Part shown: piece after piece, positions 1-64,000 of the stretch
How the letters are laid out: each line of letters opens with the position of its first letter
Position numbering within the stretch: the first letter of the stretch is position 1
Source of the DNA: Kiritimatiellia bacterium
GTDB lineage: Bacteria; Verrucomicrobiota; Kiritimatiellia; RFP12; UBA1067
NCBI GenBank assembly: GCA_017403825.1
Contig: JAFRDO010000065.1
Location: forward strand, 6,438 to 70,437
Direction: 5' to 3'
Length of the DNA stretch: 64,000 bases
Translations under genes and position numbers: made by a program
Notes under the pieces: generated by a model
Seen by the model: the letters and a program-made list of their open reading frames with translations, nothing else
The model's database searches: none
Told to the model about the DNA's origin: nothing

Positions 1-635
1 TGGTTCCAGTATGTCAGTCGCCCGGAAGACCATTCCGTCAAATATCGTACGACCGTAGTGGGCGTCGCCGGATCGGCAGAAACAGCCGACAGGCTGCCGA
101 GTCGTCTCTTGTCTGCCGACGGCTCGCCGGACAGCTTCGTCCACTTTCGCTTGGCGCGGCTTCGCGCAGTCGCGGCGGATACGACAGTCGTTCCGCCTTC
201 GGACGCCGAAGCGGAACTCGCGCCGGTCTTCATGCGTTCGTCTTGCGCCGCACCGTCAGGAAGCATGGCAAGGCGTCCGCGCATGTCGGACAGCAGCATC
301 GCCTCCAGCGGGTGACCCTGCGGAATTGCGCCGTCGTACCAGTCAACCACGGCTACAATTGGCTCGATCTCCGTGTCAGCCGACGCAACTACGCAACCGC
401 CGCCGCTCATGGCGACCTCGTACCAGAGAAGCGTCCCGTCGTCGTCACGGCGCTCCTTGACGGAGACAGGACCCCCAATCTCGCCTGACAGCGATCGGTT
501 CTGCGCCGCCCACGCCCTGGCGGCGGCAAGAGCCATGTCGCCAGTCACTTCTGCAGCTTGGGCCGCCGTTGCCAAGGCAGTTGCAGCGAACAGGAATGTC
601 CGTTTCAGCAATTTGCCGAACGACGTTGACGTCAC
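1..635 (-). CDS. Partial secreted protein with a C10-propeptide / I69 (Spi-like) inhibitor-type N-terminal domain. The gene continues beyond the window start.
   Basis: I translated the reverse strand by hand and it is stop-free from ~635 to position 1. It is not in the ORF track, presumably because it has a GTG/TTG start and no stop inside the window. N-terminus: (V/L)...KLLKRTFLFAATALATAAQA, a signal peptide. It is followed by 'DMALAAARAWAAQN...LLWYEVAMSGGGCVVASADTEIEPIVA', which mirrors the prodomain of the adjacent C10 peptidase ('SPEQAQAAVGKWIS...AVYHAVNLKGGGFVVTSGDTRLPPIIAFS'). Candidate starts are GTG 635 or TTG 611; there is no strong RBS. Confidence 0.4.
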   Translation of the reverse strand, partial: MTSTSFGKLLKRTFLFAATALATAAQAAEVTGDMALAAARAWAAQNRSLSGEIGGPVSVKERRDDDGTLLWYEVAMSGGGCVVASADTEIEPIVAVVDWYDGAIPQGHPLEAMLLSDMRGRLAMLPDGAAQDERMKTGASSASASEGGTTVVSAATARSRAKRKWTKLSGEPSADKRRLGSLSAVSADPATPTTVVRYLTEWSSGRLTYWN

Positions 636-735
636 ATCCGCACAAGCGGTTCTTTCGCAAACAGTTTCTGCAGTCACGGTTTTTATCTTACGTAGTGTCC
701 TTGATGGGCGAATTATCCGTTTTGAGTCTCCAACG

Positions 736-3621
736 TCACTGCAACGACGCCGCGAAATCAACAACAGCCCCATAATCGCCGATGTCCACGTCGATTAAAA
801 GCTCCTTGTAATACTTCAGCTTCGCATCGATGACACATGCGCACAGCGAGTATCTCGTGACGTAGGTCTCTGACTCCTTGCCTTCGTCGATCACAACAAG
901 CGTCGAGTCCAAGACGATCAGCGGAGCCGAAAGCGAGAGCGTCTTGCCGCCCACCGTGCCGGACACCTTCACAGAGTCGCCGTTCGCCAACCGCACGTCC
1001 AGCTTGTCCTTGGCCTTCGTAAGCCCCGAACCCTCGTCCGCTTTCGTGAAGCTGTCCGTGCGGCCAATCAACGCGGCAAGCTTCCCGCCCTCCTTCACCA
1101 GGTTCGGTTTCTTCTGCCCAATGAAAGTCCTCTTGGAGTTTGCGCACTCCTTTACGAACACCTCGTCGGCCAAGCCCCTCGTCTTGATCGTCAACGTGCC
1201 CGGGCTAAAGCTCTTGGAGCCCATCTTGACCTTCGGGCTGAACTTCACACCAGAGGACGCGTAAGACGAGCATGTCACCTTGAACGAATATGCCTTGCCG
1301 CCAGACGTCATCTTGCCGGACACGCTGCCAGTCGACCCAACGGTGAACTTGAGGGACGCCGGCGGCTTGCCCGTGCCATTCGGATACGCCACGCCATAGT
1401 ACGTGCCCCTCGCCCATTCCGGCATCAAGACCTTGATCTTGACCTTCTGCGTAATCTTGTTCCCAGCCGCACTCTTTACGGTCACCGTCGCCGTGAACGT
1501 ACCGAACTTCGTAGGCGTCCCCGTTATCTCGCCGGTTGCCTTGTCGATGTCAAGACCTTTCGGAAGTCCCTTCGCAGACACAGTCACGAGCGAGGCGGAC
1601 GATATCCCGAGACCGAGATAAAACTCCTCGCCGGCCACCGTGCCAGCGGGTGTATTCGCGAGTTTCTTCGTCTTGGACGAGAACTTCAGCGCCTTCTTGT
1701 CCGCTGCTTTCGTGATGAACTTCGCGTAGATGGTGGTGTTCTCCGCGGGCATCACAATCTTCACCTTCGGGTCAAGGTTGTCGTAGTCGTCAGGGTTCAG
1801 CGGATTCTTGCACGCCTTGTCCGTGAACCACCCGCCGAACGCGTTCCCGCTCTCAGCCTTAGCCGTGATCGTCACCGTCTTGCCCGCCAGATACTTTCCG
1901 CCGCCGCTTACCGTTCCGCGCGAAGTGCTGTTCGGCTTAAGCGTGAGGGTCCTTTTGACCGGGGCTGCCCACTCCGTGAACTTCAGGTCCACGCCCCACT
2001 TGTTCCCTGTCTCGCAATTGTTCCCTGCCTCGTAGTTGTAATAGCCATACGATCCGCCCGTGCTGAGAACGGACATGTTGACGGACTCCGACGGCTCCTC
2101 TTCCGTCTTGTCGTTCGAAGCCCGGACCGTGTAGCGCCCCGTAGCCGTAATCCTGAACGAGTAGATGCCCTTTGAGTCGGTGGTCGTGGACGCCTTCGCG
2201 TTCTTCGCCGAGTCGTAGAGCGTAACCGTCGCGCCCGCCACCGCCGTGCCGGCGGCGTCGAGCACCCGGCCAGAGAGTACGTCGCCCGCCTCCGTCGGGT
2301 GGATGTTAAACCCGATGCCCTCGAACTCGAAGTAAGTCTCCTGGTCGTCTCTGACCAGCAACGGTTCATTCACCAGATAGTACCAGGCATCGTCACCGCC
2401 ATACCACCCGAAGTTAAGATGCGTGTACCGCTTGCCAGACGTATAGCCATAGCCGTCGGCGACGATCGCATGGCCACCGTAATGGCCGTCGACCGACAGG
2501 ATCACGGGCATCTTCGCATCGAGACTGGCATAAAGCGCATTGTTGAAGTCGGCCACCCTCTGCTCGAAATCGTCCGGCCTGTACGCTTCCGCCTCGCTGA
2601 GCGCATCGATGTCGTGGTAGATGAACGTTCCGGACTTGTAGCCGAACCGGGTCTTCATCACATCCACCAGAACGCTTGGGGACGCACTGCCAAAACCAGG
2701 ACCCCACTCCATTCCCACAGCAACGGCTATGTTGTATGTCAGCATTCCAACAGCCTTGATCTGAGCGGCGGAGGGAGCGGGCGCATTCTGATCCCATATC
2801 AGGAACATGTTGCTCCAATCGAAGGCACCGGCGATTGATTTCTGCGTGGTCTTCTTTTTGTCGACAACGCATGCGTTCGAGAACTGGGCTATGGAGTTTT
2901 TAGGCATCTCCCAGTACTTCATGATCTGCGCACCCGCCGTGGCGACGCATCCGCACGGATAGTTGTTCGGCGTGTAGTAGTTGAACACATAATAATCGTC
3001 CCACATGTATTTTTGGGAGTTCCATGCAATGTCCCCGACCTGTCCCCACTCCGTCTTGAGCAACTTGCCGACGCGCACGTCAGAGACGGAAGTCTTCCGG
3101 CTTCCGACTGCGCAAACGCGGCGGTCGCCTTCAGCCGCCGCCGCGGACTTCGAAGGCAAAAGCTCGCTCCATTCCGCCATGGCGGCGGCATATGGGTTCG
3201 CGCCGCCGCCCTGACCGGACGACGCGGCAGCAACCTTGCGGTCGGAGCGCTCAAGGGCTGAGACCGCGCCCGCCAGGTCCTTCTGGAGAAGCGCATGGAA
3301 CGGACCGGACTCATCGCCGCTGAAACGACCCTCGGTGGAAAACGCGATGATCGGCGGCAACCGCGTGTCGCCGGAGGTCACGACGAACCCGCCGCCCTTG
3401 AGGTTCACCGCATGATAGACAGCGCGTCCCGTCTTGCTTCGGACGGTCTTAGGCGTTTCGGCGTCCTTCGACTGAAACTCCGAATCCATCCTTTTCGGAC
3501 CGAGGCTTATCCATTTCCCCACGGCGGCCTGAGCCTGTTCAGGCGACACTTCCGCAGCCCACAGCGCAAACGCCGCGAAAAACGCTGCAAATGAAAAAAC
3601 AAATTTGACAATCAGTTTCAT
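736..3621 (-). CDS. Secreted C10-family (streptopain/SpeB-like) cysteine peptidase with a carboxypeptidase-regulatory-like domain and Ig-like/putative-Ig domains
   Basis: ATG at 3621 is preceded by AAGGAGG. Signal peptide MKLIVKFVFSFAAFFAAFALWA. The catalytic Cys motif 'YPCGCVATAGAQIMKYW' closely matches SpeB 'CVATATAQIMKYH', and a His motif 'GHYGGHAIVADGYGY' follows. 'SGRVLDAAGTAVAGATVTLYD' is a CarboxypepD_reg-like segment. Repeated 'KGLPKGLDIDKATGEITGTP' units are putative Ig domains. Confidence 0.8.
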   Translation of the reverse strand: MKLIVKFVFSFAAFFAAFALWAAEVSPEQAQAAVGKWISLGPKRMDSEFQSKDAETPKTVRSKTGRAVYHAVNLKGGGFVVTSGDTRLPPIIAFSTEGRFSGDESGPFHALLQKDLAGAVSALERSDRKVAAASSGQGGGANPYAAAMAEWSELLPSKSAAAAEGDRRVCAVGSRKTSVSDVRVGKLLKTEWGQVGDIAWNSQKYMWDDYYVFNYYTPNNYPCGCVATAGAQIMKYWEMPKNSIAQFSNACVVDKKKTTQKSIAGAFDWSNMFLIWDQNAPAPSAAQIKAVGMLTYNIAVAVGMEWGPGFGSASPSVLVDVMKTRFGYKSGTFIYHDIDALSEAEAYRPDDFEQRVADFNNALYASLDAKMPVILSVDGHYGGHAIVADGYGYTSGKRYTHLNFGWYGGDDAWYYLVNEPLLVRDDQETYFEFEGIGFNIHPTEAGDVLSGRVLDAAGTAVAGATVTLYDSAKNAKASTTTDSKGIYSFRITATGRYTVRASNDKTEEEPSESVNMSVLSTGGSYGYYNYEAGNNCETGNKWGVDLKFTEWAAPVKRTLTLKPNSTSRGTVSGGGKYLAGKTVTITAKAESGNAFGGWFTDKACKNPLNPDDYDNLDPKVKIVMPAENTTIYAKFITKAADKKALKFSSKTKKLANTPAGTVAGEEFYLGLGISSASLVTVSAKGLPKGLDIDKATGEITGTPTKFGTFTATVTVKSAAGNKITQKVKIKVLMPEWARGTYYGVAYPNGTGKPPASLKFTVGSTGSVSGKMTSGGKAYSFKVTCSSYASSGVKFSPKVKMGSKSFSPGTLTIKTRGLADEVFVKECANSKRTFIGQKKPNLVKEGGKLAALIGRTDSFTKADEGSGLTKAKDKLDVRLANGDSVKVSGTVGGKTLSLSAPLIVLDSTLVVIDEGKESETYVTRYSLCACVIDAKLKYYKELLIDVDIGDYGAVVDFAASLQ

Positions 3622-3808
3622 TTTCCGCCTCCTTGTATCCCCGTTAGACAACAGACAATACCCTATGTGCAGCTCTGTGCCACCATATGATTATTTGCCT
3701 GCGATCGGTATTATAGCAGTTTCGGTTTGGGTCTGTAAAGCGAACCTCAGCCTGAGATCCCGCCTTGGGCGAGTGAGGACGGCGCAGCCATTGGGCCGCA
3801 CCGTCTGT

Positions 3809-5770
3809 TTATTTATACGTCTGCACGAAACCAGCAGTCTCTTCTACCGCAAGAACCGGCAGAACGGAAGCGCCAAGCCGCAGCATCACGTCCTCATCAG
3901 CCTTTATGTCAAGCGACCAGACTTCAGCCGGCGCCATATTCCGTTCCCCAGTCAGCGTGACCGCCGCCGTCTGGCGCGGCATGGACGCGACAACCGCACC
4001 TGCGGCGTTCAGCATAGATACCGCCGCCGGCTCCTCGGGAGTGACCGCCGCATACACCTTCTTCGCGCCGTCCGGCACAGGGAAATAGAGTCGGCAAGTT
4101 TCGCGGAACAGGTTGAGAGACGTGTCGGCCAGAAGCCCCTGGCCGGGATATGGCGAGCTAACGGACACCGTGTTGCCGCGCGTGTCGATCTCGAACCGGC
4201 GCAGGTTGCGTCCCGCCGTCTTGACCGATGCTTTCTGCACGGCGGCGGTGATGCTGAACGTGCCAAGGTCCGTCCCCATCATGTCCCTCATCTGCACGGG
4301 ACAGTTCAGCTTGCGGTTGCCGACGGTCTTCGCCCTGAAGGTCAGCGTGTACTCGCCTTCCTTCGGCAGATGCTGTAGGAACGTGAACTTTCCCCGGCAC
4401 ATGGGCGTCGCCTTCTTCACCGCAGAATCCGGCGCAATCGGACGCAGCGCCCGATAGTCCACAAATCCGCCGCCGAACGCCTTGCGCAATTCCGGGTTCG
4501 GACGGTTCTTCGCGGCAAGCGCGACAAAGTCAAACGGCGCAGACGCACCGTCGCGCTCGACCGAAAGCGTGCCGCCGACGGACTCGATGCCGACGCCCAC
4601 CGTCCCGGAGAACTCGACCGCCGGCTCCTTGTCCACGACAAGGCGGCAATTCTCGAACGACAGGTTCGCGGCATCGTCTGACAATCCGTTGTTGCTGACC
4701 AGTAGTCCGCTCCATGTTCCGCCGCGCGCGTCAAGCAACGTGTCCTTCACTGCAACTGACGCCGTCTCGCGCGAGACCCCGTTGACGACCATCGCCCGCG
4801 AACGGTTTCCGGCGAACTGGCAGTTCTCAACGCGAATCGCGCCTTTCACTGGCTTCCGCCTGCCGTTGGCGCCCACCGTAATCGCAAGGCCGTTCGCCGC
4901 ATTGCCGCGCGCGCGGCAGTTCCTCAGGGTTACGGAAATCGGCTCCGTCGTCTCGTCCAGACACGTCAGGTGAAACAGAATGCCGCTCGAGGCGTTGCCA
5001 TCGAACTCGCAGTTCTCGACGACGCAGTTGGAGAGGCGGTCAGTCGGCCTGTTCGGCTCGAAGTCGATGCCGCACTGCGGCGGCGTTCCCTTCGTGGCCG
5101 TAAAGCGCGAATCCGCGATGGTGAGATTGTGCGCCCCTGTGATGCTGATGCCCTGTCGGTAGTGGTCGCGGCAGTCCACGCGGCGAATGTCAATGTCCGT
5201 GCTGTTCCGTCCGACGTAGATGCCGTCGCCTCCGGAATAGCGGAACGAGAGATCTGAGACGCGGACATTGGCGCTGTTTATGATATTGAGAGTGTGACGC
5301 CATTCGCTGAAGCAGTATGCCTTGCGGTCGGTATAGGCGTCGCGCTCCATCCGAAGAAGCGCATTCCCCTCTCCGCGCAAAACGACGTTAGAAACGCCGC
5401 GAGCGGTGAACAGGCAGTCGTTCCGACCCTTGTACGCGCCTGTCAGCGCCCGCACCGTCACACCGTCTTCGACGACAACCTCCTGATTGGAGCGAAGGAA
5501 TACCGGCTCGACGATCCAGTCTCCCGACTGCCGGTCGATCACAACTTTCGCCGCGCCGGAGTCAAAAGCCGTCTGAAGGCACTTAGTCGCATTCGTCGCG
5601 TTCCACCCGAACGACGAGGCCTTCACGCCACAGGGAGAACTGGTTTCTCGCCCATTCACTTGTAGCTCTCGCCGCGCAGCACAACTGGCGAGATGTCCGT
5701 TGTTCCGATGACATCCCGCCACCGATATAGCTGCCAAAGACAAAGCAACCACAAGTTTCACCGGCGACAT
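3809..5770 (-). CDS. Lipoprotein with right-handed parallel beta-helix repeats (pectate-lyase fold, GH28/polysaccharide-lyase-like)
   Basis: ATG at 5770 gives MSPVKLVVALSLAAISVAGC, a lipobox. The body has repeated beta-helix signatures ('NCVVENCEFDGNASSGILFH', 'RNCRARGNAANGLAIT', 'ENCQFAGNRSRAMVV'). The track ORF extends to 5881, but that upstream part lacks a signal peptide. Confidence 0.6.
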   Translation of the reverse strand: MSPVKLVVALSLAAISVAGCHRNNGHLASCAARRELQVNGRETSSPCGVKASSFGWNATNATKCLQTAFDSGAAKVVIDRQSGDWIVEPVFLRSNQEVVVEDGVTVRALTGAYKGRNDCLFTARGVSNVVLRGEGNALLRMERDAYTDRKAYCFSEWRHTLNIINSANVRVSDLSFRYSGGDGIYVGRNSTDIDIRRVDCRDHYRQGISITGAHNLTIADSRFTATKGTPPQCGIDFEPNRPTDRLSNCVVENCEFDGNASSGILFHLTCLDETTEPISVTLRNCRARGNAANGLAITVGANGRRKPVKGAIRVENCQFAGNRSRAMVVNGVSRETASVAVKDTLLDARGGTWSGLLVSNNGLSDDAANLSFENCRLVVDKEPAVEFSGTVGVGIESVGGTLSVERDGASAPFDFVALAAKNRPNPELRKAFGGGFVDYRALRPIAPDSAVKKATPMCRGKFTFLQHLPKEGEYTLTFRAKTVGNRKLNCPVQMRDMMGTDLGTFSITAAVQKASVKTAGRNLRRFEIDTRGNTVSVSSPYPGQGLLADTSLNLFRETCRLYFPVPDGAKKVYAAVTPEEPAAVSMLNAAGAVVASMPRQTAAVTLTGERNMAPAEVWSLDIKADEDVMLRLGASVLPVLAVEETAGFVQTYK

Positions 5771-5787
5771 CCCTTCACTTATATGAT

Positions 5788-7107
5788 TCACCGCGCAACA
5801 GCCGGGCAGACCACGCGGAAGCCGATATCGGGCTCGTAGGGCGTAGCAGTGGAAGAAGTAGTGCGCATTCCACTTCCGCACTCGCCCTTGCCTGTTTTAT
5901 AGCCGCCGCCTTTGATGACGCGATAGGTGCCGCCATCACCTGCTTCAGGCCCTTCGGGATCGACAACCGCGCTCCCGTCGGAAGCGGTAGGGCCACCACC
6001 CCAGGCATCAAGACAAATTTCTCCTACATTGCCGTGCATATCGTAGAGCCCGTATGCGTTCGGCTTCAGCAAACCGACCTCTTGGGCAGTTCCCAACGCA
6101 GTCCCCCACGAATCCGCCCACATGTATTGATCGCATACGCCACGACCATCTACAAAAACGCCTTGTGTGCCGTTCCATGAGATGTTGTCATACCAGAGCG
6201 TAGTCGAACCAGCTCGGCAGGCGAATTCCCATTGTGCCTCGGTCGGAAGGTCGAACTCCATTCCTCCCGCAATGCCGCGAATTAGCTTGATGAAACGATC
6301 CGGGCTATCCTGAACCTCATGACCGTCACGCGGCCAATACTTGCTGGAGCCTCTGATATTGGCGCATGGCGTGTAAGCCCTTGGCTGCTTTTCCTCCTGA
6401 TGGTACTGATTGTCAGGAGCCAGATTCGACTGCGAAGGCCAGACGGTGGCATACTGCTTTGCCGTCAGTTCGTAGATGCCCATGTAGAAGTCATCCGTGA
6501 GCGATACGGCGTGCGGCGGCATGGCAATGTTGCGACTAAGCCAATAGCTGTAATAGGCGGACATTCCAGGGTCGTTCGTCGGATATCCCATCGTGAACGT
6601 CTCGCCGCCGGCGGGGATGCGGCGCATGACAAGCTTGGTCGTCTTGTAAACGTCGTCGGAGATGCCGCCAGGAATGGCGTTAGTGCTGTTGTAGTACTTG
6701 CGGCCACCATTCGTCAGGTCTAGCACGAAATAGTCAGGCGGGTTCGTGAGCGCCCTTGCGCTCACCTTCACCGAAACACCAGAAGCGATCTTGTGTTCCG
6801 GCCAGTCCTTCGTCGCCGCCCAGTAGATGAAGTTCGTCGCCGTTGCGCTTGGTGCGACAACCGTGTTCACCGCGCCCTTAAGACTGGTGAAGTTCTCCTC
6901 GCCGATGCTCACGCCGTTAGTGAGGACATCTACCGTGACGACGGCACTCTCCGTACCTGTCAGCTTGTAGTTGATAACAACATCCCGCTTGCCATTCTGA
7001 GCATAGGCGACATCGGAGACGTTGATTTCTCCGGCAGCGCAGATGCCGGATATGAGAGTCACTGCGGCAGCCGAAAAGGACTTGATGAAGTGATTGGTGC
7101 TTTTCAT
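5788..7107 (-). CDS. Secreted protein with a C-terminal FGE-sulfatase (SUMF1/EgtB/PvdO-type) domain
   Basis: ATG at 7107 with AAGGAA upstream. Signal peptide MKSTNHFIKSFSAAAVTLISGICAAG. The C-terminal half has FGE-domain hallmarks 'YGLYDMHGNVGEICLD' and 'RVIKGGGYKTGKGECGSGMRTTS'. The N-terminal ~200 aa are not recognised. Confidence 0.65.
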   Translation of the reverse strand: MKSTNHFIKSFSAAAVTLISGICAAGEINVSDVAYAQNGKRDVVINYKLTGTESAVVTVDVLTNGVSIGEENFTSLKGAVNTVVAPSATATNFIYWAATKDWPEHKIASGVSVKVSARALTNPPDYFVLDLTNGGRKYYNSTNAIPGGISDDVYKTTKLVMRRIPAGGETFTMGYPTNDPGMSAYYSYWLSRNIAMPPHAVSLTDDFYMGIYELTAKQYATVWPSQSNLAPDNQYHQEEKQPRAYTPCANIRGSSKYWPRDGHEVQDSPDRFIKLIRGIAGGMEFDLPTEAQWEFACRAGSTTLWYDNISWNGTQGVFVDGRGVCDQYMWADSWGTALGTAQEVGLLKPNAYGLYDMHGNVGEICLDAWGGGPTASDGSAVVDPEGPEAGDGGTYRVIKGGGYKTGKGECGSGMRTTSSTATPYEPDIGFRVVCPAVAR

Positions 7108-7135
7108 GGTTGTTCCTTGTTGCGTTTGTCAAAAA

Positions 7136-7339
7136 TTACCGAACATAGATTACCATGCCGAGAGGAATGGTATCGAGCGATCCATCAGCAGAAACGGCCC
7201 AATGGCCGACCGTAGTATTGATGGCTCCTGCGGAAGACGTCGCCGTTGAATCTGGCAAACGGTTGGTATTGGCGAATGCGGCCAACACCACAAGCATGGC
7301 CGCAACAATGGCAGCCACGCGCAATCCTGATGTTTTCAT
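7136..7339 (-). CDS. Small secreted peptide (67 aa precursor, ~44 aa mature), function unknown
   Basis: ATG at 7339 sits 12 nt downstream of AAAAAGGAGG. Signal peptide MKTSGLRVAAIVAAMLVVLAAFA. The mature part, NTNRLPDSTATSSAGAINTTVGHWAVSADGSLDTIPLGMVIYVR, ends in the same tail motif as the four PATR proteins (see findings). It sits in a 270 bp gap between two genes on the same strand. Confidence 0.45.
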   Translation of the reverse strand: MKTSGLRVAAIVAAMLVVLAAFANTNRLPDSTATSSAGAINTTVGHWAVSADGSLDTIPLGMVIYVR

Positions 7340-7375
7340 GTTCAAGTTAGGCCTCCTTTTTGCTGATGACGATGG

Positions 7376-10117
7376 TTATTCTTTGCAGATCTCAATCTTT
7401 ACTGGCCCAAGCAGCCCGGAATCCAGCAGCTTGTCGTGCTTCGACCAGTGCTTCCAGCTCGTCCACGTCGTCCGCTCGTCCTCCGGCAACATGTCCTCGC
7501 CGACGAGCCGATTCGGCCAACGGTTGGTGACGCGTACCTCTATGTCGAACACGACAGGCTTCTGCGCGCGTTTCGGGGCATCGGTGATGTCGATCCTGAA
7601 CGGTGGCTTCCAGAGCGTACGAAACTCCTTGCCATTGACGGTGACGGTGGCAAAGTCCCTCACGTCACCAAGGTCAAGTACGATACGGCTCTTCGGCTTA
7701 AGCGATGGCGACTTCTCCAGTTCCATCATGTCGGACACGTCGATTTTCCTGGAATAGTACGCCGATCCGGAGAAATACTTAAGGTCGCGGATTCCCGACT
7801 CGTTCCACTTCGCTCCCGGCGTCAGTTCCATGGGCAGAGGTTCACGCCCCGCAGGCGACTCGAAGCGTACCTTCCATGCACCTTCCACAGGAATCGTCCG
7901 TACAGTCTTAAATGCCTGTTGCAAAGGCAGGTCGCCGCCGCCGTTGCGCAGCACAACGAACGCCGACCCGGCGACAGGCAGATCGACCGACACCACAGTG
8001 CGGCCATTTTCATAGCGCCAGTTCGCGGCCGTGACCATCTCGCCGGATTCGGGGTACCATATCTCCGGCGTACGTCCAGTGACGGCGCAGGACTTCTCTA
8101 TCGTGACGGGATAGTGGTTCGTTGATGTCACGAAGTACCAGTCCGCCAGCGCGTTGCGCCTGTGGCAAACGTCGTCCTTGACCTTGGTCCCCTCCTGCAG
8201 CAAATATTGGCAACGCGTCTGGTAGCGCACGAATTCCGCGCCCTCGCGCCACCACGTCTGGGTCCTGTCGAAGTGCATGCCCCACGGCCCCATCGTCATG
8301 CCGGGATATTTCGGCTTTGCCCACGGCTGGTGCGTGAAGCGATGGAAGAAGATGCGGTTGACGCCGAGCTCGTATGCATGGTCGCACTGGCACTTGATAG
8401 AATACGGATACACCTGCCAGCGCCCGTCACTCGCGCTCGCAGTGAACGCCTCCGCCGCAACGATGCCGTGGCCCCATGCGTCGGCGGCCGCGACCACCCC
8501 TTCCACGTTGCCGAGGTGTGGACCTGTCGAAAGCCAGAAACGGTCCGTGTTCGGACGGCTCCAGAACTCGCACTGCGGCACATCGCAGAAACGCGCGTAG
8601 GTGAAATCGTCGGAAGGGCCGTTGCCATAAGGCTCCAGATAGAACAGCAGCCCGTATTCGTGCGACTTGCGCAGCATGGTGCCTGCGTAGTTCTCGGCGA
8701 ACATGTCGTTGATCACCTTGCGATAGTCGGCGAGGAATTTCTCGGATTTGTCGACGGAACCGACGATGCGCCCGGTGAACGTAGGCAGGTACGGGACAAT
8801 GGAATAGCCCATGCGGCTTTCGAACTCCTTCTCGAAACCCTGCGTCCAGTTCTGGCATTCCGCCTCGAAGCTGTCGTTGAGCACCATCTTCACGGACGCG
8901 CCGTCAGGGCCGAGCAGACGCATCAGCCTACCTACATACGCCTCGAAGTGGCGTTCCACGGCAGGCGTGGAAAGCTTGTCTACCTCAAGTCCCCGGCCTG
9001 CGGCCGTACCAGACGAGCTTACGAGCTTGCCGTTCGCGTGGTAGCCGACGCGGATGATGGTCCATTCGCCATCCGGCACGTCCCAGACGAGCCGCCCCGA
9101 TGCGTCCATTCTGTCGGTCAGGACGACCGTCTCTGCCGGATCGACCACGCCCCGCCTCGCCGTCGTGGCAAGCGACTTCGCGCAAGGCATCTTGAAGCGA
9201 AGTTTCTTTCCGTCGATGTCCTCCAAACGCGGTTCCGACTCGAGATGGAATTCTTCCATCTTTATCTTCCAGTCGCAGCACGTCGTGAAGCGCAACGCCT
9301 TGAACGTCACCGGCTTCTCGAACGTATGTCGCCGCAGGTCACGGAACTGCGCATTGAAGTACGACACGTGGAACGACATTGTCTCAAGGTGGCGGAATTC
9401 CTTGCCGTCGTCTGACACCTCTATCTCCGCGATGCCCGGCAGGTTCCAGTGCCACGGGAACGAGATGCGCCACGAGAAACCCGCCGCAGTCACCTTCTCC
9501 GGCGCAGTCACGGTGGTGACGTTTCCCTTTGTCGCCCTCACCGTGAATTCCGCTTCGTCGTGCCTGGACATCGCATCCGGCACGTTCTCGACCGTCGTCA
9601 CATCCGCTTGTATGCGACGGTCGATCCCCTTCACCGCCAATACCGCTATGTCGGCGTAGAAGCCGTTGTCGTCCATACGCCGGGGCAGAACAGCATCGAA
9701 ACGCGACGGTCCCTTCACGGGCGTCTCGGTGCAGGTCGTATACTTCATCGATTCGGCAGGCTTGACCCACGGCCCGCCCGAATTGGCCCAGCCGGTACCG
9801 TTCGCGACGCCCAGCACAAGCCCGAGCCGCGTCGCCTCCTTCGCCGCATGTCGTATGCAGTCAAAATACTCGCGATTCCCGAAAGTGACCGGCCCCTTGG
9901 GGATGTGGCAGCTTGCGTCAAACATCATGGCGCCCGCGAGTCCGTTCCCGGCAAGCGCTTCGAGGTCTGCGGTAATGCCTTCCTTCGTCACGTTGCCGTT
10001 CATCCAGTGCCACCACACGTATGGAGCATACCGACGTGGCGGATTAGCGAAGTCGTCCGGCGAAATGTCGGCTGAGGACATCGTGGAAAGCGCAACCAGC
10101 GCAATGACCACAGACAT
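7376..10117 (-). CDS. Secreted glycoside hydrolase, GH106-like (alpha-L-rhamnosidase family candidate), with a C-terminal GH2-type sugar-binding jelly-roll domain
   Basis: ATG at 10117 gives MSVVIALVALSTMSSA, a signal peptide. The N-terminal 'PPRRYAPYVWWHWMNGNVTKEGITADLEALAGNGLAG' is the P..RP...WW.W..G signature I associate with GH106/GHL families. The C-terminal 'YFSGSAYYSRKIDV...TVNGKEFRTLWKPPFRIDIT' resembles the GH2 sugar-binding domain. The exact family is uncertain. Confidence 0.6.
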   Translation of the reverse strand: MSVVIALVALSTMSSADISPDDFANPPRRYAPYVWWHWMNGNVTKEGITADLEALAGNGLAGAMMFDASCHIPKGPVTFGNREYFDCIRHAAKEATRLGLVLGVANGTGWANSGGPWVKPAESMKYTTCTETPVKGPSRFDAVLPRRMDDNGFYADIAVLAVKGIDRRIQADVTTVENVPDAMSRHDEAEFTVRATKGNVTTVTAPEKVTAAGFSWRISFPWHWNLPGIAEIEVSDDGKEFRHLETMSFHVSYFNAQFRDLRRHTFEKPVTFKALRFTTCCDWKIKMEEFHLESEPRLEDIDGKKLRFKMPCAKSLATTARRGVVDPAETVVLTDRMDASGRLVWDVPDGEWTIIRVGYHANGKLVSSSGTAAGRGLEVDKLSTPAVERHFEAYVGRLMRLLGPDGASVKMVLNDSFEAECQNWTQGFEKEFESRMGYSIVPYLPTFTGRIVGSVDKSEKFLADYRKVINDMFAENYAGTMLRKSHEYGLLFYLEPYGNGPSDDFTYARFCDVPQCEFWSRPNTDRFWLSTGPHLGNVEGVVAAADAWGHGIVAAEAFTASASDGRWQVYPYSIKCQCDHAYELGVNRIFFHRFTHQPWAKPKYPGMTMGPWGMHFDRTQTWWREGAEFVRYQTRCQYLLQEGTKVKDDVCHRRNALADWYFVTSTNHYPVTIEKSCAVTGRTPEIWYPESGEMVTAANWRYENGRTVVSVDLPVAGSAFVVLRNGGGDLPLQQAFKTVRTIPVEGAWKVRFESPAGREPLPMELTPGAKWNESGIRDLKYFSGSAYYSRKIDVSDMMELEKSPSLKPKSRIVLDLGDVRDFATVTVNGKEFRTLWKPPFRIDITDAPKRAQKPVVFDIEVRVTNRWPNRLVGEDMLPEDERTTWTSWKHWSKHDKLLDSGLLGPVKIEICKE

Positions 10118-10175
10118 CCTCTTGTAGAGTAGAGACCCACGCCTCGGCGTTGCCGCCGGTGCGACTTCCCCCTCA

Positions 10176-10213
<38 letters not shown>

Positions 10214-10379
10214 CCGTAGAGCTGCGTTCGTCATAGCTTGGCTTTTCCTTGATTGGCACTATGGCATATAAGGTTGCAGGCATTATACATCATTCCCGCC
10301 CCTCGCCACAATTATACCAAAGTATAATCGGCAGGCGTTGACACCGCTTTGCACATTTAATATCATATTGAAAACAATC

Positions 10380-12416
10380 ATGTTGAAAATGACGTTACGC
10401 GAAAAGACAAAGCGGATTCTGCTTGCCACGATTTTGGCGGCGGCGACCCCAGCTTTTGCCGTGGGCGCGGACGCAATGGCGTCTTTAAGGCCTAAGGCCG
10501 TGGAACATGTCGGCGACTTCTGCCACACGGGCACCGTCACCATGGTATGCCAGAACCTGGACTTCTCTCTCGCGGAGCGGAATGGGCGTCACCATTTTCT
10601 TGTCGTGCGGAAGCAATTTGGAATTCGCGTCGGCGAAATCATCGTCGCAGCCGGCGAATGCGTCCGCTGCGACAACGGCTCCGTGCTTAAAATAGCACGC
10701 CGCGTTCTTCATCTGGGGCAGGAGTTGCTGCCGTCACCGGAGAAAGTGTCGATCGCCGAACTAACCAAAAAGGATTTCCTATACAAAATGGTGACGACGG
10801 AAGGCACGCTCGTCCTCGCACGACGCGACGAAATAGACACCGCCTACATCCAGATGCTTGTCAAGGACGGCGCGTCCATCGTTAATGCGGCTTTTATGGC
10901 AAGCACCAACCGGACGATTGACGCAATTTCGCTTCTGGGGGCGCGCGTTCGGCTTACCGGGGTCCTGATGCAAGGCTACGGTGCCCGCAGGAACATATCC
11001 AACTATCTCTCTCTCGACCCTCCCGGAGGCTTTGAGGTGGTGACGCCCCCGCCTGCCGACACTTTTAAGGTACCGGAGCTCAACTTAGATTCCCAATATA
11101 CGCCAGAGGAAATCGTGCAAATGGATCCCCGACGCTTCAACGGCGTGGTAATGGCGACCTGGGGCGGCAACCAGCTGATGCTGGCAGGAAAAGGCAGCCG
11201 ATGCGTAAGAGCAACGCTTGCCCGCGACGGCGAACTCCCTGTCGCTGGCGACTATGTGGCCGTCGTCGGCTTCCCGGATACGGATCTCTATGGCATCAAC
11301 CTTGTCTACGCGCAATGCAGGCCTTTGGCGGACGGAAAGGATTTCGGATTCGATCCGAAGCCGGTAGAAGTCACGCTACGGCAACTTCTGACTGACGGAC
11401 ACGGCAGGCCTAGAATCAACGGCTACAGCCACGGACGCCTGCTGCGGCTCAGGGGAACGGTCCTTGACGTGCAGCCGTCGCTTGCCCTATTCTCGATAAA
11501 CGATGACGGGCTGACCTTGCCGGTAGATTGCTCGTCCTCGCCAAACGTCATTCCGCGCCTGGAAGCCAACTCCAGGATAGAGGTCGTCGCTCTCGCCATC
11601 ACGGAAACGGACAGCTGGCGCGAATGCATCGCCTTGCCGCAGACGCGCGGCCTCAGGCTTGTGCTGCGCTCCGCCTCAGACCTCGAGGTATTGGCGTTCC
11701 CGCCATGGTGGACTCCCGCCAGGTTGACGGCGACCGTCATATCCCTTCTCGTGATCATCGTGCTGATCATCGCAGCCAACCGCATCATCAACAGGATAAT
11801 GATGCGCCGCAAGGTGTCCGAGCGTACGCGCCTTGCAGTGGAGCTTCACGACTCGCTGTCCCAGACCCTCGCCGGCGTCGCCTGCCAGATTTCCGCAGGA
11901 CACGATGCCATAGACGATGACCCGAAGTCTGCCAAGGAACTTCTGGGCACGGCCGAACGGATGCTGGAGTCCAGCAGGACCGAGCTCAAGAACTGCCTGT
12001 TCGACCTCAGGAACGACACGGTGGACGACCCGGACTTCACACGGGCCATCTCAAAGACGCTCACCGGGTTCAGGACCGAGGCGAACATCTCGATTCGGTT
12101 CAACGTCGCGCGGTCTCTGCTGACCGACTCGACGGCGCACGCGATTCTCTGCATAGTCAGGGAACTCGTCGCTAACGCCGTCAGGCACGGCGCAGCGACA
12201 CGCATCAGGATCGCAGGCGTCGCCGCCGACAAGCGGCTCCGGTTTTCCGTACACGACAACGGCCGCGGATTCGATACCGAGCGCCGCCCCGGGCCACGCG
12301 AAGGACACTTCGGGTTGGCAAGCATCCGCGAGCGGCTAGCCGACATCAAAGGCTCCTTCAAGATAACATCAAGGGCAGGGGATACCCGCGCCACCGTGAA
12401 CATGACATTGCCATGA
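10380..12416 (+). CDS. Sensor histidine kinase (HisKA_3 + HATPase_c) with a large periplasmic sensor domain
   Basis: ATG at 10380 gives MLKMTLREKTKRILLATILAAATPAFA, a signal peptide. A ~430 aa periplasmic region is followed by a TM segment (ATVISLLVIIVLIIAANRII), the H-box 'RTRLAVELHDSLSQTLAGV' and the ATPase motif 'ELVANAVRHGAA...FSVHDNGRGFD'. Confidence 0.85.
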   Translation: MLKMTLREKTKRILLATILAAATPAFAVGADAMASLRPKAVEHVGDFCHTGTVTMVCQNLDFSLAERNGRHHFLVVRKQFGIRVGEIIVAAGECVRCDNGSVLKIARRVLHLGQELLPSPEKVSIAELTKKDFLYKMVTTEGTLVLARRDEIDTAYIQMLVKDGASIVNAAFMASTNRTIDAISLLGARVRLTGVLMQGYGARRNISNYLSLDPPGGFEVVTPPPADTFKVPELNLDSQYTPEEIVQMDPRRFNGVVMATWGGNQLMLAGKGSRCVRATLARDGELPVAGDYVAVVGFPDTDLYGINLVYAQCRPLADGKDFGFDPKPVEVTLRQLLTDGHGRPRINGYSHGRLLRLRGTVLDVQPSLALFSINDDGLTLPVDCSSSPNVIPRLEANSRIEVVALAITETDSWRECIALPQTRGLRLVLRSASDLEVLAFPPWWTPARLTATVISLLVIIVLIIAANRIINRIMMRRKVSERTRLAVELHDSLSQTLAGVACQISAGHDAIDDDPKSAKELLGTAERMLESSRTELKNCLFDLRNDTVDDPDFTRAISKTLTGFRTEANISIRFNVARSLLTDSTAHAILCIVRELVANAVRHGAATRIRIAGVAADKRLRFSVHDNGRGFDTERRPGPREGHFGLASIRERLADIKGSFKITSRAGDTRATVNMTLP

Positions 12417-13060
12417 ACAAAATCCGCATACTCCTTGCCGACGACCATTCCATAATGCGCGTCGGGCTTGCATCGCTCCTTTCGCGTGAAAAGGACATGA
12501 CCGTCGTGGGAGAGGCCGAAACGGGCGAAGAGGCCGTCGCAAAGGCGCGCGAACTCAAGCCTGACATCGTCGTGATGGACCTCATGATGCCGACACTTTC
12601 AGGTGCCGAAGCCACGCGGCAGATCACATCCAACGCATCGGCGGGAGATTCGGCAGAGGGAGAGACTCTGCCGCGCGTACTCGTATTCACGTCATACGGA
12701 ACGTCCGCTGACCTGGCGGACGCCGTCAAGAACGGCGCTTCGGGGGTCCTGCTAAAGAACGCCCCGACGCGCGACCTTCCGCAAGCGATCCGGAGCGTCT
12801 TTGCGGGCGAGAAGGTGCTTTCAAAGGAGATTACGGCGCTTGTGAACGAAGAATCGTCTACGCCCCATCTCACAGACCGCCAGCTGCTGCAGCTTGAACT
12901 TGCCGCCCGCGGGTTCACCAACCAGGAAATCGCCAACAGGCTGAACGTCTCGCTGATCACGGTCAAGAAACAGTTCTCCGACATCTTCGCACGGCTCAAC
13001 GTCTCAAACAGGTCGGAGGCCATCGGTCTCGCACTGCAACGCCACATCATCAAGATGTAA
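12413..13060 (+). CDS. Response regulator, NarL/FixJ family (REC + LuxR HTH)
   Basis: The start overlaps the kinase stop by 4 nt (ATGA). The REC domain shows 'ILLADDHSIMRVGLASLL ... IVVMDLMMP'. The LuxR HTH shows 'LTDRQLLQLELAARGFTNQEIANRLNVSLITVKKQ'. Confidence 0.9.
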   Translation: MNKIRILLADDHSIMRVGLASLLSREKDMTVVGEAETGEEAVAKARELKPDIVVMDLMMPTLSGAEATRQITSNASAGDSAEGETLPRVLVFTSYGTSADLADAVKNGASGVLLKNAPTRDLPQAIRSVFAGEKVLSKEITALVNEESSTPHLTDRQLLQLELAARGFTNQEIANRLNVSLITVKKQFSDIFARLNVSNRSEAIGLALQRHIIKM

Positions 13061-13399
13061 GAGGCATCCGGGGTCAGTCCCTGAAAATCTCCTCATGCAG
13101 CTTGACAGGAGTCCCCCACGAATCTACTGCCGGTTGAATTACGCGAAGCATGAACCGAAGCGGAAATGCACCGAAGAACGCGAAGCGTTCGAAGGGGAGA
13201 TTCGGCAAAGCCGAACCCGAATGGCGCGCAAGCGTCTGCGCGGAGGTCTTTTGCCATCCTCGGAGTTCCTTCAAAAACGCGATAACCGCTCAAAACAGCG
13301 CATTTCTCAGCCAAAAACCACAACGCCATTGGGGTGGCTCCCCAATTTTCCCAATTTTCTCGTGGGAGGTTAAGTCGTCGCCGGAGTCGGATTTAGCAG

Positions 13400-13840
13400 T
13401 TAAGTTTCGCCGCTGCCATCGTCATCTTCGTAGATAAAGCAACTCTTGAGAAGGAACTGTGCCTCTGGATCGTCGTCGGAAAACAACTTCACAATCGGAT
13501 TGTTGAAAAACACGAAATAAAAATCGTCGTTGCCCCAGTCTTCTTTGTCGCCGAGTTCGTCGACGTCGCCGGATTCTGCCCGCGAAATCATGCAGTAGTC
13601 GCAGGCGTCACCCAAAGAGAGGTTCCTGTATCTAGGCAAAAGCCCAAGGTTGTGGAAGAGCTTGTTGCAGGTACGCTCAACAAGCCCCCTGTCGTTAGAA
13701 CCTTTTATCAGGAAGTGGAACCCAAAAGGATTCTGGGCGGACTTTTTGCAGCCACCGAAATCTGCAATGCCGTTGCTTTTGAACAGATAGTCAACATAGT
13801 CAATCAGGGACTTGTCTGCCGCACGTGTCGGTTTTCTCAT
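13400..13840 (-). CDS. Hypothetical protein (146 aa, acidic C-terminus); low-GC foreign operon
   Basis: ATG at 13840 overlaps the upstream stop (ATGA coupling). MRKPTRAADKSLIDYVDYLFKSNG...FYFVFFNNPIVKLF...EDDDGSGET. I recognise no domain. Local GC is well below the window mean. Confidence 0.45.
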   Translation of the reverse strand: MRKPTRAADKSLIDYVDYLFKSNGIADFGGCKKSAQNPFGFHFLIKGSNDRGLVERTCNKLFHNLGLLPRYRNLSLGDACDYCMISRAESGDVDELGDKEDWGNDDFYFVFFNNPIVKLFSDDDPEAQFLLKSCFIYEDDDGSGET

Positions 13841-14061
13841 GTTCGCTGTCTCCTTTTCTCCGCCTCTCTCGCAAGACGCATCTCGTGCAGCCTCATGCTT
13901 GCCGCACGCTTCTCTTCCCATGTCATCGGATATTTCTCTATCGTCTCTATCAGAGCCTCCTCCAATCCAGGCGTCCTGTAAGGACTGGGAGCCCCGCCTT
14001 CTGCGGAGGGCCCCCTCAGTCTCTCAATCATCTCCTTGCTTAACTTGCTTGCCATCTTCAA
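13837..14061 (-). CDS. Hypothetical small helical, charged protein (74 aa)
   Basis: MKMASKLSKEMIERLRGPSAEGG...MTWEEKRAASMRLHEMRLAREAEKRRQRT. Its stop overlaps the start of the downstream gene. It shares the low-GC operon. Confidence 0.4.
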   Translation of the reverse strand: MKMASKLSKEMIERLRGPSAEGGAPSPYRTPGLEEALIETIEKYPMTWEEKRAASMRLHEMRLAREAEKRRQRT

Positions 14062-14091
14062 ACCTCCAGACTTAACCCTCTATTCTTTCTG

Positions 14092-14826
14092 TCACCTAAT
14101 TCTCCGCCCTAATACAATTGCATACAAATCTGGATTGAAGTCATCTGGCAGTTCTTCTATTGTTACGAACCGTCCGTCCTTCATGGCGGGGAAGGTTCTG
14201 TCCTCGTCATCACGAGCAAGCAGAATGTCTTTAACTTCCCAGGTCATCTGCTCGGGGCGTCCGCCAAGGGGATTAGAATAGCCCAACTGAAGACAGACGG
14301 TTGAAACAGGCTTGCCAGTGCCAAACAACTTATCGCAGTAATACTGGTTCAACGTCCTATATTCTCTTGTCTTCTCCCCTGACTCAATCATGCGGTAGTA
14401 GACTTTCTTCATAACCATAAATGCGCGGGTTGAAGCAGGTACTGTATTCAGTGGCGTCGGGAGTTCTGGTCTGCCGCCATATCTCAATGCCATCGCACGA
14501 TTCTTATCTCTACGATATCCCAAATTGGCGGCAGGTATATCTGGGTGTATGAAAGACCATTCATACATATTATCTAAATTCCTGCCAAAGAAACAGAGGT
14601 CTGCCTCCTTGACATTGAAGTCTCTGACAAGCATCTTAGTGACCTTAGGGTCTACCTGCTTTATCCTCATTCCTTTTGCTTCAATAAGAAGTGCTATGTC
14701 CCAAGTGTCTTCATCATCTATACGAATAGACGCTCGGTTTGGGTCTATGCCAAATGCTGACATTTTAGACTTTATCCGCTCCAAGAGCACCTGACAGGTG
14801 GCTTCTGTAAGTTTCTGCAGTTTCAT
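14092..14826 (-). CDS. ASCH (PUA-like) domain protein with an uncharacterised N-terminal half
   Basis: ATG at 14826 is preceded by AAGGAAGGAGC. The C-terminal 'RAFMVMKKVYYRMIESGEKTREYRTLNQYY...VCLQLGY...MTWEVKDILL' fits the ASCH consensus (K..yf..I.sGkKT.E.R). The N-terminal 120 aa are not recognised. The gene is low-GC. Confidence 0.5.
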   Translation of the reverse strand: MKLQKLTEATCQVLLERIKSKMSAFGIDPNRASIRIDDEDTWDIALLIEAKGMRIKQVDPKVTKMLVRDFNVKEADLCFFGRNLDNMYEWSFIHPDIPAANLGYRRDKNRAMALRYGGRPELPTPLNTVPASTRAFMVMKKVYYRMIESGEKTREYRTLNQYYCDKLFGTGKPVSTVCLQLGYSNPLGGRPEQMTWEVKDILLARDDEDRTFPAMKDGRFVTIEELPDDFNPDLYAIVLGRRIR

Positions 14827-14840
14827 ATGGACATTGCTCC

Positions 14841-14896
14841 TTCCTTGGTTTTCACTATATATTACCATGTACCGCCGATTTCTGACAGGCAAAAAC
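14841..14896. repeat. Left copy of an imperfect ~56 bp direct repeat (42/56 identical to 23212..23267)
   Basis: tccttggttttCACTATATaTTACCAtgtaccgccgatTTCTGACAggcaaaaacg versus tccttgtcttcCACTATATgTTACCAcacccaaccgttTTCTGACAagcaactacg. Both copies are in the same orientation and they bracket an ~8.4 kb module. Confidence 0.7.
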
Positions 14897-14955
14897 GATT
14901 TTTAAGCTCGCACTGCCGCATTACGGTCCGAAGCGTTCCTTGGCAAAGGGGCTGT

Positions 14956-17900
14956 CTATCCGGCGCTACAGACATGATCGATCGAGACAATCACGCCGTC
15001 ATTGTCACAATCAGGCGCGGCAACGGCGATCTTTTCGCCAAGGCTCTGCTCAAGGGACGTCAAATAGCCACCCAGCGCCGGAAGCCCCCGCCGCCCCTGC
15101 TTGATTATTTCCCGCAAGACATGGTCTGGCAGCGTGCCGCGATTCTGAAGGTCGCTCAGGAGTTTCTGGGCGAACTCGCGCTTTACTCCGTTCGCCGCAG
15201 CCTCCATCAGGATCGGGCGCGCCTTGTTCGCCAACGACTGCGCCCCCTCCGTGCGCTTCACTTCATGGACCGGGACTTCGCTCGCCAGTTTCTCGTACCT
15301 GTCCCAGAACCCTTCCGAAAAGCTTTCCAGGCGCGGCTGGTCAAACGGGCATGTCACCTCAGGCAACGCATCCTTCATCAGACGATAGACCGGCGCCTTG
15401 TCTTCTGCGCCCATGAACGCCGCGAACAACGTCAGCCCCTTGCGCGTGAACAGGTGCGTGCCGGCTCTCGGCCCCGTCGTTGCCGTCTTCACCCGGTTCG
15501 GCAGCCGCTCGATCCGCTTCACCACCTCAGGGTGCTTCTGCTCGATCTCCGCCCACTTTACCTTGCATTCCGTCAGGAACGTCGCCCTCTCGGAATCCTC
15601 GGGATTCGTCCCCAGCCGCTCGAACAGCCCCGCCGCCTCCAGCGATTCGTCCGCATCGAATATCCGCGCGTCCTCTCCGACCGTCTTGTGGATCATCAGT
15701 ACCTTGTTCTTTGCGATCGTCCTGATGTTGTAGTGCTGCGCTCCCTGGTCCGTCGGGAAGTAGTTGTACAGATATAGGTCGTTGAACACCTTCACGCCGA
15801 TGCGGTTGATGCGTCCCAGGCGCTGGATCACGCGCGTGGGGTTCCACGGTATGTCGTAGTTGATGACCAGGCCCGCCCGGTTCAGGTTGTATCCCTCGCT
15901 CATCTTGTCCGTGGCGATCATCACGTCGTAATCGTCTCGCTTCGCCGCCTTTTCAACAGTCCCGTCGAAGTTGCGCCGAATCAGGCGGCTCGCGTCCTTC
16001 GACAGCGACCGCACCGTGCAGACGCGCCCCGGGAAAGCCTGCTCCAGGTATGCCGTCACATGTTCCACCGTGTCGGCGAACTCGCTGAATATCAGCACCT
16101 TCCGTTTCGGCTCGCCCCTCCTCGTCGCCAGGTTCGCCTTGCCTTTCAGGACCTTCCGGACGATGGTCACAAGCTGCCTTGCCTTGGGGTCGTTCGCAAT
16201 AAGGTCCAGCTTCTCCACCTCGCGCCGCACGCGCCTGAAGAGCGCAATGTCGCTTTTCACGTCCTTGATGAACGCATCGTACCCTTCTTTCGAGAAATCC
16301 TCCTCCACACGGTATATCTGCTTGTTCACGGCCTCCACGGAGACGGCAGCCTCATAATCCGAAAGCATCGTCTCGAAGATCTCGTCCCCGAGCGTGGCGT
16401 CGCAGAACTTCTCCATCATCACGCGGTCGAGTATGATGATGCCGCGGTGCCCGTCGCCAGGGTTTCCCGTCGGCTTGATGGCGAGCTTCAGCACCATCTC
16501 GTGGATTTCGATCAGGTTGCCGATAGTCTTCGCGAACGCGCCGAAGGAACTCTCGAACCGATGGACGAGCAGCCGCCTGATGAACTTGTACATGTTCTCC
16601 TGCTGCGTCTTCAGCGTTTCGCGATCTTCATCGTCATCATTCGCGATGCTTGCGTAAAGCCCCGGACGGTAGATTGCGCCCTTGAAGTTTCCGCGCGGTC
16701 CGAAGTATTTGTCGATCACCCGGTCGTAAAACTCGCTCTGCTCGCGGTCGAGTTTGTAGAACTGCTCGATCGGCGGGTGGACGGTCGGCAGGTTCTTGCC
16801 GATTTCCGCACGGTACTGGGGGTCAAGCCGCAGGTCGATCCGGTTGCGCCGTATCATGACCGGCTCGATGATGGCACGGATGCTTGAGGCTGTCTGCTCC
16901 AGAATGGCGTGCGCAAACTTCTTTGCGGCGGCAACGTCAAGCGGTTCGTCGTCCGCCCCCGCGAATCCGAGCTTACGCAGCCGGTTGCGGACATAGCGCT
17001 CCAGGTTTCCGCTGTCGTCCGGACTGGCCAAGCCGACGTTCTTCAGCACGTAGTCGCAGTCGTCATAGGCACTCTGGAACTCCGCGAACCGCGCATACAG
17101 GTCGCCGTCAGGCGCGAGTTTGCTCTTCTTCGGCACCGTGAACAGCTTCAGCAGCGAGTATATGTCGCTCGGCCTGTTCCCGAACGGCGTGGCCGTCATC
17201 AGCACCACCTTCTTGCCCCGGCAGATGCGCCAGAGGTAGTCGTAGTCTATCGACCCCTCGTTGCGGAAGTAGTGCGCCTCGTCGACCAGCACCACGTCGA
17301 TGTCGGGGTGCGTCTGCACATACCGCTCCACCTCGTCCATCTTCCCCCGGCTCATCGCCCGCCAGCCGTACATGTTGAAGTCATCCAAATAGCCGCACCA
17401 GCCCGTCTTCTCGGTTTCGCTGCCGACAAGCCCCGGCGGAGCCACCACGATTCCCCGCCGCACGTCCATCACGCACCCGAGAACGCTCCCGATCACCGAC
17501 TTCCCCAAGCCCACGACGTCCGCGATGATGATGCCATTGTATTCGTTGAGAATGGACAGCGCCTGGTTGACGGCGTCCTTCTGGAACATGAGCGGACGGT
17601 ATTTCGGTTCGCCGGTGAAAGGGTCGCGCGGAATCGCAAAGGCCCGGTCGATCTTCGGCGTCTCGTCGACGAGCGCACGGTGTTCGAGATAGTTCTTCAG
17701 GACGATCGCATAGGCCTCGTAGGGCGTAACCTCCGCATGGACGCCCTCGTCCTTGACCGTCCTGCGGATCTTCTCGGCCATTCCCGCAAAGTCCGTGATC
17801 TCCTCGGCTTCCGCCCACTGCGCCTCAAAGTATTCCTTCGCATCGCGCCCGCCGAAGTTCGACAGCTCCACGTTGAACTCGTTCTGGCTGTTCAGTCCGG

Positions 17901-18384
17901 GGAACGTGAGGTTGCTCGACCCAGTGATCCAGCGTATCGGCTCGATCACCCGCAGCTGTTCGTTCATCTCGAAGACATAGAGCTTGGCGTGGTTCGGCTC
18001 TTTCGTCTTCCTGATTGCAAGCCGCCCCTCTTCCATCATCTTGAGAAACGTCTCCATAGACTGCGCGCATCTCTCCCGGTCGAAGAGCCGCGACCTCGCG
18101 CTGTTGCGCAGCGAATTGAGGAACTGTTCCTGCGCAGTCGCACCGTCCCCTGCGCGAGCCAGCTCGTAGCCCATCTTGTCAACGTCCAGTCCCACAAGGA
18201 TACGAAGTTTCAAACTCGTGTTCTCGGAAATCGGTCCCATCAACGGCGGAATGCCGTTAAAGTAGAAGTAGCCCGAAAGGACGGACAGCGTCTCCGTCAC
18301 GGGAATCAAGTCCCGCAGCCGTGCGCTCATGCTCGCCGGCTCGGCCGGCTGCTCGTTGACATTGTTCTTGTTTGTTATGAACAT
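14956..18384 (-). CDS. Fusion protein: N-terminal PLD-family (HKD) nuclease domain + SNF2/SF2 helicase (DEAH) + helicase C-terminal domain
   Basis: ATG at 18384 with AGGAGAAAG upstream. HKD motif 'NHAKLYVFEMNE...ITGSSNLT'. Walker A/motif I 'IIADVVGLGKSVIG'. Motif II 'VVLVDEAHYFRN'. Helicase-C 'MIATDKMSEGYNLNRAGLVINYDIPWNPTRVIQRLGRINRIG'. Confidence 0.85.
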   Translation of the reverse strand: MFITNKNNVNEQPAEPASMSARLRDLIPVTETLSVLSGYFYFNGIPPLMGPISENTSLKLRILVGLDVDKMGYELARAGDGATAQEQFLNSLRNSARSRLFDRERCAQSMETFLKMMEEGRLAIRKTKEPNHAKLYVFEMNEQLRVIEPIRWITGSSNLTFPGLNSQNEFNVELSNFGGRDAKEYFEAQWAEAEEITDFAGMAEKIRRTVKDEGVHAEVTPYEAYAIVLKNYLEHRALVDETPKIDRAFAIPRDPFTGEPKYRPLMFQKDAVNQALSILNEYNGIIIADVVGLGKSVIGSVLGCVMDVRRGIVVAPPGLVGSETEKTGWCGYLDDFNMYGWRAMSRGKMDEVERYVQTHPDIDVVLVDEAHYFRNEGSIDYDYLWRICRGKKVVLMTATPFGNRPSDIYSLLKLFTVPKKSKLAPDGDLYARFAEFQSAYDDCDYVLKNVGLASPDDSGNLERYVRNRLRKLGFAGADDEPLDVAAAKKFAHAILEQTASSIRAIIEPVMIRRNRIDLRLDPQYRAEIGKNLPTVHPPIEQFYKLDREQSEFYDRVIDKYFGPRGNFKGAIYRPGLYASIANDDDEDRETLKTQQENMYKFIRRLLVHRFESSFGAFAKTIGNLIEIHEMVLKLAIKPTGNPGDGHRGIIILDRVMMEKFCDATLGDEIFETMLSDYEAAVSVEAVNKQIYRVEEDFSKEGYDAFIKDVKSDIALFRRVRREVEKLDLIANDPKARQLVTIVRKVLKGKANLATRRGEPKRKVLIFSEFADTVEHVTAYLEQAFPGRVCTVRSLSKDASRLIRRNFDGTVEKAAKRDDYDVMIATDKMSEGYNLNRAGLVINYDIPWNPTRVIQRLGRINRIGVKVFNDLYLYNYFPTDQGAQHYNIRTIAKNKVLMIHKTVGEDARIFDADESLEAAGLFERLGTNPEDSERATFLTECKVKWAEIEQKHPEVVKRIERLPNRVKTATTGPRAGTHLFTRKGLTLFAAFMGAEDKAPVYRLMKDALPEVTCPFDQPRLESFSEGFWDRYEKLASEVPVHEVKRTEGAQSLANKARPILMEAAANGVKREFAQKLLSDLQNRGTLPDHVLREIIKQGRRGLPALGGYLTSLEQSLGEKIAVAAPDCDNDGVIVSIDHVCSAG

Positions 18385-18404
18385 GACTTTCTCCTAACAC
18401 CCCA

Positions 18405-18433
18405 TTGACACGATGCCGTACATGATGTATTAT
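18405..18433 (+). promoter_or_regulatory. Sigma-70-type promoter for the vapBC operon (TTGACA, 17 nt spacer, TATTAT), likely giving a leaderless transcript
   Basis: TTGACA at 18405-18410. The 17 nt spacer is cgatgccgtacatgatg. TATTAT at 18428-18433. The antitoxin ATG lies only ~8 nt downstream at 18441. Confidence 0.55.
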
Positions 18434-18440
18434 ATTGCAC

Positions 18441-18698
18441 ATGAAAACTTTGGTAACAAAAGTGACTGAGCGTGGTCAAGTCTCGATTCCCGCCTCGATT
18501 CGCGAGTCCATGCAGATGATACCTGGAACGACCCTGTTGTGGAATCGCGGACAAGATAACTACACATGCGTGATAACGATTGTTCGCAAGCAACAGCGTA
18601 AAGGGGCAAAGGCCATGCTCGGCTACGCCTCCACATTCCGCAAACCGCGTACGACAGCGGAATGGATGGCAGAGATTCGCGAAGGAGAAGAGCGGTGA
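18441..18698 (+). CDS. vapB: AbrB/MazE/SpoVT-type antitoxin (VapB-like)
   Basis: MKTLVTKVTERGQVSIPASIRESMQM... carries the swapped-hairpin 'RGQVtIPa.iR' motif. Its stop overlaps the region just before the PIN gene start. Confidence 0.75.
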   Translation: MKTLVTKVTERGQVSIPASIRESMQMIPGTTLLWNRGQDNYTCVITIVRKQQRKGAKAMLGYASTFRKPRTTAEWMAEIREGEER

Positions 18699-18700
18699 GC

Positions 18701-19105
18701 ATGGTAGTGGATACGTGCGTCATACTCGACGTGCTTGATCGCGACCCCGTCTTCGGCGCCGCTTCGGCGGAAGCAATCGACAGGTACGCAGAGGGCGGGC
18801 TTCTCATTTCACCACTCACATACGTTGAACTCGCTCCTGCTTTCCTCGGTGATGAAACGCGAGAACGCGATTTTCTCTTTGAAATCGGAATAGACCTCCC
18901 GCCGACCTTCGGGGAGGACGATCTTTCGCTTGCACACGCCGCCTGGAACAACCATATCCAGCGCAAGCGTTCAGGCAAAGTCGCCAAACGCCCCGTCGCA
19001 GACGTGATGATAGGCGCGCTCGCACAGGCCACCAATGGACTCATCACACGCAATGCAGACGATTTCCGAGCACTCTTCCCGACTCTCAACATAGTCACTC
19101 CTTGA
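18701..19105 (+). CDS. vapC: PIN-domain toxin (VapC-like)
   Basis: ATG at 18701. MVVDTCVILDVLDRDP... has the conserved N-terminal Asp of PIN domains, and ...LITRNADDFRALFP is a typical VapC C-terminus. It lies immediately after vapB. Confidence 0.8.
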   Translation: MVVDTCVILDVLDRDPVFGAASAEAIDRYAEGGLLISPLTYVELAPAFLGDETRERDFLFEIGIDLPPTFGEDDLSLAHAAWNNHIQRKRSGKVAKRPVADVMIGALAQATNGLITRNADDFRALFPTLNIVTP

Positions 19106-19111
19106 CTTACC

Positions 19112-22100
19112 TTAGAATTCCTCTTCGAACTTCGGAGTCCGTTTTTTCTTTTGGGAGCCCTGCACGCGGGAGGGGCGCGATTTGCCGAGGGTGGTGCTAT
19201 CAGCAGCATTATGGGGAGGAGTGGAGAGAGGACTGCCTTCGATGACGGCGATTTCGTCTTTGGAGAGTCCGTAGAGGGTATAGACGAGGGCGTCGATTTC
19301 GCGCTCCAGGGCTGAGGTGTCGGCAGAGGGGTTGCGGCGCTTGGCGGAGAGAATGCGGTCAACGAGGGCGATCATTTGTGCCTGTTGCTTTGGAGAAGCA
19401 AAAGGAAAAACTGGTAAAGCATCTACCTCATAGCCGTTCACATTGGAGTTTGTACTAAACTTTGAAAAATAAAAATTCATGAGCCGACTGTTCAAAACAC
19501 CTAACAGAACACGAGCCTTTTTACCACCAATAGGAATATAGTTAGCCGAATTCGCACAATACACGCCCCGTGCCAGAGTCGCTTTGATGCGCCACTTCTC
19601 ATTTACACCAGTGATTCCCTGTAAAACTATCCGCTCACTATCCCGCAGCTTATGCATCGCCTCAAGATCTTTCAGTTTTTTCTCGTTTACAAAAAGATGT
19701 TCGCCCTGACTCATTATCGTCGGCAACGAGTACCGCGCAATGCCTGCCCCTCTTAACATTTTGGGGAACTTAGAGTTTTTAGAAAATGCTTCTCTGGCAA
19801 AGGTCATGTCCAATTCGCCTGTCGCACATCTACTTACAGTAGTCAGCCTTTGCGCCGCACCACGCACCTTGAAAAGCACACGATAGTCTATCTCCCCCGC
19901 TATTGGAAGACGTCCATATTCGGGATCAAGTTCAATCAATGATTTGCACGGCAAATGAAATGACTCACCATCATAATCAACATAACTATCAGTATTGATT
20001 CTTAACACCATGTCACCTTGTGGCCTTGCATTTAGGGCCAAAAAAATGCAGACGGACATTTTTGCAGCTTCAAACACTCGTTTAGCGGGATTGTCTCGTT
20101 CTGGGAATGCATCAAAAGATATTGCTTGATAATTTGAAAACACATATTTTCGCAACGACGCCGCACTTAAATCTCCTGCAAAAGCTAAAGGAAAAATCTC
20201 TGAAAACACACCTGCATCAGATAGCAATTTAAGACTTTTCTGAATAAATAGACGATAGATATTTATAGTTCCACGGCCTCTTGCCTCCGAGAACTCTGGC
20301 GAATTTTTATAATAGGACATCGTGTCTTCATCGACAACAATCGCCACGCCCTTGTTTTGCCGCTTATTTACCAATCCATACGGCGGGTTGCCGATGACAA
20401 TATCAAAGCCGTCCTTGACGTTGAACATCCATTCGGGGTCGAAGAACTCGGCATGGACGTTCTGGTTGTATGGGTCCCATGAGGCCATCAGCCGTGTCGA
20501 TTCCTCCGAATAGCCTACCTTCTTCGCCGCGACGGCAAGGCGCTTGCGAAGCCTCTTGTCCTCATGGCGGAGTTCGTTCTTCTCCTGCCGCGTCTTCGCA
20601 AGGAAATGCCTGTGCCGCACGTCCCAGAGCGCATCCTTCGTCTCCTGTATGTCGCCCGTCTCGAAGAACAGGTCTCGCTGCGCCTCCTTCTCCAGTCCGA
20701 TGAGCGAATTCGCCGCGACGAATTTCGTCTCAAGGTTCGGCAACGTGTTTATGCCGTAGTTCGGCTTCGTCTTGTCGGGCTTTTGCTCGCAGACGAGCGA
20801 GATGAACATGCGGAGTTTGGAAATCTGCACCGCTATCTCCTGAATGTCAGAGCCGAAGATGCAGTTCTCTATGAGGCTCAGTTTGAGTCCGTAGAGATTG
20901 GCGTCCTCGGGTAGCCCCTTCAGGATTCGCAGGAGTTCGGTCATTTTCAGCAGTTCCCCCATCGGGAATGCACCAGAGCCGCAGGCAGGGTCAAGAATCT
21001 TCGCCGCCTCAACTGCCGCGACAAGCCGTGCGCAAATGGCATCGTCGGACGGGCGAATGCCGTCCGCGACAAGCGCACGGACGGTCGCCTCGTCTGCCTT
21101 TGCCTTTTCTGTGAGATAGACGACAAGCGATTCGTCAACCATGTAGTTTACGATTTCGCGGGGCGTGTAGAATGAGCCCGTTGAATTCCGCACGACCACC
21201 TCAGTCTCGGGATTGTATGCACCCAGCAGGTTCTCGAACACCTTGCCGAGCAGTTCTGGGTCAAGCGCAACGTCCTCGTCGCCAGGCGAATTCTCCTCAA
21301 CCGTGAAATTGTATCGCTTGAGGAGAGGAATGATGCCGTAGTCTGGGTCAAAGAAAAGGTCGTTCGGCACGTGCGCCCATGTGAGCGTGCCGAGGTCGCG
21401 ATGATGTTCCTGCAACGAAAACCCGTCATAGTACATGACCTTGCCGTCGTCGCCCTCTTGGTCAAGGCACTCGAAGAGCCCGCCGTTCAGGAACGGAATC
21501 GGACGGAAGAGGTCAAGGACCGCCTCCTTTGAAATCGCAAACTCATCGGCATAGCGGTATGTTGTCTTGACGCCATGATGCCGCGACATCGCCTTCCCGC
21601 CTGCCTTCCGCCCACTCGGCGCGTCCGCAAATTTCCTGTCGCCGATTTCGGAGTTGAGAGTGGCAAAGAACAGGTTCTGGAGGATTGCGCGATAGTACTG
21701 GTGCTGCTTGCGTCCGACAGGATTGAAGTCCTTGAGAATTTTCCGCAGATAGTTCTCATCGAAGAGTTCGGCAGGCACAAGCCCCTTCTGCTTCAGGAAC
21801 CACACGAACATGAGGCGAGTGATAAGCCGCAGGAGATGCTTGCGGTTCTTGTCCTCGCGGTTGTCTGCGTCGGTGTCAAGCCCGTTCGGGTATTCGACGC
21901 GCCTGTCGTCGCAGGCACGCTCGTACCACGCAAAGAGCAGGTTGTAGAACTCCTTGGTGAGCTTCTCGACCGAAAATGCCTCCTTGATGCCTTTCAGCGT
22001 GCTCCAGCTCATGCACATGCGCTGGACGAACGTTGCATTGGCGTCGGGGTCGTTCGTCACATAGAAACTCTGGCGGCGGGCCTTGCTCCAGTTGAACTTC

Positions 22101-22510
22101 CCGTTCTCGGGGGTGGCGGTGACGAGGCTCACGCGGAAACGTCCCTTCGCATCGTGGAACACGAACACCCCTTGGGCGATCACGCCGTCGAGTTCCATCG
22201 GCGGCGTCGCGGCAAAATGCTCCAGCACCTTCTTCGCCAGCTTGAACTGACGGATACGGCTGGAGCGCTCGGTAAGGGCGGCGGAGAGCGGCACGTCTGC
22301 CACGAGGAGCGGAGCCGTAAGGCCGTTCTCGCCAGGGAGGTCCCTGACCACGCCCAGAACACTGACCTTCTCGTCGCTGACCGCCCGAAAGAAGTAATCC
22401 CGTCCCACCGACACAAATGCCGCAGGGGCACAGGCCAACTTCAAGATTCGCACGAAACCATCTGCCGTATAGTCCCCGATCAGTTCCCGAACCGCCTCTT
22501 TCGACACCAT
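19112..22510 (-). CDS. Large gamma-class N6-adenine DNA methyltransferase of Type IIG / Eco57I / BREX-PglX type (~1130 aa) with a C-terminal target-recognition region. No recognisable endonuclease domain.
   Basis: ATG at 22510; the track start at 22522 is TTG. Motif I 'ILDPACGSGAFPMGEL'. Motif IV 'DIVIGNPPYGLV'. The C-terminal ~430 aa (coordinates ~19112-20400) are markedly lower in GC (~43%) than the N-terminal part (~58%). Confidence 0.8.
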   Translation of the reverse strand: MVSKEAVRELIGDYTADGFVRILKLACAPAAFVSVGRDYFFRAVSDEKVSVLGVVRDLPGENGLTAPLLVADVPLSAALTERSSRIRQFKLAKKVLEHFAATPPMELDGVIAQGVFVFHDAKGRFRVSLVTATPENGKFNWSKARRQSFYVTNDPDANATFVQRMCMSWSTLKGIKEAFSVEKLTKEFYNLLFAWYERACDDRRVEYPNGLDTDADNREDKNRKHLLRLITRLMFVWFLKQKGLVPAELFDENYLRKILKDFNPVGRKQHQYYRAILQNLFFATLNSEIGDRKFADAPSGRKAGGKAMSRHHGVKTTYRYADEFAISKEAVLDLFRPIPFLNGGLFECLDQEGDDGKVMYYDGFSLQEHHRDLGTLTWAHVPNDLFFDPDYGIIPLLKRYNFTVEENSPGDEDVALDPELLGKVFENLLGAYNPETEVVVRNSTGSFYTPREIVNYMVDESLVVYLTEKAKADEATVRALVADGIRPSDDAICARLVAAVEAAKILDPACGSGAFPMGELLKMTELLRILKGLPEDANLYGLKLSLIENCIFGSDIQEIAVQISKLRMFISLVCEQKPDKTKPNYGINTLPNLETKFVAANSLIGLEKEAQRDLFFETGDIQETKDALWDVRHRHFLAKTRQEKNELRHEDKRLRKRLAVAAKKVGYSEESTRLMASWDPYNQNVHAEFFDPEWMFNVKDGFDIVIGNPPYGLVNKRQNKGVAIVVDEDTMSYYKNSPEFSEARGRGTINIYRLFIQKSLKLLSDAGVFSEIFPLAFAGDLSAASLRKYVFSNYQAISFDAFPERDNPAKRVFEAAKMSVCIFLALNARPQGDMVLRINTDSYVDYDGESFHLPCKSLIELDPEYGRLPIAGEIDYRVLFKVRGAAQRLTTVSRCATGELDMTFAREAFSKNSKFPKMLRGAGIARYSLPTIMSQGEHLFVNEKKLKDLEAMHKLRDSERIVLQGITGVNEKWRIKATLARGVYCANSANYIPIGGKKARVLLGVLNSRLMNFYFSKFSTNSNVNGYEVDALPVFPFASPKQQAQMIALVDRILSAKRRNPSADTSALEREIDALVYTLYGLSKDEIAVIEGSPLSTPPHNAADSTTLGKSRPSRVQGSQKKKRTPKFEEEF

Positions 22511-23211
22511 CTTGTCCACCAATTCCCGTCCGCGCTACCAAGTTTGACCCGCCGTGCCGCGCAGACAGAAAAAAGAAACGCGGCGTGCCTTCAGTCCAAT
22601 ATCCCGATTGAGGCACGACCAAGCGCCTTGTAGTGAATACGGAAAGAAAGCACGTCGCGTGTGCAACGCACACGCGACGCACCCCGCTTATCTCGCTCAC
22701 TACTTGAATGTTTGGTCGTTTTCAATCAGAGCTCGATACGCAAGTTGCGTAGCGTGACCTCCTTTGCGCTTTCCACCTTCGCGCGAGGCTACTGTGGACG
22801 AATTGCGCTACGGAGGTCGTGCCGGGTTCCTTTTGGGATTTCCCGGCTCCTCGTTCCGCCGTTCATTGCCGACACGGCATCTGCGAGGTTCTGCCAGTTG
22901 CGTCGCTTGCGCGGCGCTTCGGGCCGATGGCGGGCGTTGAATGCCACCCGCCGATGTCAAAGATCACCTGTCCCCCATTCAAGGAACAGCACAATTATAT
23001 CATAAAAAAAGTGGCTAGTGGGTAGGCGAAAAATGGCGGACGTGTCGTCTCCGCCTGTGGGTGAAATCCTAAGCCGATGAGCGCTGAAACACAGAGCCTC
23101 CATGACAAACAGCTCTTGGCGGCACGCTCCGACCACGTTCACCACGGCAAGTGGAGGTCCTCCTTGCTTCCGTTAGCCGCACATCCTGAATGAAAGTCGT
23201 TGTCTTCCCCT

Positions 23212-23267
23212 TCCTTGTCTTCCACTATATGTTACCACACCCAACCGTTTTCTGACAAGCAACTACG
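23212..23267. repeat. Right copy of the imperfect ~56 bp direct repeat (pairs with 14841..14896)
   Basis: See the left copy. It lies ~250 bp upstream of the rhamnosidase-like gene, in sense orientation. The left copy is antisense to its neighbouring gene, so the two copies are not a shared promoter. Confidence 0.7.
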
Positions 23268-23517
23268 TGGCGGGCGAGTTGTTCATGCAAAGTCATAGCG
23301 ACATGATTTCGTCATGGGTTAACCATTGCGACCGAAGAATCTCATCTCTAGCCCCTTGCGCCTGTAAACGAAACGCTCATTTCGTCAATGCTCGTTTCGG
23401 TTGCAAGCGATATCATTTACTCCCCAAGGCTGTCAAATGGACAGCGGGGGATATTCCCCTCGCGACGACCAAAGCTTGGGACTCCATGCTACGCCTGTTT
23501 TTGATATAATGTTCCGT

Positions 23518-25263
23518 ATGACGAATGTCACTATGCTCCCGTCGCTGCTAGCGTTCGCTGCGCTGGCGGCGTCCGCCTCATGCCCGGACGAGCCGAAGCG
23601 TACCGTAGCCGAGATACAGTTCCCGGAGCGGGTGTTCACGAACGCCGCAGGGCGCCTCTGCGCCGACTTCGGCAAGGACGCGTTCGGGTGGCTCGAGATA
23701 GATGCGCCGGCCGCCGGGCTCGACTACTTCCTCGCCATGGGCGAGCACCTGCTGGGCGACGGAACGCTGAACCGCATACCGCCGCCCTGCGTCCGTTGCG
23801 CCGGCATCAGGTGGCACACGGAAAAGGCCGGTTTCCAGCGCCTGCCCATGCCGCCGGACCTTCGCAACCTCTTTGCCGCGAAAGAAGGCGCGGCAATCGC
23901 CCTGCCGAAGGAGTTCGGCACCGTCATGCCGTTCAGGGCCGTGGAGATATACGACTGCGCGTTCCCGGTGACAAGGGAAACCATACGCCGCCATGTCGTC
24001 ACGTATCCGGCGGACCGCGCCGAATCGTCGTTCTCCTGCGACGACGCCCGCCTGACCGCAGTCTGGGACTTCTGCAAGCATTCCATGTTCGCGACATCGT
24101 TCGCCGGGCAGTTCGTCGACGGCGACCGCGAGCGGATACCCTACGAAGCCGACGCCTACGTGTCGCAGCTCAACTGGTATGCGGTCTCCTCAGACTACGC
24201 CTATCCGCGCCACTCGATCGAATATCTCTACACGCACCCGACGTGGCCGACGGAGTTCCGCCAGATCTCCATACTTAGCGCCCGGGCGGACTGGCTGTGG
24301 ACGGGCGACACGCGCTCGCTGGAACGCAATTACGACATGCTAAAGCGTGGCAAGCTCCTCATGTCGCACCGACGCGACGACGGCCTCCTAGTCAGCGGCG
24401 GCGAGCGCCGTCCCCATCCGCACATAACCAACAAGCTCGGGCTGGCCGACATCGTCGACTGGCCGATGTCCGAACGCGACAACTTCGAGTTCCGCGACGT
24501 GAACGCCGTCGTCAACGCTTTCCACTACCGCGACCTCGTGGCGATGTCGGAGATCGCATCGGTCCTTGGCAAGAACGATGACGCCGAGACGTTCAAGGCC
24601 CAGGCAAAGGAAACGTACGCGGCCTTCCAGCGCGTCTTCTTCGACGCCGGACGCGGACTTTACCGCGACGGCGAAGGCGCACAGCACTCTTCGCTGCATG
24701 CGAACGCCATCGCACTTGCGTTCGGCCTTGTGCCGGAAGACCGCGTCGGCAAGGTCGCGGACTGGGTGGAGTCCCGCGGCATGGCCTGCAGCGTGTACTT
24801 CTCGCAGTATCTCCTTGAGGCGCTGTACCGCACGGGACGCAACAAGGCGGCCCTGCGTCTTCTGACGGCGGAGAACGACCGGAGCTGGATCGGCATGATG
24901 AGGCAGGGCGCGACCATAACGATGGAGGCGTGGAACAGCCGTGTGAAGCCCAACCTGGACTGGAACCATGCGTGGGGCGCGACGCCTCTCAACGCAATCT
25001 CCCGATTCCTGCTGGGCGTCACGCCTCTCGAGCCTGGCTTCAAGAAGATCGCCATACGTCCGCAGACGGGCGGTCTCAAGCACGTATCCGCCACCGTGCC
25101 TACGTGCGCCGGACCCGTTACCCTGAAGATTTCGCAGGACGCGCTGGAGTTCAGTTCGCCCGCGCCGACGGAGGCGACCTTCGCCGGCATCACGCGCACC
25201 TTTCCGCCCGGACAGCATCAGATGAAGGCCCCGGGCGACAAAAAAATAAAAAAGAGGAAATGA
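23518..25263 (+). CDS. GH78-related six-hairpin glycosidase (alpha-L-rhamnosidase-like catalytic + C-terminal domains), lipoprotein
   Basis: ATG at 23518 with TATAAT at 23505-23510. MTNVTMLPSLLAFAALAASASC is a lipoprotein signal. The C-terminal 'NHAWGATPLNAISRFLLGVTPLEPGFKKIAIRPQTGGLKHVSATVPTCAGPVTLKI' matches the conserved GH78 C-terminal block. Confidence 0.6.
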   Translation: MTNVTMLPSLLAFAALAASASCPDEPKRTVAEIQFPERVFTNAAGRLCADFGKDAFGWLEIDAPAAGLDYFLAMGEHLLGDGTLNRIPPPCVRCAGIRWHTEKAGFQRLPMPPDLRNLFAAKEGAAIALPKEFGTVMPFRAVEIYDCAFPVTRETIRRHVVTYPADRAESSFSCDDARLTAVWDFCKHSMFATSFAGQFVDGDRERIPYEADAYVSQLNWYAVSSDYAYPRHSIEYLYTHPTWPTEFRQISILSARADWLWTGDTRSLERNYDMLKRGKLLMSHRRDDGLLVSGGERRPHPHITNKLGLADIVDWPMSERDNFEFRDVNAVVNAFHYRDLVAMSEIASVLGKNDDAETFKAQAKETYAAFQRVFFDAGRGLYRDGEGAQHSSLHANAIALAFGLVPEDRVGKVADWVESRGMACSVYFSQYLLEALYRTGRNKAALRLLTAENDRSWIGMMRQGATITMEAWNSRVKPNLDWNHAWGATPLNAISRFLLGVTPLEPGFKKIAIRPQTGGLKHVSATVPTCAGPVTLKISQDALEFSSPAPTEATFAGITRTFPPGQHQMKAPGDKKIKKRK

Positions 25264-25265
25264 CA

Positions 25266-27866
25266 ATGAGAAGAACGTGTTTCGTCATGTCGGTCGTGGC
25301 GCTTGCCGCGATATGCCAGGGTTCGTTCGGGCCGCTCACGCCGTCGGCGAAGCCCTACGAGCGAGAGTACATCTGGCCGGACGGGAAGATGCCCGACGTG
25401 CAGGCGCACCAGATCGCCGCGAAGACAGGCGAGAAGAGCAGTCCTGACTTCAAGGCGGAAAACTTCCGCCGCCCGTACATCGACTGGTATGCGCCTAACC
25501 CGGAATGCAAGACCGACCTCTGCGTCATTACCATTTCCGGCGGCGGGTTCTACACCTGCTGTGACGCCGAACGGCTCCAGCCAGCCATCGACAGATTCGT
25601 CAAGGCGGGCGTCACGGTCGCGGACGTCACGTACCGCACGCCGCGTCCGAACGGCCTGCCGATCCACCAGTCGGCATGGGAAGACGTGCAGCGCGCGGTG
25701 CGAGTGGTGCGCTCGGAGGCGGCGAAGCGCGGGTTCAACCCGGACAAGATCGGCGCGACCGGCATCTCCGCCGGATCCAAGGCGCTGCTGCTAGTGGCGA
25801 CGAGTTCCCTTACGCCCGCATACGCACCAATCGACGAGATCGACAACCTGCCGTGCAACCTGCTCTTCGCAATTCCGCAGGCCCCGGCGTACGTGCTGAC
25901 CGACGGCGAGGGTACGCCGAACTCGCGCGACGGCGACGCGCCTGACGTGGCGCTCGTGCCGGAGCTGAAGTTCGACGAGAAGACGTGTCCGATGTGCTTC
26001 TTCCAGGGCGGCATCGACGAGTATTCGCCATCCGGTTCCACACAGATTTACCGCCAGCTCCGCCGCATGAAAATCCCCGCCGAGGTGCATCTCTTCGCCG
26101 ACCGCTGGCACGGTTTCCACGGCGACATGAACAAGGGCGACGACGCCACCGGCTGGGATCACTGGTTCCATCGCGCCGAGGAATTCATCCGCCAGATGAA
26201 CTACGACGGGCGGCTAGGGGCCGACGAGGCGCTGATGCATCGCTTCGCGAGTGACGAAAGCCGCGGCACGTGGGAGAAGGAAGACATCTGGCCGGAAGGC
26301 AAGACGCCGCCCGGCTACACCAACCAGTGCACGCCTTTCATCGAATGGCATTTTCCGAAAGAGCTGAAGACACGGTCGATCCAGATCATCTTCTCCGGCG
26401 GCGGATACCACTGGAACAAGCCGGAAGGCATGGAGGTGACGCCGGCGAGGCGCTACTTGAACGCGAAGGGAATGACGGTCGTCACGCTCAAGTACCGCGA
26501 GCCACGCCCGGCAGGAGGCCTCGCAAAGCACACGTCCGCCTGGCAGGACCTGCAGCGCGCCGTCCGCATCGTCCGCTCCAAGGCGGCGGCAAAGGGGCTC
26601 AACCCCGACCGCATCGGCATAATGGGCGGCTCAGCCGGCGGACACCTCGCGCTGATGGGTGCCACGTCGTCGCGCCACAAGTCCTACCTGCCGGTCGATG
26701 CAATCGACAAGACGCCCTGCAACGTGCAGTGGGCCGTAGCCGTCTACCCGGCATATTCCCTCACCGACGGCATCGACTGCAAGAACACGGACGGCGGGAA
26801 CGGCGACGGCGACAGGCTCGTGCCGGAGTTCTCGTTCGACCTCGACACGTGTCCGGTACTCTTCCTCCACGGCGATGCTGACGGCTACTCGCCTATGGCA
26901 TCGGTCAAGGCATGGGAGCAGTTGCGGCGTATGGGCGTCCAGGGCGAGGTGCACACGTTCGCGACGCGCGGCCACTGCTTCCAGAACAAGTCTGCGCCCG
27001 GCACCGGCAGCTATACCTACCTCGACCGCATCTGGGAGTTCATGAACCACAAGGGGTACAACGCGCCAACGCCACTTCTGAACCGGATAGCAGCCTCGCA
27101 CAAGATCATCAAGCAAGACGTGTGGCACGGCTATTCGCGGGTCGTCTTCGATTTCGAGGGACATCAGGCGTGGATCGTTGAGCCGAACGGCGAATGGGCC
27201 GCCGGCCATCCGTGGACATGGACCATGCAGTGGGCCGATGCGTACGTCGAGAGGACCGGAGTGCCTGACATGCTCGGGAAAGGCTGGCGGCATGTCACGA
27301 TCGACACGTTCAGGCACAGGATGGATGAAGAGGGGCTTCGCGTGAGCCGGGCGTTCCAGAAGTACCTCGTCGACGAGCTTGGCTTCGCGGCCAAGGCGAA
27401 CCTCGTCGGCATGAGCTGGGGCGGATTCTTCTCGGTGCGCTACGCCGCGGCGTATCCCGACTGCGTGTCGAGGATATACCTTGACGCGCCGCTCCTGACG
27501 TTCGGTGGCGGATTCGGCGTTTCGGACGGTGCGCCGTCCGGCTCGGCGGCGCAGATCGGGCCATGGGCCGGAACGCCGCCGAAAAACGGCGACTGGCTTG
27601 CCGATCCGCGAATGCCGGTGAACATGGCGGGCGCAATCGCCAAGGCGGGGATTCCCATCCTTCTGCTCTACGGCGAGCACGACCAGACCGTGAAGCCGGT
27701 GTACAACTGCGAACCGTTCGCGGAGCGCTTCAAGGCCGCCGGGGGGACAATTGACGTACGGAAGCGCGCGGCGTTCGGGCATCATCCGCACGGCGAAGAC
27801 CCTGGCGCGACCCGCCGCATTACGGATTTCTTCGCAACCCCCTTGCGGAACGCGTCCGCTTTATGA
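25266..27866 (+). CDS. Secreted multi-domain carbohydrate esterase with three alpha/beta-hydrolase modules
   Basis: The ATG at 25266 lies 3 nt from the upstream stop, with AAGAGGA as RBS. Signal peptide MRRTCFVMSVVALAAICQG. It has nucleophile elbows 'GISAGSKALLL' and 'GGSAGGHLALMG', and a third module with 'GMSWGGFFS'. Confidence 0.7.
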   Translation: MRRTCFVMSVVALAAICQGSFGPLTPSAKPYEREYIWPDGKMPDVQAHQIAAKTGEKSSPDFKAENFRRPYIDWYAPNPECKTDLCVITISGGGFYTCCDAERLQPAIDRFVKAGVTVADVTYRTPRPNGLPIHQSAWEDVQRAVRVVRSEAAKRGFNPDKIGATGISAGSKALLLVATSSLTPAYAPIDEIDNLPCNLLFAIPQAPAYVLTDGEGTPNSRDGDAPDVALVPELKFDEKTCPMCFFQGGIDEYSPSGSTQIYRQLRRMKIPAEVHLFADRWHGFHGDMNKGDDATGWDHWFHRAEEFIRQMNYDGRLGADEALMHRFASDESRGTWEKEDIWPEGKTPPGYTNQCTPFIEWHFPKELKTRSIQIIFSGGGYHWNKPEGMEVTPARRYLNAKGMTVVTLKYREPRPAGGLAKHTSAWQDLQRAVRIVRSKAAAKGLNPDRIGIMGGSAGGHLALMGATSSRHKSYLPVDAIDKTPCNVQWAVAVYPAYSLTDGIDCKNTDGGNGDGDRLVPEFSFDLDTCPVLFLHGDADGYSPMASVKAWEQLRRMGVQGEVHTFATRGHCFQNKSAPGTGSYTYLDRIWEFMNHKGYNAPTPLLNRIAASHKIIKQDVWHGYSRVVFDFEGHQAWIVEPNGEWAAGHPWTWTMQWADAYVERTGVPDMLGKGWRHVTIDTFRHRMDEEGLRVSRAFQKYLVDELGFAAKANLVGMSWGGFFSVRYAAAYPDCVSRIYLDAPLLTFGGGFGVSDGAPSGSAAQIGPWAGTPPKNGDWLADPRMPVNMAGAIAKAGIPILLLYGEHDQTVKPVYNCEPFAERFKAAGGTIDVRKRAAFGHHPHGEDPGATRRITDFFATPLRNASAL

Positions 27867-27891
27867 TATACTTTATTTTACCGCAAGCGAT

Positions 27892-27967
27892 GGGGAAGTA
27901 GCTCAGTTGGTAGAGCATCACGTTCGCAACGTGGGGGTCGGGAGTTCGAATCTCCTCTTCTCCACCA
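27892..27967 (+). tRNA. tRNA-Ala (anticodon CGC), with encoded CCA
   Basis: GGGGAAGTAGCTCAGTTGGTAGAGCATCACGTTCGCAACGTGGGGGTCGGGAGTTCGAATCTCCTCTTCTCCACCA. The acceptor stem has the G3:U70 alanine identity pair. The anticodon loop is TTCGCAA (CGC). The T-arm is GGGAG/TTCGAAT/CTCCT. Confidence 0.85.
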
Positions 27968-27975
27968 TCGCAAAA

Positions 27976-28025
27976 GTGCATTTCGCCCAATAAAATCAAA
28001 GGTGAAATGCATTTTGTGTTTTATT
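27976..28025 (+). terminator. Rho-independent terminator after the tRNA
   Basis: The stem TGCATTTCGCC / GGTGAAATGCA (one mismatch) with loop caataaaatcaaa is followed by TTTTGTGTTTTATT. Confidence 0.7.
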
Positions 28026-28144
28026 GATCCGTCGTTGACTCTTGCCGTCTCTTTACTTTCCTTCCCAATGTGACAAGGGGGCAATTCCGGGGGCAAGGAT
28101 CGAACCTCCCACCGTGAGAGAATCGGCTTCTGCGCAAAAGGATC

Positions 28145-28268
28145 AAAAAATGTGCGCGACGAGGTTTGATTTCGGTCGAAAAATGTGCAGATGAAGGCAG
28201 ACTTTCGGTTGAAAAATGTGCAGATGAAGGCAGACTTTCGGTTGAAAAATGTGCAAGAGAAATGATAT
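28145..28268. repeat. Tandem 33-bp direct repeats (two perfect copies, one degenerate, one truncated) overlapping the promoter of the downstream ATPase gene
   Basis: The unit is GAAAAATGTGCAGATGAAGGCAGACTTTCGGTT, at 28178-28210 and 28211-28243. The degenerate copy at 28145-28177 is aaaaaatgtgcgcgacgaggtttgatttcggtc. The truncated copy at 28244-28268 runs into GATATAAT (-10), then GGAGG, then ATG at 28289. There are no spacers, so this is not CRISPR. Confidence 0.75.
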
Positions 28269-28288
28269 AATTTGCGCAGGAGGTCACT

Positions 28289-29626
28289 ATGCAAAGAGTT
28301 GCTTTCAATGAAATTGAGGCTTGGAACAAGCGAAAAAACCGCAAGCCGCTCATATTGATGGGCGCACGCCAAGTCGGCAAGACGTGGCTCATGGACGAAT
28401 TTGCCCGATCGGTCTATTCGGGTGATTCCGTTTCGGTGAACTTTATGGAGGACGATGCGATTCGCGAGAATTTCGAGACGGTGAAGCTTGATCCGAAAAC
28501 GCTTGTTTCGCTCATCCAGGCAAGAAGCGGACGAAGGATTGTACCCGGGAAGACACTTCTCGTCCTGGACGAGATACAGGAATCGCCCAGAGCATTGACC
28601 TCGCTCAAGTTCTTCAACGAGAAGATGCCGGAGTTGGCGATCATCGCCGCAGGGTCTCTCCTTGGTCTCAGCCTTCGCAGAAAGCACGGCACGAAGGAGC
28701 GAGAGTCAAAAGGTTCCTTTCCCGTCGGAAAAGTCGATTTCATAGACGTTCGGCCGATGACGTTCTCAGAGTATCTTTTGGCAAGAGGCGAATCGGTGAA
28801 GTCCGACGAGCTTGCCACCGGGAACTGGGAGATCCTCAACCTTATCCACGATGAAATGGTTAGACACCTCAAGGATTATCTGTTTGTCGGCGGAATGCCT
28901 GACGCAGTTAGGACTTTTGTCGCAAACGGTGACTATCTTGAGACACGCCGAACGCAGAAATCCATTCTGAAGGCATATGACAAGGATTTCGTCAAACACG
29001 CCGAGCCTTCGCTCCTCCCCCGCATCCGTCTTCTCTGGAACAACGTCTCGGCACAGCTTGGGAAACCAAACAAGAAGTTCATATACAAAGCGATGAAGGA
29101 AGGTGCGCGCGGGCGAAGCTATGAGGACGCCTTGCAGTGGCTGGACGACGCAGGCATGGTTCATCAGGTGTTCCGTGCGGATCCGCCTCGTATGCCGCTC
29201 AAGTCTTACGAGGATTTTTCCGCGTTCAAGTTGTACATGCATGACGTGGGGCTTCTTGGTGCGATGAGTGGACTTCCGGCATCGGCGCTTCTCGAACTAA
29301 ACTCGATATTTACAAATTTCAAAGGCGCCTTGACGGAACAGTACGTGCTCCAAGAATTGCTTGCGGCAGGGGTGTCTCCGTCGTACTGGGCGGCGGAACG
29401 CGGTGACGCAGAGGTGGATTTTATCGTGCAGGGGTCCAAGGCCGTATTCCCCGTAGAAGTCAAGGCCGAGCGCAATCTCAAGGCGAAAAGCCTGAAGACA
29501 TATCGTGAATTCTTCAAGCCACCGGTCTGCTATCGAACATCGCTTTCTGAATATGCCGCAGGGCGATTGACACGCGACATTCCGCTCTATGCCGTCGCCC
29601 GCATCGCCGAGGAAGTGCGCAAATGA
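28289..29626 (+). CDS. AAA+ ATPase of the DUF4143 family ('ATP-binding protein')
   Basis: The Walker A 'ILMGARQVGKTWL' is followed by the long C-terminal region typical of DUF4143 proteins. It has its own promoter (TATAAT at ~28264) and RBS GGAGG. Confidence 0.75.
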   Translation: MQRVAFNEIEAWNKRKNRKPLILMGARQVGKTWLMDEFARSVYSGDSVSVNFMEDDAIRENFETVKLDPKTLVSLIQARSGRRIVPGKTLLVLDEIQESPRALTSLKFFNEKMPELAIIAAGSLLGLSLRRKHGTKERESKGSFPVGKVDFIDVRPMTFSEYLLARGESVKSDELATGNWEILNLIHDEMVRHLKDYLFVGGMPDAVRTFVANGDYLETRRTQKSILKAYDKDFVKHAEPSLLPRIRLLWNNVSAQLGKPNKKFIYKAMKEGARGRSYEDALQWLDDAGMVHQVFRADPPRMPLKSYEDFSAFKLYMHDVGLLGAMSGLPASALLELNSIFTNFKGALTEQYVLQELLAAGVSPSYWAAERGDAEVDFIVQGSKAVFPVEVKAERNLKAKSLKTYREFFKPPVCYRTSLSEYAAGRLTRDIPLYAVARIAEEVRK

Positions 29627-29650
29627 GATGGCCGAAAGAGAGATGAAGTC

Positions 29651-30097
29651 ATGGAGAAGTTCGAGGTGGTCGTGATGTGCGGGATTCCCGGAAGCGGCAA
29701 GACGACGTTTTGCCGCGAGCGGTTGTTTCCGCAGTATCTCTACATTTCGCTCGACCGGCTCAGGTCGCGGTCGGCGGAGGCGGAGCTTTTCGCATTTGCG
29801 CTGCGCCGCAGAAAGAGTTGCGTCATCGACAACACTAACATCAACGGACACGAGAGGACTCGTTACGTCCCGGCCGCCAAGAAAGCAGGCGCGAGCGTTG
29901 TCGCATACTGGTTCGATCCAGACGTCAGGGCGTGCAGGGCAAGGAACGCGAGCCGGACTGGGCGCGAGCGCGTGCCTGACTTCGTAATAGGGACCAAGGC
30001 GGCCCGCTTTGCCCCGCCGAACAAGGCGGAAGGGTTCGACGACATCCGCAAGGTGTCCATAGACGGCGACGGTTTCAAGGTGGAGGAGGGAATATGA
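29651..30097 (+). CDS. P-loop polynucleotide 5'-kinase-like protein (T4 Pnk kinase-domain-like / AAA_33)
   Basis: 'VVMCGIPGSGKTTFCRE' aligns to T4 Pnk 'TIGCPGSGKSTWARE'. 'VIDNTNINGHER' aligns to 'IISDTNLNPERR'. 'CRARNASRTGRERVPDFVI' aligns to 'VKRNSKRGTKAVPIDVL'. It overlaps the next gene by 4 nt. Confidence 0.65.
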   Translation: MEKFEVVVMCGIPGSGKTTFCRERLFPQYLYISLDRLRSRSAEAELFAFALRRRKSCVIDNTNINGHERTRYVPAAKKAGASVVAYWFDPDVRACRARNASRTGRERVPDFVIGTKAARFAPPNKAEGFDDIRKVSIDGDGFKVEEGI

Positions 30098-30834
30098 GAA
30101 AGAATGGTCTTGGCGACCGAATGAAAGAGTACGAGCGTGCGAGCGACGTGAAACTAGTCCGCCGGCTGCCGATGATCGTTCGGCTTGACGGCAAGGCGTT
30201 TCATTCATGGACGAAGAAAACGGGATGCGTCCGCCCGTTCGACCACACGTTCATCGAAATGATGGCGGGGCTGGCGCAGTACCTCTGCGAGAACATCGGC
30301 GGCGCGGAACTGGCCTACGGGCAGTCCGACGAGATATCAATTCTCGTGCGGGACGACCAGAACCTCGACACCGACGCGTGGTTCGACAAGCGGTTGCAGA
30401 AGGTCGTTTCCATCGTGGCATCGATGGCAACGTATTGGTTCAACGCGAACAACGCCTTCGAGAAAAAGCTCCCCGCGTTCTTCGATGCGAGGGCATTCAT
30501 ACTGCCTGAACATGAGGTCAAAAATTACTTCATCTGGCGGCAAGAGGATGCCACGACGAACAGTCTCTCTATGCTGGCCCAGAGCCTGTACCGACATGGG
30601 GAGTTGCAGCACAAGAAGTGGACAGAGCTGCAGGAAATGTGCTGGCGGAAGGATTGCAACTGGAACAACCTCGATTCGGTCGAGAAGCGGGGTTTCTGTG
30701 TCTATCGCCAAGAGGTGGTCGTAGAAGGACGACAGGGGCCTGTCAAGCGGATGAAGTTCCTCGTGGACCGCGCCATCCCGATCTTCACAAGCTCGGATTC
30801 CGCCGGGTGGTGGTCTCGGTTCCTGAAGGCGTAA
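30094..30834 (+). CDS. Thg1-like protein (tRNA-His guanylyltransferase family; 3'-5' nucleotidyltransferase)
   Basis: 'MKEYERASDVKLVRRLPMIVRLDGKAFHSWTK' matches the Thg1 N-terminal signature (fe....l.p...ivvRiDGr.FHkF). It is 246 aa, typical of bacterial TLPs. Confidence 0.8.
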   Translation: MRKNGLGDRMKEYERASDVKLVRRLPMIVRLDGKAFHSWTKKTGCVRPFDHTFIEMMAGLAQYLCENIGGAELAYGQSDEISILVRDDQNLDTDAWFDKRLQKVVSIVASMATYWFNANNAFEKKLPAFFDARAFILPEHEVKNYFIWRQEDATTNSLSMLAQSLYRHGELQHKKWTELQEMCWRKDCNWNNLDSVEKRGFCVYRQEVVVEGRQGPVKRMKFLVDRAIPIFTSSDSAGWWSRFLKA

Positions 30835-30846
30835 GGAGTTATAGCA

Positions 30847-31084
30847 ATGCGGATAATGGCGACAACTGGCTTGCACGGCAACCTTGAGGGCTCGACCCCA
30901 AGAGTGCGGATATCGTCGTCCTTACGGGCGACATCGCACCGCTGCGCGGTTGCGGGCTATGGACGCCTGTACAAAGCAACGTTGGGCGTGATTTGCAGCC
31001 AATCCCGCCCGACAGTTTCCGGCCTCGAAAGCGTCATTGGCACGACTCGACGGACGCAAGGAACTCCAGCCTGTCGGCGACATA
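30847..31084 (+). pseudogene. Frameshifted, truncated calcineurin-like metallophosphoesterase remnant
   Basis: AAGGAG, 8 nt, then ATG at 30847, which reads MRIMATTGLHGNLEG. After an apparent 1-nt deletion the +1 frame reads LDPKSADIVVLTGDIAP. Together these form the canonical phosphoesterase N-terminus (DxHG...GDxx). Homology is lost after ~35 codons, and the frame runs into the convergent GH78 gene end. Confidence 0.5.
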
Positions 31085-34000
31085 GACCATGCAGTTCACC
31101 CAGTCGCTGCCGTTCCGGCTGTCGAAGTAGGTTGGTATGGTGCCGTCGGCGCGCTGGTGCCGCGTGACGTTGTCGGCGAGAGCCTTCGCCTTTTCAATGA
31201 AAAGCCCGTTCCCAGTCGCCTTATACGCCGCCGCAAATGCGCCGATCATGTCGCCCATAGAAGCGTCGATCGGCGTGTAGTAGTCGTATTGCTCGAGCGC
31301 AGTCGGGGTCTTCCAGTTCTTCCAGTCCATGTTGTGGATCGGATCGCTCCACACGACAAACTGGTCTTCGCACCAGTCTACGATTTCGCAAGCCTCGGCG
31401 TTGCGTCCGAGCGAAAAGAGACTGAGCGCCGTATCTACGGCGACGCCCTTCTGCATGTTCCGGTAAGGCGGCATGGGATCCATGTCCTCGAACTGTCCGT
31501 CCCAGTTCCAGTTCGTTGCAGGCCCCTTCAGCACGTATCCGAACGCGCGGTCGCGCGCAGCGGCGAAAGCCGCGTCGCCCGTGGCGGCGAACGCGCGGTC
31601 GAACGCTCCAAGCACGTAGCGCGACGGCACAAGGCGGTTGGCGCGGACGGGCGAGCCGTCCTTCTCGCTCACCTTGAGCGGCCACGTACCGTCCTCGCCC
31701 TGAAGCCTCATGTAGCTTCGGACAATGTCAAGCGCGGCGTCGCGGTATTTCCCGTCGCGCGTCGCTTCCGCCAAGTCAAGGTAGGCGTGCGCGGCATGAG
31801 CGGGATAGTGCAGCATGTGCTGCCCCGCGTACTTCACCGCCACGTCGCGGCGGTCGCCCCAGTACGTGGGCGGGAAATGCGCGAGCGGCGTCCCGGCAGG
31901 CTGGCTGTGGGCAATGAGCCAGTCGGCCATCTTACGGGCGATGGCAAGGGCATCCGCCGAGTCCTTAGGCTCCGCCTTGGCGTGGCGGCAGAGCGCACGA
32001 ATCATCGAACTGAGTATCTTGGCCGGATAGCAGTAGAGGTCGTAGCCTTTCGGCGGATCGTCGGACGTGCGCCAGCCCTGCACCTGCAGCATGTTGAACA
32101 CCGCCGCATATACCTTCCTCGCCGCATCGCGATAGTCGCACGCGCCCGAAGGATACGGACCGCGGAACACGGCGGCGCGGTAGAACGAGCGCTCGCCAGA
32201 GCCTTCGACCTTCAAAGTATAGTAGCCGGGCGCAAGTGAATCCCAGATGTCGGCGGGAACGGGAATCCAAGGCTTGACGGCAGTCCAATCCTTCAGCCAC
32301 TCGACCTCCGCCGATTGCTCCCGATTGCGTCCGATGCGATACCGATATTCCTTCACGCCGCCGATCTCCTTGAAGTCAAACGCCGGCGGATGCATGAACG
32401 CCTTAGAATGTCCGTTCCAGAACGGACGCACTCCCGGCACGCCTGCCCGCACCGGCGTCTTGGCTTGCTCACGTGCGGCGGCGTTCAGCTCCTGCCAACG
32501 GTCAGGAGCCCCCGACAGCTCGTAGTCGCCGGCGGCGTATTCACGAGAGGTGCCGTCAAGTCCGGAGACAAGAGCTACGCTTCCCGGCGGCACTGAGAAC
32601 TGCCAGACAAGCCGCCCCGCATCGTCGTACCGCCATGCGCTCCGAATCACGCCGAAGCCGCTGCGGTACGTCGCCGAACACGACCCGAGCCTACGGTCGG
32701 GATACGGCCTCAGCCTGAACCGCCGCCAGCCGCCATGCTCCGGGTCGGGGCGAATCCCCGCCGCCGCAGAGAACAGCCACTCCAGCACGCAACCGTAGGC
32801 GTAGTGGTTGAAGCTGTTCATGCCGACCGGACCGAAGCCCTTCTCCTTCGTGTAGCCGTTCCATCGCTCCCAGACAGTAGTCGCGCCCTGATCGACAGAG
32901 TAGAGCCAGCTCGGGAAGGCGTCCTGCAGCAGCAGCGAATACGCCAGATCCGGCGCGTCCGCCTCGAACGTCAGCGTCGGCAGCAGGATAGCCGTGCCGA
33001 GAAAGCCAGTCTGGAGCCGGTTCCCGTGAGCCTTGATGTTGGCGATCAGGTCGCGCTTCGTGGCCTCGACCGCCGCCGCGTTGCCGCAAAGGCCGAGCTT
33101 CAGCATGTAGAGGTCGTTGCACTGCCCCTTGTATTCGTCCTTGATCGTCCCGTCCGGCCCGACGTATTCCGCCGCGAACGCCTTGCGCAGCTTCGCCTCT
33201 TCCTCCGCATAGTGGCGCGCCGCCTCGGCTCTTCCAGTCGCCGCCGCCATCTCGCGCATGAGCATCGCCATCCACACGCGGAAGTACGCGTTGAGCGCCT
33301 TGACCTGGCGATCGTCCATCGCGTCGTCGGTGAGGTCGCCGGCGGGCTTTTCGTGATGCTCGAACGCAAGCCAGTCGCCGTGGTTGATGCGGTACGGCTC
33401 CGCGTCGCTTTCGAGGAAGTCCATGTAGCGGACCATCGAATCCCACGACTCGTCGACGAACCTGCGCTCGCCGTACCACTTCCACAGGCGGTATGGGACG
33501 ATCACCCCGGCGTCAGTCCACCCCGCGCTCGCCCACGGATCGGTGGTATGGCGCACGTTCGGCACGAAGCACATGTAACAGCCGTTGGCGCGCTGCGCGT
33601 CGCGCAGGTCGGCGAGAAACTTGCCGAGGAACTCCCGCGTGTCTGCTAGATATGCCGCGCTGTTCATGAACACCTGCGTGTCCGCCGTCCAGCCGAGACG
33701 CTCGTCGCGCTGCGGACAGTCCGTCGGCGACGAAAGATAGTTCGACAGCATCCCCCAGCGAATGTTCCCGACGAGCCTGTTCACGCGGTCGTTCCCGGTC
33801 ACGATGCTTCCCCTCTCCATCCCCTTCGTGACGGACGATACGGGCGTAGAGCGCCAGCGCGCGAACACGACCGGCCCTGTCGCCGTCACGCCCAAATAGC
33901 GGTAGCCGAAGTAAGTGTAGCGCGGCATGTACGACTGCGGGCCGTCCTTGAGCATGTAGCGGATTCCGGCGTAGGCCTCGCGCAGAGAGGCGAGATACGG

Positions 34001-34945
34001 CGTCCCCGCAGGGCCGTCGTTGCCGCGAGACTTTTCGCCGTGCGACTCGTTGAGCATCTCCGACGTGCGGATCTCAAGCGCCGTCCCTGACTCGCCAGTC
34101 ACATCGAACGACGGCACGGCGGAGCAGTTCTGCCCGAAGTCGACGACCAGCATTTCGCCCGGGTCCAGGCGGACGTCTTCCCCGTCCTTGCAGCGCCGGA
34201 CGACCCTGGCGACGCCAAACGCATCCGCCGACGCTCCGTCCGCGCCGCACACGACCCACATCTCGCGCGGCTTTAGCACAAGGTCTTCGCGCAGCGTCAC
34301 TTTCGCCACCGCCGGCCGCAGCTCGCCGGTGAATTCCGTGTTGCGGCGGACGGGCTTGAGCCCCTCCACCTTCCGCCGCGCGTCATACACCTCGCCCTCG
34401 TATATTCCTGCCGAGACGACTGGCCCCGTGTAAGCGGCGAGCCAGCTCTTGTCCGTGCCGACCGCCTGCGCCGAGCCATTGTCGAACTCAAGGCGCAGCT
34501 CGCCGTAGAACGCAATCTCCTTTCCGAGCTGCCACTCCTGTTTGAAGTCTTTCTGCCATTTGGGCTTTTCGGCAGGCGGACGCATCATCTGGTCGCACCA
34601 CCAGCCCGGGGTGACCGTGGCCGAGAGGACGTTCGTCGCCCCGGCGCGGCAGTCGAGCATGCCCGTCACGTCATAGCAATAGACGTGGCGGCAAATGCCG
34701 CACTCCGTGATGCCGGGCTTCAGGAAGTCGTCGCCCACGCGCCGTCCGTTGGCAAACGCCTCGAACACGCCTTGCGCCGTGACGCCCCACGTCGCGCGGC
34801 GGACGGCCCTGTCATTCACGAAACTTTTCTCGAACACGGCAGCCGCGCCGTCGGCAGGCGACTTCTCCTGCGGTGAAACAAACGCTGCGGCTCCCGCAAC
34901 GGATGCGGCAAGCGCAGCGACGCAAAGACATGTCATATTTTTCAT
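31034..34945 (-). CDS. Secreted GH78 alpha-L-rhamnosidase with an additional C-terminal (alpha/alpha)6-like domain (~1300 aa)
   Basis: Signal peptide MKNMTCLCVAALAASVAGAAA. N-domain 'VFEAFANGRRVGDDFLKPGITE...VTPGWW'. GH78 hallmark 'SSPTDCPQRDERLGWTADTQVF'. Confidence 0.8.
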   Translation of the reverse strand: MKNMTCLCVAALAASVAGAAAFVSPQEKSPADGAAAVFEKSFVNDRAVRRATWGVTAQGVFEAFANGRRVGDDFLKPGITECGICRHVYCYDVTGMLDCRAGATNVLSATVTPGWWCDQMMRPPAEKPKWQKDFKQEWQLGKEIAFYGELRLEFDNGSAQAVGTDKSWLAAYTGPVVSAGIYEGEVYDARRKVEGLKPVRRNTEFTGELRPAVAKVTLREDLVLKPREMWVVCGADGASADAFGVARVVRRCKDGEDVRLDPGEMLVVDFGQNCSAVPSFDVTGESGTALEIRTSEMLNESHGEKSRGNDGPAGTPYLASLREAYAGIRYMLKDGPQSYMPRYTYFGYRYLGVTATGPVVFARWRSTPVSSVTKGMERGSIVTGNDRVNRLVGNIRWGMLSNYLSSPTDCPQRDERLGWTADTQVFMNSAAYLADTREFLGKFLADLRDAQRANGCYMCFVPNVRHTTDPWASAGWTDAGVIVPYRLWKWYGERRFVDESWDSMVRYMDFLESDAEPYRINHGDWLAFEHHEKPAGDLTDDAMDDRQVKALNAYFRVWMAMLMREMAAATGRAEAARHYAEEEAKLRKAFAAEYVGPDGTIKDEYKGQCNDLYMLKLGLCGNAAAVEATKRDLIANIKAHGNRLQTGFLGTAILLPTLTFEADAPDLAYSLLLQDAFPSWLYSVDQGATTVWERWNGYTKEKGFGPVGMNSFNHYAYGCVLEWLFSAAAGIRPDPEHGGWRRFRLRPYPDRRLGSCSATYRSGFGVIRSAWRYDDAGRLVWQFSVPPGSVALVSGLDGTSREYAAGDYELSGAPDRWQELNAAAREQAKTPVRAGVPGVRPFWNGHSKAFMHPPAFDFKEIGGVKEYRYRIGRNREQSAEVEWLKDWTAVKPWIPVPADIWDSLAPGYYTLKVEGSGERSFYRAAVFRGPYPSGACDYRDAARKVYAAVFNMLQVQGWRTSDDPPKGYDLYCYPAKILSSMIRALCRHAKAEPKDSADALAIARKMADWLIAHSQPAGTPLAHFPPTYWGDRRDVAVKYAGQHMLHYPAHAAHAYLDLAEATRDGKYRDAALDIVRSYMRLQGEDGTWPLKVSEKDGSPVRANRLVPSRYVLGAFDRAFAATGDAAFAAARDRAFGYVLKGPATNWNWDGQFEDMDPMPPYRNMQKGVAVDTALSLFSLGRNAEACEIVDWCEDQFVVWSDPIHNMDWKNWKTPTALEQYDYYTPIDASMGDMIGAFAAAYKATGNGLFIEKAKALADNVTRHQRADGTIPTYFDSRNGSDWVNCMVYVADRLEFLASVESCQ

Positions 34946-34961
34946 AATTGACAAAAGACTA

Positions 34962-37844
34962 TCACCGAACGGAGTATGTCATTCCGTAAACATGGGGAGC
35001 GAGGTAGCCGTCGGAATCAAGAATCACGCGGCGGCCGTCCCAGCGAATGCGATTGACCTGCTGCGGCGTGAGCCCGTTCCCGTCCGTGCCGAAACGGAGC
35101 GTGCGCGCCGCCGAAGGCCCCGTGATGGTCAGGCGACGGCTGCCCCAGTCCTGCGCGGAAGAATCGCCGAACGAAAGTTCCGAGCCCTCAGCCACGGCAA
35201 TCGTGCTGTTGGAGATAACGGAAAGCGTTCCCGCCACATTCGTGCTTGCGCCCGCATCGAACGTACCGCCCGCGAGCGTCAAGTTGATGCCCGCGTTGAA
35301 CGCGCCGTTCGTGCCGAGCAGGATCGCGCCCTCGACGATGGAGACGCTGCCGGCATAGCTGTTCGCCGCGCCGAGACGCACAGTACCAGCGCCCGTCTTC
35401 TCGATTGGCCGCCCGGCGAACGCTCCGCCGCTTCCGACATAGTTCGCAATCGCGCCGTTCAGGTAGAGATCGGTGCCTTCGGCAACGTCCGCGACATTAA
35501 GCTTCCACAGGTTGTCGTAACCGACCAAAGCAGATGAGTAGTTACCGCGCAGAATAGAGAACGGAAGATTTACGACCGCAGCGGCCGTTCCCGCCACCGT
35601 GATGCCAGAAACGGCCATGTCGCCCTCATAGCCGGAACGGAATTCATCGCCATTCACGGTCGCGCCGTCCGTCAGCGTAAGGCGCGTCAAATAGCCATAG
35701 TCCTGCCCATTGTCGCCGTTACCACCCGCCATGAACACCTCCGAACCTCCCGACACGTTGACGGTCGTCTGCGCACCATTCGAGCGGAAGCGTCCGAAGC
35801 ACAGGTAGCTGTCCTCCGTGACGTTGACCGTAGATTTGCCCAACACACCGACTGACGACTCGGGGCGGTTAACATCGATGAAGAGCTTGGCGCGGCTCTT
35901 CAGTGTCGTCTTGCACGACACATCACGTGGCAATGCACCGACCGCCGTAAGCCCCAGCAAGGCACCATCGACCACCGTGCCACCATAGTATGTATTCGCA
36001 GCACCAAAAGTGACCGCCGTGTCTGTTTCGTTCGTGACTGTGACAGTAAATTCGCTGCATGTATAGCCATTCGGCAAAGTTCCGTTCTCAAAATCGCACC
36101 CCCAATAGGCAAAACCCGTTCGATAGGAGCTACCCACGCGTCTGCATGTGATGTCTGCACCATTCTGTGCAAACTCGTACACGGCGCATTTCACATAGTT
36201 GTTTCTCTTATCATCTTTTATCTGGAACTGACAACGGACAGACTGCCCGTTGTTGCGGAAAAAGAAGGTGCCCGGCGGTTCATCGATATCTCTGCTCATG
36301 CTGCCACTTCCCTTGAATGTAGCCGTTGCAGCAACCCAGCCGGATATGTCGGCATTCTGAAAAAGGACACCGCCTGATTCTGGCAATTTTGCCGAATATG
36401 TGAGTGTGCGCCCCGAAGGATCGACCGTACCCTTAATGACAACGCTGCCAGCCGATGAAGCTCCAGACGAATCAGAGATGTCGCCGTTCAGAACCTGCCG
36501 CGTATGGGCAATTTCAAGGGTGCTGCGATAAATAACGATGGGGCTGCTGAATGTTCCGCCGCCAAGCGTTCCGCCCGTGACGGCGAGAGTGGACATGTTG
36601 TCGGCGCGCACCATTCCGGTGAAGGTGTTGTAGGCGGCCAGCTCCACGCGCGGGCAGAGATGCAAATCGCACATGCCGTAGACCGCAGTGTTGCCGTCGA
36701 ACAGACGCATGTTCGTCGCCTTCGGGTGTGTGCGGAAATCCACGCCGCGGCAATCGACATACTGGTCGTTGATGTAGGCCGCACCCGTCACCCTGCCGCA
36801 GATGTCCGGTCCGACCTGCGTCAGCTCCAGGAAAATGCACTTGGTGTAGCCGCCGCCGTACCACTGCATCTGCGCTGTGAGCGTAGAGCCGTTGTTTTCA
36901 AGGAAATACGATTGCTGCGGGGTGGAATCCCAGCCGACGGAATTGCCGCTCGCCGTGGAGATCAGGTTGCTGATGCCAGCCAAGGTGGCGTTTTGGAACA
37001 GCACCTGCGAGGCAGCCGGAAGCACGGTATGCGCAGCCAAACCATATTGATAAATGCAATTGGCGACGCGGAAGCCGTTTGCGCCGGCAAGCGGACATTC
37101 GAATCTGGCCAGACCGGAATACATGATGACTTCGGATGCCCCAACCATCGTGATCGTTCCACCCGTGAACGTGACAGGCCAGCCCTTCATCGTGAAGTGG
37201 CTCGCCGTGATGCCGGAAGCCTCAACATTGACGGTCGTCGCGACAGCGTTCGTGAACACCGCCCGAGCACCGGGAACCCAAGCCGTCGCCTCGCCGCTCT
37301 CCGTAAGCCAGTTCGCCGTTGTGCCGTCCCATGCATCGCCTCTCGCGCCGTTCCAGTAGAGCTTCGTGCGCAGGAAGGAGTCGTCCTCGTCGCTCAACGT
37401 CACGTCGCGGATCTTGTAGCTGCCGTTTGACCAGCCAGAAGACATGTCTGAACCTTCATGGTTGTGGTACTGGTCGTTGAAGTACCTTGCGAAGGCTTTG
37501 CCCTTGATGTCATCGCCGTCCTGCGTGAGCTGAAGCACCACGCCCTTGGTGTAGTCGCCCAGATACACCTGAAACTGCACCGTCAGAGTCGAACCGTCGT
37601 TGGAATAGTGGTACGCCGTGGCGGGTGCGCTCTTGCCGGCTGTTCCCATTGAATCCCCGGTGACCCACGCTGAAACGGACTTTACGTCGGCAAGACTCAC
37701 GCCCGTGAACATCACGGTGTCCGTCGCCGGAACGGTACCGGAGTAGGTTCCGAGCGTTGCCGCCGGAGCAACTGGCGAACATGTCGCGGCGATGCCGGCA
37801 ATCGCAGCCGCCAGAATGGTTCCATGTGGCTTTTTCATTTCCAT
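34962..37844 (-). CDS. Large secreted protein built from autotransporter-associated beta-strand (PATR) repeats; the C-terminus ends ...DSDGYLAPHVYGMTYSVR
   Basis: Signal peptide MEMKKPHGTILAAAIAGIAATCSP. PATR-type repeats, for example 'GAGTVRLGAANSYAGSVSIVEGAILLGTNGAFNAGINLTLAGGTF'. Confidence 0.7.
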   Translation of the reverse strand: MEMKKPHGTILAAAIAGIAATCSPVAPAATLGTYSGTVPATDTVMFTGVSLADVKSVSAWVTGDSMGTAGKSAPATAYHYSNDGSTLTVQFQVYLGDYTKGVVLQLTQDGDDIKGKAFARYFNDQYHNHEGSDMSSGWSNGSYKIRDVTLSDEDDSFLRTKLYWNGARGDAWDGTTANWLTESGEATAWVPGARAVFTNAVATTVNVEASGITASHFTMKGWPVTFTGGTITMVGASEVIMYSGLARFECPLAGANGFRVANCIYQYGLAAHTVLPAASQVLFQNATLAGISNLISTASGNSVGWDSTPQQSYFLENNGSTLTAQMQWYGGGYTKCIFLELTQVGPDICGRVTGAAYINDQYVDCRGVDFRTHPKATNMRLFDGNTAVYGMCDLHLCPRVELAAYNTFTGMVRADNMSTLAVTGGTLGGGTFSSPIVIYRSTLEIAHTRQVLNGDISDSSGASSAGSVVIKGTVDPSGRTLTYSAKLPESGGVLFQNADISGWVAATATFKGSGSMSRDIDEPPGTFFFRNNGQSVRCQFQIKDDKRNNYVKCAVYEFAQNGADITCRRVGSSYRTGFAYWGCDFENGTLPNGYTCSEFTVTVTNETDTAVTFGAANTYYGGTVVDGALLGLTAVGALPRDVSCKTTLKSRAKLFIDVNRPESSVGVLGKSTVNVTEDSYLCFGRFRSNGAQTTVNVSGGSEVFMAGGNGDNGQDYGYLTRLTLTDGATVNGDEFRSGYEGDMAVSGITVAGTAAAVVNLPFSILRGNYSSALVGYDNLWKLNVADVAEGTDLYLNGAIANYVGSGGAFAGRPIEKTGAGTVRLGAANSYAGSVSIVEGAILLGTNGAFNAGINLTLAGGTFDAGASTNVAGTLSVISNSTIAVAEGSELSFGDSSAQDWGSRRLTITGPSAARTLRFGTDGNGLTPQQVNRIRWDGRRVILDSDGYLAPHVYGMTYSVR

Positions 37845-37984
37845 TGCTCCTTTTCACTTTTCAGACACGTCACTTGCCCGCTCCATCAAAACGCCTTGAA
37901 TTATACCATAAAATCCGTATTCCCGCGCAGGACAATCCGGCTTCCGGCCCGCTTGCAGGACCTTGAAAGACATCCTTATGAATC

Positions 37985-38095
37985 AATTGCAAAACCTCCC
38001 CGTGTGTATTTTTCAACCACGGAAATCACGGAATAACACGGAAAACAAGCAATTTCGATTCCGTGTATTCTGTGTATTCCGTGGTTTTGCAATTG
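37985..38095. repeat. ~110 bp complex palindromic element between two genes on the same strand
   Basis: The outer 13-bp perfect arms are CAATTGCAAAACC and GGTTTTGCAATTG. The inner left arm has 3x CACGGAA at a 10-bp period. The inner right arm has TTCCGTG / TTCTGTG / TTCCGTG at a 10-bp period. Confidence 0.7.
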
Positions 38096-38109
38096 CCTCT
38101 TAATATAAG

Positions 38110-40494
38110 TTACTTCCTTGCCCACCCCTTAGGCAACTTCACATCAACCTTCAAGCCATCGCCGGTCCTGCGCCACTTCACAACCGCAACTTCGTCTCGT
38201 GACAACGGCAGCGTCCCCTCGCACCACTCAAGCGGAATGTCCGCCGCCGGACTGACGCGGACGACCTTCGCCTGCCTGTCGATCTCGCGCACCCCGAGAA
38301 CGTCTCGGAAAAGATATTCGCTTGCGATCGAGGCGAAGCCATGGCAGCAGCTGCAATTCCCCTTCGTGTCAAGATGTTCCCACAAAGTCCCCGTTTGATC
38401 TGCCATCGTCAGGAACCAGTCCCGCGTTTCGTCGAGAATCTGCCTCGAGCGCCCTGCGCGCGCCAGAAGCTCAAGCCTCTCGCAGGTGCCGAAGATGAAA
38501 TTCGCAGGCCATATGCGCTTGTGGAGTCCTTTAGCAACGCGGTCCGGACCGAACTCGTCAAGCATGCGTTTCCACAGCGCCGAATGGCTCTCCGGCGTCA
38601 CCGTGTTGAAGAAGAATGCGCAATATTGGCATGTTTCGGTGCACTCGCCGGACAGCTTCAGCGTTCCGTCCGGCTGCCTGACCGCGTTGTCGCAGAACCA
38701 TTCGCCGTTCCAGCTCTGGCGAACCACTTCCGCCCGAACCGCCCGCGCCTCAGCCGCCAGCTCCGGCATCTGATACAGCTTCGCGCAGGCCTCCAGCATC
38801 CGCGCATACATCATGTTTGACGGATAGTTCACGTCCTGGACGAGTTCGTTGGCCTTCGACCATTCCACGAACACCCAACCGGGGAGCTTCTCAAGAAGAC
38901 CGTCGGCGTTCTTGAACTTCCCGAGGAAACGCACAATGCCGAGAACCGCAGGCCGGCACTTTTCCGCAAATTTCCGGTCGCCATAGCGGGCGACGTGCTC
39001 TTCCAGCTGCATGACCGTCCACATCATGTAGTTGGGAATGAAGTTGTCCCAGAATATCCCGCCGGGATAAAGGGCCGGAATCGCGCCATCCATGCTGACG
39101 CCCTTCGAATCGTAGTGGGACCAGTCGAATCCGTCCGCCAGCAGGAAGTTCGAGAGGAACGTCTTCTCCACGGAGCCGTCTCCGGTCAGCCATGAGGACG
39201 CACGCCCCGTAAAGAACGTGTCGCCGGACCAATAAGCGCGTTCCCGCGTCGGGCAATCGGTGAACCCGTCTACCGCGTTCGCCCTGTACGATTCCCTCGC
39301 CGCCCGGAAGATGCGCTCAAGAGCCGGATCGGAAGCACGGAACGACGCGCGGTCAGCAAGCGGCGACACGTAAGTTCTCACCCACAGCGAATCGACGGCG
39401 GCCTTGCCTTCAAGCACGGCAACGTCTATGTACTTGGCCGCATATGGCTCAAACGTCTCAAGCTCATATTCTCCCGCCGATGCGATGCGCCACTCCGCGA
39501 CCGCCGCGCAGTCAAGGCGGGAGAAATAATTCAGAATGCCGTCCTTCCCAAGTATCTCGTCCCACGAAATGACGATGCGGCACGGTCCGTCCGTCCGCAC
39601 CTTCAGTCCGATAAACCCGGAGACGTTGCGGTCGCCCTCGAACGTGGCGGACTCGCCTGATGCAAGCGTTCCTGCATCGCCGCCGATGCATGACCTTGCG
39701 AAGCCCTGCAACTCGTAGTAGGGGTTCGTCTCCAGCTCGTCGAGCGGGAACCGGGTGTGCATCGGATCGTCGCTGGGATCGATGAAACCCAAGCGATAAA
39801 TCTTGCGTGACGGGTCTTTCGCGAGACGTTCCTTTCGGATCGGGCGAAACGACCTGTTCACGGCGAAATCAGGGTAGGGGAGCGGCCTCGGCTCGTATCT
39901 CTTCGTCGGCTGCACCGCCAGCCTGGGCGGCGATCCGGCCGCAGCGCCGACACGCCATGCATCGATGAACGTGCGTTGGCCAGAGAAGCGCGGCGCCTTG
40001 CATATGCGCCCTGCATCAAAAGCCTCGAAGCCGCCGCATGCTCCTGTCGCGGCGGCGACTTTTCCGCCGACCAGCAACTCCGCCTGCATAAACGAAGGCT
40101 GATTGATGAAATAGTAGCAGTTGCAGCAGTACCCTGCGGCCTCGACTTCAAGCACGTTGTCTCCCGCCTTGGCGTCAAGTTTCCACTCGTCAATGCGGAA
40201 GACACCCTCTGGTCCCCGGACGGGGCCAAAGCCGACGAAGCGGCCGTTCAGCCGCACGCGATAGTCGTAGGCGGCGGTCACGCGCAGGACCGCGGCGCCT
40301 AAATCGCCGTTGAAACGGCTGCGTATCGCACAGAAGGAGTTTGTCGCCCGCTCCTCGCCCGCTATCCACACCGGCTTTGCTTCGGCAAAAGATCCGACGG
40401 CTGAACCCGGCTCGGCGACACATGCAGCCGACATGCAGACAAGCCCCGCCGAGACGAACGCCGCACTTGCGGCCAAAAAATCTTTCCGCGTCAT
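38110..40494 (-). CDS. Tat/Sec-secreted GH78-family glycoside hydrolase (alpha-L-rhamnosidase-like)
   Basis: The ATG at 40494 gives MTRKDFLAASAAFVSAGLVCMSAACVA (the track start at 40500 is TTG). It has the rhamnosidase N-domain and 'FTDCPTRERAYWSGDTFFTG', matching the GH78 'DCPtRERlgWtGD' motif. Confidence 0.7.
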   Translation of the reverse strand: MTRKDFLAASAAFVSAGLVCMSAACVAEPGSAVGSFAEAKPVWIAGEERATNSFCAIRSRFNGDLGAAVLRVTAAYDYRVRLNGRFVGFGPVRGPEGVFRIDEWKLDAKAGDNVLEVEAAGYCCNCYYFINQPSFMQAELLVGGKVAAATGACGGFEAFDAGRICKAPRFSGQRTFIDAWRVGAAAGSPPRLAVQPTKRYEPRPLPYPDFAVNRSFRPIRKERLAKDPSRKIYRLGFIDPSDDPMHTRFPLDELETNPYYELQGFARSCIGGDAGTLASGESATFEGDRNVSGFIGLKVRTDGPCRIVISWDEILGKDGILNYFSRLDCAAVAEWRIASAGEYELETFEPYAAKYIDVAVLEGKAAVDSLWVRTYVSPLADRASFRASDPALERIFRAARESYRANAVDGFTDCPTRERAYWSGDTFFTGRASSWLTGDGSVEKTFLSNFLLADGFDWSHYDSKGVSMDGAIPALYPGGIFWDNFIPNYMMWTVMQLEEHVARYGDRKFAEKCRPAVLGIVRFLGKFKNADGLLEKLPGWVFVEWSKANELVQDVNYPSNMMYARMLEACAKLYQMPELAAEARAVRAEVVRQSWNGEWFCDNAVRQPDGTLKLSGECTETCQYCAFFFNTVTPESHSALWKRMLDEFGPDRVAKGLHKRIWPANFIFGTCERLELLARAGRSRQILDETRDWFLTMADQTGTLWEHLDTKGNCSCCHGFASIASEYLFRDVLGVREIDRQAKVVRVSPAADIPLEWCEGTLPLSRDEVAVVKWRRTGDGLKVDVKLPKGWARK

Positions 40495-40522
40495 TTTCAA
40501 ACCTCTCCGCCCTTCTCGGCCG

Positions 40523-41566
40523 TCAAGCGTCCATTGCGGCGGCGAGCTGGTCCATGCCCGCGCAGTTCAGCTTGAACGCCCAGTCGTTCTTGCATTCCAG
40601 CCACGAAGCCATCAAAAAGCCCTTGAGATGCTCCGGCGAAACGTTGGCGCGGCAGAACTTCACCAGTTCGCCGGCACAGTCGGAGTTCTCGGTGCGGCCG
40701 GAAGCCTTCAGCTTCGGCGACACCCAATTCGTAGGCATCGCCACCATGTCGAACCCCGCCTTGTCCAGATTGATGAAGTTCTTGAGGCGCGGCTGATAGC
40801 GCTTTTCCATCTTCTCTATCACGTACCCCTGCACGTCTTCATTGTAGTAGCCGGGGTTCTGAAGGACGCTCTTCGGGCATTTCTCGACATATTCCGGATG
40901 GCTCCAGGCGTAGCCTGTGAACATCCACGGCCTCACGCCGTGGCTCTCGACCGCACCGACGAGCTTGTAGAGCCAATGCCACCACAGCTCATGCTGGCGG
41001 CAGGTCACGTGTGCAAACTTCTTCTGCCACTCGAGGGTCTCTTCGTCCATGCCGATGTGCATGAAGCGCGGCGTCTCGAAGATTTCGCACACGTCCTTGA
41101 TCACATCGAAGCACACGCGGTAGTACGGCTCAGTCGCCACCATGCGGTGGTACTGCTTGAGCCACTGGTCGTGAGATGCGGAGAAGTTGAGTTTCGGGAT
41201 AGGTTCAAGCCCCATCGCCCTCAGCCGCCGCACTTCGTTGCGCATCCGGTCGGGCGGCCAGCTGCCCTTGACCGCCAGCTCGGGGTGGCTCGGATACTCG
41301 ATGAATTCGCCAAGGTCCATCACCACCATGTTGAAGTTGCGCTTCTTTGCGTGGTCGACGGTCTTCTTCCAGATGTCTTCTGAGAAATAGATCTCGTCGC
41401 GCGTGTAGCGCTTGCCTTCGATCCTCGGCTCGTCCGGCGCAGCCCATTCGCCCCACATGTTCATGCCCATGTGCAGCAACACGCCGCGGATATCCTCCGG
41501 CTTCTTCGCAAACGTCGGCGCGGCGGCCAAAGCGCTCATGCCCGCAATGAATTCTTTTCGCGTCAT
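40523..41566 (-). CDS. Tat-signal secreted TIM-barrel hydrolase-like protein (family unresolved; paralog of 53958..55016)
   Basis: MTRKEFIAGMSALAAAPTFA is a Tat-like signal. It is ~60% identical over its full length to the 53958 protein ('LHMGMNMWG.W.AP.EP...RY..DEI.FSEDIW.KTVDHAK...NMVVMDLGEF.EYPSHPELAVKGSW'). Confidence 0.6.
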   Translation of the reverse strand: MTRKEFIAGMSALAAAPTFAKKPEDIRGVLLHMGMNMWGEWAAPDEPRIEGKRYTRDEIYFSEDIWKKTVDHAKKRNFNMVVMDLGEFIEYPSHPELAVKGSWPPDRMRNEVRRLRAMGLEPIPKLNFSASHDQWLKQYHRMVATEPYYRVCFDVIKDVCEIFETPRFMHIGMDEETLEWQKKFAHVTCRQHELWWHWLYKLVGAVESHGVRPWMFTGYAWSHPEYVEKCPKSVLQNPGYYNEDVQGYVIEKMEKRYQPRLKNFINLDKAGFDMVAMPTNWVSPKLKASGRTENSDCAGELVKFCRANVSPEHLKGFLMASWLECKNDWAFKLNCAGMDQLAAAMDA

Positions 41567-41586
41567 CCTACATTCACTACTGAAGC

Positions 41587-43812
41587 CTACCTGATGGACA
41601 TAATGAAGCCGCTCCGGACCAGATAGCCGTCAGGATCCTGAACGGCACGATGTCCGTTGATCCTGACTTTAGACAACTGCGCGCCCGTCAGGAACTTCGT
41701 CGTGCCAACGCGGAACGTCTTCTCGCCGACATCTCCCGTCAGACTCAGACCCTTGGCGTTCGCCGCAAACGCAAGATTGGTGCACGTAAGAGACGAGCCT
41801 GCCGCGAAGTTAATCGTGTTGATCGCGTTCGTGCCGCCGACCGTCAGCATCGCAACGTCCGTATTGACGCCAGCGGCAGAATCGACCGTGCCGTCGCCGT
41901 AGAGCGAAAGCGCCTGTGTCCTGACAATCGCGTTGTTCTTGCAAAGCTCCAACGTGCCCTCATCAACGCAGACCTCAATCGTATTCTCCTTCTGGGAATT
42001 GGCAGGATAGTCATCCTGCGTATAGTCGAGAATCAGTTTCCCCGAACCACACTTGCGCAGACGCCTGCCGACTTGATAATATTCAGCAGACGTAGGAGCC
42101 GTCATGATTCCGCCCGTAAGCCGCAGATTCTGCCGCGTGTCGAACGTAGTGTACTGAGAATTCCCGTTCCAGCTGTAGTTTCCGTCCGACATTATCCTGA
42201 TGCGGCCGGCGACCGTGACCCCATTCGTACCGTCAACCGTCAAGCGCGGTGTCGTCGTCAACGAACCCACGGACCCGAAACGCAAGGAACCGATTGTGAT
42301 GGCATCTTCGGTGACCTGTGCGCCGTTCCTGAGCGTCAGATCGAAGACCTCCTGACTAATCGTTCCTGAACTACTCCCGCTGCAGTCAGACCTAAGCGTT
42401 CCGCCGTCAATGATAGCCCGCAGCCACCTGAGATTGCGGTGTGATCTGGACGACGTGAACTTTGAATTCGGCCCTACATAAAGCGCAGCCCCAGTGTCGC
42501 TATCGCCTCCAGGAGTGTTATGCGCATACGTATTGATTTCAAGCATGCCGCCGTTTATGACACGAATTGGGCAACCTGGCCCGCAGACTTGAGTTCCCTT
42601 GAACGTGTCACCATGACACGTCAGCTTTCCTCCGTCAATGGTAAGGCCACCCGTGAGACTGTTCGTGAACCAATAGTCGAAATAGACCGTGGGAGTCGCA
42701 CCCGTATGCTTGATGAGCAGCGATCCGTTACCCGACAGGGAATCGCCCCAATCTACAGAAACGAGAGGTTTTGTTCCAGGCACATAATCCCAAATGAACT
42801 TATGCTGCTGCCTTCCGCTGTCATTGCCGGTAATCTGCCAGGTGCCGTTGCTTACAATGCAGGCTCCGATCACGGTCGTGGAATTCGTGTGCGCAAAGCC
42901 TCCGCTGAACTCCAGAGTCCCCTTCGGTTCGGCATGTATTTCGCTCCCATACACGCACCAGCCCGATGTGTTGACGCCATCGTAGATTTTGCTCACACCG
43001 CCAGAGAGAAGACCTGCATTCTCAAGTGCAACAAAATCATCGCCCAGCTTAAGCTGTTCTCCGTTCACATCGAACTTCAGGGAACGAATCCTCATCCCCT
43101 TCACTGTCACGTCATCCCCGACCTGCTCGAACTTAAGCGTAACCCAATCGATGTTGCCCAAAATTCCGCTGGGGTACTGGAACTGAATGGTCAGTTCGCC
43201 GTTATTCCATGTCGGGTGATAGGCGTTCGCCCGAAGCGCACTGTTTATCACGCCTCCGCTTCCGACCTTGTGGAAGTAGAGCGACTTGATTTCGAGGTCC
43301 TCAAGACGGCAGTTCCGCCAAAGCGTGTTGGTTCCGCCAGTATAGATATCCCATGTCCCATACCCTCTGCACGTAAGAAATCCCGGATGCGCGCACTCCG
43401 GCTGAACGAAATTGGCGACGAAGCCGTTGGCGAACGTCAGCTTGGACGAGATTGTCGCGCCCTTGTAGGTGTTCACATCGATCGGCATCTTCGCGGCGAA
43501 ATTGAGCGTGCCGCCGGAAATCGTCGGCCTTATCGTGCCGTTGAAGACGAGTCCGCCAAGATTAATTGTTCCCGAGGCCGCGATACTCGCACCGCCATAG
43601 TCGCCGAAGACGGCTGTCGAGCCGTCCACCCACGCGCTCGGATCGCCGTTCTCGTCCTCCCAGTTCTGAGCCGTGGTGTTCCACGCGCCGCCGGAGGCTC
43701 CGACCCATTTAAGTGTGCCTGCCGTCACAGTAAGAACGCCTGCCATGACGCCGAGAAGGAAAACTGAAAGTTTACCTCCGCCCATGCGCACATTATTCGT
43801 AATTGTGTTCAT
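41587..43812 (-). CDS. PATR-repeat large secreted protein; the C-terminus ends ...DPDGYLVRSGFIMSIR
   Basis: ATG at 43812 is preceded by AAGGGAGGAGG. The N-terminal 'WVGASGGAWNTTAQNWEDENGDPSAWVDGSTAVF' is typical of the family. Confidence 0.7.
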   Translation of the reverse strand: MNTITNNVRMGGGKLSVFLLGVMAGVLTVTAGTLKWVGASGGAWNTTAQNWEDENGDPSAWVDGSTAVFGDYGGASIAASGTINLGGLVFNGTIRPTISGGTLNFAAKMPIDVNTYKGATISSKLTFANGFVANFVQPECAHPGFLTCRGYGTWDIYTGGTNTLWRNCRLEDLEIKSLYFHKVGSGGVINSALRANAYHPTWNNGELTIQFQYPSGILGNIDWVTLKFEQVGDDVTVKGMRIRSLKFDVNGEQLKLGDDFVALENAGLLSGGVSKIYDGVNTSGWCVYGSEIHAEPKGTLEFSGGFAHTNSTTVIGACIVSNGTWQITGNDSGRQQHKFIWDYVPGTKPLVSVDWGDSLSGNGSLLIKHTGATPTVYFDYWFTNSLTGGLTIDGGKLTCHGDTFKGTQVCGPGCPIRVINGGMLEINTYAHNTPGGDSDTGAALYVGPNSKFTSSRSHRNLRWLRAIIDGGTLRSDCSGSSSGTISQEVFDLTLRNGAQVTEDAITIGSLRFGSVGSLTTTPRLTVDGTNGVTVAGRIRIMSDGNYSWNGNSQYTTFDTRQNLRLTGGIMTAPTSAEYYQVGRRLRKCGSGKLILDYTQDDYPANSQKENTIEVCVDEGTLELCKNNAIVRTQALSLYGDGTVDSAAGVNTDVAMLTVGGTNAINTINFAAGSSLTCTNLAFAANAKGLSLTGDVGEKTFRVGTTKFLTGAQLSKVRINGHRAVQDPDGYLVRSGFIMSIR

Positions 43813-43905
43813 TGCCGTTTTCCTCCTCCCTTTTTGTGACATAACATCTTCAGTTTGTTACATTATACCATATTTTTCACACATGATGCACAAACCGCGG
43901 AAACG

Positions 43906-45372
43906 TCAGGCGAAGAACCAGTCGGTTGAAATCGGAACCCCCTTTCGCCCGAAGCAGCTGCAGGGACGCACGACGAACCGCCAGGCGATCGTTGCGCGCT
44001 GAGGGCCGTCGTTCACCGTGAACGGCTTCGGCAGCTCGTCCTTCGCGAAGACGCATGCGACGGTCTTGGCGTCCGCCTGCTCCGGCATGTAGAACTTGGG
44101 CGAGAACACGCGCTTGACGAGGTGCGGACGCTCCACGTCGAAGTCCCGCACCTCGCACGTCACCTCGAAGTCGTAGGCGCGCGCAAGGCTGCCGTCCATC
44201 TTGCGGACGTTCGGGAACTCGACAACGACCTGGTCGACGTCCTCCTTGCGCCTGTTCTTCCCGCGCCGCTCGGACACCTTCACCGCCGCTCCTACGGCGA
44301 ACTGCGGCACGGGAAGCTTCCTGTACCGCTCCTCGTAGGAGCAGCCGTGCCCTGTGCCGTTCGACCACGGAACGACCCAGTCCGCGCCAAGCGGCAGCTT
44401 GCTGATTATGTCGTACCGCGAAAAGACCAAGGCGTCGTCATAGACGTCCATCGTCATGGCGGGGGCGCTGTCGGGCGCCCAGATGAAAGGCATCTGCGAC
44501 GTCTTGGGGTCCTCCACGCCGAACGTGCGCGAGTTCTCGCGGCCGCCGTTGACCGCCGTGTAGCGCAGCGAGCCGGCGTTGACGCACGTGAACTCGCCCT
44601 GCCAGAGCGACCGCTCGTCGACGATCGTCGCGTGGGAATGCCCGGTAATCGCCACAACGTTCGGGAACTCCTTGAGGGCGGCGGTGATCGTGCCGTCGTC
44701 GCCGCTCCAGACGTACGGAATCGTCCCCTTCGGATGCGGATGCTGCATATAGAAGAACGGACGTTCCCCTTTCAGCTCGTCTGCATGGGCGCGCAGCCAC
44801 TGCGGTGCGCCGTCCACGTGGAACGGGCCGCGGCTCCAACTGCCGCCAACGAACACATAGCCCTTGACGGTCTTCTTCCAGATCGGCTCCCACGGTTCCT
44901 TGAAGAGCTCCTCCCAGAAAGTCTTGCGGTGGTCGCCGAGCGCGGTGGCGTTGGCGTCCATCCATTCTTTGCTCTTCGTCTTTCCCTCTGGATACGAATA
45001 CTTGTGTCCGCCGATGTCGTGGTTGCCGTATATGAAGAGCTTCTCGACCGGCTTGCCGTCCGCGCCGAGATTATTGGGGAATACCTTGAACCACGTATCC
45101 GCTACGATGGCAAGCTGCGGCTTCACGCCGCCGTCCGCAAGGTCCCCCGGAATGCACACTCCGTCGACCCCGATGGAGCGGAAATGCTCAAGCGCCCTGC
45201 GGAAGCGCTGCGCCACCTCCTCGCTCGTCACGTGGATGTCGCTCACGATGCCGATCCTCAGCCGCCGCTTCCCGGCGGCCAGCCCTGCGCCCTGCGCCGC
45301 GATCAAGCCTCTTCCCGCAAGGGCGGCAAATGCGGTGCCCGCTCCGATGAACCCTCTTCTTGTCAAACTCAT
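43906..45372 (-). CDS. Tat-signal calcineurin-like metallophosphoesterase
   Basis: MSLTRRGFIGAGTAFAALAGRG is a twin-arginine signal. Phosphoesterase motifs: 'IGIVSDIHV', 'GDLADGG', 'GNHD'. It is a paralog of the next gene. Confidence 0.75.
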   Translation of the reverse strand: MSLTRRGFIGAGTAFAALAGRGLIAAQGAGLAAGKRRLRIGIVSDIHVTSEEVAQRFRRALEHFRSIGVDGVCIPGDLADGGVKPQLAIVADTWFKVFPNNLGADGKPVEKLFIYGNHDIGGHKYSYPEGKTKSKEWMDANATALGDHRKTFWEELFKEPWEPIWKKTVKGYVFVGGSWSRGPFHVDGAPQWLRAHADELKGERPFFYMQHPHPKGTIPYVWSGDDGTITAALKEFPNVVAITGHSHATIVDERSLWQGEFTCVNAGSLRYTAVNGGRENSRTFGVEDPKTSQMPFIWAPDSAPAMTMDVYDDALVFSRYDIISKLPLGADWVVPWSNGTGHGCSYEERYRKLPVPQFAVGAAVKVSERRGKNRRKEDVDQVVVEFPNVRKMDGSLARAYDFEVTCEVRDFDVERPHLVKRVFSPKFYMPEQADAKTVACVFAKDELPKPFTVNDGPQRATIAWRFVVRPCSCFGRKGVPISTDWFFA

Positions 45373-46877
45373 GCCTCTTTCCTCCTCACCTCGAAATCCG
45401 TCATGATCGGTCGCCCGCGCGTGTAGTACGAATTCATCGGATTGACGATGAACCGCGACGGCAAGTCTGCCGGCACGTCACTCTTGAGCATCCGGCAGAC
45501 GACCTGCTTCTTCTCTGCCCCGTAGATGTAGTCCATTGGATAGAAACGGCGAGTGGCGACCGTCTTGACCACATCGCAAGCCTGCAGCTCAACGCGCACC
45601 TCGTACTCGTTGGCACGTGGCGTGGACGCCGTTGACGCGGCTGGCGGAAACGTCAGCTCGTACATCTCCCGCATCTCACCCAGCCGGTCTTTTGCACGCA
45701 CCTCTTTCACCGTGATCACCGCGCCGACAGGGAACTGCGGAGCCGGAACAACCTTCCGACGCGTCTCGAACGCATAGGGCCTGTCGCCCGGCGCAGGAAA
45801 CGGAATCACCCAGTCCGGCCCAAGTGAAACGCCGTACTTGAACTCATGACGCTTCACCACCATGCAGTTGTCATAGACTGAGACGAAATAGCCCTGACGC
45901 GTAAAGTCGTAGCCTTCGCCCACGGCCATTTCCGGCATCGTTCGCACGATGTGCCGCGTCTCGCGGTCGAACAGCGAGAAACCGTTCTCTCGCCCGCCGA
46001 GCGTCACGCAATATCTGAGCGACGGCACCTCGATGGCGCTGAACGCGCCCTGCCACACGCACTGGTCGTTCACGGCGCACTGATGGGCGTGTCCGCAGAA
46101 CGCGATGACGTTAGGAAACTTCGCCGCGAAGAGCGCACCAGTCGTTCCGTCTTCCTGTCCCCACACGTACGGACCGCACGCGGTATTGCGGTACACGCGG
46201 TGCTGCGAATGGAAGAATGGACGGTTAGGATCGAGATCGAGCCCAGCCATGAACTTTTCCAGCCCCGGCGTGTTGTCTCCCCGCTCGTTTCCCTTCTCGC
46301 CCTGCGTGAAGTGCGACAGCACGAAGTCATAGCCTTTCACGCGCTTATGGACGATCGGCGACCACGGCTCGTGGAAGCACTTCTCCCAGATCGCCTTGCG
46401 ATCGTTGAGGCGGATGATGACCTTCTTCATTTCCTCTTCGTCGGGAAACATCTTCACGCACGGCTTGCAGCGGCGGTAGGTCGATCCGCGCGTGTCATGA
46501 TCTCCGTAGTGCATCAGGTTCGCGACGGGGCGGCCGTCGCGCCCCTTGCCGTCCGGGAACACCTCAAACCACGCTCTCGCGACACACTCAAGCTGCGGAA
46601 TGACGCCGTAGTCGGCAAGGTCGCCGCACACCATCACGCCGTCCGCCCCCCAACTGTCGAACTCGCGCAGCACGGCCCTGAACGGCCCAGTGGCCTCCCA
46701 GTCCGTGATGTGTATGTCGCTCAGCACGCCAAGCTTGAGGCGTACTGGGCCGCGCGGTTCCACGATCGGTCTGCCGAACGACGGCACGGACGCCATCGTC
46801 ACTCCCGCAAACGATCCCTTCAGAAACGAACGCCGATTCATGCCATCCCGTATATAACGCGCAAAAAGATTTTTCAT
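45369..46877 (-). CDS. Tat-signal calcineurin-like metallophosphoesterase (paralog)
   Basis: MNRRSFLKGSFAGVTMASVP is a Tat signal. Phosphoesterase motifs: 'LGVLSDIHI', 'GDLADYG', 'GDHD'. It has 4-nt overlaps with both neighbours. Confidence 0.75.
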   Translation of the reverse strand: MKNLFARYIRDGMNRRSFLKGSFAGVTMASVPSFGRPIVEPRGPVRLKLGVLSDIHITDWEATGPFRAVLREFDSWGADGVMVCGDLADYGVIPQLECVARAWFEVFPDGKGRDGRPVANLMHYGDHDTRGSTYRRCKPCVKMFPDEEEMKKVIIRLNDRKAIWEKCFHEPWSPIVHKRVKGYDFVLSHFTQGEKGNERGDNTPGLEKFMAGLDLDPNRPFFHSQHRVYRNTACGPYVWGQEDGTTGALFAAKFPNVIAFCGHAHQCAVNDQCVWQGAFSAIEVPSLRYCVTLGGRENGFSLFDRETRHIVRTMPEMAVGEGYDFTRQGYFVSVYDNCMVVKRHEFKYGVSLGPDWVIPFPAPGDRPYAFETRRKVVPAPQFPVGAVITVKEVRAKDRLGEMREMYELTFPPAASTASTPRANEYEVRVELQACDVVKTVATRRFYPMDYIYGAEKKQVVCRMLKSDVPADLPSRFIVNPMNSYYTRGRPIMTDFEVRRKEA

Positions 46878-49177
46878 CGAATGCCCACCAATGCCGAAAC
46901 GGCGTCATGGTCGGACGGGAACTTGCCGCCAGGACGGTCGTCGTGGGTGTGATGCCGCAAAATACGAAAAGCGTCCGACACGAAGATGTAGTCGATGCGG
47001 CGCGTCGCCGGCGGCTTGTAGCCGTGCGACGTGCAGACCGGCCCTGTGTGCGGCGTCTCGGTCAGGTCGAACGAATCGCGCAACACACCCTTCGCCAGAC
47101 GGATGGATTCACCGAATTCGTGTTTTGGGTCGAACGGAGACCACGGCACGATGCCGCCGATCATCTCGTTCAGGTCGCCGGTCATGATCACGTCCTCGCC
47201 GTCGGCCATGGCCTTCTTCGCTTTTTCAAGTACAAGCGCCATGCCCTTCGAGCGCGATTCCTGGCTCTTCCAGTCGGGATGCTGGCTGAACACCCGCATG
47301 AGACGGCCCGTCGCCTTGTGCTTCAGAAGCGCCCACTGGCATATGCGCACGCTCGACGATCCCCATGTGCACGTCTTGAAGTCGTCCGGCTTTGCCGAAA
47401 GCGCAAATCGTCCGGAATCGATGCGCTCGAAGAGTTCGGGGCGGTAGGCGATGGGATTAGGCCCGTTCTTGTCGCGTCCGTCTGCGAACTCGTACTCCGT
47501 CAGTGCGCCGACGAGATCTGGCCACATGTTCTTCGTCACCTCCTGAAAGCCGATCAGGTCGAACCGACCGTCACGTATGACCTTCACGACGCGCGGCAGG
47601 CGTTCAGGCCACGCCTTGTCGCCGGTGTCCGTGACCTTGCCGCCCTCCGTGTCGATGCGGATGTTGAACGTGGCCACGCGGAACGTGTGCGCCGGAGCCG
47701 CTGGCGGCTCGACGTACTCTATCATCGTGAAGGACTGCGGCGGCATCCGAAGCGTCAGCTCGGTCGGGGACGTCGGCCGCATGGCGACTTCGGTGTACAG
47801 GCGCGCGCTGTCCGTCACGTGCGTCACCACCTCCGGCGGGAACAGGCATCCCTTCGCGAGCTTCACCTTCACGATACGGCCCGACGAATAGTTGTTGTCG
47901 TCGTCATAGCGCACAAGGAAGATGGCGCGTTTCCCGCCTTCGCCACGCGCCGCCGTGACGTAGATGTCCTGGATGTCGGAGTCGGCCTTCACGGTGCGGC
48001 CGCAGGTCGAGGCGAGCCGCCCCCATGCGTATATGGCGTAGTACGGACGCACCGGCTCAAGCGTCGTGTTGTCGAACATCCCGTTGAAGTGGGCCGTCGG
48101 CATTGCGTCGTAGTACATGAGCATGTCCACCGGCGCGGCCTGGCAGGCCACCATGCCCGACGCGACGAGCGCGGCGCCCTTCTGCGACGAAAGCTGCACG
48201 ATGGAATAGTGGTAGTCCTCCTTCCAGCCCTTCACGTAGTTCCACTCGTTGAGGATGGACTCGGCGTTCCCGTAGCCGTACTTCTCCATGAGGCCCCTCG
48301 CCCACTTCGCCTTCTGCGCCATCGACTTCGGGCTGCGCGCGTAGATGTGCCACGAGAAGAAGTCCATCGGCGTCTTGTGCGCCTGCTGGTACGCGAGGAA
48401 CTGCTCGCACCACTCGGGGATTCCCGCCGCCGCGGGCCCGCCGATCTTGAGTGCGGGGAACTTGGCCTTCAGGTGCTTCGCCACGACCTCGAAGAACTCG
48501 AAGAACTGCTCCGCCGTGCCGCCCCAGGTGCGTGGCGGACCCTTGCGGTTCCAATCCACGTCCGCCTCGTTCCAGATCTCCCAGTAGTGGATGTTCCATT
48601 GGAAGCCGTTGGCCCAGCCGTAGTCGTAGTGGCGAATCACGTGCTCGCAGATGCGCGCCCACTTCGCGTAGTCCTTCGGCGGATAGACGTTGTACTTCTT
48701 CACGGCGTGCTCGATGCGCTGCCCAAGACGGAAGAACGGTTCAGTGCCGGCGGCGCGGACGTTCCTGAGGTATGCGTCGGTCACCGCGAAGTCATAGCTG
48801 TTCGGGTCGTTCTCGTCGGCGTCGAAGTTCGGAAACACCGCCGAAATGTCCACGCAGTGGTCACCGCCGTAGACGATGTACTCCGAAGTGTCGTGGGTGC
48901 GCGCATAGGGAATATGCGCCGCCTTGAACGTGGCGAAGTTGCCGTGCTGCGAGCCGAGCGACGAGCCGTCCACCCCGACGGGGCCGTTGTTCACCGCGTT
49001 CATCGGCTTGACGGGGCCGCAATCCACCGCGAAGTCGACCGTGACCGTCGCGTCGGCGGGACGCTCCTTAGACGACGTGACGTTCAGGTTCTCGGCGTCG
49101 GCGAACGCGCCGCCGGACATCATCGCCGCCGCCAGCACGGCGGCCGCCTTCCTGATTCTCTCGTTTTTCGCTTTCAT
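46874..49177 (-). CDS. Secreted fusion: GH39-like TIM-barrel glycosidase domain + C-terminal endonuclease/exonuclease/phosphatase (EEP) domain
   Basis: ATG at 49177 is preceded by AAGGAG. Signal peptide MKAKNERIRKAAAVLAAAMMSGGAFA. 'NIHYWEIWNEADVD' matches the GH39/GH5 catalytic NEP motif. The C-terminus 'FRVATFNIRID...LIGFQEV...GDLNE...SDHDAV' is EEP-type. The track ORF to 50065 is an upstream extension across the GRE gene and is not credible. Confidence 0.65.
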   Translation of the reverse strand: MKAKNERIRKAAAVLAAAMMSGGAFADAENLNVTSSKERPADATVTVDFAVDCGPVKPMNAVNNGPVGVDGSSLGSQHGNFATFKAAHIPYARTHDTSEYIVYGGDHCVDISAVFPNFDADENDPNSYDFAVTDAYLRNVRAAGTEPFFRLGQRIEHAVKKYNVYPPKDYAKWARICEHVIRHYDYGWANGFQWNIHYWEIWNEADVDWNRKGPPRTWGGTAEQFFEFFEVVAKHLKAKFPALKIGGPAAAGIPEWCEQFLAYQQAHKTPMDFFSWHIYARSPKSMAQKAKWARGLMEKYGYGNAESILNEWNYVKGWKEDYHYSIVQLSSQKGAALVASGMVACQAAPVDMLMYYDAMPTAHFNGMFDNTTLEPVRPYYAIYAWGRLASTCGRTVKADSDIQDIYVTAARGEGGKRAIFLVRYDDDNNYSSGRIVKVKLAKGCLFPPEVVTHVTDSARLYTEVAMRPTSPTELTLRMPPQSFTMIEYVEPPAAPAHTFRVATFNIRIDTEGGKVTDTGDKAWPERLPRVVKVIRDGRFDLIGFQEVTKNMWPDLVGALTEYEFADGRDKNGPNPIAYRPELFERIDSGRFALSAKPDDFKTCTWGSSSVRICQWALLKHKATGRLMRVFSQHPDWKSQESRSKGMALVLEKAKKAMADGEDVIMTGDLNEMIGGIVPWSPFDPKHEFGESIRLAKGVLRDSFDLTETPHTGPVCTSHGYKPPATRRIDYIFVSDAFRILRHHTHDDRPGGKFPSDHDAVSALVGIR

Positions 49178-49191
49178 TCCGTTTTCTCCTT

Positions 49192-51504
49192 TCAATATCC
49201 CTTCATCACGTTTTCGGCGCGGCGGATGTAGGCATCCTGCTCGGCCTTGCAGAGGTCGTTCCACCTGACGTTCCAGCCGCACACGCGCACCTGGAGGCTC
49301 TCGTACCTCTCCGGGTGCGCCTGCGCGTCGCGCAGCTCCTCCGCGCTGAACACGGTGAACTGGATGACGCTGCCGCCGTTCCTGTGGAAGATCTCGACGA
49401 GCGACCTCATCGCCACGAGGCCCTTGTCGCCTGCACAGACGGAAGGATGCAGCATCATGTCGAGCGGATAGTCGCCGGGGAGCTTCGTCACGTCCGATGC
49501 CGCAAGTGTCGCCACGAGCGCCGTCGCGCCTTCCGTGTCCACGCCCATGGTTGGCGAGAGGTTCTTCGACATCTCCTCGCCCCTCCTCCGCCCGTCGGGC
49601 GTCGCACCGGTCTTTTCGCCGAGCACGATGTACTGACGCGCGCAGTGGCCGGAGGCGAGGAAAACTCCGCCGCGCGAATTGGGCTTGCCGTTCAACTGCG
49701 CGGCGAAGCAGTCGATCAGCTCCGCGCCGAGCGCATTCGCTGCAGCGTCGTTGTTCCCCCACTTGCGCTTCGACCGGAGCATCCGCCTGCGCAGCGCCTC
49801 GTGTCCCTCCCAGTTGGCCGCCATGATCTTTCCAAGTTCCGGAAGCGGCATGTTCTCCTCGTACACCAACTCCTTCACGGCCAGAAGCGAGTCGACAGCG
49901 GTGCCAAGGCCGACGGCGAGGATTGCGGTGTCGTTTCCGCGCGGGCAACCGTTCGCGAAACCATCGCAGCGGACCTTGAGCGAGTGTTCGGTCGCGAGCG
50001 TCATGCAGTTGGCGGGGTTCACCTCGGGCAGAACCTTCTCCAGCTCGAAAGCCACCTTGCGGCACCGGTCGGTCACGTCGGCGAGCCGACGCAGATATTC
50101 GGTCTTGAAGGAAGAAAAAGTTTCGAATTGAAACTTAGTTGGAGTTTTGAGTTGGAGTTGGAGAGCGGAATTTTCCATTCTCGAACTCGAACTCTGGACT
50201 CCAACTTCTTCCAGCATCGTCTCTATCGGCTTCAGGAAGTTGACGTGTCCGACGGCGGTGTCGTTCACAGCGTCGCGCAGCGCGAACTCGTAGCAGCCCT
50301 TCACCACCATCGTGCGGCAGTCATCGTCGCTCGCGCCGCTCCACTTCTTGAGCGCCCTTGCCGTCGGCTCCTCGCCGATGAACGCGATGGAGCGGTGCCG
50401 GCGGGCCATGTCGAGCATCTTGTCCCAGGCCCAGCCAGGCGTGTTCGGCGCGACCTTCGCCAAGAACTTCGGCGTCGCAAGCGCACAGTCGTCCATCACG
50501 TCAAGGACGATCCTGGACACGTGGTTGTACTCGCTCGCGCCGTCCTTTCGCGTGCCGCCGAGGCCGACGGGCTGGTTCCAGTAGTTGGCGACGGATCCCC
50601 ACTGACAGAAGAAGTGCCTGAGCTGCTCGCGGAACTCGGCCTCCGTGGTACGTCCGGCGGCACGGTCGGCGTCGTAGTACGGCGTGAGGGTCACGTCGAT
50701 CTCAGTCAGCGAGCGGCACTGGATGCCGTCAAGATGCTCCGAGAAAAAGAAGTAGAGCCACACGAACATCATCACGTCGTAGGCCGTTTGCGGCGGATCG
50801 CTCTTCAGACGCTCAAGACACGCAACCTCCTTCTCCAGGCGCTGCGCCCCCGCGTCCCCGCGCGGGATTCGACCCAGCCGCTTCCGCCCCTGCGCGGCGA
50901 ACCGTTCGATACCTCCCAGCATAGCGTCCATCGCGATCCGCAGCCCCTCGTAGAACGGATCGCCCGCAACGGCGTGCCTTTCCAGCCGCGCCTTCATCCC
51001 CGGAAAGCCCAGGGACAGTATCACGCGCCAGTCGGGAACGGAGTGATCGAAGTCCTGCCAGATGTTCCAGGTGCCGTCGCGGTTTCCGGCCTGCCATTCC
51101 CCGACGACCTCGGCGGATAGCATCCGCGCGTTGACCTCGGCGGCGCGGTCGCGCTTCGTCACCTTCCATATCGGCAGCGAAAGCCTGTCCCAGATCGCGA
51201 TCGCCGGAAACCAGTCGAGCGGCGAGACGTCTATCGCCTGTTCCAGGGCCTCGGCGGCGAAGCACCTGGCCTTGGTGACGCGCCACGGTTCGCCGGACGC
51301 CTTGCCTGCCGCGACTATCTCCGACAGGCGCTTTGCGACTCCCTCCTGCGAAAGCCCCGTCGTCCTGTCTGTCACGTCCTGCCTGAACTTCCGGCGCAGG
51401 TACGTGTCGACGTCGGCGATGTCCGCGACATACGGATCCCACCACGTCATGTCGAGGTAGTTCCTCTGCCGTCGCAGATCCGTCTGGCCTTCGGTGCCCA
51501 TCAT
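49192..51504 (-). CDS. Glycyl radical enzyme, eliminase/dehydratase class (PFL-fold). No signal peptide.
   Basis: The C-terminus 'GEKTGATPDGRRRGEEMS...LQVRVCGWNVRWNDLCKAEQDAYI' aligns to PFL 'GKKTGNTPDGRRAGAPFG...[23 protein letters not shown]', with the radical Gly retained. The Cys-loop 'VVKGCYEFAL' is of the single-Cys GCxE type (as in choline TMA-lyase and GRE dehydratases), not the PFL 'CC' type. The start is either ATG 51504 (just after the PATR stop) or ATG 51450 (better RBS, AGAGGAA). Confidence 0.7.
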   Translation of the reverse strand: MMGTEGQTDLRRQRNYLDMTWWDPYVADIADVDTYLRRKFRQDVTDRTTGLSQEGVAKRLSEIVAAGKASGEPWRVTKARCFAAEALEQAIDVSPLDWFPAIAIWDRLSLPIWKVTKRDRAAEVNARMLSAEVVGEWQAGNRDGTWNIWQDFDHSVPDWRVILSLGFPGMKARLERHAVAGDPFYEGLRIAMDAMLGGIERFAAQGRKRLGRIPRGDAGAQRLEKEVACLERLKSDPPQTAYDVMMFVWLYFFFSEHLDGIQCRSLTEIDVTLTPYYDADRAAGRTTEAEFREQLRHFFCQWGSVANYWNQPVGLGGTRKDGASEYNHVSRIVLDVMDDCALATPKFLAKVAPNTPGWAWDKMLDMARRHRSIAFIGEEPTARALKKWSGASDDDCRTMVVKGCYEFALRDAVNDTAVGHVNFLKPIETMLEEVGVQSSSSRMENSALQLQLKTPTKFQFETFSSFKTEYLRRLADVTDRCRKVAFELEKVLPEVNPANCMTLATEHSLKVRCDGFANGCPRGNDTAILAVGLGTAVDSLLAVKELVYEENMPLPELGKIMAANWEGHEALRRRMLRSKRKWGNNDAAANALGAELIDCFAAQLNGKPNSRGGVFLASGHCARQYIVLGEKTGATPDGRRRGEEMSKNLSPTMGVDTEGATALVATLAASDVTKLPGDYPLDMMLHPSVCAGDKGLVAMRSLVEIFHRNGGSVIQFTVFSAEELRDAQAHPERYESLQVRVCGWNVRWNDLCKAEQDAYIRRAENVMKGY

Positions 51505-51508
51505 ACGC

Positions 51509-53941
51509 CTACCAAATCGACAGGATGAATCCTCTCTTGATTCTCGGCACGATCCATCCGTACTCGTCCACCGAGACGCCGCGCTCGCCGTAGAATATGT
51601 TTCCAAGTTCGCTGCGGGACGGCTGGTTCACTACCCGGATCTGCCCGCCGGCTTCACTAAGTTCGTTAGTGATCGTCAGCGTGGCATTCGCCAGATTCTC
51701 AATCGAATCCACCACGAGCGTGGAGTTCGTCGGCACGTCCAACACACCCGCTGTCGTAAGCGACACCTTCCCGATCGCATTGGAGACGCCGTCCGCAAGC
51801 GCAAGCCCGCCGCCGAACAAAAGCGAGATGTTCTGCGATGCGTTCATCGTCCCCGTCCGCCCGAGTTTTAAGAATCCGCCGGAGACGAGCGTGGGGCCGA
51901 CGCAGCTGTACGTGCCGTTCATGAGCCATGTGCCGCTTCCGCGTTTGAGGACTGTGACATTCGTGTATGCCTCATTCAGAGGCGTGAGGATGTTGCCGGT
52001 GAACGTGAAATCCACGCCGCCGTCACCCGTCACGTCCTCGACGTCCACCGTGAACGTCCTGGGTTTGGGATTCTGCTCTGTAGAGGAGTTGTCGCCGTAG
52101 AGGTAGAGCGGGCTTGCCGAGGCGGAGCACGGAGTCGAACCGTAGACGTACCAGTTCCCCGCATGAAGCTTGCCGCAGTACACCTGGGCCGCATTGACGG
52201 TGGCGCCGTCGCAAAGCCAGAGATGGTTGAGGTAGCCGACGAAGCCGGAGCCTCCGACAGACCCGAACTCCACCGCACCGCCATCGTTCCATATTGAAAA
52301 CATGTAGCCAATGGAGTACCTCGCCGTCTGGCGGAGCGTGCCGCCCGGCTTGATGCAGAGCGCGCAGGTGTTGGACCCATAGTTGTACGACTGCTCGGTC
52401 ATGTTGAAGTTGAAGAGGACGGACGAGCCGTTTCCGGCGACAATCGACCCCATGCACGGAAGCGCGAACTTGCTGTCCAGCGACAGCGTGACGTCGCCGT
52501 ACGCCCTGTATTCGCCGCTGTCCATCGTGTTGACGCCGGAAAGCGCCGCCGCCGCCAACTCGATCGGCTCCGAGAACTCAAGTTCCACATCATAGACATA
52601 GACTGCAGCGCCGTTCGCGCTGTCGGTTGTAGATGCCGTCACCCTCTGCTGACTCCCGACCAATTCCGACCCTTGCGTCCCGGTGCCCTGCCTTGCTTCG
52701 GCGTACTTCACAAAAATGTCGTCTCCGACCTGAGTAAACTCGAGCGTGGCGCACCGCATGAAATTGGCGCCTGTCGATTTGTCAAGGCCCTGAATCTGCC
52801 AGCGTTGCGTCGTGGCCGTGGAAGAGAGGAGAACATACCCGTTCCCGTTGTTGGCAATCGGCAGCACGCCTTTGCTGTAGCATCCGACGACGGCCTTTAC
52901 GTTCGTTACGTTGGAAAGCCTCGCGTTTGTCTTGAACACCATGGAGGTCGTGTGATACTCCGTGTCCATGTCGGCCGCCGTGTAGAAGAAGCCGTCCCGC
53001 TTATATGAATAGACCGGGTCGTTCTCGAAAACGACGTCGCCCGCCCCGGAAACGGCGCTGGCGACGGAGATCCCGCAGGAATTGCGCAGTTCAACAGTGG
53101 AGCCGGCCCCCACGTTCAGACCGTTTGCGAACGTTCCCGCCACGGCGGCCCGACCGGCGTCTATCGCGACGAATGCGCCGTCCGCCGCCGAAACGGAACC
53201 TGAGAGCGCGCCGGCGAAGATGACCTTGGCGGCGTCATGCCCAGCCGTGATCTCCACGGTCAGGTTGTCCACGGTTCCTTCGACCGCAGTGCCGACGTCC
53301 GTGAAATCTCTCCTGCCGCGATAGTCACCGTAATCCGTGCCGTTCGTCTTCGTCCAGGCGACGGAGCCGTAGATGTCTGCACCGTTCTGCACGAGCACGA
53401 GCTTGGCGGACTGCGTCTGCCCGGCGTTGTAGCTGGTGACAAAACACTGCGACTGCATCTGCACTTCCAGCCGCCCGGCCTCGCGCACGATGAAATACGG
53501 CCTTGCTACGCCGGCAAGTTCTCCGCTGAAGCGCGATGCGACGGGAGTGACGGCGTCGAGCGAAAGGTTCTCGAACATCAATGCGCCGGGATTGCCGTCT
53601 TGGTACGCCGGAAGCGCAGCGCCGCTGTAGGTGAACTGCTGCCCCGTGCGCGAACAGGTCAGCCATGCGCCGGCGACATCGTTGGAGAACACGAGCGTTC
53701 CCGAGGCCGCCATTGTCACCGTTGCACCGGCGGCAAAGGCGATCGCATCGCCTGTGACGGTCAGGGTTTCACCGTTCGCCGGCGTGGCGACGAGCGTCTT
53801 CACGGCTCCGTTCTCGTATGTGAACGCAAGGGGACCAAGCGACGATGGAGTTGTGCCGGATGTCCAGACATAAGTTTCATCCGCCGTACAGACGGAACAT
53901 ATGGCGAACGCTGCCAACATCGTTTTGATTTTCCTGTTCAT
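51509..53941 (-). CDS. PATR-repeat large secreted protein; the C-terminus ends ...DEYGWIVPRIKRGFILSIW
   Basis: ATG at 53941. Signal peptide MNRKIKTMLAAFAICSVCTA. Repetitive beta-strand composition (G/T/S/A/V-rich). Confidence 0.7.
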   Translation of the reverse strand: MNRKIKTMLAAFAICSVCTADETYVWTSGTTPSSLGPLAFTYENGAVKTLVATPANGETLTVTGDAIAFAAGATVTMAASGTLVFSNDVAGAWLTCSRTGQQFTYSGAALPAYQDGNPGALMFENLSLDAVTPVASRFSGELAGVARPYFIVREAGRLEVQMQSQCFVTSYNAGQTQSAKLVLVQNGADIYGSVAWTKTNGTDYGDYRGRRDFTDVGTAVEGTVDNLTVEITAGHDAAKVIFAGALSGSVSAADGAFVAIDAGRAAVAGTFANGLNVGAGSTVELRNSCGISVASAVSGAGDVVFENDPVYSYKRDGFFYTAADMDTEYHTTSMVFKTNARLSNVTNVKAVVGCYSKGVLPIANNGNGYVLLSSTATTQRWQIQGLDKSTGANFMRCATLEFTQVGDDIFVKYAEARQGTGTQGSELVGSQQRVTASTTDSANGAAVYVYDVELEFSEPIELAAAALSGVNTMDSGEYRAYGDVTLSLDSKFALPCMGSIVAGNGSSVLFNFNMTEQSYNYGSNTCALCIKPGGTLRQTARYSIGYMFSIWNDGGAVEFGSVGGSGFVGYLNHLWLCDGATVNAAQVYCGKLHAGNWYVYGSTPCSASASPLYLYGDNSSTEQNPKPRTFTVDVEDVTGDGGVDFTFTGNILTPLNEAYTNVTVLKRGSGTWLMNGTYSCVGPTLVSGGFLKLGRTGTMNASQNISLLFGGGLALADGVSNAIGKVSLTTAGVLDVPTNSTLVVDSIENLANATLTITNELSEAGGQIRVVNQPSRSELGNIFYGERGVSVDEYGWIVPRIKRGFILSIW

Positions 53942-53957
53942 GACCGTTCTCCTTTCT

Positions 53958-55016
53958 TTACAATTTCATCGCGGCGGCGAGCTGGTCGATGCCAGCGCAG
54001 TTGAAGCGGCACGTCGCTTCGCCCTGCGTGTCGGCCCATGACGCCATCATGAACCCCAGGAGCCTCTCCGGGGCAATGTGCTTGCGGCAGAACTCGACCA
54101 TCTTCCGCGAGTTCTCCGAGTTGTTCTTGAGCCCCGCCTTCTTCGCACGCTCGGAAATCCAGTTTGTGACGCACGGCAGCTGGTCGAAACCCGCCTTCTC
54201 CAAGTCGATGTACAGCTGGAGCTGCGGCTTGAACTCGGGCGCCATGTTCTCGATCACGTAGCCCTGCGCGTCCTGGTTGTAGTACCAATTCTGCTGAACT
54301 GTGCTTTTGGGCATCTTCTTCACGTATTCGGGATGCTTCCACCCGTAGTCGGCGCTCACGATGGCCCGCATGCCCAGCTTCTCGACGGCATTCACGAACC
54401 AGTAGAGGTCATGCCACCACATCTCATGCTGACGGATCATGACTACGCCACGCCCGCTCTGCAGTTTGTAGCACTCCTCGTCAAAGCCGATGTGGATCAT
54501 GCACGGCGTCTCAAATATCTCGGCGACGTCCTTCAGAATGTCGGAGCAAACGTTATAGTAGATCCGCGTGGAAAGCATGCGGTGATATTCCTGCAGCCAG
54601 CAGTCGTGCGTAGCCGAGAAGTTGAGACTCGGGATCGGCTCAAGCCCCATCTTCTTCAGCCGCTTTACCTCCGCCGCCATGCGCTCCGCCTTCCAGCTGC
54701 CCTTCACCGCCAGTTCGGGATGGCTCGGATATTCCAGGAACTCGCCAAGATCCATCACGACCATGTTCAGCCCCTTCGCCTTGGCGTGGTCGACGGTCTT
54801 CCGCCAGATGTCTTCGCTGAAGAATATCTCGTCTTTCGCGTACCGGCGGCCGGGGGCGACCGGCTCGCCGGGCGCATGCCAGTCGCCCCACATGTTCATG
54901 CCCATGTGCAGCATCACGGCGCGGACAGCCTCTGGAGATGCGGCGAACGATGGACTCACCGCAAGCCCGGCAGAGCCAATCATCGCCTCCTTGATGAATG
55001 TTCGCCTCGTCTGCAT
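53958..55016 (-). CDS. Tat-signal secreted TIM-barrel hydrolase-like protein (paralog of 40523..41566)
   Basis: ATG at 55016 lies 9 nt after GAAGGAGG. MQTRRTFIKEAMIGSAGLAVSPSFAASPEA is a canonical RRxF(I)K Tat signal. Its RBS overlaps the stop of the upstream activase gene. Confidence 0.65.
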   Translation of the reverse strand: MQTRRTFIKEAMIGSAGLAVSPSFAASPEAVRAVMLHMGMNMWGDWHAPGEPVAPGRRYAKDEIFFSEDIWRKTVDHAKAKGLNMVVMDLGEFLEYPSHPELAVKGSWKAERMAAEVKRLKKMGLEPIPSLNFSATHDCWLQEYHRMLSTRIYYNVCSDILKDVAEIFETPCMIHIGFDEECYKLQSGRGVVMIRQHEMWWHDLYWFVNAVEKLGMRAIVSADYGWKHPEYVKKMPKSTVQQNWYYNQDAQGYVIENMAPEFKPQLQLYIDLEKAGFDQLPCVTNWISERAKKAGLKNNSENSRKMVEFCRKHIAPERLLGFMMASWADTQGEATCRFNCAGIDQLAAAMKL

Positions 55017-55021
55017 TCCCA

Positions 55022-55879
55022 TCAACCTCCTTCGTTTTCCCTTTTCGGCGGCATCGTATCCTTCATGCCGAGCGCAAGGTACTTCGAGCGGGCGTAGTCG
55101 TAGTACTCAAGGTTGACGATCGACGACTCAGGGATGCCGATGGAATCGAGGTAGCGGTGGCGGGCGACGATGTCGTCGCCGTCCGTGCAGCCGGGAACCA
55201 CAAGGCACCGGACCTCCAGCTTCGCCTTAGCCGCCACGAGCCGTTCGAGGTTCTTCTTTATGGCACCGTTCGAGACGCCGGTGTACTTCACGTGAAGCGC
55301 ATCGTCGTCCGCCTTGTAGTCGGGAAGCCACAGATCCGTCACCGGCAGGAGCGCGTCTATCGCGGCGGGCGGAGCGTAGAGCGACGTGTCGAGGCAGGTG
55401 TGGAGCCCAGCCTTCTTGAACGCCGCGAACAGCTCAGCCGCCCATTCCCAGAAGAAGAGCGGCTCGCCGCCGGACAGCGTCACGCCGCCGCCGGACTCGT
55501 CGTAGAACGCCTTGTCCTCAAGCGCCTTGGCCACGATTTCATCAATCGTCATCGGCTTGCCGTAGAACTTCAGCGCGCGCGTGGGACACGTTGCCTCGTC
55601 CATCGTGCATTTAGCGCAATTCCTGCAGAGATGCCGGAAGCGCGCAGTCTGCGGCTTCACGTCGATGGACTCCGGGTTGTGGCACCAGATGCACTTCAAG
55701 GGGCATCCTTTCACAAAGAACGTCGTGCGGATTCCCGGCCCGTCATGGATAGCCATCCGCTTCGTGTCCAGCATCAGCGGCGTCTTTGCGGCGCGGCCGG
55801 CAGCGGACGCGACAGTCAGCGGCCCACAGGCCGCATACGCGGCGGAGACAGCGATGAACTCTTTGCGTGTCATCTTCAT
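55022..55879 (-). CDS. Glycyl-radical-enzyme activating enzyme (radical SAM, PflA-like) with an unusual ~40-aa Tat-signal-like N-terminal extension
   Basis: The core 'MAIHDGPGIRTTFFVKGCPLKCIWCHNPE' aligns to E. coli PflA '[26 protein letters not shown]' and contains the CxxxCxxC cluster. 'GVTLSGGEPL' is the SAM motif. Upstream and in frame, MKMTRKEFIAVSAAYAACGPLTVASAAGRAA is preceded by GGGAGGT and then 10 nt before the ATG at 55879. An alternative core start is the ATG at 55756 (MAIHDG...). Confidence 0.7.
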   Translation of the reverse strand: MKMTRKEFIAVSAAYAACGPLTVASAAGRAAKTPLMLDTKRMAIHDGPGIRTTFFVKGCPLKCIWCHNPESIDVKPQTARFRHLCRNCAKCTMDEATCPTRALKFYGKPMTIDEIVAKALEDKAFYDESGGGVTLSGGEPLFFWEWAAELFAAFKKAGLHTCLDTSLYAPPAAIDALLPVTDLWLPDYKADDDALHVKYTGVSNGAIKKNLERLVAAKAKLEVRCLVVPGCTDGDDIVARHRYLDSIGIPESSIVNLEYYDYARSKYLALGMKDTMPPKRENEGG

Positions 55880-55897
55880 GGACGCCGCGACCTCCCG

Positions 55898-57421
55898 TCA
55901 ATTCTCTCCGAACAGTCCGTTGATGTCTTCAACCGCCGCATCGCAGAGCTTGAACGCGCCCTCGTGGCCGATCTGGCCGTTGTTCACGCCGCCGCCGTAG
56001 CCGCGCGCCTCCTCGGCGGCGGGCGTCGGCACGTAGCCGTATGTGCCGCCGCACTGCTCCACCACGAACGTCTGCTTCGCCCGGCTCCGCGCCTTGATCG
56101 ACTGGCCGTAGGCGAGGTACAGCTCGAACGGACACGTCGCGAACGCAACGTCGCCGATGCGGCAGACGTGCATTTCGAACGTGAGGTCCGGCTGCTCGAC
56201 CTGATCCTTGCCCCGCCGCACGATGGCCTTGTTGATCTCGCGGCTGATGAAATCCATCTCCTTGTCGTCGTACGGGCCAGGGCCGCCAGTCGCCTCGTTC
56301 TTGTGGACGACGGCAAGGAACTCGTCCCATGTCTCCTTGTCCGTCTTGGTCTTCCGCGCTTCCGCGAGCGCCTTCTCCGCCGCCGCCACCTGCGTCGCAG
56401 TCACCTTCCGGCGCGGCACGGTCACGGACAGCTTCTCGTGCTTAAGCACGGGCATCGTCTCCACAGCGCGCGGCTTCGCCTCCGTGATGCACTTAACGAG
56501 CCTGTCCGAAAGGAGCGCACATGATGCCGCGTTCCAGCCGTGGAAGCCGTCGCGGTAGCCGCGCACGAGGTCACGCGGACTCTGGCAGCCCGCCGCGCCG
56601 ATCTGGTAGATCATGTGGAAGTTCTCGCCGTATGTCTTCTTCAGCTTCTCGCGCGTCTCGCCCGCGATGTCGCTCGAAACCTGATACGTCGCCTCCATAA
56701 CCTGCGCCGGACACGCCACGTTGACGAAAAGCCCTGTGTAACGCCCCTGCGCATCAACGGTGAACAGCATCTCCACGCCGTCGTCTTCGCTCTCCAGCAT
56801 TCTCACGAAATCGGGGCGCGTCGTGTCGCCGTACATCTGCGCTGAGCCGTCGGCGTACAGCGCGAGTCGGCAGTGCCCGATGCGCGCCGAGCCAAGCGCT
56901 CGCCGCACGCCGCCGGGCTTGCGTCCGCGCCATGCCTCCGCGAACGCCGCCGCCGCACGTTCCAGCGCGAAGTCGGCATATTCATTCGGCCCCCATACGT
57001 CGGGCTGTTTCCGCTCCATCTCCGCGCCCTTCGGCGTGCCGGAATGGCGGATCGCCGGCGCGCAGTGCGTATGGATGCAGTTGATGAAGATATGCTCAGG
57101 CGCGACCTCCGGCACGAGTTCGTGCACGCGGGCCCGCACGCGGTCCTGCCACGGCCCCCACACGCATTCGTTGTCGATAGTGCCCATCAGAAAGTAGTCT
57201 CCGCCACGCTGAACCGCCGCCGCCACGAACTTGAGCCGCGTGTGAATCGGATTCTTCGTATCCGCAAGCCTTTGATAGTACTGGCCGTCAAGCGGCACGC
57301 GCTTCGTCAAGGGCGGCGTAACGTCCACCTCCGCCCAGCCGATGTTCAGCGTATCGGATGCCGGCAACGACAGGGTCGCAACCGCAAACACGGAACATAA
57401 ATAATGATTCATTAACTTCAT
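55898..57421 (-). CDS. Secreted neutral/alkaline ceramidase-family-like protein
   Basis: ATG at 57421 with AAGGAGG upstream. Signal peptide MKLMNHYLCSVFAVATLSLPA. The N-domain 'IGWAEVDVTPP...IHTRLKFVAAAV..GGDYFLMGTID' matches the ceramidase_alk pattern (IG.g.aDiTgp...GiHtRL.aRAf......vfvs.D). Confidence 0.45.
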   Translation of the reverse strand: MKLMNHYLCSVFAVATLSLPASDTLNIGWAEVDVTPPLTKRVPLDGQYYQRLADTKNPIHTRLKFVAAAVQRGGDYFLMGTIDNECVWGPWQDRVRARVHELVPEVAPEHIFINCIHTHCAPAIRHSGTPKGAEMERKQPDVWGPNEYADFALERAAAAFAEAWRGRKPGGVRRALGSARIGHCRLALYADGSAQMYGDTTRPDFVRMLESEDDGVEMLFTVDAQGRYTGLFVNVACPAQVMEATYQVSSDIAGETREKLKKTYGENFHMIYQIGAAGCQSPRDLVRGYRDGFHGWNAASCALLSDRLVKCITEAKPRAVETMPVLKHEKLSVTVPRRKVTATQVAAAEKALAEARKTKTDKETWDEFLAVVHKNEATGGPGPYDDKEMDFISREINKAIVRRGKDQVEQPDLTFEMHVCRIGDVAFATCPFELYLAYGQSIKARSRAKQTFVVEQCGGTYGYVPTPAAEEARGYGGGVNNGQIGHEGAFKLCDAAVEDINGLFGEN

Positions 57422-57483
57422 GTTTCACCTCCTTCGGTCGGCCAGCGTGCGAAGCGAAGCCTCCCGATTTCCTTTACATAACG

Positions 57484-60432
57484 CTACGGACAACGCACAA
57501 ACTCCGCCTTGTCGATGTAGACGCCGTTGACGGACGACTTGCCGTCGTCGCCGAACGTGCCGGGCGCGATCCACAGGATTTCGCCGATGCGCGGCGTCCA
57601 GGTCAGAATGTCGTACCAGGCGTACTCGTTGGGCGTCTGGCTCGTCTTGAAGTTCGCGCTGCCAGGCGACTTGCGGTCGTCGGTGCTGTAGACGCCCGCG
57701 CTGAACGCCATGCCGTCGCGACGGCTGTCGACGCGCACCCTGAGGCGCAGCTTGTATTTTGCGCCCGGCTCGAACGCGATGCGCGAGATCGGGAACTGCA
57801 CGCACCACGTGTAATGCGTGTTGAAGAGCTTGAGAGCCTTGCCGTCGTCGGCCTTCGGGTCGTCCACGAACTCGCCCCACGTGCCGGGGTTCATGATGCC
57901 GATGAACCGCTCCTCAAGCTCGCCCCTGTCGGCGCACGGCGGACGCGAAAACGCCTTGGCCACGTCGCGCCAGCACTGCTTGACGTTCTGGCGCGGCGAC
58001 TCCGCTATCCGTATGTCCTTGGCCTCGTCCAACCGCGCGACAAGCGAGCGGGCGAGAGCTCGGGTCTCTTCCGAAGACAATATGCCGGCCTCGCTGCGCG
58101 AAAGGTTCAGCAGCTTGCAGCCGCGCTCCATGCGCACGTAATCGACCGAAAACGCGCCCATGCGCACGTTGTAGGAGGTCGCCGGATCGTCCTTCACGGC
58201 ATCCTCGGCCTTGCGCCACATCTCCGCCGCCTCGGCAAGGAATTCATCGGTTAGAGAGGGAATCGCCTCGCTGTCGAACACGCGGAGCGGACGTTCGGGC
58301 GAACTGGAATACTCGCGCTGAATGCGGTGCAGCTTCTCGAAGTACGCGCGCACGAACGGCGCGCCCTTGCCGTAGTAGCCCGCGAAGAACTCGTCCAGGA
58401 GCGGCTTCATCGGCAGGTCGGGGTTCCACATCCATTTAGCGAGCAGCCACGTCTTCAACTCCCCGAAGTCGGCGTGACGCCCCTGCCACGCGCCAAGCGC
58501 GAACAGCGCCTTTACGTTGTTGCGGCGGAAGAACCGGAGGTTCCCCTGAAGCGAATAGACGTTCGCCCACGGCAGCGGATAGTGCGCGAAGTCCGTCGTG
58601 TAGTCCCAGACGAACAGGAAGTCAGTCTGCCGCCCCCAGTCCTCGATGTCCTTGCGAAACTCCACATTCTCCTTGTAGGGACTTTCGTCGATCGGCCGCG
58701 CGAAATCGCAGCTGATCGCACAGAGACACGGCACCACGTTGTGCCGGAGCTTCGTCTTCTTCGGCGCCTTCTGCGTGTAGGAATAGGCGAGCGTCTCAAT
58801 GAGCACATCGGGAAACTCCTTCTCCACCGCCTCGGCGACTGCGTTCACGAACCGCACGTTCGTTCCAGAGGGCGATCCTTCCTCGTCGTCCACCGCCTTG
58901 CACTTCGGACAGCGGCAATACATGCTGTTGTCCTCCTGGCTCACGCCGTAGAACTTCGCGCCGGGATCCTTGCGTATGCGGTCCAAGACATTCGAGGTGA
59001 CGATCCTAAGCACGTCTGGATTCGTGAGGCATGGCTGCGTCTTGCCCCGGACGCGCTTGCCGTCGATCATGCTGAAGTATTCCGGGTGCGAATCGAAGTA
59101 TTCCTTTTGCTGCAGAAGCGTGTCGAACGTGTGGCAGCTGCCCAGCCCGCCGCCGAAGCGGTAAGGGTTCCCGCCGTACTTCTCGTCGAGCGACTTCCAC
59201 GAACGGCTGTTCGCCCTGAGCCGAGCCGCGAACTCCGGGTGCTGGGTCACGTCGTACCAGTACGGCTCGCGCATCTCGAATGCCGGGGCCTGCGTTTCGT
59301 CCAGGTCGGCAGGAATCTCGATGCGGTCGAGGCGCGGCACGGTCGAATGCCACGACGCGTACCACCGGCAGCCAGCGAAGCGCTCCAGCACCTCATACGC
59401 GCCGTATAGCACGCCGCGACCGTTTTCGCCGATGATGCGCAACCGCTTGCCATCGGCTTTAAGGCGAAATCCGTCCACCCCTTTTGTCCCTGGCCCTACC
59501 TCCAGCACAATCGCCTTCTTCGGCATAGGCTCCGAGTCGGAGACGATCGGCAGCCGAACGCCCGTCGTCTTCTCGGTGAAGTCGCGCAGCTCCTCCGCCG
59601 CGTACTTCTGCGACGGCGACGCCTTCTTCGGAAGCACGATCGAATACTCCGCCGCCTTCCCGCGCTCGGCAATGGTTATCACTGGACGCGGAAAGATGTT
59701 CGTGACGGCACCGAGCCAAGCCTTAGCCATCTTTTTGTAGCCTATGTCATTGGGGTGCAGTCCATCGGCAAGGTTTTCAAACCCAACGACAGAATGCATG
59801 TCGAGGAAAAACGCCTTCTGTCCCTTCGACCGCTGCCGTTCCACGATTTGCGGGACGGCGGGGTTGAAGACATTGACGATGTCCGCATATTTCCAGTTGC
59901 CATCCGCCTTTGTCACGTCCGTGCGACGCGGTAAAAGCGTGGTCACCACCACGCAGGCGCGCGGGCTTCGCGCATGTATGCGGTCCAGCAGCCGGACAAG
60001 GCGGTTTGTCGCCTCGTTCACGAATACGTCCCGCCCCTTAAGCGACTCATTGGTGCCAAGATGCAACAGGACGCAATCGACCTCTCCGCACTTGTCGAAC
60101 ACCCCGTCAATCCGATCGATCATCCCCCCAATGGTGATGCCGCTGATTCCCTCGTGGTCGGGGTCGCCGAGCAACGGATCAAACCGACCATAGCTGTCCG
60201 TCTGCGTCCCGACGAAATCGACACGATAGCCAAGATTCGTCAGTGCGCACCAAAGAGGGGCGCGATACCCGTTGCCGGTGGAGGAATGCGAACCATGGGT
60301 GATGGAATCGCCAACGGGCATGATGCGAAGCGGCTTTTCCACTTGCAAGGCTGAGTCCCCAAGTACGATCAGAGCCGCAAGCCCAGCCGTCAGAACAACG
60401 CTGCCGTTCAGAAGTCCAGTTCTCGGGAACAT
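57484..60432 (-). CDS. Secreted multidomain protein: N-terminal SGNH/GDSL esterase + central DUF4838-like glycoside-hydrolase-related region + C-terminal beta-sandwich
   Basis: ATG at 60432 gives MFPRTGLLNGSVVLTAGLAALIVLG. The SGNH domain shows 'MPVGDSITHG ... DGLHPNDIGYKKMAKAW'. 'KYAAEELRDFTEKTTGVRLPIV' is the N-terminal signature of DUF4838/GH-like proteins. Confidence 0.6.
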   Translation of the reverse strand: MFPRTGLLNGSVVLTAGLAALIVLGDSALQVEKPLRIMPVGDSITHGSHSSTGNGYRAPLWCALTNLGYRVDFVGTQTDSYGRFDPLLGDPDHEGISGITIGGMIDRIDGVFDKCGEVDCVLLHLGTNESLKGRDVFVNEATNRLVRLLDRIHARSPRACVVVTTLLPRRTDVTKADGNWKYADIVNVFNPAVPQIVERQRSKGQKAFFLDMHSVVGFENLADGLHPNDIGYKKMAKAWLGAVTNIFPRPVITIAERGKAAEYSIVLPKKASPSQKYAAEELRDFTEKTTGVRLPIVSDSEPMPKKAIVLEVGPGTKGVDGFRLKADGKRLRIIGENGRGVLYGAYEVLERFAGCRWYASWHSTVPRLDRIEIPADLDETQAPAFEMREPYWYDVTQHPEFAARLRANSRSWKSLDEKYGGNPYRFGGGLGSCHTFDTLLQQKEYFDSHPEYFSMIDGKRVRGKTQPCLTNPDVLRIVTSNVLDRIRKDPGAKFYGVSQEDNSMYCRCPKCKAVDDEEGSPSGTNVRFVNAVAEAVEKEFPDVLIETLAYSYTQKAPKKTKLRHNVVPCLCAISCDFARPIDESPYKENVEFRKDIEDWGRQTDFLFVWDYTTDFAHYPLPWANVYSLQGNLRFFRRNNVKALFALGAWQGRHADFGELKTWLLAKWMWNPDLPMKPLLDEFFAGYYGKGAPFVRAYFEKLHRIQREYSSSPERPLRVFDSEAIPSLTDEFLAEAAEMWRKAEDAVKDDPATSYNVRMGAFSVDYVRMERGCKLLNLSRSEAGILSSEETRALARSLVARLDEAKDIRIAESPRQNVKQCWRDVAKAFSRPPCADRGELEERFIGIMNPGTWGEFVDDPKADDGKALKLFNTHYTWCVQFPISRIAFEPGAKYKLRLRVRVDSRRDGMAFSAGVYSTDDRKSPGSANFKTSQTPNEYAWYDILTWTPRIGEILWIAPGTFGDDGKSSVNGVYIDKAEFVRCP

Positions 60433-60443
60433 GTGTTCCCTCC

Positions 60444-62861
60444 TTACCTGATGATGACTTTCGTTCCCTTCACACAAACCATCTTCAGTTCATGCGAGCC
60501 AGGATAATACCTCACCATCCAATCGCCGGTAAGGTTGGTGGAGCTGAACTCGCCCGTGCAACCATGAGACAGCGTGGCGATCGTGTACTTCTTCGCCTCG
60601 TTCAGCTTCGAGGTGTCGTTTACCTGAAGCGTCATCTTCGAGAGGTCGAGCTGCGTCGGACAGCTGAAGCAGTCGCTCCCGCCCGTCTCATCCACGTCAA
60701 TCTCCAGCACGACATTGTCTGCGATGTTGATTCTGCCGTCGTCTGCGATGGTCAGCGTACCAAGCGAATCCGCACTCATGCCAGGAGCGATGGCGGAGGT
60801 CACTGACAGGACGGAACTGGACGAAAAGCCTCCAAACCTGCCGCTTCCCTCGATACGCGCGAAAGTCTGCGAGAAGGTGTTCATGCTGAAGCTCGCGTCG
60901 GCGTTGACACGTGCTGTGGTTGTCGAAGGAAGCGCCTCGCTCATACCGATGGAGACGGTACCCTGCATGACGGTGAGCGGCCCGTTGAAGGTGTGGCCCG
61001 ACCTCATGATTGCGAAGGTATGTCTCCCCCACTTCGTGAGACCACCGTCCGTCTCGCCAGCCGGGACACCGCTCTTGATACGCGGGTAGAACCACATCTG
61101 GAGGTCATTCGTGATGTTCATACCGCCCTTCAGCACATTGTAGGCGACATTGGTCTCGGTGGAGCCATTGTCGCCGCCGAAGGGGCAGTTGGCGAACTGA
61201 TTGCCTGGAACCTCCGGTTTGGCCCACTCAATCGCGCCGCCGTTAAAGTTGACGGTCGCCTTGTATTCCTGCTGAACGCCATGAATGTAGAGGCTGCCCT
61301 TGAGACGCACTACGCCACCCGTTTCGATGTTGAAGACGGACTTCGACGCATCGCTCCCCGCACCATTGCCGCCGATACGGACGTTCTGGAGGTAGAGGCG
61401 GCCGCCGTTCCGGACGGTTGTCGTGGCAGCGACGGAATTTGCATGGAGCATTTCATGGCCGTCGCAATCGACAAGCCCGCCATCGATGATCAACCTTCCG
61501 TTCTGCGTGATAATGCGGCTCCCCGCGACAGTCCTGAGTTCGGCGCCGCTTTTGACCGTCAAGGTACTGCCGTTGTGCAACGGCGAACCATTGTTCGTTC
61601 CAAATCCTTCGTCGCTGCTCTCATTAAGACCCTTCGTGCTGTAGAGAAGCGTCGTACCGCTGGCAAGGACGGTCGGTATGCCGACGGAGAGGCGGCTGAG
61701 GTGATTTGTACGGCCATTTCCAGGATCAAGCGTAACCGTGGCGGCACCACCCCAATGCCGCGTAAGCAGGAAACCATGCTCTAAGTTCTCACACGAAATC
61801 GTGCCCTTGATCGTCAACGGCGAGTTGTCCGCGTAAGTGCCGATTTGAGCCGCAATGCCATTGCCGATGCGGATATTGCGGTTCGAATTAACGGTGACGC
61901 CGCCATGTGCGATGAACATGGACGAGGTCGTATTGGACGGGCACTCGAAGAAGATGTTGTCCGTAGGCTCGGACGGAACCGCGCCAAGAGCCGAATCGCC
62001 ATCGATGCCAACGCCGCCGCCTGTACCCGCGATGTGCAGGCCGCCGCGAAAGGCGTTGGATGAGTGGTTCTGCATATAGATGTAGCTGCTGTGATCACCC
62101 GTAATAAGACCGCCGTCAGTAGGCAGATCTTCGTCCGTGCCGATCGGACCGGGCAGATAGGTCCAACCGCCGGGACGCTCCGCAATGTACATTCCGCCCG
62201 CGCCGACAACCAGCTTTGTATTGCCGAGATTGACCCTGTTCTGGTACGTATCATAGGTGTGGAGCAACGTTCCGCCGTTGAAATAGATCGTGGGCCTGTT
62301 GCTGTTGTTGAGGGCGTTCTTGTTGAACGTGGCCCTGAAAGTGCCGTTTGTGAGGACAACCAGCTTGCCTGCGTTGCTGCTGTCGTACGGCGAATAGTAC
62401 GCATCGAGATAGCCGCCGTCGCCGACGGTGAAAGTTCCGGTTCCCCCATACATGCGGAATCCATAAGAAGTGTCTGTGCAGATTACGGTATTGTAGATCG
62501 TGAGGTTGCCATTGTTCACGTCGATGACCCGCATCGTGACCGGTCCGCCGGAAAGCGTATGAACGCCGCCCATGTCGAACTCGAATCCTTCCACGCCCTC
62601 GGCCATGACCGTTATGTCCGTAGCACCGTTCGAGTCGAACTTCGGGTTGGAGCTGGAAGAGTTGTTGACCCATGCTTTCCGGTTGGCCGACGATGCGTCC
62701 GACGCCCAGTTCTCGGACACCATGTCCCAGTCGGGGTTCTCCGTCGTGCCGCGCCAGATGAAAGTCTCGGCGCTCGCACGGAGAGCCAAGGTCACACAAG
62801 CTATAACAACGACGGCTTTCATTACAGCAGCCATCTCTCCCAGTTGCTTCATCTTACTCAT
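60444..62861 (-). CDS. PATR-repeat large secreted protein; the C-terminus ends ...GSHELKMVCVKGTKVIIR
   Basis: ATG at 62861 lies 7 nt after AAGGAGG; the track start at 62867 is TTG. Signal peptide MSKMKQLGEMAAVMKAVVVIACVTLALRASA. The N-terminal 'WRGTTENPDWDMVSENW' motif is typical of the family. Confidence 0.7.
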   Translation of the reverse strand: MSKMKQLGEMAAVMKAVVVIACVTLALRASAETFIWRGTTENPDWDMVSENWASDASSANRKAWVNNSSSSNPKFDSNGATDITVMAEGVEGFEFDMGGVHTLSGGPVTMRVIDVNNGNLTIYNTVICTDTSYGFRMYGGTGTFTVGDGGYLDAYYSPYDSSNAGKLVVLTNGTFRATFNKNALNNSNRPTIYFNGGTLLHTYDTYQNRVNLGNTKLVVGAGGMYIAERPGGWTYLPGPIGTDEDLPTDGGLITGDHSSYIYMQNHSSNAFRGGLHIAGTGGGVGIDGDSALGAVPSEPTDNIFFECPSNTTSSMFIAHGGVTVNSNRNIRIGNGIAAQIGTYADNSPLTIKGTISCENLEHGFLLTRHWGGAATVTLDPGNGRTNHLSRLSVGIPTVLASGTTLLYSTKGLNESSDEGFGTNNGSPLHNGSTLTVKSGAELRTVAGSRIITQNGRLIIDGGLVDCDGHEMLHANSVAATTTVRNGGRLYLQNVRIGGNGAGSDASKSVFNIETGGVVRLKGSLYIHGVQQEYKATVNFNGGAIEWAKPEVPGNQFANCPFGGDNGSTETNVAYNVLKGGMNITNDLQMWFYPRIKSGVPAGETDGGLTKWGRHTFAIMRSGHTFNGPLTVMQGTVSIGMSEALPSTTTARVNADASFSMNTFSQTFARIEGSGRFGGFSSSSVLSVTSAIAPGMSADSLGTLTIADDGRINIADNVVLEIDVDETGGSDCFSCPTQLDLSKMTLQVNDTSKLNEAKKYTIATLSHGCTGEFSSTNLTGDWMVRYYPGSHELKMVCVKGTKVIIR

Positions 62862-63083
62862 CTTCAAGCCTCCTTGTTGCCGTTGTACGGCGAAACGCTT
62901 TTCCTAGTTGTGTGATAATAATATCATAAACTCATTCGCGTCCGCAACAGCTATATAGACAGGTGGAGCGTTGGACGCGATTCGGAACGTCGTTTCCGGA
63001 ACCGGCATTGCGGCGGTTGACTTCGGGCGCGATCTTTGGGATAATGCGCTGAAGTGAAACACCCTCAAGACCGGAGAAACGCC

Positions 63084-64000
63084 ATGAACGGGATGACAGG
63101 CGCCGCCGCGCTGGCGGCGGGCCTTCTGCTGGCGTCGCACGCCATGTGCGACGTGGTGATCGACAATGCGAAGTTCCGCCTCACCGTCGGCGACGACGCA
63201 TGCGTGAAGTCGCTGGTGCTGAAGTCGAACGGCGAGGAACTCGTCGACGCGACGGAGCGCATTCCGCTCTTCGCCACGACTCAGGAACGTCCCTTCAACA
63301 ACGAGATCAAGCTTGCCTGGCCGAACAAGCGCACCACGTGGCCGGCCAACCGCCTGCGCCGCGAAGGCGACACGCTCATAGCCGGCTTTGAGATCGTGCC
63401 TTACGAGGCGGTCGTGCGCGTAACCTGCGGCGACGGCTACGCTGTGCTGACGCTCGAGCGGTTCAACTGCGTCGCCGACCTCCAGTACGAGGGGCTGTAC
63501 ATGGATGTCCCGCCCGTGTCTGAGTTCCGCATCGCACAGCTGCCGGTCAGGAAAAGGGCCAATGTCGGAGACTGGCTCAACGTCGTATGGGACGAGCGCG
63601 GCGCGGCGGCGGTCGTCGGGGCCGACCCGTTCTCCGCCGTGGACCACGACCGCAGGCACGGCTTCGAGCTCCTCCACGCCAGCCTCCTCAAGGGAATTTC
63701 GCTCGTCGGAGGCAAGGCGGCGATCGTCGCAGGCGCGGGGCGCGACGACTTCCTCGCGTCCGTCGAGGCGATGGAACGCGACCTCGGCCTGCCACGAGGC
63801 GTAGAGAGCCGCCGCGACCCGAGGCTTAACGCATCGATATACTGGACTGACGACATAAACCCGTCGAACGTCGACAGCTACATCGCCATCGCGAAGAAGG
63901 GCGGGTTCCGCATGATGCTCATCTACTATCCGGCGATGACCAAGGCCCCGGGCGGTTACCGCCAGCTCGGAGACTACGACTGGAACGACGCGTACCCGAA
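63084..64000 (+). CDS. Secreted protein (partial; runs off the window end), function unknown
   Basis: GGAGA, then ATG at 63084. MNGMTGAAALAAGLLLASHAMC is a signal peptide. It is stop-free to position 64000 with high GC3. It is not in the ORF track because it has no in-window stop. The listed minus-strand ORF 62904..63677 is its shadow. Confidence 0.55.
   Translation, partial: MNGMTGAAALAAGLLLASHAMCDVVIDNAKFRLTVGDDACVKSLVLKSNGEELVDATERIPLFATTQERPFNNEIKLAWPNKRTTWPANRLRREGDTLIAGFEIVPYEAVVRVTCGDGYAVLTLERFNCVADLQYEGLYMDVPPVSEFRIAQLPVRKRANVGDWLNVVWDERGAAAVVGADPFSAVDHDRRHGFELLHASLLKGISLVGGKAAIVAGAGRDDFLASVEAMERDLGLPRGVESRRDPRLNASIYWTDDINPSNVDSYIAIAKKGGFRMMLIYYPAMTKAPGGYRQLGDYDWNDAYP

Follow-up and report, generated by a model that had tools for sequence, protein, structure and literature searches.

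A short C-terminal tail on beta-helix surface proteins of Kiritimatiellia: a candidate sorting or anchoring signal

Introduction

Do secreted proteins of Kiritimatiellia carry a C-terminal address that has so far escaped the catalogues? The question is raised by a stretch of 64,000 nucleotides from a Kiritimatiellia bacterium of gut or rumen (hereafter the window), in which four large secreted proteins and one small secreted peptide have similar C-termini. Kiritimatiellae, most of which are uncultured, are abundant in guts, rumen and marine sediments, where they degrade glycans. To our knowledge, the catalogued small C-terminal sorting signals (LPXTG, PEP-CTERM, PGF-CTERM, GlyGly-CTERM and MYXO-CTERM) all have three parts and combine a motif with a transmembrane helix and a basic cluster. 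The type IX secretion system (T9SS) uses a folded domain as its signal. An earlier note on the window had proposed that the five proteins share a new sorting or processing tag of about 16 residues. Literature searches on protein sorting and PEP-CTERM in Kiritimatiellae, PATR C-termini, exosortase and outer-membrane proteomics yielded no description of such a tail. We compared the window with related loci and with homologues from metagenome-assembled genomes and metagenomes.

Results and Discussion

Five proteins in the window end in the same pattern

The five C-termini quoted in the earlier note are real, since the four large reading frames on the minus strand and the small one at 7136-7339 translate to them exactly. 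The genes and their tails, with the score of each tail against a position-specific scoring matrix (PSSM), are as follows.

34962..37844, minus strand: g37844, 960-aa secreted PATR-type beta-helix protein (translation, TIGR02601)
34965..35168, minus strand: module (~65 aa) plus tail of g37844 (alignments, profile)
34965..34994, minus strand: g37844 tail, HVYGMTYSVR-COOH (PSSM 11.3 bits)
41587..43842, minus strand: g43842, 751-aa secreted paralogue (translation, alignment)
41590..41616, minus strand: g43842 tail, RSGFIMSIR-COOH (PSSM 16.3 bits)
51509..53941, minus strand: g53941, 810-aa secreted paralogue (translation, alignment)
51512..51544, minus strand: g53941 tail, RIKRGFILSIW-COOH (PSSM 12.3 bits)
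60444..62867, minus strand: g62867, ~800-aa secreted beta-helix-like protein of a different family (translation)
60447..60473, minus strand: g62867 tail, VKGTKVIIR-COOH (PSSM 17.4 bits, top of the five)
7136..7339, minus strand: 67-aa mini-peptide gene, signal peptide and a ~42-aa mature part ending VSADGSLDTIPLGMVIYVR (translation, homologues)
7139..7168, minus strand: mini-peptide tail, IPLGMVIYVR-COOH (PSSM 16.2 bits)

The proteins g37844, g43842 and g53941 are paralogues whose alignments reach the last residue (E 2e-23, 9e-12 and 4e-5), and the tails that they have in common cannot be counted as independent. Full-length homologues of g37844 numbered 24, and the tail stood at the end of all of them. 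Translation of g62867 probably begins at an ATG that lies a few codons into its TTG reading frame. This protein had no relatives in the metagenome scan; a homologue in a related locus (L005:23-1969), 28% identical (E 8e-38), has the tail as well, reading GTILLLK. The four large carriers had been described as PATR proteins, which is formally borne out for g37844 alone (TIGR02601 score 32.3 bits, cut-off 19.85); with Pfam and NCBIfam models the PATR match was weak in g53941 and absent in g43842 and g62867. Carrier genes come first in operons that encode rhamnosidase, GH39 and M60-peptidase enzymes. The next gene starts 7-20 nt past the stop codon of large carriers, with a GH78 rhamnosidase gene 7 nt after g37844 and the gene for a 347-aa Tat-signal protein 20 nt after g43842. 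Five carriers lie within 64 kb, and tandem carrier pairs occur in the related loci L004, L006 and L024. Paralogous expansion of this kind is typical of many-to-one sorting systems.

The tail has a fixed length and position

Among 158 module-bearing proteins (the module is described below), the tail occupies the last 8-10 residues, roughly nine, and follows the consensus P-rich linker, G(-7), [T/L/F/M], h, H(-4), x, H(-2), [R/K/Q]-COOH. The linker before the glycine is 3-5 residues long. Glycine was found at position -7 in 147 of the 158 sequences (93%), followed by T, L, F or M at -6, a hydrophobic residue at -5 and any residue at -3. Positions -4 and -2 are almost exclusively I, L, V, F or M, giving the alternation of hydrophobic residues that is seen in beta-strands. 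At the C-terminus, 78 sequences have R, 25 have K and 20 have Q (R/K/Q together 123/158), with F, W and H being rarer. Phe ends 14 of the 158, and aromatic termini amount to ~10%; g53941 is such a case, ending in Trp instead of the usual basic residue. The distance from GYL to the C-terminus is 10-13 residues, and exactly 12 in 99/158. The pattern is thus conserved while individual residues vary, and the earlier statement that the tail is always at the extreme C-terminus agrees with its fixed length and with the position of the glycine.

The PSSM was built from the last nine residues of 148 unique tails, all from outside the window. With this matrix the five window proteins scored 11.3-17.4 bits, compared with a 99th percentile of 5.7 bits for 2239 ORFs of at least 50 aa from the window and 18 related loci; one probable false positive in this set reached 10.5 bits. 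The match among the five proteins exceeds chance. No other ORF in the window scored 8 bits or more, in agreement with the claim that the remaining secreted proteins lack the tail, and among ~2,700 ORFs the matrix selected only carrier proteins and one weak false positive. The tail of g62867, which had been called the weaker one, is in fact the best match to the family consensus. Signal peptides were found by a crude test in at least 71 of 81 long tail-family members. A LamG-like carrier in locus L022 has no obvious signal peptide, and its N-terminus is uncertain.

A constraint at the nucleotide level was considered as a cause of the conservation. The ribosome-binding site of the downstream gene (gaps of 7-29 nt) was rejected as an explanation, because the conservation is at the level of amino-acid class and holds where the downstream gene is distant or on the opposite strand (L001 and L004).

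The tail is independent of the module that precedes it

In three of the four large proteins, which share it as paralogues, the tail follows a module of ~65 aa with the pattern ...FGDSS..W...LTITG....LRFGT..nGLT..Q...IRW.G..V.LD.DGYL. The D-G-Y-L sequence is the last beta-strand of this module and lies outside the tail. Of the 16-residue motif proposed earlier, the last 8-10 residues are consequently the true tail, while the DGYL half belongs to the folded module. A profile of the module matched 1345 clusters (50% identity, E<=1e-3), 313 of them at E<=1e-10, and 123 of the best 150 profile matches had module and tail at the extreme C-terminus. A separate profile search also returned 11 contig-end fragments in which the tail was confirmed; these were otherwise uninformative. 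No Pfam or NCBIfam model covered module or tail in the five window proteins, nor did any do so within the C-terminal 120 aa of 76 members of the family. Among 55 carriers retrieved via the module, 33 had PATR repeats and five had Flg_new, with no Pfam domain in the remainder.

The tail also occurs without the module. The module HMM gave no match in g62867, which lacks the LRFG...GYL region, nor in L005:23-1969, L024:3204-8003, P0062, the LamG-like protein of L022 or the mini-peptide, and all of these (for the mini-peptide, the whole family) carry the tail. The upstream contexts of the tail are of three or more kinds, and it is independent of the upstream module. The tail occurs in Kiritimatiellia and Lentisphaeria, on proteins whose genes lie within glycan-degradation operons.

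The tail stands where homologues carry a membrane anchor

In homologues from Verrucomicrobiota and some Kiritimatiellales, a bona fide PEP-CTERM comes straight after this module. This was seen in loci L015 and L016 and in the homologous proteins P0030, P0056, P0114 and P0138, which match TIGR02595 above the cut-off; P0145 and P0165 have a PEP-CTERM-like ending by sequence alone, with no TIGR02595 match. In further proteins with the module (P0063, P0077, P0092 and P0128) the chain terminates in a T9SS type A C-terminal domain (CTD) that matches TIGR04183. It follows that the module is complete even where no tail is present, and that anchors take the position behind it. In a small sample, PEP-CTERM proteins were found only in loci from genomes without tail matches.

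The tail itself was not recognized by models of these signals. No PEP-CTERM match (TIGR02595/PF07589) was obtained in the five window proteins (E<=0.1) or in the last 120 aa of 76 members (E<=1), with P0030, P0056, P0114 and P0138 as positive controls. Tail proteins gave no match to TIGR04183, for which P0063, P0077, P0092 and P0128 served as positive controls, and none of the C-termini had an LPXTG motif or a transmembrane helix. The earlier assertion that the tail is neither PEP-CTERM nor LPXTG nor a T9SS CTD thus holds. The window carriers also gave no Pfam or NCBIfam match for an autotransporter barrel.

The tail and PEP-CTERM resemble each other. Each stands at the very C-terminus of surface proteins that are exported by Sec, belong to the PVC superphylum and are frequently of the PATR type, and in homologues the two begin at exactly one point, after '...LD.nG[YF]L'. 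Each opens with a stretch containing Pro, is hydrophobic in the middle and ends basic, and each has many paralogous carriers per genome. However, the tail has no PEP motif and only one basic residue in place of an Arg cluster, and its hydrophobic run is 5-6 residues, compared with ~20 in a transmembrane helix; within the last 40 aa, the most hydrophobic 15-residue stretch has a mean Kyte-Doolittle value of 0.70. The tail is too short to span the inner membrane, and intramembrane cleavage of the exosortase type is therefore implausible. A truncated PEP-CTERM with its coding remainder beyond the stop codon was rejected since there is too little space before the next gene.

The resemblance could also mean that the tail is a decayed, functionless remnant of PEP-CTERM in lineages without exosortase, with P-x-G left over from VPEP, a stub of the transmembrane helix and one Arg of the basic cluster. 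This would account for a miniature three-part layout at the junction where PEP-CTERM begins in relatives, and for the separation of tail and PEP-CTERM between genomes in the small sample above. Nevertheless, we consider it very improbable. Where a remnant without function would be expected to drift both in length and in composition, the length is fixed, as the glycine shows, and the pattern persists in more than 1000 module-profile clusters and in a pair of proteins with just 28% identity.

Structure prediction places the tail outside the fold

AlphaFold2 (AF2) predicted a beta-helix for the last 329 aa of g37844 with a mean pLDDT of 91; its last strand is YLAP, and the tail is coil with a pLDDT of ~62. 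A model of g43842 from an alignment of 76 sequences (pLDDT 90) has YLVR as its last strand and the final eight residues outside the sheet. In both models the beta-helix stops at the GYLxP region, within 10 residues of the C-terminus, and the last 8-10 residues have no strand pairing. A fold search of the PDB with the C-terminal model returned only weak, generic beta-helix matches (best E 0.05). The earlier note had named two findings that would speak against its proposal, profile matches without regard to secretion and a tail that is simply the last beta-strand of a Pfam domain. Neither applies to the sequences compared, since carriers have signal peptides, no model covers the tail and AF2 leaves it unpaired. 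The last 10-residue block has a pLDDT of 62 in the g37844 model and 84 in the g43842 model, for which the alignment was deeper. The value of 84 suggests that the tail may pack against its own domain.

This bears on a second explanation, that the tail is no sorting tag but serves this class of beta-helix proteins in structure or assembly, either capping the open end of its own helix in cis or being donated in trans to the next subunit. The strand-like alternation of hydrophobic residues and the pLDDT of 84 are consistent with it, and nearly all carriers are beta-helix or PATR-like proteins. On the other hand, the tail is unpaired in both models, the module folds and occurs widely without it when followed by PEP-CTERM or other domains, and C-terminal contexts that are not homologous, one LamG-like protein among them, precede the tail as well. 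We regard a purely structural role as unlikely, though it deserves serious attention.

A flexible end outside the fold would also suit a processing or quality-control signal, read by a periplasmic PDZ-type protease of the Ctp/Prc family or similar and either removed or controlling turnover. In E. coli, Prc takes 11 C-terminal residues off FtsI, and the D1 precursor is trimmed by CtpA. A free C-terminus at a fixed distance from the glycine, with hydrophobic last residues, fits such a reader. However, most tails end in Arg, Lys or Gln, while tail-specific proteases prefer small or non-polar last residues; no protease gene recurs in the neighbourhoods; and processing does not explain why the tail takes the place of the homologues' membrane anchors. 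We believe this explanation to be distinctly improbable.

Other terminal strands and domains were compared with the tail. The beta-signal by which outer-membrane proteins are recognized by BAM has the consensus polar-x-G-x-x-hydrophobic-x-hydrophobic, usually ending in Phe or Trp. It resembles the tail as an amphipathic C-terminal strand in which a conserved Gly is followed by alternating hydrophobic residues (G-7, H-4 and H-2 in the tail) and placement relative to the free C-terminus matters. The tail differs in adding a residue, mostly Arg, Lys or Gln, after the last hydrophobic one, although the consensus may not be that of Kiritimatiellae, and the carriers differ from BAM substrates in being predicted beta-helices with no beta-barrel domain. 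The T9SS CTD is likewise a C-terminal signal on secreted surface proteins and accessory proteins of glycan degradation, but it is a folded beta-sandwich of 70-100 aa, in contrast to 8-10 residues. Type Va autotransporters have a right-handed beta-helix passenger with PATR/TIGR02601 repeats; the carriers lack the C-terminal barrel of 250-300 aa, and their chain stops 10 residues past the helix. By functional analogy with chaperone-usher and type V pili, a short amphipathic terminal strand outside its own fold could complete another subunit, but the carriers have no pilin fold, chaperone, usher or evidence of polymerisation.

Cargo, neighbouring genes and a possible mode of action

The cargo of the tail is narrow, almost entirely PATR-like beta-helix proteins. 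In the window and ~430 kb of related loci, no secreted glycoside hydrolase, peptidase or other secreted enzyme carries it; that adjacent secreted enzymes never do so favours the structural explanation. All 236 genes of the window and the loci were compared with one another by BLAST, and the neighbours were searched with Pfam. No protease, sortase, translocon or receptor recurred beside carriers in the neighbourhoods examined. Recurrence was limited to the mini-peptide with its FGE-like partner and to a Tat-signal protein of ~350 aa that has no annotation, the rest being assorted CAZymes and peptidases. A seeming link with FGE-sulfatase proteins was rejected, as it arose from one multidomain M60 peptidase.

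Our best explanation, to which we give not quite an even chance, is that the tail is a short, lineage-restricted and uncatalogued C-terminal sorting or anchoring signal. What the sequences show is the motif, its fixed place at the end of the chain, its breadth, its independence of the module, its limitation to proteins with signal peptides and the fact that PEP-CTERM takes its place in homologues; the role as a signal, the partner, the fate of the tail (cleaved or not) and the mode of beta-addition are inferred. After export to the periplasm, the folded beta-helix would end at '...LD.nGYL.P' and the flexible tail would be presented as a single amphipathic beta-strand. Recognition would be via its hydrophobic face and the fixed position of the C-terminal carboxylate and basic residue. 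The reader would be an envelope partner, in the simplest case an outer-membrane protein or the export and assembly machinery, to which the strand would be added. The carrier would then be delivered to the cell surface or held there, and the tail would do the job of PEP-CTERM and exosortase in the homologues from Verrucomicrobiota and other Kiritimatiellales. The original proposal of a sorting or processing tag is supported in part, with the terminal geometry, the anchor position and the breadth in its favour. Against a sorting role stand the narrow cargo, real sorting signals usually serving diverse cargo, and the lack of a partner gene or candidate sorting enzyme beside the carriers; three of the carriers are, moreover, paralogues.

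If the sorting explanation is true, a tail in the place of PEP-CTERM, with no transmembrane segment, would be another addressing route to the surface of diderm bacteria. It may mark surface glycan-binding or scaffold components of polysaccharide-utilisation loci and could serve as a surface-display tag. The motif is also a simple annotation handle for more than 1000 clusters now named 'hypothetical' or 'autotransporter-associated beta strand repeat'. If the role is structural only, the finding reduces to a new family-specific C-terminal module.

A conserved mini-peptide retains the hairpin and the tail

The 67-aa mini-peptide is a conserved gene. It is 100% identical to the NCBI entry 'hypothetical protein IJH50_09245 [Kiritimatiellae bacterium]', its homologues form nine clusters, and the mature part is better conserved than the signal peptide. 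The last hairpin and the tail are retained with identical spacing, DG[YS]L-x5-G, as would also be expected if the tail were structural. In the trans-donation version of that explanation, carriers would form head-to-tail fibres or oligomers with the mini-peptide as a cap or terminator. Tails of relatives read GTMFTIR, GMVFTIR and GMIITFR; residues change while P, G and R are invariant, which is a further point against a decayed remnant. Downstream of the mini-peptide gene lies the following feature.

5788..7107, minus strand: 439-aa secreted protein with an FGE-sulfatase domain (PF03781, E 2e-25)

A bolder form of the sorting explanation is that Kiritimatiellia and Lentisphaeria have a new, transmembrane-less signal class, a single beta-strand of ~7 residues (G-h5-[R/K]-COOH) on a Pro-rich linker, which is read by an outer-membrane or periplasmic receptor through strand addition and has taken over from PEP-CTERM and exosortase in the display of beta-helix proteins tied to glycan degradation, the 'tail-only' 42-aa peptide, paired with the FGE-like protein, being a dedicated component or regulator of the pathway. 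We hold this form to be somewhat unlikely. The FGE-sulfatase gene always comes next downstream of the mini-peptide gene, ~29 nt away. The synteny of the pair is preserved in the related loci L019, L020, L021 and L022, and L021 contains a second copy of both genes.

Tail-bearing proteins of the window

Translation of four large open reading frames and of the small one at 7136-7339 (-) gave exactly the five C-termini quoted in the earlier note. The large carriers, named here by the end coordinates of their genes, are encoded at:

34962-37844, minus strand, 37844 protein
41587-43842, minus strand, 43842 protein
51509-53941, minus strand, 53941 protein
60444-62867, minus strand, 62867 protein

The 37844, 43842 and 53941 proteins are paralogues whose BLASTP alignments reach the last residue (E 2e-23, 9e-12 and 4e-5), and the homology among them covers a C-terminal module of ~65 aa with the pattern '..F.DSS...W....LTITG.....LRFGT...gLT..Q...IRw.G..V.LD..GYL'. 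A 16-residue motif had been described as the shared tail. Its end part was upheld, whereas its 'D-G-Y-L' half proved to be the module's final strand. The 62867 protein gave no match to the module profile; neither did the fifth carrier, a 67-aa secreted mini-peptide, which aligned to the last 21 profile positions only.

Composition and specificity of the tail

An exhaustive search of 1.84 billion representative proteins with the module profile returned 1345 clusters at E ≤ 1e-3 and 313 at E ≤ 1e-10. Module and tail lie at the extreme C-terminus in 123 of the best 150 matches, and the same ending is present in all 24 homologues of the 37844 protein whose C-terminus is complete. Positional statistics were computed over 158 sequences. 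The distance from GYL to the chain end is 10-13 residues (12 in 99 of the 158), and 147 have Gly at position -7. Pro is abundant at positions -8 to -11, position -6 holds T, L, F or M, and positions -4 and -2 are almost exclusively I, L, V, F or M, with S, R, T and Q tolerated at -3. The last residue is R in 78 sequences, K in 25, Q in 20 and F in 14. As judged from these statistics, the tail unit is a Pro-rich linker with a single putative short amphipathic strand, the free carboxylate standing at a fixed distance from the Gly.

We also scored reading frames with a nine-position PSSM built from 148 unique tails, none of them from the window. The five window carriers scored 11.3-17.4 bits, while the 99th percentile of the background, 2239 ORFs of at least 50 aa from the window and 18 related loci, was 5.7 bits; the sole probable false positive among these ORFs was a Cas7-like protein at 10.5 bits. 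No other ORF of the window scored 8 bits or more, in agreement with the earlier observation that its other secreted proteins lack the tail. A crude signal-peptide test was passed by 71 of 81 long carriers, and several of the remaining 10 have a hydrophobic or evidently truncated N-terminus. No TM-like segment was found near the C-terminus of any carrier.

Known families and predicted structure

Neither Pfam nor NCBIfam has a model over the module or the tail, either in the five window proteins or in the C-terminal 120 aa of 76 diverse family members. For the C-terminal 329 aa of the 37844 protein, AlphaFold2 with a 21-sequence alignment predicted a beta-helix (mean pLDDT 91) in which YLAP is the last strand and the final 10 residues are coil (pLDDT ~62). 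A model of the 43842 protein's last 120 aa, built on 76 aligned sequences, had a mean pLDDT of 90; its last strand ends in YLVR and SGFIMSIR is unpaired, with a pLDDT of 84 for the last 10-residue block. A fold search of the PDB gave generic weak beta-helix matches only. These models place the tail outside the predicted fold, and the higher confidence of the second means that the tail may rest against its own domain. Being unpaired in both models and uncovered by either family collection, the tail does not look like the end strand of an annotated domain, the outcome that would have counted against a sorting or processing tag. Nor is it PEP-CTERM, LPXTG or a T9SS CTD, as originally argued, since it fails the defining features of each, and the tail proteins likewise lack those of an autotransporter barrel. 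No description of the tail turned up in searches of full-text literature. The best-supported reading is a so far uncatalogued type of C-terminal surface-protein signal.

Endings that follow the module in relatives

In Rariglobus (locus L016) and a Kiritimatiellales MAG (L015), VPEP/IPEP comes immediately after the module, and a transmembrane helix and a basic end come next. Four proteins from the profile search (P0030, P0056, P0114 and P0138) carry PEP-CTERM after the module with a TIGR02595 match above the cut-off, and two (P0145 and P0165) have a PEP-CTERM-like ending by sequence only, with no TIGR02595 match. A further domain of 75-110 aa follows in Haloferula, Luteolibacter and Tichowtungia, and a T9SS type A CTD terminates some Bacteroidota-like proteins that have the module. 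Since the module occurs with other endings, it is complete at 'GYL', and the position behind it is that of a recognised surface-anchoring signal in these relatives. Among the related loci examined, a small sample, PEP-CTERM proteins were found only in genomes without tail matches. That the tail is a functionless remnant of PEP-CTERM is highly improbable, because its length is fixed and its pattern conserved.

P0056, P0114 and P0138 each have two or three internal PEP-CTERM matches. They look as if several tandem PEP-CTERM genes had been fused into one ORF call; read-through, reassignment of a stop codon or an artefact of gene calling in the source assemblies may be the cause.

Tails without the module

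The 62867 protein is related to the product of L005:23-1969 (28% identity, E 8e-38). In both, the tail G-T-x-h-h-h-[R/K] comes after another kind of C-terminal context, '..TGEF....L.G.W.V.Y...'. A protein with PATR and a LamG-like domain (L024:3204-8003) ends in '...LLRATGTILFLR', and P0062 in '...IVPPPTLFIVR'. A LamG-like, non-PATR protein in L022, of uncertain N-terminus and with no signal peptide evident, ends in '...RQRGLMIIMR' and scored 17.2 bits. Going by these endings, the tail is independent of the module.

The mini-peptide is a conserved gene product of 63-83 aa in nine clusters, and the window copy matches NCBI 'hypothetical protein IJH50_09245 [Kiritimatiellae bacterium]' at 100% identity. 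Conservation is higher in the mature part (R-x-PDSTATSSAGAINTTVGHWAVS.DGSLNT.P.G-5 aa-R) than in the signal peptide. The tails include GMVIYVR, GTMFTIR, GMVFTIR and GMIITFR, with P, G and R invariant. Because the DG[YS]L-x5-G spacing is the same as in the large tail proteins, the mini-peptide probably arose from the 3' end of a large tail-protein gene. Its gene always lies ~29 nt upstream of that for a secreted protein of 418-439 aa with an FGE-sulfatase domain (PF03781). This cassette was found in four contexts, being duplicated in L021 and differently placed with respect to upstream genes in L022:

Window 5788-7339, minus strand, mini-peptide/FGE cassette
L019 9397-10975, mini-peptide/FGE cassette
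L021 5623-7187 and 10001-11579, mini-peptide/FGE cassettes
L022 2331-3837, mini-peptide/FGE cassette

Having neither a Cys nor a Ser-x-P-x-R motif, the mini-peptide is no obvious FGE substrate.

Genomic context, distribution and possible function

The window has a GC content of 59.6%; its source is a Kiritimatiellae bacterium, and its nearest database proteins are from Kiritimatiellae MAGs. The four large secreted tail proteins are scattered among a minus-strand run of glycan-degradation genes:

31-63 kb, minus strand, genes including those for GH78 and GH106 rhamnosidases, GH39, DUF4838/GH20b/GDSL protein, metallophosphoesterases and glycyl-radical enzyme

An enzyme gene starts 7-34 nt 3' of each window tail gene, which suggests that the two are co-transcribed.

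Tail-bearing loci in a species-level genome collection belong to Kiritimatiellia/-ae MAGs, one Lentisphaeraceae MAG and one 'Verrucomicrobiota' MAG. Two further loci (L011 and L012), with tail-bearing PATR genes beside M60 peptidase genes, are on contigs binned as Gemmiger sp. and Alistipes onderdonkii, one a Firmicute and one a Bacteroidota bin. Their gene content and similarity look Kiritimatiellae or Verrucomicrobiota, so these assignments are probably binning contamination.

Of the carriers retrieved with the module, 33 of 55 have PATR and 5 of 55 Flg_new, the rest being without a Pfam domain. The narrow range of cargo favours a family-specific structural or donor-strand element, a reading that we consider somewhat unlikely. 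The neighbours of carrier genes are CAZymes, M60 peptidases and esterases, and no recurrent candidate sortase, protease or translocon was found among them. A C-terminal signal for processing or turnover seems improbable. We tentatively propose instead that the tail, replacing PEP-CTERM, is an uncatalogued signal by which beta-helix surface proteins are directed to the cell envelope or kept there. Most economically, the tail would offer a single amphipathic strand, its C-terminus in a set position, to a partner in the envelope through strand addition. With its G-x-x-h-x-h pattern the tail is reminiscent of the OMP beta-signal, but it has one more residue at the end, usually a basic one. The evidence is solid for the motif, for its breadth and for its replacement of PEP-CTERM, but not for its sorting or anchoring function, and we infer every step from 'signal' onward.

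Other features of the window

Two paralogous proteins of ~350 aa (40523-41566 and 53958-55025, both minus) carry twin-arginine signal peptides and match no Pfam family. Each gene directly adjoins that of a tail-bearing beta-helix protein; a homologue (L018 12188-13258) lies ~2 kb downstream of a tail gene, with one gene intervening. The glycyl-radical enzyme (PFL-like and Gly_radical domains; 49192-51606, minus) lies within the rhamnosidase locus and may be a propanediol or deoxy-sugar-related dehydratase. Downstream, a long GH39/Exo_endo_phos ORF (46874-50065, minus) overlaps it by ~870 nt, so the true start is internal to the ORF. A secreted 971-aa protein without the tail (736-3651, minus) combines a C10 (streptopain-like) peptidase with an N-terminal Spi inhibitor and Ig-like and Flg_new repeats.

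A group II intron match (Rfam RF00029, domain V/VI; 51 bits, gathering score 40) at 10124-10212 (-) lies just upstream of the real GH106 start, within the stretch by which the ORF is extended at its N-terminus. As no ORF for a reverse transcriptase is evident in the vicinity, the match may be an intron remnant. A region resembling a defence or mobile island and a tRNA gene complete the features:

14956-22522, minus strand, and 18435-19105, plus strand, island with SNF2/PLD helicase (1142 aa) and Eco57I/MmeI-type fused restriction-modification methylase (1136 aa)
27892-27967, tRNA-Ala gene

Between the helicase and methylase genes lies a small two-gene pair resembling a toxin-antitoxin system.

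Follow-up and report, generated by a model that had tools for sequence, protein, structure and literature searches.

A gene-less palindrome belonging to a cross-phylum family of triple-heptamer repeat modules associated with GxxExxY nuclease genes

The palindromic structure found in the 64,000-nucleotide stretch of DNA analyzed here (hereafter, the window) belongs to a widespread family of repeat modules, each composed of three CACGGAA-type heptamers, which occurs across bacterial phyla and in viral contigs and is associated with genes encoding GxxExxY (PDDEXK_3) nucleases. Its membership in this family, established by the module itself, together with the lack of a GxxExxY gene in its loop identifies the window palindrome as a gene-less doublet. 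The explanation that we consider probable goes one step further and regards it as an "orphan" doublet of a family tied to the GxxExxY nuclease, the spread of the arms being driven by that enzyme. In the literature on heptamers, on GxxExxY/PF13366 proteins and on IVS proteins we found no description of an association between heptamer arms and GxxExxY genes and, as far as we found, the repeat family itself has been undescribed so far.

The initial annotation had reported a palindrome at 37985-38095, and this structure is indeed present, spanning 37984-38095 (table 1). The window contains 15 CACGGAA matches, five of which crowd into 66 bp at the element, and the relaxed pattern CGTG-N5-6-CGTG-N5-6-CGTGG, expected 0.02 times per window, was seen once, at the same place; the clustering of heptamers is therefore far beyond chance. 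The predicted folds are likewise strong, both as RNA (-50 kcal/mol, z = -6.4) and as DNA (-29.5 kcal/mol, z = -7.4), and the window holds this single copy of the module. The heptamers start at 38018, 38027 and 38037 (CACGGAA) and at 38059 (TTCCGTG), 38068 (TTCTGTG) and 38077 (TTCCGTG), the middle one of the second arm carrying one change that is uncompensated on the first. The uniform N3 spacers and 10-bp helical-turn phasing that had been described do not hold, since one arm has an N2 and an N3 spacer and the other has two N2 spacers, giving periods of 9, 10, 9 and 9 bp. Perfect 13-bp outer repeats had also been said to enclose the heptamers; they are present but lie asymmetrically about the inner arms, with approximately 21 nt (37997-38017) separating the left half from the first heptamer and the right half overlapping the last heptamer by one G. 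The outer repeat, inside which the core element sits, probably represents either a small palindrome in its own right or an extension specific to the lineage. Nesting of doublets in a larger, unrelated palindrome was observed for 8 of 78 cases (~10%), the window being one of them, versus 2.3% in the control, and in other family members the palindrome reaches 1-8 bp, mostly 2-5, past the heptamers. In the minus-strand reading, the spacer GAAAAATACACACGGGGA extends the terminal GTT of the second arm into the GTTGAAAAA flank, a sequence that follows the arm in Kiritimatiellae contig L593 as well. The edges of the core, AAC-CACGGAA ... TTCCGTG-GTT, exhibit the C at position -1, the RMC flank and the inward polarity of the pair that characterize the family. 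The 15-nt loop occupies the place of the GxxExxY gene in gene-carrying family members; it contains no such gene, and no GxxExxY homolog was found anywhere in the 64-kb window. Neither the element nor the modules of 13 other loci matched any Rfam family at the gathering threshold, and permissive E-values yielded only spurious sub-threshold miRNA matches.

Table 1. Coordinates of the palindrome components and of the flanking features within the window
Feature	Position	Strand	Remarks
Downstream gene	34962-37838	minus	958 aa; PATR repeat scoring below the Pfam cut-off
Extended -10 box TGGTATAAT of the downstream gene	37900-37908	minus	read by eye; kept in L237
Outer inverted repeat, left half CAATTGCAAAACC	37984-37996		
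Asymmetric spacer	37997-38014		no right-hand counterpart; minus strand reads GAAAAATACACACGGGGA
Arm 1, AAC + CACGGAA-AT-CACGGAA-TAA-CACGGAA	38015-38043		triple-heptamer module; the family's C at -1; AAC flank
Loop AACAAGCAATTTCGA	38044-38058		15 nt
Arm 2, TTCCGTG-TA-TTCTGTG-TA-TTCCGTG + GTT	38059-38086		inverted module
Outer inverted repeat, right half GGTTTTGCAATTG	38083-38095		one G in common with the last heptamer
GH78-like gene	38110-40494	minus	794 aa; Bac_rhamnosid6H domain; stop 14 nt from the element

A scan of bacterial genomes with the pattern CACGGAA-N2-3-CACGGAA-N2-3-CACGGAA revealed at least 120 stretches in many phyla, and the viral contig collection contributed a further 109. 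A search for additional copies in the window's own genome had been proposed earlier; carried out instead on these genome and viral collections, it speaks against a locus-specific operator. Among the genomic matches listed, most come from PVC bacteria, Gamma-, Beta- and Deltaproteobacteria, Acidobacteriota, Gemmatimonadota, Bacteroidota and Nitrospirota, along with a few archaeal assemblies. The consensus module, derived from 170-319 sites, reads TT-R-M-C followed by CACGGAA-N-A, CACGGAA-N-A and CACGGAA-R, i.e., a short TTRMC flank and three units of 9-10 bp, (A/C)CACG(G)AAN, in approximately 30 bp altogether, and the C at position -1 was conserved in 289 of 319 sites (>90%). An initial estimate of about one match by chance proved too naive because tandem repeats of period 9 are common: two shuffled-heptamer controls retrieved 54 and 99 viral stretches, all of which were perfect, coding-like period-9 tandem repeats, and none of the 44 and 75 control sites examined for inverted partners had one. 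The CACGGAA sites differ from these controls in their variable spacers, in the C at -1 and in the presence of inverted partners. An equally abundant sister family is built on CACGAAT, and modules of this and other variants (CACGAAA, CACGGAT, CGCGAAT and others) adjoin CACGGAA modules.

Modules may stand alone, cluster in one orientation or form inverted pairs in which the C-CACGGAA ends point outward, single arms being approximately as common as pairs. A partner array of at least two heptamers lies downstream at 119 of the 319 sites, and an inverted partner within 200 nt was detected for 78 of 158 genomic and 32 of 157 viral CACGGAA sites. At this distance the polarity of the arms is fixed, with 103 inward arrangements (a CACGGAA arm, then a TTCCGTG arm) versus 8 outward ones; where arms face outward, the genes between them are ordinary housekeeping ones. 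Many copies have AAC...GTT edges and many others GCC...GGC edges, and inspection by eye of 39 pairs, the window included, disclosed no direct repeats at the edges that would represent a target-site duplication. According to gene calls that are crude in the fetched loci (longest ORF and a GC3 heuristic), only 4 of 56 pairs occupy divergent intergenic regions and the other 52 are located downstream of one gene or more, the outer end of the arm falling approximately 25-40 nt from a gene boundary and the inner end 65-130 nt from the next. The window element, 14 nt from the stop codon of the GH78-like gene, is similarly extragenic and near a gene boundary (family medians are approximately 24 nt). 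Dispersed copies in one genome have only the arms (28-40 nt) in common and differ in their loops, and local tandem copies share the loops as well (L593, L138, L513 and L016). The suggestion that the palindrome is a miniature inverted-repeat element thus stands insofar as it is a dispersed repeat, but not as regards target-site duplication or an interior shared by dispersed copies.

To find a recurrent neighbor gene, all proteins of 229 module-bearing loci were clustered. Just one small family spread over phyla had the arms immediately on either side of it, GxxExxY/PDDEXK_3; the other recurrent clusters in these loci were phage structural genes and an ABC-F ATPase, and neither a regulator gene nor a recombinase recurred near the modules in this clustering. 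The association was then approached in reverse, by gathering GxxExxY genes from metagenomes and viral contigs through protein similarity alone, which provided 84 genes with sufficient flanking sequence. A strict triple-heptamer arm lies upstream of 37 and downstream of 44 of these 84 genes, with 59 (70%) having an arm on at least one side and 22 on both, compared with 14 of 670 (2.1%) and 18 of 670 (2.7%) control windows in the same loci. Arm-gene-arm is the layout seen most often (20 cases), and the arms lie close to the gene: the upstream arm ends at a median of 6 nt from the start codon and the downstream arm begins at a median of 10 nt past the stop codon, distances that shrink to 1 nt before the ATG and 2 nt past the stop in L118, which together with L102 and L075 exemplifies the bracketed genes. 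When the loci are instead anchored on CACGGAA, only 5 of approximately 230 contain a GxxExxY gene, which is near the gene-density expectation; the case rests on the exact positioning and on the reverse test. No GxxExxY remnants were present in 83 loops of intermediate size.

The bracketed protein has approximately 125 aa and matches TIGR04256 (E = 1.5e-44) and PF13366 (E = 1.8e-44). The PD-(D/E)XK catalytic residues are kept, E79 and K81 being invariant and D69 conserved at 90% or more. No solved structure is related in sequence to this protein, its AlphaFold model is poor (pLDDT 58.5), and a Foldseek search with that poor model returned only non-significant matches, of PD-(D/E)XK type (Hjc, RecU, AddAB and Cas4). 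The family is very large, with at least 7,984 PF13366/TIGR04256 clusters at E ≤ 1e-10, and moves between phyla, as one Kiritimatiellae member is 80% identical to one from Desulfamplus. The type of heptamer modestly tracks the similarity of the proteins: identity was 0.611 among genes flanked by the same heptamer type versus 0.573 otherwise, a value reached in none of 1000 permutations, and shared ancestry could be an alternative source of this correlation. The function of the PF13366 family was listed as unknown in a superfamily survey of 2012 (PMC3424549). Its exact bracketing by heptamer arrays supplies a first genomic context for PF13366/TIGR04256, offers a testable DNA substrate and points to a likely selfish lifestyle.

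The closest parallel to the window element is the Kiritimatiellae contig L593, from the bacterial class to which the window also belongs, whose copies share with it both the CACGGAA arms and the GTTGAAAAA flank. In this contig, a GxxExxY gene lies between a CACGGAA-type arm and an arm composed of TTCGGTG, TTCAGTG and TTCCGTG, and this gene-carrying copy is flanked by four gene-less ones, the loops of which retain the first ~10 nt and the last ~13 nt of the gene region. A model in which the whole element transposes and subsequently loses its gene fits only some cases, of which L593 is one. In L593, no heptamer of the downstream arm pairs perfectly with its upstream counterpart, a peculiarity for a hairpin and for a single recognition sequence alike, and this counts against the explanation we favor. 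Genes for the four-helix-bundle protein 23S_rRNA_IVP (PF05635) in L593, L513 and L594-L609 are also bracketed, by arms of a different kind, GGATGAA/GGCGGAA upstream and TTCATCC/TTCCGCC downstream. Drawn from only two independent contexts, this observation suggests that arm type follows gene family, as would be expected if the arms were part of the element and not of the host.

At the window locus itself, the element is flanked by two minus-strand genes. They had been described as two surface-protein operon genes, a label that may suit the downstream gene, which appears surface-like by virtue of its sub-cut-off PATR repeat, and does not suit the upstream gene with its Bac_rhamnosid6H domain. 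The distances given for the hairpin (20 nt past the GH78 stop codon and about 100 nt before the next gene) are corrected to 14 nt and, depending on whether the downstream gene starts at 37838 or 37844, 140-146 nt. The GH78-like protein has an exact match in a 166,782-bp ruminant-gut metagenome scaffold (XIEF21-1_SAMN15829913_METAG-scaffold_84), and its nearest named relative is in a Kiritimatiellae assembly. Among related loci, strains with 96% protein identity (L232 and L233) conserve an identical element, whereas at 87% identity (L237) the gene order and the TGGTATAAT box are the same and the element is missing; at 86% (L234-L236), the two rhamnosidase genes adjoin, and neither the element nor the downstream gene is present. 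This pattern of presence and absence indicates that the element is a recent and dispensable addition to the intergenic region, and the retention of the TGGTATAAT box in L237, which is without the element, places the promoter of the downstream gene outside the palindrome. A two-hexamer consensus scan of 37700-38300 called neither a promoter nor a terminator. Further relatives of the GH78-like gene (P0007 and P0008) occur in other contexts and offered no empty site, and the comparison with L237 did not yield a clean junction between empty and filled sites, which also counts against our explanation.

Other readings of the same evidence have to be weighed. An unlikely one holds that the arms work mainly as RNA, like those of 23S rRNA intervening sequences, the paired stem being cut by RNase III so that the selfish gene, or the empty loop, is freed from the host message, with gene-less copies serving as hairpins that process or stabilize 3' ends. 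The strong predicted stem, the avoidance of divergent intergenic regions and the frequent location downstream of a gene agree with such a role, as does the arm-gene-arm design, which mirrors the Coxiella IVS with its S23p gene (PMC4990558) and recurs with other arms around the PF05635 IVS-type genes. Across 172 arm pairs, on the other hand, 117 heptamer changes are one-sided versus 5 that are compensated, from which it follows that the sequence and not the helix is conserved; this weak compensation makes an RNA role unlikely as the main constraint. Also at odds with it are the first base of the spacer (N), which is variable and often unpaired in contrast to heptamers conserved across phyla, the abundance of single arms, the mismatch in each heptamer pair of the L593 arms and the orientation relative to transcription, which varies between phage groups. 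An RNA-level role is nonetheless compatible with the nuclease explanation and remains live alongside it. Conservation of sequence in place of pairing would equally suit an array bound by a host or phage regulator or by a nucleoid protein, in which case GxxExxY genes would have landed nearby or be regulated, and the window copy would be a regulatory site. Three direct repeats suit a multimeric binder, and the phage contigs carry same-orientation single arms 10-50 nt upstream of start codons. These phage arms are many and are accompanied by almost no GxxExxY genes, which counts against the nuclease explanation. We nevertheless regard a binding array as improbable: no regulator gene recurs near the modules, one and the same conserved binder would have to accompany the identical heptamer through all the phyla, and the few archaeal assemblies, that contain it, the orientation relative to genes is not fixed (in phages it differs between groups), the window element lies upstream of a downstream-gene promoter that L237 keeps without it, and the exact bracketing of GxxExxY genes is left unexplained.

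Two readings tie the palindrome to its own locus. An intrinsic terminator evolved in place for the GH78-like gene would account for a very stable hairpin so close behind the stop codon, and the initial annotation had noted a long terminator-like hairpin. The hairpin on the transcribed strand is, however, followed by ATTCATAAGG with no U-tract, the family consensus has TT...AA flanks, the consensus scan of 37700-38300 found no terminator-like site, single arms of the same sequence exist, as do copies at hundreds of unrelated loci, and close relatives lack the element, so that this origin is very improbable. Hardly credible at all is the proposal that a multimeric protein of response-regulator type binds the palindrome as an operator specific to this locus and so controls the surface-protein gene, with the LuxR-type regulator at 12413-13060 as a candidate. 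That gene does encode REC and GerE domains and is accompanied, 25 kb from the element, by a HisKA_3 kinase, and NarL-type proteins bind heptamers, but nothing ties the regulator to the site. The period is 9 bp, the sequence is shared by hundreds of unrelated loci including phages, the single copy in the window is not near the regulator's own operon, and L237 has the TGGTATAAT promoter without the element. Several known classes of site were also considered and rejected: CsrA sites, as the GGA is missing from variant heptamers and both orientations are present; sigma-54 or ECF promoters, whose motif spacing is unsuitable; DnaA boxes and MraZ repeats, which do not agree in sequence or period and are not dispersed; Rho utilization sites, as the modules show no dependence on orientation; attP arm sites and partition centromeres, for which the copies per replicon are too many; and sequencing adaptors, as the modules are present in cultured isolates too.

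In the gene-carrying form, two inverted modules bracket the GxxExxY/PDDEXK_3 gene of ~125 aa almost exactly, and in the nuclease-driven explanation nuclease and arms would travel together between phyla. The nuclease would recognize the heptamer arrays, binding or cutting the arms, and would promote the spread or maintenance of both the arms and its own gene, possibly through cuts at palindrome centers or hairpin loops. For the window copy, the partner nuclease is assumed to act from elsewhere in the genome. Locally, this copy would give the upstream transcript a strong hairpin at its 3' end, before the separate promoter of the downstream gene is reached, and its effect there is probably incidental; the palindrome is not usable for inferring regulation of the rhamnosidase or surface-protein genes. 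A wider proposal, which we advance only tentatively, is that GxxExxY nucleases and triple-heptamer inverted arms form a previously unrecognized class of selfish or mobile elements across bacterial phyla and phages. The nuclease would recognize the 9-bp arrays and drive insertion or gene conversion at palindrome centers, leaving thousands of orphan arms and doublets, and the four-helix-bundle IVS proteins with their GGATGAA arms would be a parallel system. The family described here accounts for recurrent intergenic palindromes in many phyla that one might otherwise mistake for operators or terminators.

Comparison with known systems helps to place the element. Integron attC sites are likewise imperfect palindromes between co-directional genes, and many copies of the module family have the AAC...GTT edges, the only part of the element that resembles attC. 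The taxonomic range of attC appears to overlap with that of the module family. No R/L box structure is seen, on an informal comparison of the boxes, and no integrase is nearby; the gene lies mostly inside the palindrome and not beside it, and many edges are GCC...GGC. The TAACTGA heptamer repeats of Beggiatoaceae, Cyanobacteria and Bacteroidetes are also intergenic, with 2-6 copies near start codons, and their scattered occurrence among phyla suggests horizontal transfer, with no known mechanism (PMC4679880). Their motif is a different one, the repeats are direct and, apart from one "indirect repeat", inverted partners are almost lacking, and no associated gene was reported (PMC4679880).

Homing endonuclease genes, whether free-standing or intron-borne, offer a likeness of another kind, a small nuclease gene between conserved flanks, where the flanks could be both recognition site and repair homology and gene-less sites would be empty targets. 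Homing endonucleases of the PD-(D/E)XK type exist. In the present family, however, there is no intron or intein, and the targets are intergenic repeats. The 23S rRNA IVS (Coxiella S23p; PF05635) similarly has a small selfish gene in a loop closed by a long stem of inverted repeats (PMC4990558), but the present element is not in rRNA, and both the gene family and the arm sequence differ. With MITEs, the element shares terminal inverted arms and the excess of many gene-less over few gene-carrying copies, and the gene-less loops of L593 resemble internal deletions of the gene-carrying form. Unlike MITEs, single arms are common and there is no DDE transposase; furthermore, the missing target-site duplication and the restriction of the likeness among dispersed copies to arms of ~30 nt, the interior not being shared, bring the element nearer to REP/REPIN sequences than to a classical MITE.

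By analogy, REP/REPIN sequences with their RAYT enzymes are the closest known counterpart. They too are short extragenic units of ~30 nt found singly, in inverted doublets of fixed polarity and in clusters (PMC3733652), lie mostly between co-directional or convergent genes, produce no target-site duplication and may occur as several sequence families per genome, and a dedicated enzyme gene is located between inverted units (PMC3733652). A REP unit is, however, defined as a palindrome 20-40 nt long that bears a GTAG or CGTC tag (PMC3733652), whereas the unit described here consists of three direct 9-bp repeats and not of a small palindrome, and the tag is missing from the module. The flanked gene encodes a PF13366 PD-(D/E)XK nuclease in place of an HUH/Y1 transposase and, unlike RAYT genes, is multi-copy and 80% identical across phyla. 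Given these differences in unit structure and enzyme family, the element would work like the REP/REPIN-RAYT system without being a member of it, and it may represent a second repeat/enzyme relationship of the REP-RAYT type, with a different chemistry.

The LuxR-type regulator that the initial annotation had put forward as a possible binder of the palindrome is borne out as a gene, carrying REC and GerE domains (NarL/LuxR type) and paired with a HisKA_3 histidine kinase, and no link was found between this two-component pair (10338-13060) and the palindrome. The kinase also neighbours a match to group II intron domain V/VI (51.4 bits against a Rfam gathering score of 40), which overlaps the predicted 5' end of a GH106 rhamnosidase ORF; none of the scanned ORFs adjoining the match encodes a reverse transcriptase. 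This rhamnosidase gene lies farther left of the GH78-like and GH78 genes, which belong to a densely packed minus-strand glycoside-hydrolase locus. The locus contains several such rhamnosidase-family genes and also encodes GH39 and metallophosphatase proteins, a gene content that fits a Kiritimatiellae organism of the ruminant gut that degrades polysaccharides. The region made up of a tRNA gene and an adjoining gene island has a lower GC content (0.535 versus about 0.60), and it could be an integrated element at the tRNA.

Coordinates of features in the window and in other fetched stretches (L numbers)
Feature	Stretch	Position	Strand	Remark
GH106 ORF	window	7376-10234	-
Intron domain V/VI match	window	10124-10212	-
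HisKA_3 kinase	window	10338-12416	+
REC + GerE regulator	window	12413-13060	+
tRNA gene	window	27892-27964		adjoins island (region 27892-30834)
AAA_14/DUF4143 gene	window	28289-29626		island
AAA_33 gene	window			island; annotated on L230
Thg1-like gene	window	30094-30834		island
Glycoside-hydrolase locus	window	31034-62867	-
CACGGAA modules + REP hairpins	L001	6600-6760
CACGGAA modules + REP hairpins	L039	about 4500-4600
116-bp tandem repeat	L022	7221-7614
PF05635 gene + arms	L593	3640-4120
PF05635 gene + arms	L513	about 900-1320
PF05635 gene + arms	L594-L609	401-778 or 401-769		gene only

Single arms, each a triple-heptamer module, occur in five viral contigs of Verrucomicrobia-type phage (L136, L147, L151, L162 and L213), where 4-8 intergenic copies per contig share one orientation and lie 10-50 nt from start codons; orientation relative to transcription varies between phage groups, and none of these contigs has a gene for the GxxExxY nuclease. 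The intergenic regions of L213 additionally hold short purine-rich tandem repeats (CGCAGAT/CGCGGAT, GAGAATG, GTGTTGAGA). Two gammaproteobacterial assemblies show an alternation of CACGGAA modules and classical REP hairpins with a GTAG tag (GTAGGGTGCGTTTTACGCACC), so that two repeat systems occupy the same intergenic spaces. In an Opitutaceae assembly (L022), TTCCGTG x3 and ATTCGCG x3 modules alternate in a higher-order tandem repeat, which yields 10 modules within 8 kb.

GxxExxY genes are frequently set in restriction-modification operons (L118, L514, L519, L593), either directly 5' of an HsdM-like gene, a label assigned by eye only, or amid SNF2, DUF4391 and methylase genes. In L118 the reading frame of the upstream gene apparently runs through the arm, which would thus be translated as its C-terminal tail. 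Genes for the PF05635 four-helix-bundle "23S rRNA IVS protein" likewise each lie between inverted arms of their own, built of contiguous heptamers (GGATGAA/GGCGGAA upstream, TTCATCC/TTCCGCC downstream). In these examples, the majority of which come from a single conserved operon (SNF2 helicase, IVP, DUF4391, methylase), the arms share the design of the GxxExxY arms and differ from them in sequence.

Follow-up and report, generated by a model that had tools for sequence, protein, structure and literature searches.

Here we describe a glycyl radical enzyme (GRE) which, with a dedicated activase encoded in the same operon, probably catalyzes radical C-O cleavage on glycan-derived sugars, and whose family has probably been re-targeted to the cell envelope in the Kiritimatiellia. 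The gene lies at 49192..51504 on the minus strand of the 64,000-nt stretch of Kiritimatiellia DNA analyzed here (the window) and encodes a 770-aa protein without a signal peptide of its own (NCBI MBQ3289603.1); the reading frame spans 49192..51606 on that strand, the ATG at 51504 yields the 770-aa product, and public gene calls begin one Met later (769 aa). Pfam places a PFL-like domain (PF02901, E 2.6e-56) at aa 154-627 and a Gly_radical domain (PF01228, E 9.6e-18) at aa 646-749. The glycyl radical motif RVCGW (aa 740-744, radical Gly743; 49273..49287, minus strand), which aligns to RVAGY of HypD, is invariant in both family alignments (A1 and A3). In the Cys loop GCYE (aa 403-406; 50287..50298, minus strand), the predicted thiyl-radical Cys404 and general-base Glu406 align with C434/E436 of HypD and C433/E435 of glycerol dehydratase (GDH), and across the clade G403, C404 and E406 are invariant and Y405 nearly so. 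Profile alignment to 1r8w and 6vxc further identified the motif DFDHSVPDW (aa 151-159; 51028..51054, minus strand), also invariant in the family, in which His154 is the equivalent of GDH His164 and HypD His160. The window GRE keeps every family-invariant residue, and the inactivating substitutions at the radical Gly and Cys proposed earlier as a sign of a non-functional gene are absent, G743, C404 and E406 being intact. Identical copies occur on four independent contigs and in one NCBI MAG (MBQ3289603.1), so the locus is not an assembly artifact. With the barrel, radical Gly and Cys of the superfamily and an activase nearby, these sequence features confirm the predicted product as an intact glycyl radical enzyme, while the GCxE loop and active-site His support its assignment to the eliminase (dehydratase-type) class. 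The first-pass annotation had proposed this class from the RVCGW radical domain and the single-Cys GCxE loop, and was borne out by the Pfam matches and the alignment, to which His154 is an addition.

The same annotation had presented the GRE as the lone cytoplasmic gene among exported proteins, a description which proved misleading: the activase had been overlooked, and most GREs and activases of the family carry predicted export signals. The activase is a 285-aa GRE-activating radical SAM enzyme encoded at 55022..55879 on the minus strand (Pfam Radical_SAM and Fer4_12; NCBI MBQ3289606.1), scoring above the cutoff of TIGR02494 (234.7 against 174.35) and containing a CX3CX2C radical SAM cluster motif in its translation (C59, C63 and C66; 55682..55705, minus strand). 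It begins with a predicted Tat-type signal peptide, MKMTRKEFIAVSAAYAACGPLTVASAAG (55796..55879, minus strand), identified from its motif, its Shine-Dalgarno sequence and its homologs. The N-terminus, M-T-R-K-E-F-I followed by AVSAAYAACGPLTVASAAG, represents the RK variant of the predicted Tat motif; a GGGAGG Shine-Dalgarno sequence lies 11 nt upstream of the extended ATG, and the internal Mets have none. The extension recurs in all 120 of the nearest activase homolog clusters, of which 101 have RK and at least 16 have RR, and the ortholog at locus L090 has RR at the same position (MKMTRREF). Hydrolases of the operon share the activase-type MTRK(D/E)F signal, and Lentisphaerae activases have no such N-terminal extension. 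The GRE itself begins with MMGTEGQTDLRRQRNYLD, which contains no hydrophobic segment and is not called as a signal peptide. The association of the two genes extends beyond the window: the activase was found within the flanks of 45 related GRE loci, and tblastn of the neighbors from the window and from locus L071 against all loci returned no recurring partner except the activase.

Across the family, predicted export signals are common. Calling signal peptides by motif and hydrophobicity heuristics, under which most Tat-like ones are RK and not RR, we sorted the 120 nearest GRE clusters into 65 with Tat-like signals, 20 with Sec-like signals, 14 without a signal, 18 whose gene calls were truncated and 3 that were fusions, such that about 85 of the 120, from Kiritimatiellia, have a predicted signal peptide. 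Compared with the Sec-like GRE signals, the Tat-like ones are longer (28.5 vs 25.8 aa) and less hydrophobic (1.02 vs 1.40), and a larger share of them has a basic h/c-region residue (53% vs 28%); canonical RR signals appear in more divergent GREs (LTRRRFLEG in P0121 and TTRRHFLEL in P0129). Lentisphaerae GREs are without signal peptides. Furthermore, SASA, AXE1 (twice), DUF1080, GH2, GH78, GH29 and tannase domains, bearing N-terminal signals, are fused in frame ahead of GREs; one AXE1-GRE fusion is kept at 47% identity over 1169 alignment columns covering both halves. Two fusion junctions (L011 and L010) were checked in the DNA; each is in frame, contains no stop and is flanked by protein-like sequence, leading us to reject TGA read-through or frameshift as their source.

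The surroundings of the window GRE are dominated by secreted proteins. Between 31034 and about 63677, the minus strand carries a run of genes for exported hydrolases, two metallophosphoesterases, a GH39+EEP protein and large surface proteins, which upholds the exported run described at first; the dominance of GH78 claimed for it did not hold, GH78-like genes being 2 of about 16, with one further GH78 and one GH106 outside the run. Immediately upstream of the GRE is an 810-aa exported surface protein without a Pfam match (51509..53941, minus strand; the same gene order is found in L090), whose stop codon ends 4 nt before the GRE start, a spacing that suggests translational coupling of the GRE with an exported protein. 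Downstream, a fusion of GH39 with an endonuclease/exonuclease/phosphatase domain, carrying a signal peptide (46874..49177, minus strand), begins 14 nt beyond the GRE stop, and is followed by two Tat-signal metallophosphoesterases (43906..46877, minus strand) with signals MSLTRRGFIGAG and MNRRSFLKGS. Among related loci, a Pfam census of 86 Kiritimatiellia and 79 Lentisphaerae neighbor proteins returned diverse CAZymes, while a divergent AraC regulator was found next to the GRE in Lentisphaerae only, where SSF and DctM transporters also lie near the orthologs.

When both partners are considered together, their predicted targeting is complementary, Sec-type GREs occurring with Tat-type activases and Tat-type GREs with signal-less activases. 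Among Kiritimatiellia loci, which are not phylogenetically independent, 11 combine a Sec-GRE with a Tat-activase, 6 a Tat-GRE with a signal-less activase, and 1 has Tat signals on both. Three Kiritimatiellia loci, namely the window, L013 and L090, pair a signal-less GRE with a Tat-activase, and in L028 and L041 neither partner is tagged, suggesting that cytoplasmic use persists within the Kiritimatiellia.

These last loci bear on the alternative that deserves the most attention, albeit an unlikely one: that the window GRE is an ordinary cytoplasmic enzyme whose substrate is a small sugar derivative taken up by the cell (for instance a deoxy-sugar, an anhydro-sugar phosphate like that of PflD/YbiW, or a sugar acid freed by the neighboring hydrolases), with the activase extension irrelevant to this copy and the signals elsewhere marking paralogs with other roles. 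Besides L028 and L041, the window copy and its nearest relatives (P0003-P0008) begin at the mature N-terminus without a signal, the transporter- and AraC-associated Lentisphaerae orthologs are clearly cytoplasmic, and Arg264, which is invariant in the family and adjoins the site aligned to HypD Asp278, would fit an anionic substrate. However, the Kiritimatiellia genes have no conserved kinase, aldolase, dehydrogenase or dedicated transporter beside them, each of the three loci whose GRE lacks a signal has a Tat signal on its activase, the gene appears translationally coupled to exported proteins, and signals occur in most members of the same orthologous group (72-88% identity). The comparison with the PflD/YbiW 1,5-anhydrohexitol-6-phosphate dehydratases (8id0, 8yjo and 8id7) is informative in both directions. 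According to their PDB entry descriptions these enzymes dehydrate vicinal diols on a sugar ring, and their fold score is similar, but they share about 20% identity with the window GRE, are cytoplasmic and act on phosphorylated monosaccharide analogs, whereas no kinase or PTS genes lie near members of the window GRE's family.

Placement among known GREs points to an uncharacterized clade. At 18-22% identity to solved GREs, the window GRE scores well short of the cutoff of each curated GRE family, and 34 solved GREs are matched at E <= 1e-20 by the family profile, which scores about equally for HypD, GDH, PFL2, propanediol (PD) dehydratase, HplG and CutC (325-386 bits). At least 580 relatives were found in species-representative genomes, the best 80 of which belong to Kiritimatiellia (several paralogs per genome) and Lentisphaerae, including Oligosphaera ethanolica DSM 24202; among the relatives listed, the putative GRE-activase clade is seen here only in these two groups. 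Choline TMA-lyase was rejected as an identity, given 121.4 bits against the cutoff of 1050 of the CutC equivalog TIGR04394. HypD (6vxc) is the best match among solved structures (171 bits with the single sequence and 386 bits with the family profile), and its full-length GRE barrel, Cys-x-Glu loop, radical Gly and His160 equivalent are all kept in the window GRE. Identity is nevertheless about 22%, the amine-binding Asp278 is replaced by Gln262 and Tyr450 by His420, and HypD is a cytoplasmic enzyme with a free amino acid (trans-4-hydroxy-L-proline) as substrate; together with a score of 196 against the NF043068 cutoff of 1100, the Gln at the Asp278 position led us to reject a HypD identity. 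An AF2 model of the window GRE, built from a 30-sequence alignment of 74-86% identity, was poor (pLDDT 62, pTM 0.61), and Foldseek with this model returned a generic GRE fold at TM ~0.55 with no discrimination among families.

It was from rhamnose and fucose catabolism that the first-pass annotation had drawn its substrate, suggesting a B12-independent 1,2-propanediol dehydratase. That the window GRE is a 1,2-propanediol or glycerol dehydratase for diols from these sugars we consider very improbable, and free 1,2-propanediol is not the likely substrate. GDH (1r8w) and the PD dehydratases (5i2a and 9rco) do belong to the eliminase class, and Cys404, Glu406 and His154 are the counterparts of their Cys433, Glu435 and His164, making C-OH elimination chemistry plausible for the window GRE; in addition, the window contains GH78 and GH106 rhamnosidases, and the Roseburia propanediol dehydratase was the Foldseek top match, marginally ahead of HypD on the poor model. 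Against this, the score to TIGR01774 is 193 bits against a cutoff of 678.2, HypD, PFL2, HplG and CutC are equally close, and the diol-binding residues are not kept, with Ser282, Asp447 and Tyr339 of GDH replaced by Cys263, Ala417 and Gly314. The earlier statement that BMC shell genes are absent was upheld and extended, tblastn with PduA-like and EutN-like probes matching none either in the window or across 90 related loci. Aldehyde and alcohol dehydrogenases were likewise found neither in the window scans nor among the families listed in the neighbor census (~80 loci). Moreover, several paralogs per genome are spread over unrelated CAZyme loci, and the export signals and CAZyme fusions that set the family apart from glycerol and PD dehydratases would make no sense for such an enzyme. 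What survives of the link to rhamnose is a looser tie to rhamnose-containing or acetylated glycans, GH78, AXE1 and PL11 rhamnogalacturonan lyase recurring near the GREs of the family or fused to them.

That the signal peptides and fusions are gene-calling artifacts (over-extended reading frames, frameshift errors or TGA read-through) is hardly credible. GC-rich DNA does produce lengthy false frames upstream of genes, several entries in the databases are too short or too long, and length-based clustering enriches odd fusions among representatives. The extensions, however, start at Met and show n/h/c architecture, with a conserved AxA-type site at a fixed distance from the point where the conserved mature protein begins, and they do so across hundreds of independent sequences. 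RR and RK replace each other at a single position, a Shine-Dalgarno sequence precedes the longer start of the window's activase, the fusion junctions checked are in frame between protein-like sequences, and the AXE1-GRE fusion is conserved over both halves.

Returning to the reading that we prefer, a C-O-cleaving GRE re-targeted to the envelope, the family would be wired in several ways. The GRE-activase pair of Lentisphaerae is cytoplasmic and AraC-linked. In Kiritimatiellia, one wiring would join a Tat-signal GRE with a signal-less activase, which would imply cytoplasmic activation followed by export of the folded GRE, and in a second the activase would have the Tat signal and the GRE either a Sec signal or a place behind a secreted CAZyme in a fusion, which would locate GRE activation in the periplasm. 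The window would exemplify a third, the signal-less GRE with a Tat-signal activase: here the activase may acquire its FeS clusters in the cytoplasm and then place the radical on Gly743, after which the GRE would either exit with the activase by Tat hitch-hiking or be retained in the cytoplasm. In catalysis, the substrate would be a glycan-derived sugar: the Cys404 thiyl would take H from one of its carbons that bears a hydroxyl, Glu406 would remove the proton from the hydroxyl on that carbon, and His154 would protonate the leaving oxygen on the adjacent carbon, whether that of an OH group or of a glycosidic, ether or ester linkage, to give a deoxy-keto sugar. What the sequences show is which proteins the GRE and activase are, their catalytic residues, the predicted signal peptides, the fusions and the pattern of pairing; that the proteins are in fact exported, where SAM and electrons come from, and which substrate and product are involved is what we infer.

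A bolder proposal, which we regard as possible yet doubtful, is that the Kiritimatiellia maintain a glycyl-radical system outside the cytoplasm, which would comprise the first exported GREs (by Tat, Sec or CAZyme fusion) and the first Tat-exported radical SAM activase; the GREs would break C-O bonds of the glycans themselves by redox-neutral radical chemistry in the anoxic periplasm, and the window GRE would leave the cell by hitch-hiking on its activase. Tat hitch-hiker pairs such as the hydrogenase small and large subunits resemble the window pair in that one partner is tagged and the other is not, and the NADP-bound glucose-fructose oxidoreductase, a cofactor-bound Tat cargo, is like the proposed activase a cofactor-loaded folded protein crossing the membrane. 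Co-export of GRE and activase is by comparison purely conjectural; the GRE-activase complex is normally transient, and we know of no radical SAM enzyme or GRE that uses Tat. A periplasmic radical SAM activase would require SAM and a low-potential electron donor. An exported activase might be single-shot, carrying bound SAM and reduced clusters. No SAM transporter or low-potential electron donor was conserved in the loci, and an EamA/DMT carrier, considered as a SAM exporter, was dropped, being present in L052 and L071 and not recurrent.

To our knowledge, GREs and their radical SAM activases have been regarded as strictly confined to the cytoplasm, since activation depends on SAM and on a low-potential reductant, and our literature search on exported or periplasmic GREs, Tat-targeted radical SAM enzymes or GRE activases, and Kiritimatiellia GREs found no relevant paper. 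A large conserved clade in which both partners are tagged for export, with complementary Sec/Tat wiring and CAZyme or esterase fusions, challenges this view and suggests oxygen-sensitive radical chemistry outside the cytoplasm next to sugar-degrading enzymes. Should the proteins really be exported, how SAM and electrons reach the periplasm becomes a question, and anaerobes may use radical chemistry directly on polysaccharides, with a bearing on rumen and gut fiber breakdown and on enzyme discovery. If so, GREs in the anoxic periplasm would form an anaerobic functional counterpart of LPMOs, which also perform radical/redox chemistry outside the cytoplasm beside glycoside hydrolases, sometimes as modular fusions, and target bonds that hydrolases handle poorly. 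The analogy is functional only: LPMOs are copper enzymes needing O2 or H2O2, unrelated to GREs in fold, cofactor and mechanism, and GRE activity on glycans is a proposal. Read conservatively, the data describe a widespread GRE clade, of which species-representative genomes contain at least 580 copies.

With regard to regulation, a promoter and terminator scan of 46-64 kb yielded no more sites than shuffled sequence, and an Rfam scan found no riboswitch near the GRE operon. Between the surface protein and the activase lies a gene for a 355-aa protein with the canonical Tat signal MQTRRTFIK and no family match (53958..55025, minus strand), which shares a 4-nt overlap with the activase gene; its paralog at 40523-41566 has the RK-variant signal MTRKEFIAG in place of RR.

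The gene of the glycyl radical enzyme (GRE; 49192-51504, minus strand) is real and intact. Translation from the ATG at 51504 in its reading frame (49192..51606) yields 770 aa, and the gene before it, which ends at 51509, stops 4 nt 5' of this start. The same protein, residue for residue, was found on four independent contigs and in a Kiritimatiellae MAG at NCBI (MBQ3289603.1, labelled 'hypothetical protein'). Its recognition as a GRE in the first-pass annotation is borne out by Pfam matches to PFL-like (E 2.6e-56) and Gly_radical (E 9.6e-18), and by the RVCGW motif (residues 740-744) and the single-Cys loop GCYE (403-406), which align with the radical Gly and the catalytic Cys/Glu, respectively, of trans-4-hydroxy-L-proline dehydratase (HypD).

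The enzyme scores far under every curated equivalog cutoff: 196 for HypD (cutoff 1100), about 146 for sulfopropanediol dehydratases (1000) and 121 for CutC (1050). The earlier proposal of a propanediol dehydratase is made unlikely by a TIGR01774 (PFL2/glycerol dehydratase) score of 193 against 678 and by differing substrate-pocket residues. A profile built from its own family matches HypD, the B12-independent glycerol dehydratase (GDH), PFL2, propanediol dehydratase, HplG and CutC with similar scores (386 to 325 bits), and a weak AF2 model (pLDDT 62) gives 18-22% identity to solved structures. In equivalences read from the family-profile alignments, Cys404 and Glu406 correspond to GDH Cys433 and Glu435, and His154, within an invariant DFDHSVPDW, to GDH His164 and HypD His160. 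Cys263, Ala417 and Gly314 replace GDH Ser282, Asp447 and Tyr339, Gln262 stands for HypD Asp278 and GDH His281, and His420 for HypD Tyr450; Arg264, invariant in the clade, has no counterpart in HypD or GDH. The protein therefore has the catalytic machinery of a C-O-eliminating GRE but a different substrate pocket. The enzyme probably works like the dehydratase-type GREs (GDH, propanediol dehydratase, HypD, PflD/YbiW) but falls outside each of these families.

We conclude that it belongs to a new and widespread GRE clade. The 120 clusters closest to it in a 90%-identity clustering share 72-100% identity with it and, where named, come from Kiritimatiellae. Species-representative genomes were scanned and gave at least 580 relatives. 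The 80 best come from rumen and gut Kiritimatiellia, whose MAGs often hold several copies each, and from Lentisphaerae/Victivallales, among them the cultured Oligosphaera ethanolica DSM 24202 (42% identity); paralogues of 49-81% identity occur within the same loci. Only the GRE-activating radical SAM enzyme (activase) recurs beside the GRE (45 loci). Other neighbours vary in Kiritimatiellia (the CAZymes GH5, SASA, GH2, BNR, GH20b, GH92, GH3 and esterases) and in Lentisphaerae include AXE1, GH78, GH5, GDSL, PL11, sugar transporters and an AraC regulator. The latter, a divergently transcribed protein of ~280 aa (13 of the 79 neighbour proteins scanned), nearly always precedes the Lentisphaerae orthologues, lying about 100-150 bp upstream on the opposite strand (L060, L063, L072, L075, L081, L083-L086, L089), and offers a way to the inducer of the GRE in O. 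ethanolica. As first reported for the window, BMC shell genes were found neither there nor in related loci. One related locus, L004 (4084-7093 and 12357-12941), carries a further GRE that is very divergent (27% identity, RVSGF) and has its own signal-less activase, and a 194-aa radical SAM remnant after the window-type GRE.

In the window, the GRE lies in a minus-strand run from 31034 to about 63677 that comprises genes for one GH78 protein and another that is GH78-like, a PATR surface protein, several large exported proteins unmatched in Pfam, a pair of metallophosphoesterases with Tat signals, a GH39+EEP protein and a GDSL/DUF4838 protein; its description as dominated by GH78 was overstated. 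Overlooked in that description was an activase (55022-55879, minus strand, 285 aa) two genes upstream of the GRE, which scores 234.7 against the TIGR02494 cutoff of 174.35 and bears the radical SAM motif CX3CX2C (C59/C63/C66). Because neighbouring genes around this intact pair share 4 nt or lie no more than about 20 nt apart, we place GRE and activase in one operon with the exported proteins. Large exported proteins at 34962-37844, 41587-43842, 51509-53941 and 60444-62867 (all minus strand) have a C-terminal tail in common (ending GMTYSVR, GFIMSIR, RGFILSIW or GTKVIIR) that recurs in the related locus L090 (7559-9994; RGFVISIK) and may be a C-terminal sorting signal; most lack a Pfam match and one has a PATR repeat. 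Two paralogous Tat-signal proteins of 347 aa (40523-41566) and 355 aa (53958-55025, both minus strand) carry an IHIGFDEE motif recalling GH20 catalytic sites, gave no match in Pfam and NCBIfam scans, and have relatives in other GRE loci (L006, L027, L036, L090).

The window activase carries a putative export signal. Its reading frame starts with MKMTRKEFIAVSAAYAACGPLTVASAAG, about 30 aa ahead of the usual activase N-terminus (KTPLMLDTKRMAIHDGPGIRT), and a GGGAGG Shine-Dalgarno sequence precedes the extended ATG by 11 nt, with none before internal Met codons. Each of the 120 activase clusters closest to it (81-100% identity) has this Tat-type extension, with RK in 101 and RR in at least 16, as does the syntenic orthologue in L090 (MKMTRREFVVASGAFAVMPAFAAGG). 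The same signal type is found on exported hydrolases of the window, namely the GH78-like protein at 38110-40500 (MTRKDFLAASAAF), the 347-aa protein (MTRKEFIAGMSALAAAP) and its 355-aa paralogue (canonical MQTRRTFIKEAMIG). Lentisphaerae activases, checked for an N-terminal extension, had none. The window activase has a single auxiliary Cys motif (CRNCAKCTMDEATCP), whereas a Lentisphaerae activase (L071, 10185-11066) matches the two-cluster ferredoxin models Fer4_10 and Fer4_7, a difference that may be linked to the change of compartment.

Putative export signals likewise occur across the GRE family. By motif and hydrophobicity, 65 of the 120 nearest GRE clusters have Tat-like signals (e.g. MKTTRKTFLGGMASAASMGWRSFGAPA, MKLTRRGFVQGAGAAASLWWGGFAFAAP) and 20 Sec-like signals (e.g. 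MKAPVTCLSIVFALPLLAAPA); 18 are truncated gene calls beginning within the hydrophobic region, 3 are fusions, and 14, including the window GRE and its closest relatives P0003-P0008, truly lack a signal. The family alignment also holds divergent GREs with canonical twin-arginine peptides (P0121, MKADLTRRRFLEGLAAASLG; P0129, MNAETTRRHFLELIAAAAAAG). Every GRE signal closes with an AxA-type site directly before the conserved mature N-terminus R-K-Q-R-N-Y-L-D-M-T-W-W-D-P. Compared with the Sec-like signals, the Tat-like ones are longer (28.5 vs 25.8 aa) and of lower hydrophobicity (1.02 vs 1.40), and a basic residue in their h/c region is commoner (53% vs 28%), differences typical of Tat versus Sec signals. 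Lentisphaerae GREs begin straight at the enzyme core (e.g. MPYATFEQDRE).

Among 50% identity representatives, clade GREs are also fused in frame behind CAZyme domains bearing N-terminal signal or lipoprotein peptides: SASA (P0124), AXE1 (P0125, P0127), DUF1080/3-keto-disaccharide hydrolase (P0126), GH2 beta-mannosidase (P0128), GH78 (P0197), GH29 (P0028) and tannase/feruloyl esterase (P0104). A beta-lactamase-fold fusion (P0101, L020) is signal-less. The two junctions examined in DNA are in frame and stop-free with protein-like sequence on each side, and since P0125 and P0127 are 47% identical over 1169 alignment columns spanning both halves, the AXE1 fusion is of long standing and has been retained, and is no artefact of assembly.

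Where GRE and activase occur together in Kiritimatiellia loci, which represent a few module types and are not phylogenetically independent, a Sec-type GRE accompanies a Tat-type activase in 11 pairs, often with overlapping genes (e.g. L039, L042, L045), and a Tat-type GRE a signal-less activase in 6; both are Tat-type in 1 pair, a signal-less GRE has a Tat-type activase in 3 (the window, L013, L090), and neither partner is tagged in 2 (L028, L041). Such complementary wiring is coherent, and is as would be expected if the GRE has to be outside the cytoplasm in its active form: a folded, already activated GRE could leave via Tat, or an unfolded GRE could leave via Sec, to be followed via Tat by a cofactor-loaded activase. 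The Kiritimatiellia branch appears, from these sequence features, to be wired for extracytoplasmic use, which would surprise specialists and is directly testable. A literature search of incomplete coverage brought up no account of GREs being exported or of their activases being targeted to Tat, and an earlier description is possible.

Localisation and substrate assignments rest entirely on sequence inference. The activase would fold in the cytoplasm together with its clusters and generate the Gly743 radical; the Cys404 thiyl would then abstract hydrogen from a carbinol carbon in a sugar of glycan origin, Glu406 would deprotonate the hydroxyl there, and His154 would protonate an oxygen leaving group on the adjacent carbon, yielding a deoxy-keto sugar that could be prone to further beta-elimination. 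With no signal of its own, the window GRE may hitch-hike on its Tat-tagged activase or may work in the cytoplasm; we put export of this copy at somewhat short of an even chance. For periplasmic activation, the supply of SAM and electrons is a major problem, and no conserved transporter or donor gene for either was found near related loci. One possible answer is that a single-shot activase leaves the cytoplasm with its SAM already in place.

Several other features of the window were recorded. An Rfam group II intron match (RF00029; 10124-10212, minus strand; 51.4 bits, gathering score 40) lies just upstream of the likely start of a GH106 rhamnosidase gene. A lower-GC island (0.52-0.54; 14956-22522, minus strand) between carbohydrate loci, with genes for a SNF2-helicase/PLD-domain protein and a restriction-modification fusion of the Eco57I/MmeI type, resembles an inserted defence or mobile element. 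GC is also lower (0.535) across 27892-30834, where a tRNA gene (27892-27964, plus strand) precedes genes for a DUF4143/AAA_14 ATPase (28289-29626) and for a homologue of bacterial Thg1-like tRNA-His guanylyltransferase (30094-30834; E 7e-31). Signal-bearing proteins with FGE-sulfatase (formylglycine-generating-enzyme) domains (5788-7107, minus strand; L090, 1-88 and 1643-2920) adjoin GH39 genes in this apparent anaerobe. At the edge of the carbohydrate cluster, 736-3651 (minus strand) encodes a secreted Peptidase_C10 that is streptopain-like, begins with a Spi inhibitor domain and also contains several Ig-like repeats.
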